Part shown: in pieces, positions 1-64,000 of the stretch | Layout: the number at the start of each line of letters is the position of its first letter | How positions within the stretch are numbered: position 1 is the first letter of the stretch | From: Mytilus edulis | Taxonomy: Eukaryota | NCBI RefSeq assembly: GCF_963676685.1 | Contig: NC_092344.1 | Coordinates: 33,852,001 to 33,916,000, forward strand | Direction of reading: 5' to 3' | Length of the DNA stretch: 64,000 bases | The notes under the pieces: model-generated | The model's input: the letters and a program-made list of their open reading frames with translations, nothing else | Databases searched by the model: none | What the model was told of the DNA's origin: nothing | Made by a program: the position numbers and the translations under genes

Positions 1-287
1 GCAAGTGTACTCCTGTTTATTGTATATATGATATTATACAAGGAACTTTACATAATTAACTCACGTAGATTTTAAAGATGGCACAAATTGGTATTCTTAA
101 TTTATTTTCCGAAAAAAAATGGAAATTCTAAATGTTATACATATATAGATTTGTCTACATCTTCACATGTACCCATACAGTCCAAATGTTTATCTGTGCT
201 TGTATATAGAGGTTTTGTACATTATTAAAATAAATCACATGTGTTTTATAATTTCATTCATAACCAAAATTAGGTAGTTTAGCTTTT

Positions 288-1040
288 AGAAAAGAGGGAC
301 GAAAGATACCAAAGGGACAGTCAAACTCATAAATCTAAAACAAACTGACAACGCCATGGCTAAAAATGAAAAAGACAAACAGAAAAACTATAGTACACAT
401 GACACAACATAGAAAACTAAAGAATAAACAACACGAACCCCACCAAAAACTAGGGGTGATCTCAGGTGCTCCGGAAGGGTAAGCAGATCCTGCTCCACAT
501 GTGGCACCCGTCGTGTTGCTTATGTGATTACAAATCCGGTAAATAGTCTAATTCGGTAGGTCACATTCATGAAAGGGAAGGGGATTGTAGTTACGACATA
601 AGGAACATATCCGATATCATTTGTGAAACGGTTATTCCATAACGGTCAACCAACTCGTGATGGCGTCCGTAAAATTTACGAAGGGATGATTTCAACTTCA
701 CCATTTGGAACTCTTGGTTTAATAGCCTCCTTGTAAGGCTAAAGCAGTAACCCTCTATCAAGAAAATCATGATAGGAAATGCAAGCACGGGAATATCGTA
801 TCAATTGGGAGATATATACCCCGTATGCAGGTGCTGCTGGAATGTTGCTACTTAGAAATGGAAAGTTCACAATTAGATAGCTGAAATAATCTCTTTTGTC
901 GTAAAGTTTTGTTTTCAACCGACCCTCATTGTCAATTTCTAGATGTAAGTCAAGATATGAAGCCGACTTAACTGTATCTGTAGTATCCTTTATCTCCAAT
1001 TCGATGGGATAGATGCGTTCCACATAGTCACCAAGAAGAC
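288..1040 (-). mobile_element. Penelope-like retroelement 3' fragment (RT C-terminus/thumb plus 3' UTR), frameshifted
   Basis: IYPIELEIKDTT..SYLDL..LYDKRD.F..VNFPFLSSNIPAAPAYGVYISQLIRYSRAC continues after a frameshift near 740 into ..KFYGRHHELVDRY..* (591). No endonuclease follows the RT. Confidence 0.8.
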
Positions 1041-2276
1041 ATGGATGCTTCATAATTTGTATATAGATGTCTTATGTTACGAAGTTTCTGTATGATACAT
1101 GTCCATTGTCCTTGACCTCATTTTCATGGTTCAGTGACTACTTGAAAAGAGTTTTGTAATGTTTATTTCTCTCTTATTATGAGTAATAGTATAACTATAT
1201 TTTGTATTTGCGTAACTTTCAAGGTCTACATGGCCGTAACACAGTTTTCACTTGACCATTACCTCAATTCATGGATCAGGAAACAAGGTTAAGTGTTTGT
1301 GGTCAAGTTCATATCTCAGATATTATAAGCAATAGGTCTAGTATATTTGGTGTATGGAAGGATTGTAAGGTGTACATGTCCAACTGACAGGTGTCATCTG
1401 ACCTTGATCTCGTTTTCTTGGTTCAGTGGATGAAGTTAATTTTTTGTGTTTTGGTCTGTTTTTCTTATACTGTGTGCAATAGGTCTACTATATGTGGTTT
1501 ATGGAATGATTGTAAGGTGTTCATGTTCAACGGACAGGTGTCATCTGACCTTGATGTCATTTCCATGGTTCAATAGTCAAAGTTAAGTGTTTGAGTTTTG
1601 GTCTTTTTTCCAACACTATATGCAATAGGTCAACTGTATTTGGTGTATGGACATATTTTATGATGTATATGTCAGTCTTCCAAGTATTATTTGACCTTGA
1701 CCTCGTTTTCACGGTTCATTTCTCAGTGTTAAGTTTTTTTGTGTTTTGGTCTGTTTGTCTTAAACTATACACAATAGTTCAATTATATTTGTTATATGGA
1801 AGGAATGTAAGCTGTATATGTATGTCCGGCGGCTATCATCTGACGTCCTTGACCTCATTTTGGTAGTTCATTTGTCAATGTTTAATTTTCATGGTTAAGT
1901 TTGTTTCTTAAATACTATAATCATTATGTCAACTATTTTTAATGCATAGATTGATTGTAAAGTGTACATGACGTCTGCTTGACATAGTTCATCTGACCTT
2001 GACCTCATTTTCATGGTTTATGGGTCAATGTTTGGTTTTCTTGGTTAAATCTGTTTCTAAGAAACTATAAGCAAAAGGTCAACTATATTTAGTGTAATGC
2101 ATGATTATTATTAGGTGTACATGAATTTCTCGTTTAATTTATCTGACCTTGATTTCATTTTCTTGAATCGTGTTATGTTTATTTTAAAGTTGAAGTAAGC
2201 TTGATATGTAGGACTATCGACATAATATCAATGGTTTGTAAAGAAAGCGAGACATTTCAGCGTGTGCACTCTTGTT
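1035..2276 (+). mobile_element. Helentron/HINE-like element with internal ~140-150-bp degenerate tandem units
   Basis: Recurrent tcatctgaccttgacctcattttcatggttca and aataggtcaactatatttggt motifs; ends ttcagcgtgtgcactcttgtt, like the relative ending near 7115. Confidence 0.6.
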
Positions 2277-4218
2277 TAAATATTCTTTATTAAGCAAAAA
2301 TCACACCCATGAGAGGGTCATAGGTAAAAAATAGTTTCTGCAAATAATTTTGATATATTTTCATATTAAAATTTGCTTTTGAAGCAAACATAGTTTTGTT
2401 TACATTTTCGTACTTTTTACACCCCCAAAATATGTATTATTTTACTTTTTATATCTTTAGCTCGTGTGGTTACAACAGCCTTGCAAACAGCTGATGTTGC
2501 AGTTCTTATCAATTACATTACAAGTGGATCACTCAATCTTGTCATTGTTGCTTTGATAATTGTTTACAGCCAAAACAAGAAACACAAACTGTATTAAAAG
2601 CAAACATATTGTTTAATGAATGAAAAAGTTTCCGTACGGACAACTTTCTTTGTTAATTTTTTAAATTGTTTTATTTTTTAAATGAATGAAAAAAGATTAT
2701 TATTTTATTTTTTTGTGTTGATTGTTCAATATCATGAGGCCATCTTTAAAAGGTATATTCAACTGAAATCTCATAGTAAAATCTGATCTTACAGCGAACC
2801 AACGTTCAGTTTCTAAAGCTAACTCGTACGAATCGTTTTGTATTTTACGACATTGTACACGTTGTATACACGTCGCCATTGTGAGGCTATGACAAAAGTG
2901 AATTCCTTAATATAATCATAAGGAAAAAGTTAATATAAAATCTCAAACGGAGCAGCTGCCCACAAAGAGTCTTAAAACTATTATAGTAGTAACAAAAGTC
3001 CGTGACATTACATGTACATAACAATGTAATTCAAATAGGATTTCGAGATTCATTTAAGTCGAAAGTTTCTTATTAATGGAAATTTCACGATACAATCCGC
3101 GCGTCTGAATGAGGCGTTCTTGGTCTACGTATAAATACTTGCTCAAAATAATAACCAAAAACAATCAATAACAACTTTGCTGGTGAATGTTGGAACCTTA
3201 GCTTCTAATAATTCATTGATAAATAGGAAATCTTAGAAATGTTTGTCACAAATCATACCAGTGTCGAATAATCTTCTACTGAGCTGATGAGACCCTCGCA
3301 GACTTAGTCCAGCAGCAAAGGTATTAATCCAGTCCTGTTTAAATAAGTCGCGTATGACAAAGTGCCATAAAAATGACCAACACTGTTTTAAGACTAGAAC
3401 CTGTTCTATCGAGATATAATACATGCATCTTCAGACTTAATAGCAACACAACTTTGTTTGAAGGCATAACAACCTATGTGTTACTACATATATCTTTAAA
3501 TTTTAAACTGATCCAATTAAGTTATTCGCAATTGTATCCCTTTGCCATTAAGCTGAAATTATTTATGGATACTAATGTATGGTCAGTATCACCACAATGC
3601 GAGTATTAACAGGAAGATATTTCTAAAAGGAAGATGTTTTTTGAAACTTCGCGACATACAATTTCATCCGTTTTAATTTAGAATTGAAACAAGAGTTATG
3701 TTTAAAGAAATCTAACGCTTTTTACATTTTCCACTTCGAATTAGTATCACTTTCATCGAAATTTAATATAAAACAACTATTTTTGTACAGTTTGTTACTC
3801 GTTTTTTCATAAATGATTCATTTAAGGATATCTATTTTTGAAGAAGAAGGAAAAAAAAACACCCTTTACTGTTCCAATTGAATTTAAATGTTATACTATA
3901 TGTTCATTCCTTGAATTACCTCGGTAAAGCCTGATGGTATTTTATTTAGGGAGTGGATCGAGAATATCGCCTATCAATTGCTTTCGTGATATTTTACAAT
4001 CACTGGATCGAAGCCAATGCTGGTGGACGATAGTACTTTACCAGATAAGAAATCAGCACATGACGTAAAATATTATTGATATATTTTCTTTTAATTTAGT
4101 GCTTATAAAATATTGCAATCATTCGAAACACTTAGGTTTTTCTACCCCCCCCTCCCCAAGACATAGATTACCTAGGCTAAAATTGGCACCACTTTACTCT
4201 TAAATTCATGATCCCTTT

Positions 4219-4255
4219 ACTAAGTCTTATGCAGGCGAAATGTGCGTCTTGCATA
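4219..4255 (+). ncRNA. Degenerate type I hammerhead ribozyme motif
   Basis: gtcttatgcaggc-gaaa-tgtgcgtc, with the CUGANGA box eroded; same flanks as the 12244 copy. Confidence 0.4.
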
Positions 4256-4455
4256 CCAAGTTATAATCCTGATATCTAGGTAAATTAATATCAAGACTTT
4301 GAATAGAAAAGTTGAATATAAGACATTTTCTCTTCTTACGGTTTCGTGACGGACATGATTTTAATTCAACATGGAATGGAAGTAAAAGATAATATGTACC
4401 GGCATGAAAGAAGCATGTCAAATCGTTATCAAAGGTACCAGGCTTTTAATTTAAT

Positions 4456-4499
4456 ACGCTAGTCGCGCGTTTCGTCTACATAAAACTCATCAGTGACGC
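4456..4499 (-). ncRNA. Minimal type I hammerhead ribozyme (family A), within a repeat at ~4425-4640
   Basis: Minus strand gcgtca-CTGATGA-gttt(tatgt)agac-GAAA-c(gcgc)g-AC-tagcgt; core intact but the cleavage triplet is GAC rather than GUC. Confidence 0.8.
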
Positions 4500-5261
4500 T
4501 CAGATAAAAATAGAAAGACAAACAAGTACAAAGTTGAAAAGCATCGATGACCCAAAATTCCAAAATGTTGCGCCAAATACGACTAAGGTTATCTATGCGT
4601 TTGATACGAAAATCCTTAGTATTTCGAATAATTCAAACTATTAACAAATACGAGGACCTATATAAGAATTTCAACAGTTTTGGAGGCGACTTCAAATTTA
4701 TAGAGGATGATGAAACACAATACATTTGTTCTATAGATTCTACACGAATTGAATAGTTTCCAAAAGGAAGTTCATCATGAATTCAAAAAACAGAAAAATG
4801 CAAATTCAGATTTTGTATACCGTCTGCAGTACTAGAAATTTTAACGCAGACGATATACATTATACACCTTGGCTCAACGTTAAAGCTGGACATAATTGCC
4901 TTATACACGTATAGAGAAATATTAACACAAACGTAGTATAATGTATGATCCCCCTCATAAACAAAACCGACACAATCACTGACCGAATACACAAGCTAAA
5001 AGTTTTAAAGAAGAATTTCGGTATATATACAACATGAGAAATAATCATGGAATACCAAACTAGAGTTGCTATTTTTAATGGACACACTGTAGTATCACTT
5101 TTGGGTCAAAACTGGGCTATGCTGGAATTATCTTACATCTGTAGTTGTGTCTGTTTGTTATTTAGGGATGTATATTAATAATCTTCGACGTCCGGTCTGT
5201 GTTTTTGTTTGCCTTATTTTCTGCTTTATATCGATCCGATAAGTCGAACCCTTTTTAACTG

Positions 5262-7115
5262 ATTTTTGTCACGCTTGCAAATTTTGTCGCAGCAAGGAGA
5301 CATGTATTACTATTTGGCGGCTGCGGCGTAGACTACTTGTATAAAGCTTTATACTTAGAAGGTAAAATACCTAAATGCTGCGAATCTTGTATATGTTGTG
5401 TACAAGTTATCATTTTGTACAAATTATAATGTGTACAAAAATATTGTACAAATTATAATTTGTATTATGACTTTGTACAAATTAAATTTGTACAAAACGT
5501 GCCTGTACAAATTACAATTTGTACAAAATTTGACCAAAATTCACTTATAACTTGTACAACAGTTTTAAATATGAAGTTTGGTGAAAAATGCATTGATTCA
5601 CACGATAGAATTGTAATTAACTGACCACACACTAAATTCAATTAACAAAATACACCGTTTTTTCACAACTGCAAAAGGCAGATTGATCTTCGAAATTTTT
5701 GAGAGAAAAAAAGTAAACAAATAGGATTTTTATACAAATTTTTAATACATAAACTACTTTTTCTTAAAAAAAAAAGATATCATTCAATAGTACTGCTTGA
5801 TTAGTTCTTATCGTTATTTTGAGGATTTTTGTTTTATTTAGAAAGTTTGCAAAAACGATTATAGTTGTAAAATTTGATATTTTGTATCGTGAAAGATCGT
5901 GTATAGCATTTTGATGATCGTGAAAAGGATCTCAAAAGATATGTTGCCACTTATTCGTTATTTCAAAAAGTCCATGAAAACAATCAAATCTTTCTTTAAA
6001 CAAGTTATAGTTTATATTTGTAATTGGTACATCAAAAGATTGGATTTATATGACTTATTCAGCTTCACTTTTGTTTGTGAAAAGATTGATTGTTCAATGC
6101 CATTGGGTCTGATGATTTTATAATACTACACCAACTATAAAATAAAAGTCTGTCTGTCTGTTCTGCATACGTTTACTGTTGTTTTTTCAAGCTTAGATTG
6201 TCTCAACTGATTTCCGTTAAGTTTGATATTTATAAAACAAAGATCCTTGTTGAAAAAAAAAACATTGATAAAAAAAAAGGCAGAAAAACAACTGACATAT
6301 TCCTGACTTTAGCATAGTCATATTCCTTAACCAAATGGGGTGTTTAATCTCGCTTTCTTTCTTGGATATTTATTTGTCTAAAAGTCCAACTGAAGCAGTG
6401 AAATACACATGTTTATTCACAGGAACGGTTCTTGAGCTTCAACGTTCGCTATGTGAAGCAGTTAAAATGCCAGTAAAACATACGTCATCGATTTGAGAGA
6501 CAAAAGATGGTTTGTAATACCTGATTCCATAAATCACTAGATCAACTGCTCAAACGAATGATAAAGAACTAATGTTTGATTTTGTAACTTAGGTGTATTG
6601 TGTGGTCATTTAATAGCATTTCAATAATGTGTATCGATGCTTTTTTCACCAAAATCCATATGATAAATAATTGTACAAGTTATAAGTGAATTTTTGTCCA
6701 TTTTTGTACAAATTGTAATTTGTACAAGCACTTTTTGTACAAATTACAATTTGTACAAAGTAAAAATACAAATTATAATTTGTACAATATTTTTGTACAA
6801 ATTATAATTTGTACAAAATGATAACTTGTACACAACATATACATATACCTTATTTTACGAAGTTTTCGTCTGTCATAAGTTCTGACGTATCAGTAGTAAC
6901 TGGATAACCATATTTGGTGTTTGGTGTATGGGTTCCTTTTGACGTCTTCATTTCCGTTAGACAGGGTTTTTCGGACCTCAACCTCATTTCATGCATCAGT
7001 TATCTACAAGGTTAAAGTTACGTGATTTGGTCCATTTCTCAAACACTAAGCAGGAGGTCAAAATATGTGATGTGTGGAATGACTTAACGGTACACTTCAG
7101 CGTGTGCAATCTTCT
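5262..7115 (+). mobile_element. Decayed HINE-like host element interrupted by a MITE
   Basis: Starts in a T run, has a ggcggctgcggcg microsatellite, resumes at ~6841 with similarity to 1035-2276 and the same cagcgtgtgca end. Confidence 0.5.
5392..6840. mobile_element. Non-autonomous DNA transposon (MITE-like, ~1.45 kb) with ~180-bp TIRs built of TTGTACAA repeats
   Basis: Left tatgttgtgtacaagttatcattttgtac...cttgtacaa (to ~5560) is the reverse complement of the right end (~6670-6840); TA context at both ends. Confidence 0.85.
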
Positions 7116-9229
7116 TAAATTTTGTACTTATGTTGAGGGTTGTTCTTCAAACATTTCAACCCAGCCATATTCTGTATGTACCTGTCCCAAGTCAGGAGCA
7201 GTTCATTGATTGTCATTTTTGTTTTGTTATTATTAAGGCTATTAATATTCTTTATTGAAATGTTTCATATTTTTTTTTATGTCGGGGCCTTTTCAAGCCG
7301 ACTTAAAGGTTTGGGTTTTTCTCATTTTTGAATGCATTACAATTGCCTATAATTGCATGCTAACATACGTGCATGGACTAACACAACAGTTTTTTACATA
7401 AACATTTAAATTTATTCTATTTGTCAATCAGACTTAGTCTTTGCAAGTATAGACCAAGTTCACGTTTGTTGCCTTCGTCCATGCCTGCATGGAATAAACT
7501 TAGTTTTCAAGTTTTCATGTTTACATAATATAGTTTCAGTCATACTATCAGGTGTTTGTAATCTATTTAATAATGTAAATTATAATGCACAATAGGCCTT
7601 TGAATAATAAATTTTAAGTAAGGAGTGATGCAGTATTTTTTTTAACTTGATATTGATTTCTAGTTTTCTTTAATACCTTGTTATTATTAAGATATCATTG
7701 TTTTTAAGTTTTAAGCCTTTATAGCTTGTACCAAGTCAGGAATATGCCAGTTTTTATACATTCGTTCGATGAGAGTGAGCCTTTGATGTTGCCATTATAT
7801 TATGGAGCTCTTCCTTTTGAATTTTCCTCAGATTTCGGTATTTTTGTTATTTTACTGAAGGGTATTATTGTTATAACCATAAAAATTACAGCAACAGTGG
7901 TTTTGGCATTTGACTGCTTTAAGTTTGTACATTTTCATGTTTTAATAATAATCTTTATTTGTCATATAAGTAAAATTATACTTGTGACATAAACAAAAGA
8001 ATTAATTTTTCAGATGCCTACTTTAAATTGAATTGTACAGAGTAGGTTTTTTTTGTAATCTCACCCTTGCACGTATTGCCAACATGTGTAATGAAATCTT
8101 ATATTGAAGGTCCCAAGAATTTAGTTGTATCAAGCTCAATAAAATGAGTTGGGTTTATAAGTAACTTCATCAAAGTGATGATTAAACCTTTAGTGCTCAA
8201 AAGTAAGTAATGGTTAATTGAATAAAAGCCATTTGATGAAAGTTATGAACCAAATTTTAAAATTAGAGTAAATGTATTCTAAACTTTAGATTAACTTCCG
8301 AGAAGCATTTTAAACAAAAAGATGCGAAATTATGAGCGAATTGCTGCCTTTGAATTTCAAAAAGAGTTAAAAAAAAACCCACTGTGTTTCAACTATGTAT
8401 TGCTGCGATTTTCTTGCCTATTGAAATCGAACTTCAATTTTTATGACTGCTAGCTTATTTGAGTACATGATTTTGACACTTTTTAGCTTACCATTCATGT
8501 AGAAATCAAATCTGTTATGTGTCTATGTAAACCTCGGAATCTCACAATACAGGAGCTCTTTTGGAGTTTTGTCTTGCGAACCTTATGCACTGATCAAAAA
8601 AAATTTTGGGGTTAAATACTTGTCTTGTATTTTCAACATTCGTAACTCTAGTAATCATTCAATGACATAATCGGATATGCTGAAATGCACGATGAGTCGA
8701 TCATTATCGCCTTCCTATTTAGAAAAATCATTAGTGACGAACTGCATTGAACAATGAAGTTAATTCAAGATGGTATATAATAAGATTTGATAATAAAGTA
8801 AAAGTTATTCGATACTATTAGGGCAATCTTTGAGTTCGTAAGATCATTTATGGAATTTAGAATTGTTCGATAGTTTGCACAAAACGGTTCTTTTAAATTG
8901 TAGTTCAAAGGATTATGTGTTTTTATTTTTTGGCGATTTAATTCTACTTTCAGTTACTTCTGCTATATCAATATATCTATTGTTTAAGGAAGCAGGATCG
9001 CCTAGGACACCTCCGAAATTTGACAATACTCGACTCCTTTTGAATAAAGACAGGAGAAAACACATCTCGTCGCGGTTGATTCGACTCACAACATCTGAGC
9101 TGACCGGCTAGTTTGAAACACGCGGCCACCGAGGTTACATTACTAATTTAAGGTGTCCATTAATTTGGGTATATACATCTCGAAGTGCATCTTGTTACTA
9201 ACAATCCATTTTTTTCTGATTGGTTTCCA

Positions 9230-9625
9230 TTAATGTATTCTCCAGAACCAGAAATAAAAGAAATAGTAGACACCGCTTCATTTAACATTTATATACCTCG
9301 CATTTGACAGTGGCATTCAGTCATCTCAGTACCAAAATCTATGACAAACGAGATGATTTCGATTTTAAAACTTATCAAATTCCCCCACCTTAGTCGCAAT
9401 ATACGCACTTCACCTGTATATTGGATATACATTTCCCAACCCATTCGGTATGCTATCCAGACTTTATAAAACGTCCCTATATTGTCTGAGCAGAACGTTG
9501 ATGAACCAGGAGTGTGTCAAAGAACATATTGTCTTCTTTCTAAAAAGATCATCGGAAAATACTAAGACTTTGTTAATATATATTCCGTATCAACTTCACA
9601 ACTGAAACATGATGGTCTTGAAGTA
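9230..9625 (+). mobile_element. Decayed Penelope-like RT fragment
   Basis: TKIYDKRDDFDF / KFPHLSRNIRTSPVYWIYISQPIRY, homologous to 739-1053, with frameshifts. Confidence 0.7.
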
Positions 9626-10199
9626 AATAGTCAATGCACTGCGTTGTTTATCCTTTTAATAACATGCATGTAATAGTGTTCTTATATATGTCTTTGTAAA
9701 TTATTGAACTTTACTGTTTAGTCCAGTTTGTTATATCCTTTTGCCGTAGATCGGTACTTGTGCATCCTGCAAATTGCTGTTATGTTGTGGTCAGTTTTGT
9801 ATTCTTGTCTTTCGTTTTTGCTTATGTGCTTTGTCTTTATGCCTTTTTGTATTTCATTGTTGACTTATTTTTGTTTATTGTGATTAACACAATGTTCACT
9901 GCTCAAACCCATTTTTGACATTTTTATCAATTAGGTTTGTTTGTTTAGTTCACACATTGTTGTGTCAATATATGGAATTTTATGCTACTGACATATAAAT
10001 GAGAGATTATGCTGGCTATAAAACCAGAGTTAATCCACCATTTACATCATAAGGAATGTCTGTACCAATTAAGGAACATGACAGTTGTTTTTCATTACTA
10101 GTAGTTTGGTGTGGTTGAGTTTTTGATTTTGAAAATTGATAAGGGACTTTCCAATTTGAAGTTTCCTTGCATTTCTGTATTTGTGTTATTTTACTTTTT

Positions 10200-10712
10200 T
10201 ATGTATAAATTGTTGTGTATATCTGGCGTGCACTTTAACATTTTTGCTGTTTGGATAAATAAATACCCAGCCACGTTCACTCTGGTTTTTTTTTTGTTAG
10301 ATGTATTTCTATTTGTATCCATCAGATGAGTTAAGCCTTTTTCAACTGATTTCTATAGTTCGTTCTTATGTTGTACTGTTACACCACTGTACGATGTTAG
10401 AGGAGGGTTGATATCCCACTAACATGTAAAACCCCAACACTTTCTGTATATATGTGCCTGTCCCGAGTAAGGAGCCTGTGGCTGCTATTCAGTCTTTGTT
10501 GATGTGTTACATTTTTGTGTTTCGTTCATTTTTTGTACATAAATTAGGCCTTGAGTTTCTCGTTTGTTTTACATTTGTCATCTTGGGGCCTTTTATAGCT
10601 GACTATGCGGTATGGGATTTGATATTGAAGGCCGTACGGTGATATATTAATGTTTATGTCTGTGTCATTTGGTCTCTTGTGGAGTTGTCTCATTGGCAAT
10701 CATACCATGTAT
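10200..10712 (+). repeat. Dispersed SINE-like/retroelement-tail repeat (relatives at ~46690-47330 +, 53378-53585 -, 15572-15770 -, 51255-51400 +, 7130-7350 +)
   Basis: Shared blocks such as gcctttttcaactgatttttatagt, tgtcccaagtcaggagcc, ttgaaggccgtacggtga and gttgtctcattggcaatcataccac. Confidence 0.75.
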
Positions 10713-11594
10713 TTGAAAGTAATGGCCAAATAGTTAAGTAACCATGATGGATAGACAAATATTATTGGAAAAAACAAGAAGCTCGGAAACGACCATAGCT
10801 GAAATGGCATCTTAAAGTTAAATGCAAGTGAATGCTTTTTCTGAAACTACAACAGATAATCAGGAAAATGCAAATTCGTAATACGCATCAGATGACCACT
10901 TGTAGTACTAATTGAACAATTTTTTTCAATCTCTATTAGAAAATTTCGATTTTGTTAAAAAAAAAAAAAATAATAAAAATAAAAAACAAGCAACATTTTT
11001 TCCATAAAAAAAGGAATGAAAACAGGACAATGTCAAGTTAGAGTAACATAGTTCTAGAGAGTGCAACACGATATATACAACGTGTCGTACGTTTCCTGTA
11101 GTTAACAACTGACCGTCATGAAATTAAAATTATCAAATAAGGTAAACAAGTTTTGAATAAACACCATCATCTATAAGTCAATAGGGGTCACTTCCTGCTA
11201 CTTTTAAACAGATTTCTCTAATGACCACTTCGCGAGGCGAATATGATGATGTTCAAGTTTAATCTGTGATTAAATTTCTAAATAAATATTATATCAGAAT
11301 TGAGTGTTATATTTGACAAATTTTAATCTTGTTATAGTTTGACGATTAAGATTTGGGTGTTATATCTCTATTTAAAGATGTCATTCTTAATACTAATACA
11401 ATCAAACAATATAAAGTAGGTATCACTTGTCTATAAATCAATAATACAAATGATGATTGACAACAATTTGATATATACAAGTATATAATTAAAAAAAATA
11501 AGGAATCGTGGTTGAAAATTGTGTTGTTTCAAAATCAGATTTAATACTTGGTTAGATTGAGAAAAAGGTCGGAATGGAATCTGAACGGTTTGCT

Positions 11595-11663
11595 CCATCT
11601 TCGCTAGCCATGGATGGAGCCAGAGGAGGGAAGAGAATTGTAACCCTTGGCTAGCGAAGGTGG
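11595..11663. mobile_element. Tiny GC-rich hairpin element (~70 bp)
   Basis: ccatcttcgctagcca ... tggctagcgaaggtgg inverted ends. Confidence 0.55.
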
Positions 11664-12243
11664 GTTTTCTTATGATTCTCTGTGACAAAACAACTAAAAT
11701 GCCGGTGTACTTAATCACTTGTACATTTTTTTTTAATTTAAGATTTTAAAGTACACCAAAAGCCAAGCAAACAGACAAAGCTGTAACTTCCAATGTAATG
11801 ATGCTGTATACAAAATATGCTGATTTTGTTTTGTGCCATGTATAATTTCTGCTCAGAAGGTGTATATATATATATAGCTTCCTTGTTGTTTAAAAGTGAT
11901 CATAACTTTGAATATTCATAACATTTCTCAGAACTAAGAAGGATAAGATGGTTTTGTTGGTTAATTTTGATAATCAATCGAGTGGCTTACGTTTTCCTAT
12001 TTATTTGCATTTCTTTTATAGATGGTAAAATCCATGTTAATAAACACATAGAAAAGAGTTTATTAGAACTTAACTTTTTTGATTAAAGAGGTGACTTAAA
12101 CTAATACCCGTTATGAACATTCCAGCAACAAAGTTGATACGATATTTCAAGACTTTGAATTCGTTTCATAACTATTTGAAATTTTGGATCTTCAATGCAC
12201 TTCAACTTTTTACTTGTTTGGTTTTATATTTTTTTTTATATGA

Positions 12244-12287
12244 GCGTCACTAATGAGTCTTATGTAGACGAAACGCGCGTCTGGCGT
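12244..12287 (+). ncRNA. Minimal type I hammerhead ribozyme (family A) with G5-to-A core change, within a repeat at 12168-12322
   Basis: gcgtca-CTAATGA-gtct(tatgt)agac-GAAA-c(gcgc)g-TC-tggcgt; ataactatt direct repeats at 12168 and 12314. Confidence 0.8.
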
Positions 12288-12729
12288 ACTAAATTATAAT
12301 CCTGGTACCTTTGATAACTATTGTAATATTTTCTGCTATGGTGTACAGTTTTTCAAATAAAAATAAAAATACCGAAATATTCATAGTTTGATTAGTTTTA
12401 TTCAATTACGGCAATGCTCTTATGTTTACAAATATATAGAGTACATCAAGTGTCCCACTTTTATTTTGAAAATTTGTTATTAAAGTCGTCTGTCAGTCTA
12501 CTTTGTTTGTGTACGGATTTGTACAGAAGCTAATTTGCTCTCAACTTTAACTTTATAAAACAAAAAACACTTGAACATTTGTTGACTTACTCTAATACTG
12601 ATAATGACCATTTCCTTCGTTTAAATTTCAGAATCTTAACCACGTGACTAGTTTCCATCATTAAGTGTTAGTTGATAACTGATTTCCCTCATAACAAAAT
12701 TTAATTGAGTACAGACGTTAACTTCATCA

Positions 12730-12781
12730 ATGAAGACTGGATTAGTTTTATATATATTTGTGTCGTTTTTACTGTGGATAT
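12730..12781 (+). CDS. aGPCR coding exon 1 (signal peptide [17 protein letters not shown])
   Basis: ATG followed by a hydrophobic stretch; GTAAGT donor, phase 1, matches the next exon (T+GC=Cys). Acceptor tttcag at 12626-12631 implies an upstream non-coding exon. Confidence 0.8.
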
Positions 12782-14255
12782 GTAAGTAAAACTTTATATT
12801 AATTCTAAATGCATTACAATAAATCATATCACATGTGTTTTGTAATTTTTCGAATTTCGCTAACTGAAGTTACTATCAAAAATTTATAAAAAGTGCATAC
12901 TTATGTTTGCACTTTTGCTAATAAATCATTTATCAAAAGAAAAACAATTTCTGAATGCAGATTAAAATAAAATGAGAAAAAAGATGACTCTTATTTGTGT
13001 TTATAAACTATAACTATTTAATCATTTATTTTTACCATAATATCTTTTACGACAGATACATTTTTAAAAAGATTTGAATTCCCAAAATATATAATTTTAT
13101 ATCACATACACCACACCGCGCGTTTTTCGCACGCTTTCACTTGTGCACTAAATGTACATTGATGTAGATAAGGATAAGTGGACCAACAAATAGTAATGAG
13201 CCACTTGACAAGATACGCCCGTGTCTTATTAGTGAAAGGAAATCAGTTATCATAATCATGACAATCAGATAAGTTTATTCATTGTACAAATGTATAACAT
13301 TAAAGCAGATATTGGCCTATACTTATGCTGATGGTGGAACAGACCAAAAATGAAAATAATAGAAAAAAAGAACCAAAAAAAAACAGGCACATGGAAAAAA
13401 CATGATAAAAAACAATTAAGCTGGCGTTAGGTGCTCTTGAACAGTGAGCATCACGTGTTAAGTAATACATTTCTGTTAGTTTGGTTTTAATATTTTGTCC
13501 ATATATATAAAAATATATTAGTTTTGATAGCGACACATATATATCCGTAAGGTACCCATTGACGTAGTCAGAAATCTAACAGACACTATTGCAATCGTTC
13601 GAATTGACAAATAACCAGCGAGTCGCAGTGAACTAAATTTCGAGTTGGTTTATTTAAAAAAGAAAATAAATTAACAAGGGGTTAACTTTCAAATGAAATA
13701 TCATACAGAAACAGAAACTGATAAACAAAATATTTTTAAACTAAAAAATATAGGTCGATTTTTATTTACCTAAAAATCAAATAATCTAATTAGTTGCACT
13801 TTAATTTTTTTATTTGTAATACAATAAAGCTACTGTTTACTATAATAAACAGTACATGTTGCTTGTTTTATAGTGTAGACTTATGAGATAACCAGTTCTG
13901 TTGTATATCAGTTATATCGACCACTTGTTCTGAAGCTAGATTTAGTATAAATATTTACAATCATCTTTGACCTCTGTTTATCAGACTTGGAAGTAAAACT
14001 TCTACTCTGATGCAACAACGCACACTGGCCTTGACTACCAGTGAGAAATCTGATGCATTATAGATAAAGCCGTCTTGGAATATTAGTTTTCACATGCAGA
14101 AAATTTTAGAATATATGCACGTGATTGTTGATTTTTAATTTAGTACATCTGTGATTGTTATAAACGATATACTTGTATATAAGTTACAAAATGACACTGA
14201 AAATTATTTATATTTTGTACGTATTCTAGCATCTTGTCAATAAAAAATCAAAATA

Positions 14256-14298
<43 letters not shown>

Positions 14299-17200
14299 AA
14301 TGGTTTGTTTCTTCAGTAGAAAGATCACATTTTCTTAGTGTGTTCATAATGCGTCTTTTAGTTCCTCTTTTTACGCCTATACCAGGAAGCAGACATTATG
14401 GTTTTAAATTGTGTCGACCGTCAGCGTCATTAGATTATTTTATAGAGTAAAGACTGTGTCGCCTATGTCTATGTCACAGTTTTTTTAAAGATATAAATAC
14501 CTCTATTGAAGCTTCACTGAAAGTTACAATAATATTATGGAAGTGATTAAGATACAGTCTAAGATTTTAAGTTTATCAGACATCTATTACTATGTGAAAC
14601 CTACATGAAATGTTAGGAAACTTGAACATAAGCTTCTGCGTTTCACTGATGAATGAATATTTTTTCTTTCAGTTAACATTGTGGAAAGTTGCCCCTTTTT
14701 TTCTATCATACCTAATTCGCTTATATTTATAATTATCGTTCTGTCCTGTGTTAAAATTTGTTTTTATGCATCAAAAGCTTTGTCAAATCTTCAGAAGATA
14801 GAAGCTTAAAATTAAGCTTATTTATTAATAAGAGATAACAAGTTGAGCAAAATTGATAAAATGTAATTTCTTTTTATTTATTTTTTCGGTATTATTGACA
14901 GATAGTTTTTTTTTCATTTTTACTTTTACATACAGCCTGGGTGAATTTGTGTATACATCAAACCTAATTTAATTCCATTCATCAAACATTTGCTCAACCC
15001 TTCATGGAATTTGCAAAAAAATAAAGAGAAGTTCCTTGAAGGATTTGAAGAAAATGTTAGTCTGAGATTATTGTTTTTTTTTTTAACTTACACACGTACG
15101 GGTAAATGAACTCAGTTTTAGCAGTCAATCTTACATTTTAAAACTACAAGCAATATAGTGTATAGTTAATGCAGTGCAGACGAGAAATGAAGCACGGGAT
15201 GTGACTACGACAAATGAAAATAGAGTGGTAATTAGTACAAGTTTCCTCATAGTACATGATGTGTAAAGATTATAACAATAGAATTGCAACTGTTATTTGT
15301 CTGCTCGTCCGAACTCCGAATGTTTTCTGATCTTCATTCTGTTTGTTGTCTCTTTGGCACATTTCCCATTTCCATTCTCAATTTTATTAAAAATCCATAA
15401 GGATAACCCTTCAACTCGTTTGCTTTGCATGACATCACAAACTGGAAAACCATTTTTAATTTAAATGTCTTCAACTGGCATACTGTATATTCTGTATTTT
15501 AGATTTCAAATCAATTTCTGAAATTCTGATATCGAAATTTTCAATTATACAAGTTAAGAAAATAGAAAAGATACTATATAAAAATGAAAAGATGTATTAA
15601 GATTTTCATTGAGGCAACTATCCACCAGAGAGCAAATGACATAGAAGTTTTCAAATATAGGTTACTGGACGGTCACCAACAATAAGCAAAACCCATACCG
15701 CATAGTCAGCTATAATAGGTCCCGAAATGACATAACAATTCAAACGAGGAAACTAACAGTCTGATGTATGTACATGTATCAATGAACGTTCATCGAAATA
15801 AAAGAACTGCTTGCAAACTATATGTTAGAAAACCAGCTGGGAGTTAATAACATAAAACCCAAATGATTATCACCGTCAAGGAAACGAAAGTAGTAAACGA
15901 AAAAGTGAAAAAAAGGTCAATTTGTGATATGAGTACTTTGTCCTATAACAAATAGAGATATTTAATTGCGGAAACGCAACCCTTTTTATACCCCCGATTT
16001 ATCTCATTAATTTATTATGAAGGAGGTCGGTGTCCCCAATATTTGTGAAGCCTATATTTTGGCCGGTTTTATTTAGAATACCTTTGTGTTTTTTTTTCCA
16101 GACAGAATTGAATACAGAAATATGTATTTATTAACTATATTAACTGTGGCTACACTTTATAGGCTATTCGATCCTTATAGCAACGGCAGTAACATTTTAA
16201 ACTCTCAAAATAAAAGAATATTTAAGTTCTACTTCAAAGAAGAAATACGTAACTTAAAAAAATAGAGACCACAAAAAACAAAAAGCATGTGGAGGTATTC
16301 CACGTAAAACCAACAAAAAAGGCTACTTAGTATACAAATATCGGGGACACCGACCTCCTTTATAATTAATGAGATAAATAAGATAATAATAAAATGAAAA
16401 GGGTTGTATTTCCGCAATTTGTATTAGGACAAATGAAATTATGAACATTCAGGTTAAGACGGCACAACTTCTATAACAACAGGCTTATGACTTTCAGTAA
16501 TACAAAATAGATTGATTTCTACCTTTGTCTTTTTGAAAATTCTTTCAGTTCTAAAACTGCGAACGGATTTTTGAAATGCGTGATATTTTTTTTAATGCTG
16601 TAATAAGTTTATAGTTTCTGAAGTTACGTCTCTAAAAACTGCTGAATAAACAAATTTGTAAACGAAAAACAAGTTAAAGAAAGCGGGATATTGCATTATT
16701 TTTGAACATCCTTATTGAGTTTTAATTCATAGGGTAAAAAAAATTGAAATTTAATTCCCGACATGGGCGAACATCATCCCACGTGTCGGGATCAATGTTC
16801 AGTAAGTAAAGCTGAATTAAAAGTTGATTTAATTTGATCTAGTGTTTTCCGCCATTTTAAAACGGTCAAGAGGTTCTCTTGAAACACTTCTGTTTTATCA
16901 AAAGCTACCGTATATTGATGATTATGAAGTAGGTGTGTGTATAATTAATATTTACAGCAACAATGGGTCAAATAGTACTATTGATGTGTCAATCACTAGT
17001 TTGATGCTAGGATCAAATCTTCCCAAGAGTGTCCCGTTTCAACACTTATCCACTGGTTCCAACGATAATATATTACACGTGATATTTCGTAATCTTCACA
17101 TGCTCATTGGAGCCTCTTGAATCCGATTTTACTTTTCTTTTTTTTTAAATTTATTTTTAAATTTGATTTCACCCTCTATTTTGTATACTTGTTTTTAAAA

Positions 17201-20200
17201 CAAACAGAAATAATCAAAGCACTCCATTCTTTGCAGTTCTGCTTATAAAGACGGGATTCTTTCATTTAATCATGGCAACAATTTTATAAACGGTATTATA
17301 TGACACCTATACTGCTTTATTGATATTGTCTTATGAATGAAAATACATGTAACATTGCATAAATTTTGCGTTTCCTTAGCGCTTTTTTTAATAACTTTGA
17401 ATTCATCAATACCGATCAAACCTAAACATTTTCCAGCCAAAAAAATACGACGTAAAACGAGAGGGTCTATATTACTTAAAAAGAGTCTTAAAAGTAATAG
17501 CCTTATTCTTTTTAGGGGAACCTTGTTTCTGGGAGTAGGAAAATTAGTTTCTAAAATATGTCTGAATTTGCGAACACAGATAAGAAATCAATTCCTATAG
17601 GCTGTGAGATCTTTTTCAGTCCAAAATCCTGTTTGCTTTATAAAATTATATGTTTTGTTAAATAAATGATTTGTTACATCTGAATGCCTTCTCCTTCTTG
17701 GGACCTTATTTGAAAATAATACATAGTGTATTGTATGATATATTTATACGTGTTCATTATTGTTTCAAGAAAAAAATGTCTCCGTTTCAAGTAATACTGA
17801 TTCAGCCCTTATCATTTGGCGTGTACATTTTACTACCACAAACGTTTAGTATACAGTATGAAACTACTACTTATAACTTCATTGAGAAATGACGACTTCA
17901 ATGGTAACTGTTTCTCTTTCATCCATGTCTCAATACTTTTTCTTTATATTTTTTTTTTAAATGAGAAACCTTGTTGTATAATTTTGTCCTATCTAGAGGA
18001 CGGAAACAATGCTTTACGAAGTATACTTATTGCGATGAATTTAAACAATGCATTTTATAATTGCGGATGTAGACACAAATGCAATAATGCAACATTAGAA
18101 ATATACTGCATGTGCACACGGAATTTAGTATCAAAGGCTTTAAAGTATATATTTTTTACAAGGATATCGGATACCACAAAAACACTTGTGTATAAAATTA
18201 AACCACTGTTTAAATCAATGACTACAATTTCGCCAATTCGACAAAGAAAGCCTCGCGATATAAGTGACTGTATCGCAAATGCATCCACACGGATTCTATT
18301 TCCATATTGTATTGCAATGGATCCACAAGGCTTCCATTGCTAACTTATTGTGTAAGTGCATCCACACGGCTTCCATTTCCGACGTATATTGCTAATGTAT
18401 CCACATGGTTTCCGTATCAAACTTAGCTAATATTGCAAATTTATCAACACGGCTTACATTTCCGACTTGTATTGCTGATGTATCCGCATGGTCCCGTTTC
18501 TGAATTGTATTGCAAATGCATCCACACTGATTCCGTTTACAACTTCTATTGAAAAAGGCATTCACACAGCTTCTATTTCGAACTATATTCAAAACTGTAT
18601 AAATAAACAAAAAATATGTTTATAAAAAATACTAAATGAACTAAAAGAGATTTCAGTGAGAGAGAATCCCAACGACACAAGAACTAACATTCTATACAAA
18701 TGTATAGCGCTGTGTCGTCCTGATTCAGTAGAAAGGATTTTTTATGATGGTCTTTAACTGACCCCCAGAATGTAGACATACTGGTCAAAACAAACTGAAC
18801 TTGCCACCAGAAAACCTTATTTTTCAGACTGAAGGATGATTAAACAGTTTAATTTTACAGTGTGCTTACTGTTCATCGCGGGAGAAAACAATGATGCATT
18901 TTAAACTTTGAAATGAATCTTTTACATTCTTTGCTGACATAATTATAAGTAATAAAAAAAACTGACATCTCCACATGGCATAATGTTTGTGAATATAACT
19001 TGTATGTTTTACAGATGTACACATGTGATAAAATCATTTATATTCTCATAAAATTTTATAAATTCTACAGTTGAGGAGGAATGCAGGAGACGACTCAAAA
19101 ACTTAGAATTGAATGAAAGTTTTATTTAACCTCGTTTTTTAAATTTACTGGAAATGTTTTAATACGGATTGTATTAGGACTGCTACAAAATTTGTGGATA
19201 TGACACAAATTACTTTCAACTATTTTGATATATTTAGAGATATGAAATAATTTCAATAGGCATTCATAGTTTAGTAAATTTACCAAGGAATTTTATATCA
19301 GATAGTACTTTCAAAGGCTTGTAATGCATACTGTTTTAATTTGGCAAATGCTTTTGAAAAAAATACAAAATGATTATCGTAGACTCTTTACTGTATCGTT
19401 TAATTGCAATTCAGCATCAGTAAAAATTTACACTTTTTTCATGCGTAGGAAACACGAGCAGGGTTCTAATTTGACATCACTTCCAACTTGTCAATCTTTT
19501 AGATAATGGGCGTATGGCGCCACTTTGTCTGTGTTTTGGTAATCATTTACCGACAAAAAATCCTTATATGTTTCTATTTACTTCCGAAGTCAAGTGCTAA
19601 TTACAACTTGTTACTTTGAAAGTTATTGGTAAAACGGCCAATTAAATTACTTGTGAATTAGGAATAAACATTTATGAAAACTTATTAAAGAGTATAAGTA
19701 TGACCTTCAAATTCTATGGAAACACATGGAACTGTGTTTGGTAACTACAGGTAATTGAAGTAGCATAATTCTCTTATTTTTTCAAATAGCAGTTGATATC
19801 AAAATGAGACAAAAAATAAATTGAGATCGTCTGCAGATGATAAAGGCTACGATGACCAAGTGTTCCAACAATCAAACACAATCTCTATATCGACTACACA
19901 GAACGAAATTAAAACGCCATCTCAGCACATTTAAAAAGAGTACCCAATCATCTAATTAACTAAATAAAAGAAATATCTGTCCTTAATAGAAATGACTCCT
20001 GTTTAATTTGATTTAGGAAAGAAAGAGTAACCAGTGATTTCTCGAGTTGTATATTGTCCAGAATAAGCCTGACATATTTGCCACTGGAAGTTTTAGCAAA
20101 CAACAATAAATACGTCGATTTAAGGACATCGAAACGGATATATGAATTGAAAACAAGTAAAGTGACCATGATTATATATGATACATTTTTTCTGAATGTT

Positions 20201-23200
20201 CATTGTAAAAATTACAAGTACGCGATATGCCGAAACACCAATTTCTCCATTATGGCTTTATCGTCCAGTATAATTCGGTGAGTTTTCATACTCGGTTTTT
20301 GTTTACTCTATTAAGTACATCCTTTACAACTATGATAAAATGTCTCTGATATGAAAGAAAATGAAGAAAAAACAACATATATATTGTCTTGCAATAGCTA
20401 GTCTTCTCTTGACATGCACGTCATATTTTTGTAGGCGTTTTCCCTATCATGATCCATCAATTGATAGTCTTATAGAAATTCAAAATTGAAGCCAGAATAA
20501 AATACTCCCTATAAGAATGACAGATAAAAACAAGTTATAAAACGTGGAACACCGAGTTTATCAAATATTTTTCTCACGATTTTGCATTTTAATCACCTAA
20601 GAGTAGAATGAAACATGTTTTCTGGTCGATGCGTCCATCCGTTCCGTAACATATTACAGTTTGGGTTTAAGCATTTTTTATGGAAGTTGTGGTTACATCA
20701 ACTTGGAGAAACTTCTGAGAAAAAATGCCAAATAAGAGTTTTGACCAAAATTTCGTAGTTCACTGAAAATATACACGAGCGTGGAAGCGCTATACATGGT
20801 GTCCTATAGACATATATTCTATTAAAGCTTGGTTTAAAAAAAATATGTACGAGGTTCAGATATTAGTAATAGGTACTAATTTTATAAGCCAGAGAATTGC
20901 CAACAGTATAATGCAACTGTTAAATAGAGCCTATAGAGGGACAAGATGTAACATAGAAATGTAATACAAGTTTGAAAACGAACAATAAAATTTGCAAAAT
21001 GTAAAAAATAAATTCTGATGCAAAAGTTGAACAATATTAATTTAAACCAGAAGGCTCTAAAATATTTTGGCACATGATTAAGATTACGAAAAAGACACCA
21101 GGGCATTAAAATTGCAGACATGCATGAAAATGCCTGTACTGTTGACTTGATTGATGGGTTATATAACATTAATGTTATGATGTTGTGTATTAAATGGAAT
21201 CTGTATGATGTCATTATACAAATAATATTAAATGATAGAGACTGCACATGCTGTTTTTCTTGAAATTCACTAACCGATTATAAACAAGAGAGCACTTGGT
21301 GCTAAACTTGATATCAGTTTTATTTCCTTTCATATTTTAAATATTTACATAGAATAACACAACATTATATTGTATGAAAAGCGTGGATTTTTATCTGAAT
21401 TAATAAAAACCACTAAAGTGACTAGAAAAAATGTTATTATGCTACAATGAAAATATAACAAAACCGTACCGAACTCGGTATCTATTATCTAATTAAGTGT
21501 TTTCACGCAGGAGGTCAGTTTGCTCCTCTAAATTGAGCTTTGTTGGACTATTCTGATTATCGAGTTCCCGCAATTTAGGGAGCATACGATACGTAACACC
21601 TGTTATGAAAAATATAAAGAAGTGTCTGTACAAGTTGTTGTGATACCGATTATGATGTTAGTATCATTTGATCTGTTTTTATCATTTTATATCATTCACA
21701 GTGTTCTATAGAAATTAAACCTACAAAATAAGTTGTTTACACCACAAAAAGGATGTTTTGACGAAATAGATATATTCTTTTTGTTTGAACTTATGAGAGG
21801 GGAAAATTTGGCATCAATCAGTCCCATAATAAAGTAAATGTTCAGGGTTTTTGTGTGCGTTCATCGTGTTCTTAAAGCGAACATGAGAAGTATAGTTTTA
21901 CTATATCAAGTTTTGATTTGGAATATTTAATTATCTACCAGTCAGCAATTTTGGAAAAAATAAAAAAATTGACAAAGTCGGTATACGTTAGTTGCACGCA
22001 AGAGGAACGATAAACAAGCGTTAAACGCGCGTTGCATAAGTTTGAAGTACGTCTAAATATAAAGGTATACGCTTGGTGAACGCTACAACTCGAGGAAATT
22101 TGTATGCAGCATAAAAGTTTTCATCCAGCTCAAGCGTGTGTCTATATAGCGTATAACCGTACGCTACACGCACGTTATACATACGCTAAAAGCGCGTTTA
22201 ACGCGCTACAGATAAGTTTGAGACACGTTTAGGGCACGTTGTATACCCTTCGAGATCGTTCGACTGTAAATAAAACGTATGCGGGTGTGTTTGTAACAAA
22301 CACCCCATAATAGAACGTCCAAGATACGACTGGGACGCGTCTCAAATACGTTCAAGAAACTTTTTTCCTTCGTAGCGTACATTCCATCTACGTTAGACAA
22401 ACGCCAGGTGTACGCAACCATACGTTTCTTGAACGCCCGATAAACGCCGAGGTACGCTTCTCGTACGCCCAATGCACGCTTAAAGCTCGTTGTGCACACG
22501 TTACAGATATGATTGACAGGTTGAATGCAACGTACATGATTTTTAACACGCCCGTCGCACGTCGGAGCTATACGCTGGTGTGTGACGCCGGTATAAATTA
22601 ATCAGTCTTATCTTTAAGGAAGTCTCGGTTTTCCCGCCGCTTTTGAAGTGGTTACCAGTTAGAATCAGGGTTCAATATAAGTAAATAATTGACAAAACTT
22701 AATAAAACATGATAAAAAAATATGTGATAATCTTGTCAACTGAAACCATGTGCCATAATCACTATGCCATAATCATATAGAATGAGTACTTTGCGACATC
22801 CGGGTCTCAGATCAATATATATACAATTTATTCCTTCATTTTGTTGTTGCTTAAGTTACTTTTTTTTCTGTCATGACCGTTTGAAGAGTTTCAGTTACTA
22901 CATGCATCTAGATCCTGTAAATCGTATAGCGCAGAATAAATAAATGTTCCTACTGTGAACTTTTAAAATATAGAAAACTTGAAGTTTATAGTTTTTTCCC
23001 CAAATAAACGCATTTTTGTTCTTTTTTATTTTGTATTAGGCGAATCACTTAAATGCGAGGATCCATGGGTATTACTGCGTCGGAACTGTGTACTGTATGA
23101 GAAGACGAACATGTTACCATGGAAAGAAGCGCAGCAGACCTGTGAAGAATATGGCGGGAATCTTATATCAGTTAACTCCCACAGAGAAAAGGTAAACAGA

Positions 23201-26200
23201 ATATTTAATGGACGTTAAACAAAATTAAAATATTCTCTAACATCTCAGAAATAAGTATACTGTAACTCTTTTTCGGGTTTCTTACAATTTAATGCAAATT
23301 CTCGTTTTATAATACTATTTTTTAAAGATGCAACTCTCCTGTATTGCTGAGACTTCCCTTTTGATACCAACATACTTCATGTGCACTGGAGAGTCCACGC
23401 TTAGAATAAAAAGAGTTGAAATGAAGCATTAATTCACGCCAAATTCATTAGACCATGCAGTAAACTTAGTTGATTAAAATGAAAAGAGATGTTTTGTATA
23501 TGGCAATGAGACAGTTCATGTTACATCATAAGTCTCAGCTGCTAGATTTTTTAAAAGGAGGATAATATTCGAAAATGCGTTTAAATTATATGTACCGTAT
23601 TTTTAATAGCAAGCCCTTCAAAGAGGAATCATGCCAAGAATAAAGAAACCGAACGAATTATATTGGTGGGTAGGTTTATCTCACAACCGAGCTCAGGCAA
23701 GATGGATATGGCAAGATGGCAGCTTTCTTTCACTACGTTCAAGGTATATATCAAGGAGGTAGGTAGGTAGGGCAAGTTCCCCTGTATTTATTTCACGCTG
23801 TAAAAAATCTTCGAATCTTTTCAAAATATAACAGTGTTTTTGTCGTTTTAAGGAGGAAATGGGCTTACCCATGTGACATTTACTTTTTGTGTTTTAAAAC
23901 CCTATAAAAGCTTGGCGAGACAGATCTTCCTGGTCAGCTTTATTTTTATTGATGCATCGTAATGGCTTTCATCATCCCATGAAAAGGTTTCAATCACAAG
24001 TACTAAAATCAGAAAATTAGGAAACTGACTGGAATCAAATGTTAAAGAAACTAATTTAGGTACTTAATTGAATTTGAAATTATTACGTCTTTTATAAAAT
24101 TTCAAGTAACTGATCTCCCTTGTATTAGCCAATCAAAACATGGCATTTTAACGTGGTGTATAATAATACTAAATTAATTATTCCTGTGGTTTGATATCTA
24201 GAAAGAACATGTGGCAATCATTTTTAGTTGTTCCATTATTTAATATGTGACAATAACATTCTACTTACAGCATTGGTTATCATGTGACAATTATAGCCTA
24301 GTTATTCTATTGGTTGATATGTGACAATAACATTCTAGTTACATGTTTACACCATGATCGGTTATCATGTGACTATCATTTTCTACTTGTTTCATTGGTT
24401 AATGTGTGACAGTAACATTCTAGTTAAACCAACGGTTATCATGTGACAATTTAATCTAGTTGTTTCATTGGCTGGCATGTGACAACAAGTAATCTAGTTA
24501 TTTCATTGGTTCAAATGTGACAAATCCAATTTTGATATCTCATTGGTTCACACATAAAGTTGAAATTTCTCCATTGATGTCAGCTACATTGATTTTTGAC
24601 ATAATAAGTTTAACATTATTTTTGAGTTTCTAAGTTTAGCTTATATATATTAAAATGAAAAGATGTTATTTTATATAAAGAACTGAATTCACTATCTGTT
24701 ATGTGTTATAGCCCATGGGCCGCAGGTGAACCAGACAACAGAGGTGGAAACGAATTATGCGCAGACTTTCATTTCTCAGGGAAAATGTTCGACAAAGACT
24801 GCAGTGAACGAAAACCATTCATTTGTCAGAGAATTAAGAGTGAGTAAACTATGTCTATGATAAAGATGTGTTCTTGGTTTTTTTTATTTTTATCTTAACA
24901 TTTCCTGAGTTTGTGAGGAAAGAGGAATCGACTCTAGTAGACACTAACCTATGCTAATAATTTGTCCGACACAGACATATTCCGAAAGAGTGGTATTACG
25001 CCAAATGTCAAGACCTATTTAGAGTATCTACGTTTTTTTCTTTCTGAATTGTCAAGACATGTGTTCTGCACTTTAATCGGGTTGTTGTCTCTTTGACACA
25101 TTCCTAATTTCCATTCTAAATTTGATAAATTAACTTATCATATACTTAGACTAAATAACATATGAATTTTACCGTATGATAATAGCATTAAATTAACGTA
25201 TATTTCATATTTTTTCCAATTAGTGCTTAGCGGGCTGATATGAAAAGTTTATCACATGCTTCGATTGTTATCACATGCCTTTCCGTAACGTTATCACATG
25301 GCATTCCGGTGATACTCGGCAAATTCCGGAAAATACACCTCAATACTACGTTTTCAGTGAAAAACATTACAAAGTAGTGTACAAAACAATTATTTGGATA
25401 CTGGAAAATATATTGTGTAAAAAAATATAAAAAAAAAAAAAAAAAAAAAAAAAAATTATTTAATAAATGCATTTTTTAAAAGTTTCAAACATAATTTAGA
25501 AAGTTATTTTAAAAAAAGTTGACTTTTCCAAACAATGTTCATTATGTATATTGTTGAATTATTTTTTTTATCGATTCGTCCATGTTAAAATGGGTTTTTT
25601 TCTCTGTTGAGGCATATGTTAGAAAGACTCATATACCAAAATTTGGGTCCGACGTCCCTGAACTTTTCACTCTTTGAACTTCTTTTCTAAAAGGATCATT
25701 ATATGAATCTGTTATTTTTCTTTACTGTTGAAGCATATGATAAAAAGATCATAACATGTTATTTCATATCGCATGTATTATCAGCCCTCGGTCAATATCA
25801 GCCCTCGAGCCATGCGGCTCTTGGGCTGATATTGAACCTTGGGCTGATAATACATGCGATATGAAAAATGCCATGTAATAATCTGATAATATTCAACATA
25901 ACTATGTATTTACATTATAAAAAAGTCGTTGTCAGATTCAAAAGAAAAATGATATTAATCAATATCAATTTTTAAATTTATTTTTGTCCGGAAATGATTT
26001 TCGCAGTCGATACGTAATGTCACAGTGTTAAAATGAAAAGGTATTTTAAATGAAACATTTCAAACATATATATTTTCAGTTACACCAGCACCAAGACAGA
26101 CTAAAACGACGACGTCATCAAATGTTTTGTCCTACACCCCAACCTTTGTTTCAACTTTACCTCCAGAAACAACAGTTCCTTTGCAAACATCTGAAATATC

Positions 26201-29200
26201 AACACAGCATGAAAAAATATCAACACAACAGAAGACAACAAGTACTTCAAACATTACGAAAACATCAGTTGTATCAATGACGTCAAAGTCTCAAACCAAA
26301 CTTAAACTATTGGCTAAGACGACCACACCACCACCAAAATTGACCGCATCAACAGTTTCGGCATCCAAACCTTATAAAACAACACCAGCAAAACTAACAA
26401 AACCAACAGTTTCCGCACCACTTGTAAATCGTATACCTGAATGTCCAGGGGTATTTGCGTATGGAATACAATGGCCAGCAACGAGAATAGCTGCAACAGT
26501 TAAGCAGCCTTGTCCTGAAACGGCAGGTACGAACTACATATTTTACTTAGAAAATCTTTTTAAACAAGGATTTACACTCAACATATGATTTATGACTCTT
26601 TCAAAATGCCTGCGCATCTTTGGTTCTAATTTTTTTTTATGAAATAAGTGCTTATAAAATTAAAGTATAAAAAATACTGATTTGTTTAGAATTTACATTA
26701 GTTTAATGATGAACTATATACATTGCTTACAGGATATGCAACCTGGACTTGTGTTCCGGACTCAGGCTGGAAGGAACAACCAAATCTAACAGAATGCTCA
26801 TCATCTGATATCCAAAGAATAAACAAAATGGTAATTATCTGTCGTATGCATATGATTAGACATTATATTAAATCAGACAAAGAATTGTCAAAACGTTTAC
26901 AATCTCTTGCATTACCGGGTCATGTTTTTTTCAACTTTTTCGTCCATTATTTCAAGTCAATTTAAATTATTTCCTACTAGAGTTAGACAGCATTATTTTT
27001 TTACTGTAAAACAACTAATTTTCTCAAGTGATTCGTTTTAGCAACCTTTCCAAGGAAAATGTAAAGCTTCCTTTTTATTTTTTAACATTTTCATATTCCC
27101 ATTTAATACTCAAACTAATATGTTATACAGCATTGTATTAATAATGTACACACATGTTTATTGTATACAGGTAGATTCAGTTATCAATCACAAGAGCGTT
27201 CCAACAACAGAAGATATGGTATCGATTGCAGCCAACTTGACAGAGAGTGTTGTCACTTCATATCACATGACAGCAGCAGATATTTCAACATCAACTGCCA
27301 TCCTTCATCAAATGGCGAAAGCAAAGCCTAAAAATGTAAAAGAAACAGAAACGATGCTCAAGGTAGGCTTAGAGTGTCACAGCAAATTGATTATTTATTT
27401 TAACAGAGGGACGAAAGATACCAAAGGGACAGTCAAATAATCTTCACTCAAATAACATTGAATATTAAGAAACTATTAATGCCAAATGGCTTCAAAATAA
27501 GAACCGGTGAAGGATCAGACAATTCCATGGTTAAAAGCACAACCAAATTATTGAAATGAAAGCGGTTCACAAAACAGTATAATGAAAAGTAAGGGTTAAA
27601 AATATGGACTCCATTGAAAAACTGGTGTATTTTTTTAAGCAATCGAAGGAAAGAATATCTTGATAAGAAAAATAATTACAAACTTGAAACAGAAATATGT
27701 CTTGAAGGGATTTTGGTTGATGTACATGAAAAATACACTTATGCGATACAAGTAAACAATACAAATATCAAAAGAGCGTATCAATTCCTGTCATTGACAA
27801 AAGGCATCAAAAACTAATATATTATGTAACTGTCCCCAATTCAGAAGGTTGTATATCAGTGGTTGTCATTGCTTGTTGTCTGTCATAGATATAGGAAGAT
27901 GTGGTGTGAGTGCCAATGAGACAACTCTCCATACAAATAACAATTTAAAAAGTAAACCATTATAGGTTAAAGTACGGCCTTCATTTTTCTGTTTTTCATT
28001 TATTGTTTGTCATACATTTGGCCCTTGTTTTCATCTTTTGAATTGTTTTACAACTTTTCATGTCGGAGCCTTTCATAGTCTTCTCTACGGTATGTTTTTT
28101 AGTCGTTTCTATGGTTCCTTTCAGTTTTTTTTTTAATCATAATTGTTATTATGCTGTTTGCTTTTAAAGCCAAATTAGACTTTTGACCCCAATTTCACGG
28201 TCCACTGAACATAGAAAATGAAAGTGGGAGTTTCAGGTTAAAGTTTTTGGTCAAGGTAGTTTTTGATGAAGCTAAAGTTCAATCAACCTGACACTTAGTA
28301 CACTTGTTGCTTATGATATGATCTTTCTAATTTTAAAGCAAAAGTAGACTTCTTACCCCAATTTCACGGTTCACTAAACATAGAAAATGAAAGTGGGAGT
28401 TTTAGGTTAAAGTTTTTGGTCAAGGTAGTTTTTGATGAAATTGAAGTCCAATCAACTTGAAACTTAGTACATATGTTCCCTATAGTATAATCTTTCTAAT
28501 TTTAATGCCAAATTAGATTATGACCCAATTGTTACAGTCAATGAAACATGGAAAAGGATAGTGCAAGTGGGGCATCCGTGTACTTTGGACACATTCTTTT
28601 TTTATTTAACGTTCATTTTTTACATTTTTTATAGTTGTTTTTATTATTTTGTTATAAATGTATCTACAGGAAGTTGTTAAGGCCGGGAACTACCTCTTCA
28701 GTAAAACAGAATCCAGTAAAAACATCGAAGCAGACGACAAAGAACGTGCTGCATCAGACCTCTTGTTTGTTATGGAGGATACAGCTTTAGGAATGACAGA
28801 CTCTCTTCAGACCACTGCATCAATTAGTACGAAAACAGAAAAAATATGTAAGTGAATTTAATTTAAACAATTATTTTTCATTTTCTAGAATATTAACAAA
28901 ACAATGCATCTAGTACATTTATATATACATATTACATTTTTGTTTTTATTTTATATGAGGGCAATTTCAAGAAGATTTATTGTAATTTTAGTAGCTATTT
29001 ATTTCTATTTATTTTATTAAACGAATGTATCGTTAGTAAAAAGATTCATCAGTTCCTGTTTGACTTATAATTGAGATTGGCTGTTTGGTATCTGCCGCCT
29101 TACGCCTGTTGTACAGTTGCCTATAATCGCCCATGTCATTTGAACTACTAGAATTATGGATAATTATTTCAATGGCAATCATACCTCATCTCCTTATATA

Positions 29201-32200
29201 TCATTGTAGATGTTTCACTCAACGTAATAAATATAAATTCTTCTACACAAGACTTGGAATACAACAACGGAGAAGAAGGAACAAGTTTCATAATACCATA
29301 CTCAGTTTTACAAAAATATAAAATAGGTAAATATTGTAGTCAAAACTAATTTTCTAAATAAAAGTGTACCCAGAGGACAGAACAGGCATATAATACAGAC
29401 TGACATCTACAGAAGACTCACCAGCTACACACTGATCAAATAGATAGAAAATCAAATCAATCAGAAAGACAATGGCTTTTAAATTTTCGAATACATCTTT
29501 AAACAACAAAATTAGTGGGATAATGTAAATCATAATTTTAAGATGACAAACGACTACACACTTGCAAGACGAAATACAACAAACCAACAAGAACCTTATC
29601 CAAAATGAAGTGAATGAAAATATTGAATATATTCTAAACTAATACATGTTAAAATATAAGATAGAATATATATCTCCAAAGTAAATACACTGTAAGTCCC
29701 ATTACTCTTGTTCAAAACAATTGATCATATTGTTTTCCACATTACGGTCTCACATTGAATATCTTAAAAAGTCTGGTGACTCTATTGCACATCTATCCAT
29801 CTCAACTTCAAATACTAAAATTGAGAATGGAAATGGGGAATGGGGAATGTGCCAAAGAGACAACAACCCGACCATAGAAAAAAAAAACAACAGCAGAAGG
29901 TCACCAACAGGTCTTCAATGTAGCGAGAAATTCCCGCACCCGGAGGCGTCCATCAGCTGGCCCCAACTAAACCTTAACTTCAATGATGTTGTTTACAGAT
30001 GGATTAGTGAAAGCAGTATTCATGACTCATTACAATCTGGGTAATATTCTGAAGATTAACGACGATACGGTTGATGTAGAAGTTGCCAGCAATATCGTAT
30101 CAGCTTCAATAGCCGGAGACAAAACCATTGAATTTCCATTGAGTCCTGTCATATTTACCATCCAGTTATCACGGGTAAAAAAACTATTTTTTAGTGTTTT
30201 TATATAAAAAAAATGTGGTGATGATAAAAATTTCTTTTCTTAGGAATGTCAAAACTATTTATATTTTTAAATTGTTCTTTGAATTTGTTGAGCTTTTCAG
30301 AAATATACTATTATTCATATCAATTTATTTACTCTAAGATGAGAATACATATGTATTTCATTATGCAAGGAATACCATTCTCTATCTGCTCTAAAGAATG
30401 ATATTTCAATAACTTAATTATATAAGATTTTTCTTTATTTCAGACCTACGGGGAAGCTGCTCAACCTTTATGCTCTTTTTGGAATTTCTCGGAAGGGTAA
30501 GTTGAATATCATTTTAATAATAAAGTATGTTAAAAGAGAAAACAGAACTTTGTTAATAATATAATAAACAACTTTTGTATTAAAAATAGCCATAGAGTAG
30601 ATACTTTATGAAATTATTAGTGAACTGTACTCACCCTTAAGAGACATAATGTCTAAATTTTCGACTAATTGTAAATAAAACTTAATAAAGTTTGTTCGTT
30701 TGAAGTTCTTCGGGATTTACCTCGTGTTTCATCAGAAATAGCAAACTTTTGAATACCAATTAAGAATTGAATGCTTCTTTTTGTAAATTTATTGGGGTGT
30801 AAAAGCGTTGACCGAAGTACATTTTGTGTGAAGCGCGGAAGCGCTTCATTCTAAAAATGTACGCACGGTCAACGCTTTTACAACCCTATAAAGTTACAAA
30901 AAGAAGCATTCAATACTTATAATTACATTTTTTTAGCTATGATCACGAAAACACGAATTTTATATATTTTATTATTTAATTCACCTGTGCACTTTATTGT
31001 TGGAGCACGTGTTATCATGAATGAAAAGTTGTATTGAGCATTACAACTGCTTACGGAATAACACGTGATGTGCAGTTAGCCAATCAGAATAAAATATTAT
31101 AATGAAACATACATCTAATGTAATTATTGATGTATGAAAACATGAGGAGAATAGTCCAACCGTCTGACTGTCACTTTGCATGATAGAGTTATAGTTCCTT
31201 AGTCTCTAAATAGTTTCTAAATTAGAATTCTTAATCGAATATTTCAATAATGAATTGTTTCATTGTCATATTTATAATTATTATTCAGTGTTTATGGACA
31301 ATGGTCACAAGAAGGTTGTAACCGTATCAAAGAAAATGCAACGCATGTGACATGTCAGTGTACCCATCTAACAAACTTTGCTATATTGATGGATGTTTCT
31401 GGAGTAAAGGTACTATACTTATTAACAAGATAATTATTGACTGGATTTAGAAATTAAGTTACAGAGATACAAAATGAACATCAACATGCCACATCTTAAA
31501 TATTTATTTTATAAGATATCGTAACTTCCAAAAAATATTCGAAAACATAGAAAGCATCGTTGATTGTCTGATGTATGTAAAAACAAGAATGTGTCCTAAG
31601 TACACGGATGCCCCACTCGCACTTCCATTTTCCATGTTCAGTGGACCGTAAAATTAGGCTTTAAAGTCTTATTTGGCATTGAAACTAGAAAGATCATATC
31701 ATAGGGAATCATGTGTATTACGTTTCAAGTTGATTGCACTTCAACTTCATCAAAAACTATCTTGATAAAAAACATTAACTTGAAAATCGCACTTTTATTT
31801 TCTATGTTCAATGGACCGTGAAATTGTGGTCAAAAATATATTCCCCATTGAAATTTGAAAGATCATATCATAGGGAACATGTGTACTAAGGTTCAAGTTG
31901 ATTGGACTTCAACTTCATCAAAAACTACCTTGACCAAAAACTTTTACCTGAAGCGAGACAGACAAACGAACAAACGGACGGACGAACGAACGGACCCACA
32001 GACCACAAAACATAATTAATGCCCCTCTACTAGGTGGGGCATAAAAACAGTGAAGCATTATCATGTCTATCTCATAAAAGTATTGAAAAAATGAACATTG
32101 TATTTATACATTTCAGCTGACAAACGAACACACACAATTCTTGAGATATATTACTTTTGTTGGCTGTATCATCTCTATTGCTTGTTTAGCCTTGAGTTGG

Positions 32201-35200
32201 ATCACATTTCAATGTGTCAGGTAAAGAAAATTATATATTTATCTAGATGTTTTGTGCTTAAAGATTATGTTCCTACCAGAACTGTATCAATTTGTTTTTC
32301 TAGTCTGTAATGTTCTTTTTTCATAATTGCCGGCAAGATCACATTTTCATATACCACAATGTATTCATGTATTTTTTTTTCATTTTAGATCTTTGGATGG
32401 GGAACGAAATTCAATTCACAAAAATCTTGTATTTTGTCTATTTGCTGCCGAATTAATATTTATAGTCGGTATTGACAGAACAGATGATAGGGTAAGTAAA
32501 TATGTAATGTTTATATCCTATTTGTTTATGCATAAACATATATATTCAAACAGAAAAAACGTAAAATCACAAAAATACTGAACTCTATAAAAAAAATAAA
32601 AAAACGCAAAGTCCCGAATCAAATGGGAAAATCTAATGATATAACACATCAAACGAATGGACAACAACTGTCATATTCCTGACTTGGTACAGACATTTTG
32701 AAATATAGAAAATGGTGGATGGAACCTGGTTTTATAGCGCTAAACCTCTCACTTATATATGACAGTCGTATCAAATTTGATTATATTTAGCAAAACAGAC
32801 ACAACAGGTAAATAATCAAAATATAGGTATAGCAGTCATCACTATGTCACAATCTCGAAACAAACAAATATTAAACAAAAAGTATAGATAAACCAATGAT
32901 ACCAATCTATAAGTAAAACTGGATATACTATTTTTGGAACATTTTCTAAGAAATATAACTCTGTTAAAATTTGTGGAACATTTTCTAAGAAAAAAAACTC
33001 TATTAAAATTGGAACAAATTCATTTTTATTTGCAATTAATTTATTGATTTTTACGTCATTTGGTCCCTTGGGTATGATTTTGAATCATGATTTCAAAAAT
33101 AAACGCGAATCTAAGATTCTCATACAAATATTGGAGCCCCTAGATTCTAACAGTTTAGACATATAACAAACTTGTTTGTATTTACACATTTCACAATTAT
33201 CCTAAAAGCCTTTTATTATTTAAATGATTTCCTAAATCTTTTTGTGTTATTTCAGGTTTCCTGTGCAGCTATTGCATTGCTCCTTCATTTCTTTTTCCTG
33301 TCATCTTTTATGTGGATGTTGATGGAAGGTGTCCACATTGTAGTTCTTCTCCAACAAGTCTTTGATGCCGCCAAAAATAATATGAGATATTACTACCTCG
33401 CAGGATATGGTAAGTATAATACCAACAATAACATGGAATTTTCTGCGACTGTCATACAAGTGAGAGGTTTGGGTAACTATAAGACCATGTTAATTCAACA
33501 TTTTCTATATAAGGAAACGCATTTATACTACTAAAAGTATGTTGCACTTTAGTGTTTCTGTTATAGTTGATGTCTTAGCCTTGGGTTTAGTTTGTAACCT
33601 AGATTTTTTTCTCACAATCGATTTATGCTTTTCGAACAGCGGCATACCTTCGTTGCCTTTATGTTCAAAGTCGAGGAATATTTTCCGTTCGTTTGATGTG
33701 TTTGAGCTTTGATCCAGGACTTTCCGATTGGAATTTTTCTTGGAGTTTGGTCTTTATGTTATTTTACTTTTTGTTACTTATGACTTCAACGCTCAGCAAT
33801 GGTTGATAAAAGTACTGATAGTCTTGTAATTTAAAAGAGAAAAATAACATTTGATCTCTCTGGCTGAACAAACGCAGAAATAAGTGTCATAATAGGTTTA
33901 CATCATCACAATTGAAAACCCACTATGGCTATCAAAAGCTAACACACTTTGTTTATACAGAAGATTATATACAATTATAGGAGAATTATACACAACTGTG
34001 AAGTGAAAATAACAGTAATTGATTCTATATTTGGTGCTTACGAACAGGAGACACCTTTCTAGATACACCTTCACCAGGAATTCTCTCGCTCTAAAATGTG
34101 ACCCCGTTTATGGCCAATTAAACAAAGAAAATTTTGTTGCCATGCCGTCTTTTTGAATCTGTTAAGATGACTATAGTTGCTGGAACTTTATTCTTAATAC
34201 CGTCGCTGTACAAACACTGATGACAATTGTCTGTTGCTGTAGACAATCTTTACATCCGACGACAGTCTTGCTCATTTCAGATCAATAATTTTATAATTCA
34301 TATAATGTATTCTCATTTTAGGGGTATCAATTACAATTGTTGGTACAACAGCTGGTATAAATTTTAAGGCATATGGAACAGAAGATTTGTAAGTACAATA
34401 ACAAATTCAAATTTAAATTCAAAATTTAAAATTCAAATTCAAATTTAAAATGAAAATTGTATTGCCATATAAACTTTACAGTTTGTAAAATATAACAAAA
34501 ACAAAAACAAATTAGACAATAACTAAGTAACTCAATTGACTTTTAATAAAGGATCCTAGTTTATTTATTCACTTGTGTTGGTGTTGATGGGTTAAGTATA
34601 TAGACAACTTTGTCATTGTCAGTGAAATTACCAAATGAATTATCTTCTATGATAATGCAATTAAAATATGCTAATCTAATATTAGAATTGTGAGAACAAT
34701 TCAATAGGAAATGTTTCTCATCATCTAGTACTTTGCATTTTTTGGCAAAGTCTCTCTTCGCGAGGATTTTAGTATGCCTTCCTTTTTAAATTTATATTGA
34801 ATGATCACTGATTCTAAGTTTTATAATTAATTTTCTAAATTCAAAATTTGAGTTAGAGAGGAAAGGTTTTATCAATAGATAGGAATAACAAGAAGCTAGA
34901 TAATCAAATAAAATAAACAATATATCTGATTTGTATATGGTATGTTTTGTTTAAATGTTCATATGCATTTTTTCGCTTTCCTAGAGATAATAAGGAAAAA
35001 CCCACGGATTGAGAAAAAAACTACTTTATAGTCATAGTTACATGTTTGTACTATAATTGATAATGCGAGGTAATGAAGTCAAAATAAAAATATGTTAAAA
35101 GTTTCTTTTACCTGTCCTGTTAAAAAAGTTTGATGAACTTGGCAATCGTATACCACATCTTCTCATGATTTTAATATACATTTGTAACTGAGATTTGAAA

Positions 35201-38200
35201 TTGTGTCATATGTTCTATATTTTGCATGTAAATACAATTATAAATTAAATTCCATCTACTTCAGCTGCTGGATAACTACAGACCAATGGTTCATTTGGAG
35301 TTTCACGGGACCAGTTGCTGTGATATTGATAGTAGGTTTTCATTTATATTGCCATACATATAAATTAAGTTAACGCTTTACATAACTATGATTTTTTTCA
35401 TATAACAAAGTATTTTCTACTCCAGGAATAGATAATATTAGATTTATTTTGGAAAAACCTTTGGTTTTCTCGATGTTCTTGAACTACGAACCTTAGCTTA
35501 ATTTGGCAATTCCGGAATTTTGAATTCCCAATGGTCTTCAACTTCGTACTGTTTTTTGCTTTTGTTACTGTTTTTATTCCAGTGTCACTTATAAGTCTTT
35601 TGTGGAAGAAACGGTCGTCTTGCGTAAAATAAAATTGTATTCCTGGTATTTATGATAAGTTTATTAATGTCTTAGACCTATAGATAACAGAACAGTCATA
35701 TGATATGATATGTGTTTCAACGGTTGTGACAATTTTACTGAGTGTGGATCTATATGGGGTGATGTGGGAGTAATGCATGCGTATTACAGGATGCCCTGTT
35801 TATGTCCCGTATCTACATACCCCTGGAGTTCTTTGGATTCCCTAATGTTGTGTTTGTTAACTGCATTTATCTTTAAACGATTGATGAGATTTGAATATCA
35901 ATAAACTACTGTTACCTTAGACATGTGCTTTTAGGATATAATAGTTTTAACTTTGTAAATACGAAAAATCAAGTTTTATATCAGGTGAATGTTAGGATTA
36001 GTATCGTTTGTTCAATTCAGTAATTAAGTCTCCCAAACAAAGTTTGGAGACTTATTGTTTTTGGTCAGTTCTTATTATTTTTATTATTCTTCTTCCTCTT
36101 CCTCTTCCTCTTCCTCTTCCGCCACTTTAAAAAATGAACTTGTCCGCAGCGTTTCTCCAAAACCGCTTGTAAGATTGACTTAGGATTTCGTAAAATGGTA
36201 GACTAATATGTCTAGGTGAGCCATCAATCTTTCGTTTGTGCATTGGGGTCTATTAAGGGCTATTTTGGGGGGTAGAAAGAAGGGAGGGTTTTACTATAGA
36301 ACCCTATGGGATTTTATTTTCTAAAAATTTCAAATGAATATAACTTGAAAACTGTAAGTGGTAGATACATGCAGTCTTCAGAAATGATTATAGGACAATA
36401 AAACAAATCACATGAAATATAGGTGGAGTCCCTGGGAGTTCATCCCCACCCCCTTTAATTTGAGAATATGCTTATATCTTGTAACCGATCCAGATCCCCA
36501 CCCCTAAACCATATATATTCCTGATTAGGACAACAAAACAAATCAAATGCAATTAAAGGGAGGTCCCCGGGGGTCATCCCCACCCCGTTCAATTTCATAA
36601 TGTGCTATTATCTTGTAAATGGTCCAGATCCCCACCCCTAAACCATATATATTCTTGTAGGGGACAATAAAACAAATGAAATGAAGTTAAAGGGAAGTCC
36701 CTGGGGGGTCACCCCACCCCCTCTTGTTTGAAAACTTGTAAACGGTCAACATCCCCACCCCTATAGTTGCCGTCAGCTGAAATTCGTAGCGGTTATCGGT
36801 AAAAATAATCTAAACTATCAATCGCGTTCACTCGAGATATAGTTTTTCACATTCCATTCATAAGTCGCAAAAAGAAAAACCACTACTGACCTACCTTTTA
36901 AGTGATCGCACTGTAATAATCCTGACCTTCACTTTTCATAGACGATTTTGAATGGTGGAATCAGCCATTGTTTTTACCGGAAGTGTTTCCGTGGAGTTCA
37001 ATTTCATAAAATTTGCATAAAGCGCGGGAAACCTTATCACATCAATGAAAGGAACATTTCAGGAAACTGCGTACAGTGACGAATGTCATATGTAAACAAA
37101 TGATCCTCATAGAAACGAAGATGGCGGAATTACAATGGAAAATATTCTGGAAAATGTGAAGGTCAGGATTATTACAGTGCGATCACTTAAAAGGTAGGTC
37201 AGTAGTGGTTTTTCTAAATGCGATTTTTGAATGGAATGTAAAAAACTATATCTCGAGTAAACGCGATTGATAGTTTAGATTATTTTTACCGATAACCGCT
37301 ACGAATTTCAGCTGACGGCGACTATAAACCATATATATTCTTGTAGGGGACAATAAAACAAATGAAATGAAATAAGAGGGAAGTCCCTAGGGGGTCACCC
37401 CACCCCCTCTTGTTTGAAAACTTGTAAACGGTCAACATCCCCACCCCTAAACCATACATATTCTTGTATGGGACAATAAAACAAATCACATGAAATTAAA
37501 TGGAAGTTCCTGGGGGTCACCCCCACCCCGTTCAATTTGAGAATGTACTATTATCTTTTAAGCGGTCCAGATCCCCACCCCTAAACCATATATATTCTTG
37601 TAGGGGACAATAAAACAAATGAAATGAAATAAAAGGGAAGTCTGGAGGGGGTCACCCCACCCCCTCTTGTTTGGAAACTTGTGAACGGTCAACATCCCCA
37701 CCCCTAAACCATATATATTCTTGTAGGGGACAATAAAACAAATGAAATGAAATTAAAGGGAAGTTCCTGGGGGTCGCCCCACCCTGTTCAATTTGAGAAT
37801 GTGCTATTATCTTGTAAACGGTCCAGATCCCCACCCTAAAACCATATATATTCTTGTAGGGGACAATAAAACAAATCAAATGAAATGTAGGTAACTTCCC
37901 TGGGGGGTCACCACCACCCCCTCCTGTTTGAATACTTGTAAATGGTGGAGATCCCTACTCGTAAGCCATATATATTCTTGGGACAAAAAATCAAATCAAA
38001 TGAACATATGAATGGCGAGTTATGGGAGCTTTGTTTGGGAGATTTCGTAACAGCATCCTGTTACAATTACTTCTTGTTCTTACATTGAATTTAATATTAG
38101 AAATAATATTATTTTATGTTATTACATAGTTTATTCAAACCGAAATTGTGATTGTATATCAGTATTACTAGATTCATTTCACTTGACTGGGCGGAGTTTA

Positions 38201-41200
38201 AGAAGTTCGCTCATTGAAGACCAGTCCATCCATAGACAGGAGTTTTGGGATAAGCTCATCAATGAAGTGTCCAATTATTCGTCCCATACCATACACTCAG
38301 TTCTTTTGTATATGCCTTTGGTGACACTGATTAGTGATTAGAATTCAATAATATTATAACGGCAATCATCCTTATCACACACATTTTCAAATAGACTGTC
38401 CTTATGCAAATTAAAACATAAGCTCCGCCCCATCAGTTGAAATACATGCGTCTTACCACAAATACCGTTTAACCGAATTACCTAAATTGGGAATCAAAGC
38501 TCGGCTTTTTTCTAAATATAATTTACAAATAGCTGACTGTTAGAAATTATTGCTCTAATTTTAATTAGTACAGCAGTGAAGTATGACACAATATATAATT
38601 TATGAAACATATACGAATATGCGCATAATCTAAAGATTACATAAAGTAAGATATTATTGATGATTACACTGTTTATAGATAATGACCAGATCAATTTCAT
38701 ATCTTTTTCAGATTAATACAATAGTTCTTATGTACGCCTTATCAATGGTATGCAGACATTCGGCTTACGTATTTGCAAGAGAAAAAAGTCAACAAAGTAA
38801 TTTCAGGTGAGAAAACGAATGTATCTTAGAATTAATTACAGATCATCCCTGGTTTTTATTGGCGTTCCTGTTGCTCAGTCATTAGTTTGTAGCAGTTTGT
38901 TGTAGTTAATTAACAACGACAGCACTTGTAAAAAGTAAAATAACAAAAATACCGAATTCCAATGAAGATTAAAATCGGAAAGTGCCAGTTCCAGAGCTCA
39001 GTTAAACTGATTGAAAGATTATGTCATCAGTCATATGAAAATCAAGCACAATCACTCTCGTTAGGGGTTAAGTATCCATACCATCATAAAATATATGAGA
39101 AGAAAATAACTCGTATCATGTGGACAACTGGTATAAAAATAAATGTGTTTATTTCCGATACAAAGACCCTATGACAAATGTATGAGTCAATATTAATAAC
39201 AAAATATGCCATCTTAAATAATCTGACAACTTTATCGTGACTATTTCCCTTCCGTATATAAATCTGTTTAAAGGTTTTATTAAAGAATTGAATGCTTCTT
39301 TTTGTAAATTCATTGGGGGTGTAAAAGCGTTGACCGAAGTACATTTTGTATGAAGCGCGGAAGCGCTTCATTCTAAAAATGTGCGCAAGGTCAACGCTTT
39401 TACAACCCTATGAAGTTACAAAAAGAAGCATTCAATACTTATAATTACATTTTTTAGCTATGATCAAGAAAACACGAATTTTATATTGTTTTTATTTAAT
39501 TCACCTGTGCACTTTATTGTGGGACCACGTGTTATCATGAATGAAAAGTTTTATTGAGTGATGCAATTGCTTACGGAAGAACACGTGATGTGCAGTTAGC
39601 CAATCAGAATAAAGTATTATAATGAAACATACATCTAATGTAATTATAAGCTTTTGAAGTGAATGCTGACATTTTAGTGTGTTGTAAAATAATATTATCA
39701 TAAAAGATTGGATATGAAATACCTGAACGTGTAAGATGTCTGCACGTTGATTTATATTTACAAATCATGTCCTTGTATCGATGATATACAACAACTTTTC
39801 AGTAATACAGAGATTTTTTTCGTTAAAATCAAATACGTTGTAATAACATTAACGGTACCAATTTTCCTACACCCGATGAGCATTTCGACAATACCTGTCT
39901 CTTCAGTGATGCTCGTGGCCAAAATATTATGAAATCCAAAGCTTACATAAAAGATGAAGAGCTATAATCCAAAAGGTCCAAAAAGTATAGCCAAATCCGT
40001 CAAAGGAATCCGAGATTTGCATGAGAGAGATACATTTCTTAATTTATAATAATTTCTAACATTTTGTAACATGCACGAGCGAATCGAAAAACTTGAGATA
40101 TACAAGCACCTTAAGATGGTGAAATAGGAACGTTACAATCTTAAAAGGGATAATCAACAATAGGAAATGAAAAATAAAATTCTTTTAACATACTTTTTGA
40201 TATAAAACTCCCATTTAAGATATAGATATTAAGATCTAGAAAAGGGCAGTGTTTATTAGCTTTATCTATAGTCAGTTCAGCAGTATAAATCTCTGTAGCG
40301 TACATACTGAATTCGTCATTATTGTAAGCCAATATATAACCCAATTATTTGATAGTCCTATTATGTTTTTGTATCAGATTTTTTTTCGATGGAACTTTGT
40401 TGATTTTAGTCATAAATTGTACCTCATTCAGTTATAACAATACAGAGAAAGGTCCGCAATAGCTGGTACAATTGGAATTCCGATATTTTAACGATTTACG
40501 GAATCTTTATAGCAAACAACATGTTATCTAGTAAAAGATCAAGGGCAGTAAAGTATCAAAGCAAAATGACATAGTTCTTTTGTTTGTTGTTACGAAAAAA
40601 TGACATAAATAAAGGCTACAGTAGTATACATACCGCTGTTCGAAATTCATAAATCGATTGAGAAAAAAACAAATCCGGGTTACAAACTAAAACTGAGGGA
40701 AACACATGAAATATAAGAGAACCACGGCACAACCGGAAAACAACATTAAAATGTAACACACACACAGAAACGAACTATAATATAACAATGTCCATTTTCC
40801 TGACTTGGTACAGGACATGGTGGGTTGATCTTAGTTTTGTGGCATGTCAAACCTCCGCTTTTATGGCAACGTTAAATATAACATTTTAAGAGTTTGGATA
40901 TATATAGTCGCATTCTGAGTTTTGAAGTTCTCATTTAATAAGCATTTAAAACTTGGCTTCATAGAGCTTTAAAATACTTTCAAATCGAATCTGCTAAAGA
41001 GAATGCTAGCTGCAATTCAAATTCATTCACATCCGAAACTCTTGACGTTTAAGTTCAATTAAACTTTTTACATAGTTCATAGATTGTACTAAAATTATTT
41101 GGTTTTACAGAGCATGGATACAAGGTGCTTTTGCAGTTGAAGTTCTTCTTGGATCAACATGGGTATTTGGATATTTCTTCATCAATGAATCAACAGTAGT

Positions 41201-42145
41201 GTTTGCATATATATTTACAGTTCTCAACAGCATTCAGGGACTTTTCATTTTCATATTTCATTGTTTATTGAATAAAAAGGTAAGATACAATACATTTAGA
41301 TATTGAATGCCTTGCAATTGCTATCAAACAATCAAAAGTACAAATTTTCAGTTTAAAACATACATTATATGTTCAAAATGTAACTGTTACAATGAAAGCA
41401 AGAGAAAAAAACAATGCAGACAAAAGGTGCGCAGTATTTTGGATTTTGGATCAGAATACTTGAGATAAAAATAGTATTTTAATAGAGTTAGGATCGATTT
41501 ATTTTAGAAGTCATATATTATTGATAAAATGGGACATACAATTATTATCTGGGAACTATCTGTAATCAATACGCACTAATTAGATGCTATCTAGTTGGTC
41601 ATGTCGATATCAATCATTCCTAGGTCCACCTATTTCAAATGTGACTGCGTCATGATTATATAGTTATGCATTAATGTCAAAGAGTACAGATATAAAACGT
41701 CTAAAGGGTGCATATTTAAATATGTAACTAAGACATTATCATCAAAAATGCACGTGTATCATAAGTCATTTGTCTTTTACGTGACTAGCATCCTGTACTC
41801 AATTTGAAGAAGACAGATGAGGTATCTCAAACATAGTATGTATCATACGGAGTGCTTAAGCCGATGTTTTGTTTAGCAAAGAAGACAATATGAAAAGGGT
41901 TAAGTACATGTCAAATAGCAAACTGAAACAAAAATTATGATCAAATAAAACAGATGAAATGCGTTTTAAAAAGCTGTAGAAATATTTTTTTAATAATCAA
42001 TGTTATTTTTTTTCTCTTTTAGATACGTTTTGAATACAAAAAACTGGCACATGTACATGTAAGACACAACTCGCAAAGTTCGACTAAATCAGCGTCCTTC
42101 AAAAAGAAAGACGGTTCATATGAGGTGTATGTTTCAACCAGCTGA
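12730..42145 (+). CDS. Adhesion GPCR, latrophilin/Cirl-like, with N-terminal C-type lectin domain (20 coding exons, 2730 nt, 909 aa)
   Basis: Exons joined manually at GT-AG sites with matching phases: 12730-12781, 23040-23191, 23610-23743, 24712-24839, 26080-26526, 26733-26830, 27171-27362, 28670-28847, 29210-29326, 29999-30174, 30444-30496, 31289-31409, 32117-32220, 32389-32491, 33256-33409, 34322-34388, 35265-35331, 38712-38806, 41111-41279, 42023-42145. Contains CTLD (WWVGL, WIWQDG, EPD, FICQ), HRM ([21 protein letters not shown]), GPS (CSFW..WSQEGC..TCQCTHL|TNFAILMDV) and secretin-like 7TM motifs ([46 protein letters not shown]). Confidence 0.93.
15935..16435. mobile_element. Degenerate MITE with long imperfect TIRs
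   Basis: aaggaggtcggtgtcccc (~16020) versus ggggacaccgacctcctt (~16343); attgcggaaa versus tttccgcaat. Confidence 0.6.
18268..18590. repeat. Degenerate ~42-bp tandem repeat
   Basis: Recurring gtattgcaaatgcatccacacggcttccatttccga, about 8 units. Confidence 0.75.
21975..22596. mobile_element. CpG-rich non-autonomous DNA-transposon remnant (PIF/Harbinger-like right end)
   Basis: Dense acgc/cgtt/tacg content contrasting with the flanks; ends gtgtgacgccggta-taa. Confidence 0.4.
23040..23191 (+). CDS. aGPCR exon 2 (CTLD N-terminal part)
   Basis: [39 protein letters not shown]; AG/GT bounded. Confidence 0.9.
23610..23743 (+). CDS. aGPCR exon 3 (CTLD middle)
   Basis: [41 protein letters not shown]; phase 0 to 2. 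Confidence 0.9.
24190..24560. repeat. Degenerate ~38-bp tandem repeat
   Basis: Recurring atgtgacaat(a)acattctagtt...cattggtt, about 10 units. Confidence 0.75.
24712..24839 (+). CDS. aGPCR exon 4 (CTLD C-terminal part)
   Basis: [42 protein letters not shown]; GTGAGT donor. Confidence 0.9.
25135..25888 (-). mobile_element. Hairpin-ended foldback element (ATATGATA family)
   Basis: ttatcatat (25135) and atatgataa (25735) bound the body; hairpin ~25750-25885; reverse-complement relative at ~62177-62445. Confidence 0.7.
26080..26526 (+). CDS. aGPCR exon 5 (mucin-like Thr/Ser/Pro stalk and start of HRM)
   Basis: Overlaps ORF 26127-26588; T/S/P-rich, then [14 protein letters not shown]...CPETA. 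Confidence 0.9.
26733..26830 (+). CDS. aGPCR exon 6 (HRM C-terminal part)
   Basis: [33 protein letters not shown]. Confidence 0.9.
27171..27362 (+). CDS. aGPCR exon 7 (GAIN subdomain A)
   Basis: VDSV...IAANLTESV...[16 protein letters not shown]...MLK; phase 0/0. Confidence 0.88.
28140..28600 (+). mobile_element. HINE/Helentron-like fragment with ~180-bp internal units
   Basis: Reverse-complement similarity to 31581-32047, including the terminal gtggggcatccgtgtac..ggacacattctt. Confidence 0.7.
28670..28847 (+). CDS. aGPCR exon 8 (GAIN)
   Basis: [11 protein letters not shown]...[17 protein letters not shown]...KTEKI; GTAAGT donor. Confidence 0.88.
29210..29326 (+). CDS. aGPCR exon 9 (GAIN)
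   Basis: YVSLNVINI...[16 protein letters not shown]; phase 1/1 bridges exons 8 and 10. Confidence 0.8.
29999..30174 (+). CDS. aGPCR exon 10 (GAIN subdomain B)
   Basis: [18 protein letters not shown]...[10 protein letters not shown]...[12 protein letters not shown]. Confidence 0.9.
30444..30496 (+). CDS. aGPCR exon 11 (GPS start)
   Basis: [17 protein letters not shown]. Confidence 0.9.
30761..31127 (+). mobile_element. Hairpin-ended foldback element, copy 1
   Basis: Hairpin 30762-30918; ataattacatt (30919) / aatgtaattat (31117); near-identical to 39283-39647. Confidence 0.85.
31289..31409 (+). CDS. aGPCR exon 12 (GPS cleavage site and Stachel)
   Basis: [38 protein letters not shown]. Confidence 0.95.
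31581..32047 (-). mobile_element. HINE/Helentron-like non-autonomous element
   Basis: Subterminal atgcccca/tggggcat inverted repeats, (GACG/GAAC)n microsatellite, internal tandem units, inserted in an A/T run. Confidence 0.7.
32117..32220 (+). CDS. aGPCR exon 13 (TM1)
   Basis: [23 protein letters not shown]. Confidence 0.93.
32389..32491 (+). CDS. aGPCR exon 14 (TM2)
   Basis: [26 protein letters not shown]. Confidence 0.95.
33256..33409 (+). CDS. aGPCR exon 15 (TM3, ICL2)
   Basis: [26 protein letters not shown]...MRYYYLAGY. Confidence 0.95.
34322..34388 (+). CDS. aGPCR exon 16 (TM4, ECL2)
   Basis: [22 protein letters not shown]; phase 1 to 2. Confidence 0.9.
34400..34900 (-). mobile_element. 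LINE (L2/CR1-group) 3' remnant with (TTTGAA)n-like tail
   Basis: Minus strand ..[17 protein letters not shown].., the C-terminal DE.HFLL.C motif; aaattc repeats at 34403-34445. Confidence 0.55.
35265..35331 (+). CDS. aGPCR exon 17 (ECL2 CW, TM5 start)
   Basis: [22 protein letters not shown]. Confidence 0.93.
35582..35625 (+). ncRNA. Degenerate hammerhead motif (family A), within a repeat at ~35410-35665
   Basis: gtgtca-CTTATAA-gtct(tttgt)ggaa-GAAA-c(ggtc)g-TC-ttgcgt with the same downstream cctggta..tgataa flank. Confidence 0.55.
36022..38080 (+). mobile_element. HINE/Helentron-like element with (CCTCTT)n microsatellite and ~120-bp internal tandem array
   Basis: Subterminal IRs tctcccaaac (~36029) / gtttgggaga (~38033); 3' palindrome gtaacag-catc-ctgttac; repeated ccccacccctaaaccatatatattcttgtaggggacaataaaacaaat. 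Confidence 0.8.
36764..37324. mobile_element. MITE (561 bp, ~180-bp TIRs, TA target duplication) nested in the HINE array
   Basis: tagttgccgtcagctgaaattcg... / ...cgaatttcagctgacggcgacta; the host unit cccc-TA-aaccat is split, with TA at 36762 and 37325. Confidence 0.9.
38712..38806 (+). CDS. aGPCR exon 18 (TM5 end, ICL3)
   Basis: [31 protein letters not shown]. Confidence 0.9.
39283..39647 (+). mobile_element. Hairpin-ended foldback element, copy 2
   Basis: Near-identical to 30761-31127. Confidence 0.85.
39869..39912 (-). ncRNA. Minimal type I hammerhead ribozyme (family B), core intact
   Basis: Minus strand gcatca-CTGAAGA-gaca(ggtat)tgtc-GAAA-t(gctc)a-TC-gggtgt. Confidence 0.8.
40090..40520 (-). 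mobile_element. Decayed Penelope-like RT fragment
   Basis: [45 protein letters not shown]. Confidence 0.7.
41111..41279 (+). CDS. aGPCR exon 19 (TM6, TM7)
   Basis: [23 protein letters not shown]...[25 protein letters not shown]. Confidence 0.95.
42023..42145 (+). CDS. aGPCR exon 20 (helix 8 and short tail)
   Basis: [40 protein letters not shown]; AATAAA near 42236 and 42480. Confidence 0.85.
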   Translation: MRFEYKKLAHVHVRHNSQSSTKSASFKKKDGSYEVYVSTS

Positions 42146-44664
42146 GTCAGGTGTACCAAGGACGCCCCAAATGTGTTCAGAACATTGCCAGTTTGGCCAG
42201 TAATACATGCATAATAGCGTTTTCATTCTGTGCATAATAAAAAGTTATTTTTGCTTGCGAATTGGTAGTGTTCACCTGCAAGAAGTTTCTTAAATATGAC
42301 AAATAAATGAAACGTATGCAATGTGAAGAAAGGACGAGCATAATATGTACATTTATTGTTTACTGTATATAATTATACATATAGATGTTATTTTGTAAAA
42401 ATCACATTTATTTTCAGATCAGATCATGATTTTATTGAATCGTATATTGTTGACAGTTGATTTAAATATTATTACCTTAAATAAATGTTTACGTATTGAT
42501 ACTTATATTCATTCTTATTTAAAGAAATATTTTAAGGTAGTTGATTTTGAATATTGACACATCATATAACTTGGGATGAGATAAATATTCACAAATTTAC
42601 TCGGTGCTTTGAAGATTCATTGATCTTGAGATGTTGTCTGCTGTTTATTCGAGTTGTTGTCTTTTTGACACATTCTCTGATCTATTATACTCCGTTCGAA
42701 TCTTTATTCTGCCTTTTTGTTTGCATTTTGGCTTTCGCTTGTCCGTCAATGCATTCTATCATACATCTTATCTTTGTGTTCTGTTGACTGTCTGCTTTCT
42801 ATTGTGATCAAGTATTCGTTCATTGCATTGTTTTATGTTGATATTTGAAAAAAGTACCACAGTGCAAGCAATTCATATCGAAAAGGAATTTACAATAACA
42901 ACAACTTATACAGTCCACCCAGAACTGCACAAAACACTAACAATTTTTTAATACAAACTCAAAAAGAACATCAGGAGAACACGCAGTTCTCTGGTAGTAT
43001 GCGTAGTTTTCTGCTCAACACGTGGCACCCATCGTAATGAAATATTTTGCGACAGATCGACTTGATTTAACGTTTTTATTTTGTCGAACTTTTCCGTGTA
43101 GTTTCTAAAAGTAATAATTATTCACAATTGTTTTATTTATGGATCAAAAACCTGCTCCAAGGATCTTGTGCCACTTCAACTATACTAATATTTTATTTTA
43201 CAGAAGTCTAATAAGAGGGAAACAGTTTTCCATTGATGAAAACTCTAAAATAAACTTTTTAAAGAGTGTCTTAATTAATAGTATAATAATATAATATTTT
43301 TTTTTTATCATAATGTTAATCGGTGTAATCTGATTTCTTTACAAACAAAACAATATCTGGTTGAAAATTTCAATAGTATTTTTTTTAAAAGGTTCTAAGG
43401 AGACGTTATCTAACAAAGCACAACTAAAGTACTGCTAAAAAATCGTTATTATTTGTAACTATTGACGAAGTTGCCAACAGGGATGTTTTTGTTTGACACA
43501 AGTCTGAGACACAAGTACTACTGTAACATTGAGATTACTCTCTCTGTTTGTAAGTATAAATAATAACGCAATGTAACCGTAGACACAAATGTTCTTGTTA
43601 CATTCGTAATTAATCGGCTGCTTATCCAACCCTGCATTCTGGCAATTAGTCTCCATAAAATTCCCTCATATAAAAATTCATGACAAAGAAAAAAGTAAAA
43701 TCACAAAAATACTGAACTCCGAGGAAAATTCATTTGAAAAGTCCCTTATTACATGGCAAAATCAAATGACATAACACATCAAAAAAGAATAGACAACAAC
43801 TGTCATATTCCTGTCTTGGTACAGGCATTATCAAATGTAGAAAATGGTGGATTGAACCTGGCTTTATAGCGCTAAATATCTCCCTTTTCTGACAGTCGCA
43901 TAAAATTTTAGTGAATGAAAGTGACACGACTTGTTTTAAAACTGTTTACTTCATTCTTTTTCTGTTGTAATGATTTCCTTTGTAAATGGATGAAGCTAAT
44001 TTTATCTTGCATTAAATCTGACTTTTTTAATCTGTACATAATAAGGTTTAAATATTATTTATTTAGATAAAAAGAACCAACAGATACCAGGCGCAATACA
44101 AAATGCAAAATATATACGTAAAAAGATATATACATAAAATAAACTTTCAACTTAAAAAAAATGTACCTATAAATGTTACGAGAAACTAGGATTAGGGAAT
44201 AAGAGTCCAATTCGCGTATAATTAACTTTATTAAATAAGTTATATTTACAATTCAAGTTAGGAGTTGTTAGAGGGGCGTGGAAACTATTAAATTCCCATA
44301 CTGTAACTTCTGAAATATGAATGGTACAATAGATATTTGCATAGGCAATCACCTGAAACCATGACACACGATCAAATGTTTATTTCTTACATCATTTGTT
44401 GAAAATAGAAGCATGTATAATTTCACATAAGCATTTATTTTCTAAAGCTATTTAACCTTCGATTTAAAAGGACCAGTTTTTAACACGGAATAAACAGATT
44501 AAAATGTTAATCCTTATTTTGTTAATTGAAAAGGTCTCAAACAATGTACGAAAGTTCAGTATTAAACAAAGGCATTTCAAAAGTGCGGGATTGATGCTAT
44601 GATACTGACACCAAACAATTGAAATCAACTGACTCCAATGGAAAATTCACTGCTATTATAGTTA

Positions 44665-44957
44665 AGCAGCAACCATTTGATTTTCTGGGGGGGGGGGGGG
44701 GGAGGGGGGCTATGTCTTTTTTTGGAAAAACAAGTTTGTTTCCAGTTTTTGGAGAAAAAAATAATTTGTTTTTGATTCTGAGGAAAAAAAAATGTTTGTT
44801 TCACCCTCAGCTGCCACTATATGTAATGCTAAAATTGAAAGAAAATAATTGTTTTCGACTTGTCACGAAAAAAATAGATTGTTTTTCGCCGCAGGCGAAA
44901 AAAAAAGTTTGTACAGAAAAAAAAACCACCCCCCCAGAAAATCAAATGGTTGCTGCC
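44665..44957. mobile_element. MITE with TTA target duplication (PIF/Harbinger-like)
   Basis: gcagcaaccatttgattttctggggg / cccccagaaaatcaaatggttgctgc; TTA at 44662 and 44958. Confidence 0.8.
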
Positions 44958-45544
44958 TTACCACATGTCAAAATTATTAAAGGATTTATCAGATTTATAA
45001 ATTGTCGCAATGTTCTTTTGCTTTGACACTGTTTGAAGTTACCGTGTAATAACTGAATCGGCACATATTTTTGCGCTTTTTAACTGGTAACCAAATGGTA
45101 AAAAATCAACACGGAGATGTGGTAAGATTACAACTTGAATGACGGGGACGTTATCATATCTGGCTCATTATGCAACCTTCAACAATCCCGGTTAAGTAAG
45201 CAATAAAAGACACCGTAGACAAATATAAAACATTACAAAAGAGAAATAATATAACTGACCTAATTTCTGTTAAAAAAAAAAAGCAAACACGTAGACAGTA
45301 AACCAAACGACAGACTCCTACGTCCATGTTCCAGACTAAGAAAAGGCAACACTCAAGAAAGGGGAAGGGGTGTAATCATGTTTGTCAAAGTTCAACCATC
45401 CTTTAAACGCAGTTATTCATCTAACGCAGTTCTGTGGGATAGCAATACAAAATAAAAGTAAACCGTTAAAATCAGTTGGAAAGCGTTTGACTCCTCAGAT
45501 TGGCACGAAGCTATTAGTTGCATAAAGTTCAATATTCATTAGGA

Positions 45545-45792
45545 CTACAGATAGATTGCTTGGTGATTTTTGAATACTTTTACCACTACATGTATATGGT
45601 ATCTTACGTCGGCAAGTTATAATTAGTGGAGAAAGTCAGAGAGCCCGGAAGAACCACCGACCTTTTCAGGAAAACTAGCAATTTTAGATAGTTAAGATTG
45701 GAGTCGAACGAGTGGGTTTAAAACTGACAAACTCAGTAGCAACTGCTAGTGATACAGCTTATGAACTACTTAGACATGTCGGCCACCAAGGC
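45545..45792 (-). mobile_element. Decayed tRNA-derived SINE (related head at ~9045-9135 -)
   Basis: Minus strand starts ccttggtggccga..tctaag (A-box-like); eroded B box. Confidence 0.45.
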
Positions 45793-47158
45793 CATTTATT
45801 TATATATATATTTTTTTATATAATGTTCTAAATAAAAGCACCGTTTAAATACATTATCTTTGAATTGACAACATGTATCTATGCATCTATCATTCGTTGC
45901 ATCGATATACAAGATTATAATTGCGTCATTTTAGTTAGTAGTTACAATCGGAATCAAAAGAAATGATATTAGCCTTTAATTAAATACAAAAAACAAAGAA
46001 TCCTTCTCTTGGGTCTGAAATATTAGCTGCATGACCATGCTTTAGTTATTTGTTAATATCATATGGTTAATTAAACGTACATATCACCAACTACTAAACA
46101 TGCTTATTTTATGTCCTAATTTTCATTCTATCTCCATATTAATCAAAATTGGTTTAGAGAATATGTAATTCCTTTTTTGTTTGTCGTTTTATAAATTTGC
46201 CAAATCGAAATTTGAGAATTTACATACATATATTGCATATTTTTGATTATCATCTTACATCTCTTTGATTTAAAATATGGAACAACGCGTACATAAGAAT
46301 TTTTAGTGGTACGTCACTCAAAATAACTACATTGAAAGAAAATATAAATAAAAGAAGATGTGGCGAATACGTTAAAGAGAGGGCAAATAAACGAAAAAAT
46401 AAAACAATAATAAATTTAGAGGGCAATATAGTCTTAACAAATATAGACATGTGACTACACTATATATATGTCAAGCTTTTAATCGTTCAGAAAATATACA
46501 ATGTGTCAAGCTCCAAATTGTTCTAAGTCTGTACAGATTGATAATAAACTTAACAGAAACAAATCAAAGACCTGATATCATAACCCAATTTCTTCTAAAT
46601 AACGAAAAACACTTTTCTCTGACTGTTTATGACGTCTTTACACTAAATGTGTTTTTTCATTTGTTGCTATTGGTCTTGAACTAGAAGTACGCTCAGGTCT
46701 GTTCTTGGTGTATTTTTTGTTGTATGGATGTACAAGTACCCGGCCACGTTCACTGTGGTCTTGTTAGATTTATTTCTATTCCGTAATTCGTATCCATCCG
46801 ATGAGTTTAGCCTTTTTCAACTGATTTTTATAGTTTGTTCTTATGTAGTACTGTTACACCACTGTCCGAGGTTAGAAGAGGGTAGGATGCCCGCTATCAC
46901 ATTTCACACCGTTACATTCTGTATGTGCAAGCCGGGAGCCTGTAATTCAGTTGTTGTCGTTTGTTGCTGTATTACATATCAGTTTTCTGTTCATTATTTT
47001 GTACATAAATTAGGCCGTTAGTTTTTTTGTTTGAATTGTTTTACATTTATTCATTTCGGTACCTATTATAGCTCACTATGCAGTATGGGCATGATTGTTT
47101 ATTGTTGAAGGCCGTACGGTGATCTGTAGTTGATAATTTCTCAGTCAATTAGTATTGT

Positions 47159-47294
47159 CAATCTAATTAAAATATTGATCTCTGATTATGTTATACTACA
47201 TATAAGCTCATATATGTAGTATAACGTAATCATAGATCAATATTTTAATTAGATTGTTATAACGTAATCAGAGATCAATATTTTAATTAGATTG
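47159..47294. mobile_element. 136-bp foldback mini-element with 10-bp target duplication (Mutator-like)
   Basis: caatctaattaaaatattgatc / gatcaatattttaattagattg; ttagtattgt at 47149 and 47295; right arm tandemly duplicated. Confidence 0.8.
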
Positions 47295-50000
47295 TTAGTA
47301 TTGTCGCAATGGCAATCATACCACATTTTCTGACGAGGTTTCTGATCCTTATTTTTATCAGTAGCAAGAGTAGACTTATAAAGAAAATTGACAGTAATCA
47401 AATACCTTTTAACAAGATAATGTAGGGTATACTAAAGAAATCAAATAATAACGATTCAATATTAAAACTTAAGTGACGGAGAAGGGAAAATCATGAGGTC
47501 TATGATATGCGCAAAAAGGGGGGGGGGGCAAAAAAAGGGGGGTCTTATAACATTTTTTGATTGCGGAAGATTATAAACTAATTCAGTGCATGGTTCATGG
47601 TACCGTTCTCAGAATGTTCAATGTTAAAAATGGCTCAAATCAGAATATATTAAGAACCATATCCACTACAAACCTGCTTCATCAATTTTGTGAAACGAAA
47701 AAGAAGGTTTAAAGACGAAAACGAAGTTCTAAAATAATTTATGAATGCTAGTTTATATGAAACTTATTTATCACCCACCTTATTTACCATACACATAGGT
47801 CTCTCAATTCGAACAAAAGTATAAAAGACGAAGTATTGAATTTTCCCTCGATCTTTTAGATGTTCAGATTCTTATCGATAATTTCTTACATTTACTGTTA
47901 TTCAAACGTGCTCTACACTATGGACGCTTGTAAATGCTGCCCCTCTACTATGGAAAAATAAAGTAGACGATCAGCAAGTATATAAAAGGTCGATTATTAT
48001 CAGATAGTATCTAATAATTCAATATGGTAAAATAAGTTAAAATATAGTGTAATAAATAATACAAAATAGCTGTGTGTGTGCACGCACAAAAAAAAATAAT
48101 CAGATTATTTTGTTTTCAAAGTTTACGAAAACTATCAAACTGTACGCTGTATGCGTAAACAAAAGAACATAAAACATGTTTTTTTTTCGGTATAAAGTTT
48201 GAGTGTTGATGTTGAAAGTGAAGTTTGTGCCTGATATTCATATGATGAAGACATAATCTGTCAATCAGTTTAATTGAGGTCTGGAGCTGGCATGCCAGTA
48301 ACTGCTAGTAGTCTGCTGTTATTTATGTATTATTGTCATTTTGTATATTTTCTTTTGTTTCATATTCTGACATCGGACTCGGACTTTTCTTAAACTGAGT
48401 TTTACTGTGCGTATTGTTATGCGTTTGGTTTTTCTACCTTGGCTAGAGGTATAAGTCATTTTCAAAAAATGTCGAATTTTGAAATTGAAAAATTTATTAA
48501 AAGTTACTTATTCAAACAACCCTCTACATAAGCAAATCAAAACAAACAGTACTTAAAGAGCAACATTTTAAAAGATGCAACCTTAATAATGTCATACAAG
48601 AAACATTTTTTGATAGGTGGTACAATATTTTGTCTCTCCTGTTACCATTTTCAAAAGAAATTTTTGGTTATTAAGAAAAGGTTTAGATAAAATTTTAAGC
48701 TTGTTTTACGTAGCCAATTAGATGGTTTTTAAGAGGATAAACTTCTATATATATTCCTTCTGTAAAATAATAGATTATTTGCCAATTTTCTAGGTTGTAC
48801 TGAAAAATGCCTCTAAAAAATGGGTTTTCAAAGGGTGTAAAAATTACCACCAGTAATGCAGGTTTAATTAAGATATCAATTCATATTGTTCGACATTTTT
48901 TCTCTCTTTTAAATAAACCCAACATCAAGTAAATCCCTCATAAGTAAGCTTACTTTTCTCTTTATTTCATTGGTAACAGGAACGTACGTTTATGATATAT
49001 CACTATATAAAAGTTTATCCTGTTACCTTTTTGTCTATCCTGTTACCGATATCAGTATTGCACCTGCAAATGCTTAATTGAGAAGATTAAGACGTTATAA
49101 CTTTAAGATTAGTTCAAACAACGAAATATTTCATTCGTTTTGCAACTATATGTTAAGATGAAATTTTTAACGACGTTTCTGTCTACAATTGTCTATCCTG
49201 TTACTGTAACCATTGTAACAGGATAAACAAATTTCTTTATTTTTGAATGCTGTTGTGAAATAATTACTCCCTTTGGTGAAGTGATCATGGTTTTCTGTTG
49301 TGAATTTGGTTTCCAACACGTTACTGCACTTTTTACCAGTATACTGTTGGTGTAATTTATCAAAATTGTTGGTAACAGCATAGACATATAAAAAATACCC
49401 TCTATTTTTTTTCACAAAATGTCTTAAAATTTCTTTTCTCTACACTGTCGTTCAAGAAACGTGACGTTTTAAATGTAAAGGTAACTTTGCACTTTTGAAA
49501 TCAACATTGACTGATCCAATACATGTATTCATAGAGAGAACAATTTAACGGCTGATTTAAGTAGCGATAGCAGGATGGACATACACTTCCCGTACGCTGA
49601 TTGAATTTAGTTTGTAGAAAATATGTTACATATAATGATAAAGAAGCTATGATTTTTCGTTAGAGTAATTATAAACGTTCTGAAAAAGTCCCTTTTGCAG
49701 ATATCAAGGCGATCAGAAAATCGGAAAAAATCATATGAAATGTGTTTTTCTGACACTGTACGCACACAAATATCCCCAAAATTGGACTTAAAAAGATTTT
49801 AATCTTATCAAAATAGATGTAAAGATGGAGGGTTGAGATAGATCTAAAAAAAAACATGTTTAGCCCCGCCGCAATTTTGCGCCTGTCCCAAGTCAGGAGC
49901 CTCTGGCCTTTGTTAGTCTTGTATTATTTTTAATTTCAGTTTCTTGTGTATAATTCGGAGTTTGGTATGACATCCATTATCACTGAACTAGTATACATTA

Positions 50001-50459
50001 TAAGTTATGTGGTTTGCTACTGACGCCCTACGGATCCATAGAGGGTTAGTAAAATCCATATGGGGTGAGGCCGTAGGCCGAGTCACCTATGGATTTTACT
50101 TACCCTCTATGGATTCGTAGGGGGTCAGTATTGAACCGTATAACGAATTTATCGCACGCAGGACTTTTATTGCTGCAAAACAATTAGCAATGCAATACAA
50201 CAACATCAATAGTTGACGTCAACATTAACTGTAGATGTGACGTCATGAACCCCTATGAAATTAACTAACCCCCTACGTATCCTGGTTCCCGGTACATGTA
50301 CTACGTTCCAGGTATTAGCTTTTAGCATACTCTCTCACGTGTAACATACATAATATTGCGATCGGGAACCAGTCTACCCCGTACGGATCCATAGGGTGTC
50401 ACCACATGACGGCGTTAAACCAATCACAACGTGATAATTTACCCGCGGCGCGATAAATT
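50001..50459 (+). mobile_element. Hairpin-ended foldback element nested in a dispersed repeat (49820-50605)
   Basis: Hairpin 50004-50144 centred on ggccgtaggcc; aatttatcgc (50146) / gcgataaatt (50450). Confidence 0.8.
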
Positions 50460-50845
50460 TGTTCGGGGGCCAGCCGAAGGACGCCTCCGGGTGCGGGAGT
50501 TTCTCGCTTCATTGAAGACCCATTGGTGGCATTCGGCTGTTTTCTTCTCTATGGTCGGGTTGTTGTCTCTCTGACACATTCCTCATTTCCATTCTCAATT
50601 TTATTTACCAATTGTCAAGAACAGAAAATAAAGTTTGAAAAACGAATTTAGAAGAAAAAAACCGCGAACAAACGAATTCCCAGTTGATAAATTAAAAAAA
50701 TATTTAGAAACTAATGTTCCAACTCCCTCCTTCAAACTTGATCCTATATCAGTTTGGATATTCGTTTTGTGTCCCTTTTGATCATACCACTCCTTATCTT
50801 TCTACTTTTTTCATACATCCATGGCTTTTAAATGTTTAGGATTAA

Positions 50846-50887
50846 GCGCTCCTGATAAATCTAAATACAGAAAAGCTATTCGGACGC
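50846..50887 (+). ncRNA. Degenerate hammerhead-like motif (third family)
   Basis: gcgctc-CTGATAA-...-GAAA-agcta-tTC-ggacgc; stem I is recognisable, G8 and stem II are damaged. Confidence 0.35.
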
Positions 50888-51639
50888 ACGAAATTTACTA
50901 TTTGTTCTCTACGCCTTGTTCATTTTAATTACTATCGAAGAAAGGCGAAATATACCAAAGGAACATTTAAACTCATAAGTCGAAAATAAACTGACAACGC
51001 CAAAAGAAAAAGACCTAGACATACAGTAGTACGCAAAACCTAACATAGAAAACCAAAGACTGAGCAACATTCACAACAGTCTGAGACAAATATTAATCAT
51101 TAAGTGCATGGGATTTTGTAGACACAAATTCATTAAACGATATAATTGCTTCATTTCACGTATTGTTTGTTTGTTTGTGTACCAACATCAACGCAAATTC
51201 AGAGTATCGACATATATAACATAATCACTATTTATACGTACAAACATACAAACATTTTTCATATCGGGATCTTTTATAGCCGACTATACAGTATGGGTTT
51301 CATTCATTATTGAAGGCCGTGTTGTGGTCTATAATTGCTTTGGATTTTATTCTGGTGAACAGTTGTCTCATTGGCAATCATACCTCATCTCCTCATTTTT
51401 GTAATATTTATATATGTCTACTAGTACAATGTAAAACGAATATAAGTAGAGACATAATAGTGCAATGAACTTAATAACCTTATTCTGATGCTCGCAATTT
51501 GTGAATACATGTAAATAATCATATCAAATAAAAAAAACACCAAATTAGTATTATTTAAAATAAGATTTAATACCATCATATTACACATCACAATTTTTGT
51601 AAAAATATTGCACCTTCCCCTAAATTTTGTACATATGTA

Positions 51640-52803
51640 TCAACATAGTGCATATACTTTAGTTGTATATGATTGTTTCCCCTCTTCTGTCATACACCCA
51701 ACCCACAAAAACCCTTTTTGGTCCACACAAACACTCAAAGGCGGACTAATACCTATCTTATTAGAGTTCAAATATTGAAGCAAAATGCCTGTTTTATCCA
51801 GAATATGTATAGCATAGTCACTAGGATCAGCAACAATGATACAACCGTTATTGTCACAAGCTATACTCATTGGTATAAAGTCATTGCAATGCTGGCTTGG
51901 ATTTCCATCATACGTGAACTTTAAATTTCCTTCTTTATCAAGTACAACAATTTGTCCGAGATACACCCCTGTTCTATTAACGACGCAAATATCACCATTT
52001 ACATTTTCAGTTACTCTGTATGGTAAAATGAAAAATTTGAGTCCGCGACTTCCATATTCGATTTCCTTAATGACTTTTCCCGCGTCATTCATTTTGACAA
52101 CTTTTCGTGTGGTCGTTTTGGTAACGAGGAAATTTGATGCATCAACAACAGTCACTAGTATGTTTCCCGATCTTGTTATATGAATACCCTCTGGGTAAAG
52201 GGGCATACAGCCACGAAACGTAGATATAGTTCCATCTTTTCTCGATAGCTTCTTTATTGCACAATCGCCAAATTTAGTGAAGAGAATATCTCCTGATGGC
52301 ATCACAGTCATATCAGAGACTGGTGTATCGTATTGTTCCTTAGGTTCTATTTTATCATGGCACGTGAGACTACGAACTGGTGACCTGTTCCAGCATCCTA
52401 CCCAAACTGAATTCTTCTCATCACAGCATATTGCATTGACAGATGGTATGTCAGCGTCAAACTCAAGTTTTTTGTCAATTACACCTTGCAAAATGTTAGT
52501 TTTTAATTTTGTTGTCGTTACTGTAGTTTTGATCTCTGGTTTAACTCTTGGAGTGTCCAAATTGATAGCTAACAAATTTGGAGCTCTATAAACTGCTGCT
52601 TTAGTTACATGTACTACTGCTCGAAACCTCCGCTGGCCTTCACTTGTTGGTTTTTGAGTTTCGGAATTTGACACTATATTTCTTTGCAATTTCCGAGCAT
52701 TTGTAATTTTCTGGAGAATCTTCTTTGAGTTCCAAGAGGAATTAGTTTTATCTGTAGATTTCTTAAAAAACGACGCAAATTTAGCTTTTTCTTGTGGATT
52801 CAT
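51640..52803 (-). CDS. Intronless NHL-repeat / six-bladed beta-propeller protein related to the C-terminus of bivalve TRIM-NHL proteins (387 aa)
   Basis: Long ORF with NHL-type blades (PEGIHITRSGNILVT, PYRVTENVNGDICV, IVVLDKEGNLKFTYDG, PMSIACDNNGCIIVAD, IHILDKTG, PLSVCVDQKGFLWVG). The basic N-terminus has no Cys/His B-box or RING pattern. Confidence 0.88.
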   Translation of the reverse strand: MNPQEKAKFASFFKKSTDKTNSSWNSKKILQKITNARKLQRNIVSNSETQKPTSEGQRRFRAVVHVTKAAVYRAPNLLAINLDTPRVKPEIKTTVTTTKLKTNILQGVIDKKLEFDADIPSVNAICCDEKNSVWVGCWNRSPVRSLTCHDKIEPKEQYDTPVSDMTVMPSGDILFTKFGDCAIKKLSRKDGTISTFRGCMPLYPEGIHITRSGNILVTVVDASNFLVTKTTTRKVVKMNDAGKVIKEIEYGSRGLKFFILPYRVTENVNGDICVVNRTGVYLGQIVVLDKEGNLKFTYDGNPSQHCNDFIPMSIACDNNGCIIVADPSDYAIHILDKTGILLQYLNSNKIGISPPLSVCVDQKGFLWVGCMTEEGKQSYTTKVYALC

Positions 52804-52838
52804 TGTGATCGTTCTTTACACGTATGAACCACGCGGTC

Positions 52839-52875
52839 AGACTGCAGCAAGACTTGTTCTAAGTTGGCTTTTATA
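52839..52875 (-). promoter_or_regulatory. TATA box plus Inr-like element of the NHL gene
   Basis: TATAAAAG at 52875-52868 (-); CAGTC with the A at 52843, 32 nt downstream of the TATA start and 40 nt upstream of the ATG. Confidence 0.6.
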
Positions 52876-53680
52876 CGAAAGGTAAGATTAACTTCCTGTC
52901 AACAACCAAACACGAGACGCGTGATATGGGCCTTAATAGAAACTATTGTGTCTGTAGATAAACAATGATATCTTAAACAAATCTTAATATATAATGATAA
53001 TCCGATACTCAATCAAATATGTACTTATTATCCCTCAATTGATTTATATACTGCCTACACCTGCTAATGAATGAAGTAAAGGTCAAAATGTATATTTATT
53101 TGATCACATATTAAATTAAATCCAGAATGATCTTTCCTGCGTCATTAAACGGTCTACTTAATTAATGTACTAGTATATCTTGGTCAGTTTTAAAAACTTG
53201 CGGTTGGTCTTATTGAAGCTGTGATTACTGATTTATATGTCTGCGTGTGCTTATCACGTATTGTAAACAAAAATAAACACTTCGGACGTAATGAGTGAGG
53301 AGAATGACACCAAACTTAGCAAATATTTTTTTTTTATTTGTTTCTTTATTTATGATAAGAATGGATAAATGAGTTTATATAAAAAAGAAGATGTGGTATG
53401 ATTGCCAATAAGACAACTATCCACAAAAGACCAAAATGACACAAACATTAACAACCATAGGTCACCTTACGGCCTTCAACAATAAGCAAAGCCCATACCG
53501 CATAGTCAGCTATAAAGGCCCCGATAAGACAATGTAAAACAATTCAAACGAGAAAACTAACGGCCTTATTTCTGTAAAAAAATGAATATTAGTCTGTCAA
53601 TTGGTTGAAAAGCTATTTATCACTAATTTGAGATTAAAGTTGTTGCTTTAACATCACAAAAATTACACAGACAACGTAGA

Positions 53681-54012
53681 TCAGTGAACTTCTTTAATAA
53701 CTCGAGACCGCTGGGTATGTATAAAATTTGGATCCAATTCACACGGTGTATTGTGCTCCATGGGGATCGGATCCAGATTTTTACTTTCCCCCCGTTTGCG
53801 GTTTCGTGTATTGATCGACTCTTTAGTTGATTCAGATCCCTGTGTGGATTTCGAATCGGAATACTCGGTGTGTTCTAGAAAACTGTTCGATCAATTGAAA
53901 CCAAATATGAAAATATGACGGAAGAGTATTTAAGTGATACTAACCGAGCCCAAGTTTTGTTTGTTTTATAGTTGATAACCAACCAATATGACATAAAAAG
54001 AAGAAATTGCAT
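53681..54012 (-). CDS. Candidate two-exon small secreted precursor (89 aa), unverified
   Basis: 54012-53945 MQFLLFMSYWLVINYKTNKTWA, a 62-nt GTTAGT...AACAG intron, then 53882-53681 open to TGA; contains RNRKR. Confidence 0.3.
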
Positions 54013-54091
54013 TTACATTGGAATCTGTAAAAATCTTTTTTAGACCCGCTACACTTCTTCTTCTCTTCTTCTTTCATTACAGAATCGGACT

Positions 54092-56666
54092 CTTCTTGAG
54101 TGTATGATTATTGTTGCTCGTATAATCCTCCTCCTCTATAAACCAGCAGTATCTATAACAGTAATTATTTCTTGAGTGTATGACTACTTATGCTCCTCTA
54201 TTATCAAAACCAGCAGTATCTATAACAGTAATTACTTCTTGAGTGAATGACTACTTTTGCTCGTATAATCCTCCTCCTCTATTATCAAAACCAGCAGTAT
54301 CTATAACAGTAATTACTTCTTGAGTGAATGACTACTTTTGCTCGTATAATCCTCCTCCTCTATTATCAAAACCAGCAGTATCTATAACAGTAATTATTTC
54401 TTGAGTGTATGACTACTTTTGCTCGTATAATCCTCCTCCTCTATTATCAAAACTAGCAGTATCTATAACAGTAATTACTTCTTGAGTGTATGATTATTTT
54501 TACTCGTATAATCCTCCTCCTCTTTTATGAAAACCAGCAGTATCTATAACAGTAATTATTTCTTGAGTGTATGACTACTTTTGCTCGTATAACCCTCCTC
54601 CTCTTTTATGAAAACCAGCAGTATCTATAACAGTAATTATTTCTTGAGTGTATGACTACTTTTGCTCGTATAATCCTCCTCCTCTATTATCAAAACCAGC
54701 AGTATCTATAACAGTAATTACTTCTTGAGTGTATGATTATTTTTACTCGTATAATCCTCCTCCTCTTTTATGAAAACCAGCAGTATCTATAACAGTAATT
54801 ATTTCTTGAGTGTATGACTACTTTTGCTCGTATAATCCTCCTCCTCTTTTATGAAAACCAGCAGTATCTATAACAGTAATTATTTCTTGAGTGTATGACT
54901 ACTTTTGCTCGTATAATCCTCCTCCTCTTTTATCAAAACCAGCAGTATCTATAACAGTAATTATTTCTTGAGTGTATGACTACTTTTGCTCTTATAATCC
55001 TCCTCCTCTTTTATCAAAACCAGCAGTATCTATAACAGTAATTATTTCTTGAGTGTATGACTACTTTTGCTCGTATAATCATCCTCCTCTATAAACCAGC
55101 AGTATCTATAACAGTAATTATTTCTTGAGTGTATGACTACTTTTGCTCGTATAATCCTCCTCCTCTATTATCAAAACCAGCAGTATCTATAACAGTAATT
55201 ACTTCTTGAGTGTATGATTATTTTTACTCGTATAATCCTCCTCCTCTATTATCAAAACCAGCAGTATCTATTAACAGTAATTACTTCTTGAGTGTATGAC
55301 TACTTTTACTCGTATAATCCTCCTCCTCTGTTATCAAAACCAGCAGTATCTATTAACAGTAATTACTTCTTGAGTGTATGATTACTGTTGCTGGTATAAT
55401 CCTCCTCCTCTATTATCAAAACCAGCAGTATCTATTAACAATAATTACTTCTTGAGTGTATGACTACTTTTACTCGTATAATCCTCCTCCTCTATTATCA
55501 AAACCAGCAGTATCTATTAACAGTAATTACTTCTTGAGTGTATGATTACTTTTACTCGTATAATCCTCCTCCTCTATTATCAAAACCAGCAGTATCTATT
55601 AACAGTAATTATTTCTTGAGTGTATGACTACTTTTACTCGTATAATCCTCCTCCTCTATTATCAAAACCAGCAGTATCTATTAACAGTAATTACTTCTTG
55701 AGTGTATGATTACTGTTGCTGGTATAATCCTCCTCCTCTATTATCAAAACCAGCAGTATCTATTAACAGTAATTACTTCTTGAGTGTATGACTACTGTTG
55801 CTCGTATAATCCTCCTCCTCTATTATCAAAACCAGCAGTATCTATTAACAGTAATTACTTCTTGAGTGTATGACTACTTTTGCTCGTATAATCCTCCTCC
55901 TCTATTATCAAAACCAGCAGTATCTATTAACAGTAATTACTTCTTGAGTGTATGATTACTGTAAGATTTGAAATATTCAAATTTTAAATATAAGTTTATT
56001 ATTTATTAAATGTTTAACTAACATATTCATTTATTCTTGTAAGAATAAGAAACACAGTTTTTACTATTTATTTATGAAAGCGCTAATGTAACGTTGCGCT
56101 ATTTTGAACAACACATTTTCCCGTTTCTGTTTTGTGACGTTACGCCTTTGACGTGCGCTTCGTCGTCTAGACTTTATTTGATTACATACGGATGCACATT
56201 GTTTTTTATTAGACAGATTATAGTTGGTAAGAAACTTTTTATGTATACTATCTTTTTATTACATCAAAACTTATTTAAAGAGAGAAAACATTGTATACTA
56301 TTTATTAGAAATATGCGTAACTTTTAATTATTATTTTAAACGTAATTTAACTTACGAGAGAACTTATGATACATGAATGAAATGGTTTTTATTGTTTGTT
56401 TAGTTTAATGTGAATACTTAAACATGTATCTTATTATAATTTGTGTACTTTTACTTATGTGAAATTATTCTTTATTTGTAGAGAAACGATTGTTAGCGAC
56501 CATATGATTTTATAAAAGAATAAAAGATAGATACATGGTGCAACTTAACTCGCATACTCATTTCTTCGCCCTAAGTTAAACTTTATGTGATTCGTACAAT
56601 TACTGTTGCTCGTATAATCCTCCTCCTCTATTATCAAAACCAGCAGTATCTATTAACAGTAATTAT
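54092..56666. repeat. 81/82-bp tandem satellite, about 23 units plus a final unit split by a solo LTR
   Basis: Unit ttcttgagtgtatgactacttttgctcgtataatcctcctcctctattatcaaaaccagcagtatctat(t)aacagtaatta(c/t); period 81 (54241 to 54322). Confidence 0.97.
55960..56598. mobile_element. Solo LTR (639 bp) with 5-bp target duplication
   Basis: TGTaaga...tcgtACA termini; ATTAC at 55955-55959 and 56599-56603; the satellite unit resumes exactly; AATAAA near 56519. Confidence 0.75.
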
Positions 56667-56679
56667 TTATTTTCAAATT

Positions 56680-57020
56680 AAAACTATTTACATCTGAGAT
56701 CTAAGGAGTTATTGATGTGAGATGTTGCTGTCAAGGCCTCTGGTATGATGGTAAGGCTGGCCTTGAACCCTTCAAGTGTAGCTAATGTTGTGTTTTTTTA
56801 ACGGTAAAGTGTTCATTTCCCCATTTCCCTATTTCATCTTTGAAAGAAGAAGTATATGTACTAGTCTTTCTTAAGAATATACTGTTGGTATATGCAATGA
56901 CCTCATCTGGTCCGTGAATCTCCAGGTTTGTAGTAATTAGACGTTTCAATGTCTACCAATCTCTTTTGTATCTTGAAGGCCATGGTGATGCGGTCTTTGC
57001 AGCTGCGATCTTTTATAGCA
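56680..57020 (-). mobile_element. LINE ORF2 3' remnant (second copy ~59700-60030)
   Basis: MAYKIQKRLVAI..Y..DSRTR*GH..Y..FFFQRSNREWNTL..SLEGFKASL matches the YKI..TR.H..SFFPRTIREWN.LP..SL..FK tail of CR1/RTE-X-type LINEs. Confidence 0.65.
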
Positions 57021-58046
57021 ACCAATAATGCTAGGAAGATTATTTTCGAACGTTTGATTTTTTTGTGTTTAACGTGTTTTCATATACAATAAGTCATATA
57101 TCTTTTTTTTTTAATCTTTAATATTGAATATTTTTGTTAAATGAAAACAGTAATTAGTTTCGTGCTTCAAAGTGCTTTTTTTTTAGCTTCACCTGCAAAA
57201 TCAAATCAAAACATTTGAATCCCAAGTAAGTAAACATGTAAGCCATAAACGTGTGAAGAGATATATGATGAAAAGAGGCTTTAACAAATAGCCAAAAAAA
57301 CTTTTGTCTAATAGAGCTGTACACGTAGTAATTAATTCATCAACGGAGAATTTAGGAAATCGTGTCAGTAACAAAGCACGTAACTACTGAAAGCTTGTTA
57401 TTTTGAGACAGAGGAGCACACATCCTTAGGGTGTGTTTACACGATACCATAAAGAATATTATCCGATTTGTCGTCCGTTTCAATGATGTCTCTATCTCCT
57501 AGGTAAATCGAAAGGCCGAATCGCCCGATTTAGAAACGTTTTGTATGAATGAATGTGATTGGGAAATTCTACTCTGAATGAATAACTATTATGAATGAAA
57601 TGAAGTCTTTTATTTATCTAACCAGATTGACTTCAAAATGCTCGTAGCAAGGATCGTCAAGTTGAATTAAATAATTGTTTAAACAAATATTTGAAATTAA
57701 ATTGCCTATTGTATACAATGTGGGTAAAACCTATATGATTTCCTTCCCTTTAACTGATACTTTGTTCTAGTGCTATGTTTAATTTAAAAAAAAAATCAAT
57801 CAAAATTGCTTTCTCAAGACGAAATCGCAGTAACTATGAATTATTGTTTCGTTTCCCGAATAAATATGTCATTCTGTTGCATTCATTTTATTCTCCCTAA
57901 AAGTATCATTAATTAAGTATTTCGTTTCATTGAAATATTTCCAGCTTCTACACGTTTTACTCGCTGGTTTGCAATCAACTCATTGATGTTTGAAGCGGAA
58001 CCACTTACAAATCAGTCGTCGAATTTTAAGCGATCTTTGATAAACT

Positions 58047-58490
58047 GTCTTTCTCTAATTCTTCGTCAATTTATCCCTTTCTGCACCCATTGTATAAAAA
58101 AATTTAATCAACGTGTGGTTCGTTTGATCTCAGTACTTCATTGGTTAAAATCCGATTGTGACGTCGAATTTTCTTGCTGTCCTCTGAATTTCCTATTGTG
58201 ACGACATGAAAAAAGGCGACCATGCCTGACGACGTCACATAGAAAGAACACATCTTTTTGCAGATCATTCGAAAAGAAGGAATAAGTTTGCCTGCATAAT
58301 GTTAGAAAATCATTAGAGAAACAGATTCCACCACCAAATCTCGTGTAATACGATATTTATCCACTCTCGACAGTTAAATTATCAATTTTAAAGTCCTCGC
58401 CCAGGCGGCTCGGACTTTAAAATTGAAAATTTAACTGTCTCGAGTGGATAAATATCGTATTACACTCGATGCAGTGGTGGAATCTATATT
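58047..58490 (-). mobile_element. Hairpin-ended foldback element flanked by TAAACT direct repeats
   Basis: tttctctaat (58050) / attagagaaa (58312); hairpin ~58323-58486; absent from the paralogous site near 61097. Confidence 0.85.
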
Positions 58491-58892
58491 TAAACTATTG
58501 TTTCGACGTCATATAACAATGAAGATGTTTCACTTGTGATATTTAAAAAAAGCGCAAGGTATTGACTAGCCAAATCACTCACAATCCGTTTTCAGTCTGC
58601 CTATCAGCTTACTTGCAATCTTACCAGTTACGTTCTAGCATGACATGGATTTATAAGACAAGCTAGTTAGAAATAAGAAGAGACTGTTAACTTTAAACTA
58701 TTGTTTCGACGTCATATAACAATGAAGATGTTTCACTTGTGATATTTAAAAAAAGTGCAAGGTATTGACTAGCCAAATCACTCACAATCCGTTTTCAGTC
58801 TGCCTATCAGCTTACTTGCAATCTTACCAGTCACGTTCTAGCATGACATGGATTTATAAGACAAGCTAGTTTGAAATAAGAAGAGACTGTTA
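58489..58892 (+). repeat. 203-bp tandem duplication
   Basis: tttaaactattgtttcgacgtc...gaagagactgtta at 58489 and 58692, nearly identical. Confidence 0.9.
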
Positions 58893-59109
58893 GAAATCAC
58901 AATTCTTAAAGAGATTAAAATTAAACGCAAACACAAGTCACAATCAATTCATTGCTAGAGGGAAATGACAGCAAGGCAGTCTTAGCAATCTACTAAATAG
59001 ACAAAGTCACTCCAAACTACTATCGTTACTATGAATCTTACTTCATGACATATACAATCTTAGTCAGCCATAGTCAATTAACCCTGGCACCGATAACTAC
59101 CCCTGCTAT

Positions 59110-59388
59110 GAAAATTTCAGGGACTGAATTTTCGGCTCTCCCTTGACACCATTTGCGAGTATGGTCTTGAGGAAACGATGATAGTCCGTCGGAAGGGGAC
59201 GATAAATGGCTGACCCGTGTTAAGAGAGAGTCATATCTCTTGCACGTTAAAAACACCCTTAATTCGAAAAAGAGCAGGCTAATGCCGCTACAAGGCAGCA
59301 CTCGCACCCGCAAAGTGGAATGGGATTAATATAAGTTGCAAAACTTGTTTCCCAATCCACTATAAATAAATATGTTTAAACTAAACTA
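59110..59388 (+). mobile_element. 5'-truncated SINE (Deu/Nin-domain-like) with (TAAAC)n tail and 11-bp TSD
   Basis: acccctgctat at 59099 and 59389; gtcggaaggggacgataaa..tgcacgttaaaaacaccc core. Confidence 0.7.
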
Positions 59389-59632
59389 ACCCCTGCTATA
59401 AAACTCCACTTCACTAAAGAACAAATCAAGGTAACAATACACAAGATAAAACTATTCACAAACTATTTCACTTATAAACAAGATGATCGCTTGTTTATAT
59501 TCCAACAACTGAAACCATTTTTTGAACGACCAAAACAACGGTTAACCATTACTAAACTCTCATCAGAAAAACAACAATAAACCATTTCAATGATCTGTTA
59601 TGCAAAATACGACGGTTAACCATTCCTGATCT

Positions 59633-59692
59633 GCCGTGGTGTAGTGGCTAGTGAATCTTAATACTACTAACACAAGGGTTCCTGGTTCGATC
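59633..59692 (+). mobile_element. tRNA-derived SINE head (A and B boxes)
   Basis: gccgtggtgtagtggcta ... ggttcgatc; no complete cloverleaf. Confidence 0.55.
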
Positions 59693-61412
59693 AATTTTAA
59701 ACTATTTACATCTTGGATCTAAGGAGTTCTAGTCGTGAGAAGCTCCTGTCAAGACCTCTGGCAGAATAGTAAGGCTGGCCTTGAATCCTTCCAGTGAAGC
59801 TAATGTTGTGTTTTTTTCCGTTGAAGTGTTCCATTCCCTATTTGATCTTTGAAAGAAGAAGTATATGTACTAGTCTTTCTTAAGAATATACTGTTGGTAT
59901 ATGCAATGACCTCATCTGGTCCGTGAATCTCCAGGTTTGTAGTAATTAGACGTTTCAATGGCTACCAATCTCTTTTGTATCTTGTAGGCCATGGTGGGCG
60001 GTCTTTGCAGCGGCGAACTCTTATAGCAACCAATGGTGCTAGGAAGATTATTTTCGAGATATTACGTTTTTTTTTTTTTTGTGTTTAACGTGTTTTCGTT
60101 TACAATAAGTTATATATCTTTTTTTAATAATCTTTAATATTGAATATTTTTGTTAAATGAAAACAGTTATTAATTTCGTGCTTCAAAATGCTTTTTATTT
60201 AGCTTCACCTGCAAAACTCAAATCAAAACATTTGAACCCCAAGTAAGTAAACATGTAAGCCATAAACGTGCGAAGAGATATATGATCAAAAGAGGCTTTA
60301 AGAAATAGAAAAAAAAAACTTTTGTCAGATGGAGCTGTACATGTAGTTTCTTGGTTTATCAACGGAGAATTTAGGAAATCGTGTCAGTACCGAAGCACTA
60401 ACTACTGAAAGCTTGTTATTTTTGACACAGAGGCTAAACAATTCTTACGGTGCGTTTACACACTAAAGAATCTTATCCGATTTGTCATCCGATTCAATGA
60501 TGTCTCCAAGGTAAATCAAAAGGACGATTCACCCGATTTAGAATCGTTTTTTATGAATGAATGTAATGGAAAATTGTACTCTGAATGAATAACTATTATG
60601 AATTAAATGAACTCTTTTATATATCTACCCAGATTGACTTCAAAATGCTCGTAGGAAGGATAATCAAGTTGAATTAAATAATTTTTTAAACAAATATTTA
60701 AAATGAAATAGCCTATTTGTTTTTGTATGAATAAAATGCGAGCAAAACCTATATGATTTATATCCCTTGAATTGATACTTTATTCTACTGGTATGTTTAT
60801 TTTACAATAAATCAATCATAGAAGGTATGTCTAATCAAAATTATTTTCTCAAGACGAAATTGCAGTGACCCTAAATTATTGTTTCTTTTACCTAATAAAT
60901 ATGTCATAATATTTAAATAGTATTTTATTCTTAAAAAACGTATCTTTTTTTCAAATCGAAATGATACTTAATTAAGTATTTCGTTTCATCGAAATATTTA
61001 CATCTACTGCACGCAAATATTTTACATCAATCAGCTCCTTGATGTTTGAAGCTGAACCACTTAACAACCAGTCGTCGAATTTTCAGCGATCTTTGATAAA
61101 CTATTGTTTTGACGTCATATAAAAATAAAGATGTTTCACTTGTGATATTTAAAAAAAGCGCAAGGTATTGACTAGTCCAATAATTCACAATCCGTTTTCA
61201 GTCTGCCTATCAGCCAACCGGCCGACTGGCAAGCTTACGATTTACGTTCTAGTTAAATGACATATATCGTATCACCACTACACGGTATAACCTATATCGT
61301 ATCCCCTCTCTATATGGCGTTATCTATATCGTACCACCACTTCAAGATATTATCTATACAGTATCACCTCTACAAGGTATTATCTATATCGTACCACCAC
61401 TTCAAGATACTA

Positions 61413-62455
61413 ATATAGAATAATACATGGCAAAATCCGTATTGCATGCTGTATCACCACGAGAAACCAATATCAGTCACGAGGGCCGAAGATTCCGAGG
61501 GCAAATATCGGTCGAGTGGTGATACAGCATGCGATATCATATATTTTTACAAAACTTGATTCATGATATGCGTGTAAGGGTATAATCGTTTGATTCTGAG
61601 GTGGGGGCTTGGCAGAGTTAAAAAATATTCAGGACCCAATTTAGATGAAAATGAATAATATTGTCTTAAAACACATGAAAATTAAATATTCTGGACCCAA
61701 ATACATGTTTGTACTTATATACAAGGTATCACTGAAAATCTGGAAAGAAGCATTTTGATAATTTTCTAAAATGATTTTGTTAAGTCTGAATCAGTATCTA
61801 AAACAACTCATTTTCTCTAGCAAGTTTTTTTTTTTTAGAAATTCCAACTAAATGAGGTTACATTTTACATCATGCCAGGAAATACAGCAATTTGACATCA
61901 TAGGGTAAACTTTTGGTTACCTTCTGCTGTTGTTTTTTTCTATGGTCGGGTTGTTGTCTCTTTGGCACATTCCACATTTCGATTCTCAATTTTATTTGAA
62001 GTCGTTCGATTTATGACGTTACACCAGGTATGCGATTCGGGTTTTGTCATGCGATACGGGTTTAGCTATGCGATAAGGGGTATGCGATACAGGGTATGTG
62101 ATTCAGACTGGAAAAAAGAACCTTTATTAGATATATAAAAATGCTGTATTTAGTACTAAATTTAAATATATGATAATATCAGATTATTACATGGCATTTT
62201 TCATAACGTATGTATTATCAGCCCTAGGTTCAATATCAGCCCAACAGCCGCATGGCTCGAGGGCTGATATCGACAGAGGGCTGATAATACATACGAAATG
62301 AAAAATGACATGCTATGATCTTTTTATCATATTATGCTTCAACAATGGAGAAAAATAACAGATTTATATATTGATTCTTTTACGTGGTTCCCAAATAGAA
62401 GTTGAAAGAGTGAAAAGTTCATGGACGTCAGACCCCAAATTTAGTGCATTCGATA
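61413..62455 (+). mobile_element. Two adjacent hairpin-ended elements of the ATATGATA family (~61413-62176 and ~62177-62455)
   Basis: Each begins with an ..atacatggca.. hairpin followed by tatcatat; the first ends in atatgataa at ~62168. Confidence 0.65.
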
Positions 62456-62458
62456 TAA

Positions 62459-63337
62459 ATAGAGAATAATACATGGCAAAATCCGTATCATATGTCGTAT
62501 CATCCCGAGACATCAATATCAGCCCAAGGGCCTTTAGGCCCGAGGGATGATATTGGTCGAGGGTGATACGGCATGTGATACGGATTTTGCCATGTATTAT
62601 ACACTTTATCATATATTTCAACAGAAGAGTATTATATTATATGAACTGTTTTCTGATCCATAGCACTGGGTTACCTCCAGTTCTACTTTTGTCTTGTTTC
62701 AAAGGCCTTACAAGAACTGCTCAATTACTTATCCGAAGCACCTGGGTTACCTTACAATTTGCGTGCTGTTGTTTTAAAATATTTTGTTTATTACTGTATT
62801 AATTTGTGAGTTTTGTATTTTCCATAGTTGCATTTAGTGTGCCAAAAAATATGAAAACTTGACGTTCGTGACGTCACATACAATATGAAAACTCGAAGTT
62901 CGTGACGTCAACATACCAAACAATGACGTCATTCAAAAAATTTACCTATTTTGAGGAAAATTTTTCTTAAGCAAAAAAAAAACCAAAACTGACTTTATGT
63001 AAAAAGAAAAAAAAAAAAAAAAAAAAGTAGGGGTGTGATAAAGGGTATGCGATAAAGGGTAGGGGTGTGATAAAGGGTATGCGATAAAGGGTGCGCATCA
63101 AAGTTGCGCGATATGGATTAAACAGCAGGCTATTTATCACATATGTAAAACTACTGTATTTACTACTAAACATATGATAAAGTCTTTTATCATATGTTTA
63201 GTAGTAAATACAGTAGTTTTGCATATGTGATAAATAGCCTGCTGTTTAATCCATATCGCGCAACTTTGATGCGCACCCTTTATCGCATACCCTTTATCAC
63301 ACCCCTACCCTTTATCGCATACCCTTTATCACACCCC

Positions 63338-63372
<35 letters not shown>

Positions 63373-63913
63373 TTAAGTCAGTTTTGGGTTTTTTTTTTTG
63401 CTTAAGAAAATTTTTCCTCAAAATAGGTAAATTTTTTGAATGACGTCATTGTTTGGTATGTGACGTCACGAACTTCGATTTTTCATATTGTATGCGACGT
63501 CACGAACGTCAAGTTTTCATATTTTTTGGCACACTAAATGCAACTATGAAAAATACAAAACACACAAATTAATACAATAATAAACAAAATATTTTTAAAA
63601 CAACAGCACGCAAATTGTAAGGTAACCCAGGTGCTTCGGATAAGTAATTGAGCAGTTCTTTTAAGGCCTTTGAAACAAGACAAAAGTAGAACTGAAGGTA
63701 ACCCAGTGCTATGGATCAGAAAACAGTTCATATAATATAATACACTTCTGTTGAAATATATGATAAAGTGTATAATACATGGCAAAATCCGTATCACATG
63801 CCGTATCACCCTCGACCAATATCATCCCTCGGGCCTAAAGGCCCTTGGGCTGATATTGATGTCTCGGGATGATACGACATATGATACGGATTTTGCCATG
63901 TATTATTCTCTAT
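62459..63913. repeat. ~1.45-kb imperfect palindrome made of two ~720-bp hairpin elements head-to-head
   Basis: Arms 62459-63181 and 63187-63913 are reverse complements; centre atatgataaa-gtct-tttatcatat. Confidence 0.95.
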
Positions 63914-64000
63914 CTATCATATGCCTCAACAGAGAAGATTTTTTTTTTATATGGACGAATCGACAAAAAAATTAATTCAACAATATACATAATAAACACT

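Follow-up and report, generated by a model that had tools for sequence, protein, structure and literature searches.

The DNA examined was a 64,000-nt stretch of the Mytilus edulis genome (GCF_963676685.1, NC_092344.1, 33,852,001-33,916,000, forward strand), referred to below as the window and numbered from its first letter. It contains copies of four repeat families, designated F1-F4. Two copies of F1 lie on the plus strand: copy a (30760-31127, 368 bp), which has its own spacer at 30760-30766, a hairpin at 30762-30918 and the two arms of a short inverted repeat, B' at 30919-30929 and B at 31117-31127, and copy b (39281-39647, 367 bp), which is 94% identical to copy a and has its hairpin at 39283-39440, B' at 39441-39451 and B at 39637-39647. 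The single F2 element (49997-50456, plus strand, 460 bp; hairpin 50004-50144, B' 50146-50155, B from 50450) sits in a common host repeat for which the empty site was seen. F3 (58051-58489, minus strand, 439 bp) has its own spacer at 58483-58489, a hairpin with three tandem G-A pairs at 58323-58485, B' at 58312-58321 and B at 58051-58059.

The F4 family is represented by several copies. An F4b copy of 754 bp lies on the minus strand at 25135-25888 (hairpin 25746-25884, B' 25735-25744, B 25135-25143), and an older copy of 764 bp, whose internal junction has decayed, lies on the plus strand at 61413-62176, with its B end abutting the next copy head to tail. This next copy is of the F4b type and is split by two inverted F4a copies: its first part (62177-62458, plus strand; hairpin 62181-62321, B' 62323-62332) precedes the insertions, and it resumes at 63914-64000 and runs off the window. 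The F4a copies, one on the plus strand (62459-63180, 722 bp; hairpin 62461-62605, B' from 62605, B 63172-63180) and one on the minus strand (63187-63913, 727 bp, 97% identical to the first; B 63187-63195, B' 63758-63767, hairpin 63766-63912), stand tail to tail exactly 6 bp apart, and the 6-bp target spacer between them (63181-63186) has a matching empty site in the copy at 25135. Rolling-hairpin replication was considered as the origin of this inverted dimer and was dropped, as the halves differ by about 3%, the outer flanks differ, and removal of the halves leaves an empty site.

All four families have the same order of parts: own spacer, hairpin (A-A'), B', body and B. The first-pass annotation had described a one-sided hairpin next to a body bounded by a perfect inverted repeat, and this was confirmed: a hairpin of 139-163 nt abuts each inverted repeat pair at one end only, the pairs being 11 bp in the F1 copies (30919/31117 and 39441/39637) and 10 bp in F2, F3 and the two F4a copies (50146/50450, 58050/58312, 62605/63172 and 63186/63758). 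A CCAAT box near the far end was likewise seen in three families, at 48 nt from the B end in F1 (in the body of copy a), 38 nt in F2 and 94 nt in F3. Some particulars had to be amended. The copy at 25135 does carry the pair assigned to its family, but as a 9-bp repeat and not the 10-mer; the copy at 61413 belongs to the family but has lost its internal B'; and the description of the families as unrelated was slightly too strong, since they have short end motifs and one geometry in common.

Three points were absent from that earlier annotation, namely a mirrored internal junction, a target site with a 6-bp spacer and a strand bias. In F1-F4 an internal region was computed to be complementary to both element ends: the A'-B' junction inside the element mirrors the sequence obtained when the ends B and A are joined. 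The spacer of the internal junction is the shorter one, by 2 nt in F1, F3 and F4 and by 3 nt in F2. In the tabulated comparison of 5- and 7-nt spacers the 7 nt was set by construction, and the register rests on invariance tables and empty sites. The families of recombinase loci L109 and L110 gave no clean fit to this spacer-length rule.

Genomic copies were collected, as the first-pass annotation had suggested, and were sharp at both ends: for F1, F3 and F4a alike, the 30 copies fetched per family all had common start and end points with divergent flanks, more than chance would give, although these were the best-scoring matches, which favours full-length copies, and a few rows represented the same locus or host repeat. 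F2 is of low copy number, and each of the three copies found had the hairpin, body and B-end region. First-look candidates numbered 1,487-4,053 per family, which are not copy numbers. For F3, loose, low-agreement contig ends occurred at 58050 in all three independent DNA runs and were listed at 58489 for two of the three. A metagenome scan gave seven loci, and the four examined were too short or had no hairpin. Whether hairpin and body also occur separately had been raised as a point against the layout. Among 169 loci chosen independently of the family queries, F1 occurred three times, each time with both hairpin and B end. The 20 F3 match groups at the same loci comprised one full element, four with hairpin and part of the body, six with the hairpin only and nine with the body only. 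Of these groups, 18 were at recombinase loci, where ends or nested units account for most.

The insertion sites have the consensus TA-N↓N6↑N-TA (n=84), with T at -3 in 75, A at -2 in 81, T at +8 in 77 and A at +9 in 57. Empty sites were seen for L013, L256, the F2 host, L099 and the dimer in the window, and none had added target bases. No target duplication was found for the dispersed F1, F3 and F4a copies, nor any symmetric terminal inverted repeat; F1 and F3 were each tested with the boundary set at four registers, which gave only a shared AT in F1 (25 of 30) and TA-run matches, in agreement with the earlier view that the elements fit poorly to a classical two-TIR MITE. The B'/B pair does resemble a short TIR pair, but ordinary TIR MITEs of DDE transposons lying beside an unrelated palindrome are a highly improbable explanation, given that hairpin and body move together, with the hairpin setting one end of the element, that no tested register gave a fixed TSD, and that the empty sites, which by themselves refute it, have no added bases. 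Terminal direct repeats of 4-6 bp, as in fungal and oomycete Cryptons, were only chance-like or partial, where the target resembles the spacer. Their absence does not exclude CryptonA, because the available text of Kojima and Jurka (2011; PMC3212892) reports no terminal repeats for animal Cryptons, with "n.d." in two medaka rows of its supplement.

The first-pass annotation had proposed that the elements are non-autonomous partners of a Crypton-like tyrosine recombinase or of another hairpin-using transposase. The recombinase proposal was borne out, as DUF3504 recombinase genes of this genome were found to lie inside the same layout. In 14 of 25 multi-copy clusters the fit held at both ends, with boundaries that are our own reading of flank divergence; a further 6 fitted at one end, and 5 had no fit or no resolved boundaries. 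The layout spanned the gene at 36 of 119 recombinase loci, which are not independent and 83 of which failed the strict detector, compared with 11 and 14 of 119 when decoy positions were used and with 1 of 20 loci taken arbitrarily. Longer elements that encode a tyrosine recombinase and share the ends of F3, F2 and F4b were found, as had been suggested. F3-type ends surround the DUF3504 gene in L099/L126/L127, L098/L130/L220/L227 and L132, and a comparison of hairpins with those of 24 recombinase elements gave z scores of 41.6 for F3 with L098, 35.0 for F2 with L286 and 19.6 for F4b with L111. Only weak partners were obtained for F4a (best z 4.7). No F1 partner was found among the 119 recombinase loci, the best hairpin z in the 24 elements being 2.7. 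A protein search with the L104 ORF, in which an F4 partner was sought, listed 59 matches.

The partner elements are 1.6-5.6 kb in size, and in 17 of 24 the longest ORF is directed from B towards the hairpin. F2 and seven recombinase elements have CCAAT at -36 to -39, and F3 and four recombinase elements have it at -88 to -96; the box is likely a left-over recombinase promoter. The three copies of the L110 family are more than 99.6% alike and represent a young element with an intact recombinase.

These partners also bear on whether the families could be non-autonomous Helitron2/Helentron elements (HINEs) that depend for their movement on a RepHel enzyme of the HUH type. Asymmetric inverted repeats of 8-15 bp beside a terminal hairpin, with no TSD, are given as defining for that group (PMC3627910, available text), and long Helitron ORFs are common in the mussel genome (138 matches). 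However, the subterminal repeat lies 140-170 nt from the end and not 20-30 nt, the target is a TA-N8-TA palindrome and not a T run, and the ends enclose recombinase genes. We consider a Helitron2 origin unlikely, though less so for F1.

Domain searches of ten main ORFs identified DUF3504 in all ten and Phage_integrase also in eight. Residues R191, K225, H315, R318, H341 and Y350 are each at least 90% conserved among 74 homologues, and this catalytic R-K-H-R-H-Y set is intact in recombinases inside the layout; in L099, an F3 partner, the catalytic motifs are spread over three exons. L223 and L132 are broken copies. The predicted model is closest to Cre (TMq ~0.5 versus 0.37 for IntI), and a sequence search of the PDB at E<0.001 returned QRICH1 and XerA only. 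Recombinase RNA was nearly absent from three runs, with a handful of L099 reads and no splice joints.

Tyrosine recombinases are also encoded by DIRS elements, whose internal complementary region (ICR) acts as a splint. If the mussel families were non-autonomous DIRS-like retroelements, the internal mirror would be an ICR splinting a cDNA circle, and the A'-B' junction is indeed complementary to both ends, like the DIRS ICR named in PMC13465315 (available text). Phage_integrase loci are present in the genome, and a hairpin lies near 13 of 30 of them, compared with 18 of 30 DUF3504 loci, so as a negative control they were not clean. Against this, there are no inverted LTRs, the ten scanned ORFs had only recombinase-type domains with no RT or RNase H, and the 30 Phage_integrase loci gave a single family match, a fragment of the F4a hairpin. 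In addition, two introns are still present in the genomic copies of one partner, which are 98% alike, and this argues against an mRNA intermediate. A DIRS-like origin is therefore improbable, to a slightly greater degree than that of Helitron2.

Together, because the layout encloses DUF3504 genes and three of the hairpins match those of such elements, F1-F4 are very likely non-autonomous CryptonA elements or other Crypton derivatives, the CryptonA class resting on DUF3504 as its proxy. By family, a Crypton origin is close to certain for F3, very likely for F2, nearly as likely for F4 and probable for F1.

The ends and insertion sites further suggest that these elements probably move as one folded DNA strand, like bacterial integron cassettes. 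In a set of 36 copies picked by recombinase gene and not by ends, 35 had the element's own spacer next to the hairpin and one had it at the opposite, right end, with 12 of 48 listed copies unmatched by the patterns; an exact own spacer was found at the right end in 1 of 84. From this one-sidedness we infer a single strand exchange resolved by replication. In the proposed mechanism, the hairpin-first strand would, once single-stranded, fold and bring its two ends together on the internal splint. The recombinase would act on this strand alone, cutting and joining it into a closed single-strand circle. A one-strand exchange between the folded junction and a double-stranded target would follow, placed at one edge of the 6-bp spacer, and replication would complete the insertion. 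In predicted folds, B:B' pairing had a probability of 0.90-0.98 in four of five circles and was weak (0.23) in F4a. No circle was observed; an end-to-start joint for F3 was not among the 15 joints listed from contigs of the DNA runs, which held 92 further joints; head-to-tail junctions are present in the genome.

The strand predicted to be exchanged differs from its complement in its unpaired features. In 30 hairpins it had 28 tandem GA versus 0 TC, and C-GNA-G or C-GNNA-G loops favoured it by 15 to 1 in 29, although the families are related and these counts are not independent. Purine-purine mismatches numbered 125 versus 30 pyrimidine-pyrimidine in the 30 hairpins. Clean tandem GA was missing in 13 of 30 hairpins. 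F1 has no tandem GA, and 29 of 30 F1 copies have a different mismatch in common.

Alternatively, the elements might be non-autonomous Cryptons that recombine as double-stranded DNA, or as a cruciform extruded from it, the strands being exchanged in a strict order like those of bacterial SE elements or of Tn916-type elements. The hairpin would then serve for accessory binding, as an origin or as a terminator. The fold nearer to Cre, the canonical symmetric target with its 6-bp spacer and the nearly equal folding of the two strands (the top strand was better in 25 of 30 hairpins, by small margins) all speak for this, as does the report that bacterial SE elements circularise one strand and place the donor 6 bp at one end (PMC9345347, available text); the fold and this parallel one-sidedness also count against the folded-strand view. 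Yet double-stranded exchange leaves unexplained why sequence-diverse families keep an internal mirror with a shorter spacer and why the tandem GA and loops favour the exchanged strand, and a two-strand exchange between unlike spacers should give both product types, not 35 versus 1. We regard it as a possible but clearly less probable explanation. The most far-reaching reading, to which we assign a probability of roughly 0.55, is that animal CryptonA elements represent eukaryotic structure-guided single-strand recombination, in which each element folds one strand, the internal mirror splints the two ends to form a site resembling attC, and the strand is pasted by a Cre-like recombinase into TA-N8-TA, after which replication completes the insertion.

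If this reading is correct, single-strand recombination by a tyrosine recombinase exists in animals too, and the layout is a sequence-independent signature for Crypton ends and for abundant unclassified derivatives. Abundant mussel repeats would gain a classification, and public "KIAA1958-like" and "KCTD1_15" proteins would be re-labelled as transposases. The question is now directly testable, since the element ends and the target consensus are defined, young recombinases with an intact gene are at hand and the substrate strand is predicted.

Single-strand recombination by tyrosine recombinases has been described for IntI and XerC/D (PMC5027507). Like integron attC sites (57-141 bp), to which they are similar in size, the mussel hairpins are imperfect, diverse in sequence and conserved in structure (PMC5027507, PMC3458562), with an unpaired spacer between the arms, strand-specific unpaired features and a one-sided crossover, a comparison of how the sites would work only. 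The mussel elements differ in having no conserved AAC triplet, an enzyme nearer to Cre than to IntI, a site made of two element ends and an internal splint, and many dispersed targets, and their single-strand use is inferred. SE elements resemble them in their tyrosine recombinase, one circularised strand and a donor 6-bp spacer at one end, but are bacterial, have four genes and few target sites, and no long hairpin or internal mirror is described in the available text (PMC9345347). Helitron2/Helentron elements also have a short asymmetric inverted repeat pair, a hairpin beyond one arm and no TSD (PMC3627910), but the mussel hairpin is five to eight times longer, the target is palindromic and of recombinase type, and the partner gene encodes a recombinase, not RepHel. 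With DIRS the elements have in common a tyrosine recombinase and an internal sequence complementary to both ends (PMC13465315); they differ in that no RT was seen, inverted LTRs are absent and introns are kept.

The closest comparison is with CryptonA, in which a DUF3504 tyrosine recombinase is the sole recognised enzyme, TSDs are absent and short non-autonomous copies are many (PMC3212892; PMC13465315). Movement of Cryptons has so far been argued by analogy, and animal ends have been described as featureless (PMC3212892; PMC13465315); the available text of the Glomhoppers study reports no detectable repeats and has no mention of "hairpin" or "palindrom" (PMC13465315). Our literature search, with Repbase, Dfam and subscription papers outside its reach, turned up no account of ends built in this way. 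The mussel elements stand apart from CryptonA as described in having a long hairpin at one end, next to which an inverted repeat pair begins, as well as a junction that is mirrored internally and a target that is defined.

The inverted repeat pairs that the first-pass annotation had named were all present, and each adjoined a hairpin of 139–163 nt at one end only, as had been described. Read hairpin-first, the four gene-less families (F1–F4) had the same order, spacer-A...A'-B'-body-B, where A and A' are the hairpin arms and B' and B the short repeats bounding the body. F1 was located at 30760 and 39281, F2 at 49997, F3 on the minus strand at 58051, and F4 at 25135, 61413, 62177, 62459 and 63187. 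Three F4 copies differed in detail from their earlier description: the pair at 25135 is there but is 9 bp rather than a 10-mer, and the copies at 61413 and 62177 do belong to F4, the former with a decayed internal junction and the latter interrupted by two inverted copies of the F4a subtype.

In the 1.37-Gb assembly (14 large contigs), the 30 best-scoring copies each of F1 (98–99% alike), F3 (93–100%) and F4a (96–98%) all started and stopped at identical bases, and three copies of F2 were found. The F3 edges, 58050 and 58489, appeared as loose ends in contigs of independent DNA runs. No fixed target site duplication was found at element boundaries. A 203-bp tandem duplication (58489–58892, 99% alike), possibly linked to the F3 insertion, has its first base exactly at the F3 hairpin end. 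An additional element (44661–45126) has a hairpin-like end with 36-nt arms and a long unpaired interior adjoining a 10-bp inverted repeat pair, resembling F1–F4 in outline with a different hairpin type. The window also held tandem arrays of 81/82 bp (54092–55960), about 123–134 bp, partly inverted (36344–38004), and about 147 bp (1100–2165), and a 1.4-kb duplication (56673–58046 and 59691–61102, 83%). Elsewhere in the genome the layout recurred in further short non-autonomous families, one of them F1-like (L290:2610–2909, L277:9335–9625 and L286:3933–4515).

A genome search with the PF12012 (DUF3504) profile gave 150 scored matches out of 430 candidates, and 119 recombinase-centred 10-kb stretches were taken together with 20 arbitrary ones. 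By a strict detector, the layout enclosed the gene at 36 of the 119 recombinase loci versus 11 and 14 with decoy positions, and occurred at 1/20 arbitrary loci; a hairpin of any kind lay within 3.5 kb in 95/119 versus 8/20, the 119 loci including multi-copy families and thus not being independent. In the 25 multi-copy clusters among the first 99 loci, with boundaries set solely by flank divergence, both the hairpin end and B matched the boundaries in 14 by our reading, one end matched in six, and five were off or without a clear boundary. The layout is a real feature. Both F3 ends were common to the L098 and L099/L127 recombinase families, whose DUF3504 genes lie inside F3-type ends and are the long, same-ended coding copies that the first-pass annotation had proposed seeking; the last 98 nt of F3 were 84% shared with a further locus, L132. 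When hairpin plus junction was compared with 24 recombinase elements, F3 matched L098 (z 41.6), F2 matched L286 (z 35.0) and the F4b subtype matched L111 (z 19.6), the best scores for F4a and F1 being 4.7 and 2.7.

All ten partner open reading frames scanned were DUF3504 recombinases, with a catalytic set conserved across 74 homologues; the predicted structure (pLDDT 80.5) had Cre as its nearest fold, IntI scoring lower. Helitron2-type elements, as far as the account in PMC3627910 extends, have a general outline in common with F1–F4, but their published hairpin length, target and partner gene are all unlike those seen here. We return to the earlier guess of a Crypton-like element, which the same-layout DUF3504 elements and the hairpins shared by F3, F2 and F4b bear out, and assign F1–F4 as non-autonomous CryptonA elements with a probability of roughly 0.9. 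In window families as in partners, CCAAT stood at fixed distances from B, either −36 to −39 or −88 to −96. Of 24 partners, 17 had their longest frame directed from B toward the hairpin, and on these grounds the CCAAT region is likely the recombinase promoter. The L099 gene was barely expressed in three RNA runs, about 6% of each run being covered. Some 12 kb ahead of the window, L107:3414–6252 is a complete L106-family Crypton of 2.8 kb, whose open frame has 426 aa. The L098 recombinase family has several F3-like hairpin units between coding parts within the element (L098:614–6231). Public names, "KIAA1958-like" or "KCTD1_15", present these recombinases (P0001–P0115) as though they were host genes. 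One recombinase of this genome is 100% identical to a publicly listed Mytilus edulis protein, which marks the DNA as mussel. Long hairpins lay within 1.5 kb of 13/30 Phage_integrase loci (L146–L175), and other recombinase elements may share the hairpin design.

Taken as its reverse complement, the internal A'-B' junction reproduces the joined ends, B-A, except that its spacer is 2 nt shorter in F1, F3, F4 and most partners and 3 nt shorter in the F2 group. L109/L110 were not a clean fit to this rule. Targets rebuilt from 84 copies, after six duplicate rows were dropped, read T-A-N, the cut, seven bases, T and A (T 75/84, A 81/84, T 77/84, A 57/84), and the target is a symmetric TA-N-N6-N-TA site. 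The two opposite-orientation F4a copies in the window are exactly 6 bp apart, and once both are removed the sequence aligns without a break to the 25135 copy (83% over 376 columns), which indicates that each entered at its own-strand cut, the two cuts lying at either edge of a single 6-bp spacer. Further empty sites, at L013 (F1), a host repeat (F2), L256 (F4a) and L099, were consistent with this register. At L099 an F3-type copy has an autonomous element inserted exactly at its internal junction (L099:1301–6465), so the junction itself is usable as a target. F4a had also inserted at B-like sites, either within other F4 copies or next to them (L244, L247 and L256), L247 having a second 6-nt gap followed by a B'-like motif.

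The element's own spacer lay at the hairpin end in 35/36 gene-selected copies and after B in one (L140), the patterns having missed 12 of the 48 copies listed; in non-autonomous copies it was on the left in 84/84 and exact on the right in 1/84, a score-selected and hence biased set. Given tyrosine-recombinase chemistry, a crossover at that edge of the spacer implies that the hairpin-first strand is the one exchanged. Tandem G-A pairs and GNA/GNNA-type loops stabilise single-stranded DNA. In 30 hairpins, from families related to each other, which limits the weight of these counts, the hairpin-first strand carried 28 tandem GA/AG pairs versus 0 TC/CT and 125 purine-purine versus 30 pyrimidine-pyrimidine mismatches, and C-GNA-G or C-GNNA-G apex loops occurred on it in 15/29 versus one on the opposite strand. 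The F1 hairpin had no tandem GA, 13/30 hairpins lacked a clean one, and folding energy was lower for the top strand in 25/30, by small margins.

We propose, with moderate confidence, that F1–F4 and their partners move through a folded single strand. The exposed hairpin-first strand would fold, its internal splint bringing both ends together; the recombinase would join these ends to give a single-strand circle, whose folded junction would swap one strand with a double-stranded target; and replication would finish the insertion. Such an exchange would account for the mirror junction, one-sided spacer, strand bias and absence of sequence conservation. In four of five predicted circle folds B would pair with B' (P 0.90–0.98; F4a, 0.23), and no end-to-start circle joint was among the joints listed from DNA read data. 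The chief competing explanation is that double-stranded DNA is exchanged in a set order, as described for SE elements (PMC9345347).

The portion of Kojima and Jurka (PMC3212892) available to us records no terminal repeats for animal Cryptons, the corresponding text on Glomhoppers (2026; PMC13465315) reports no detectable repeats, and the part of PMC5753468 that ties Eulor5/6 to Crypton does not mention a hairpin or palindrome. No description of this end structure was found in the literature searched; F1–F4 may already be catalogued in the repeat libraries Repbase and Dfam. The folded single-strand mechanism proposed for F1–F4, which are not integrons, would work like attC recombination, as outlined in the available parts of PMC5027507 and PMC3458562.
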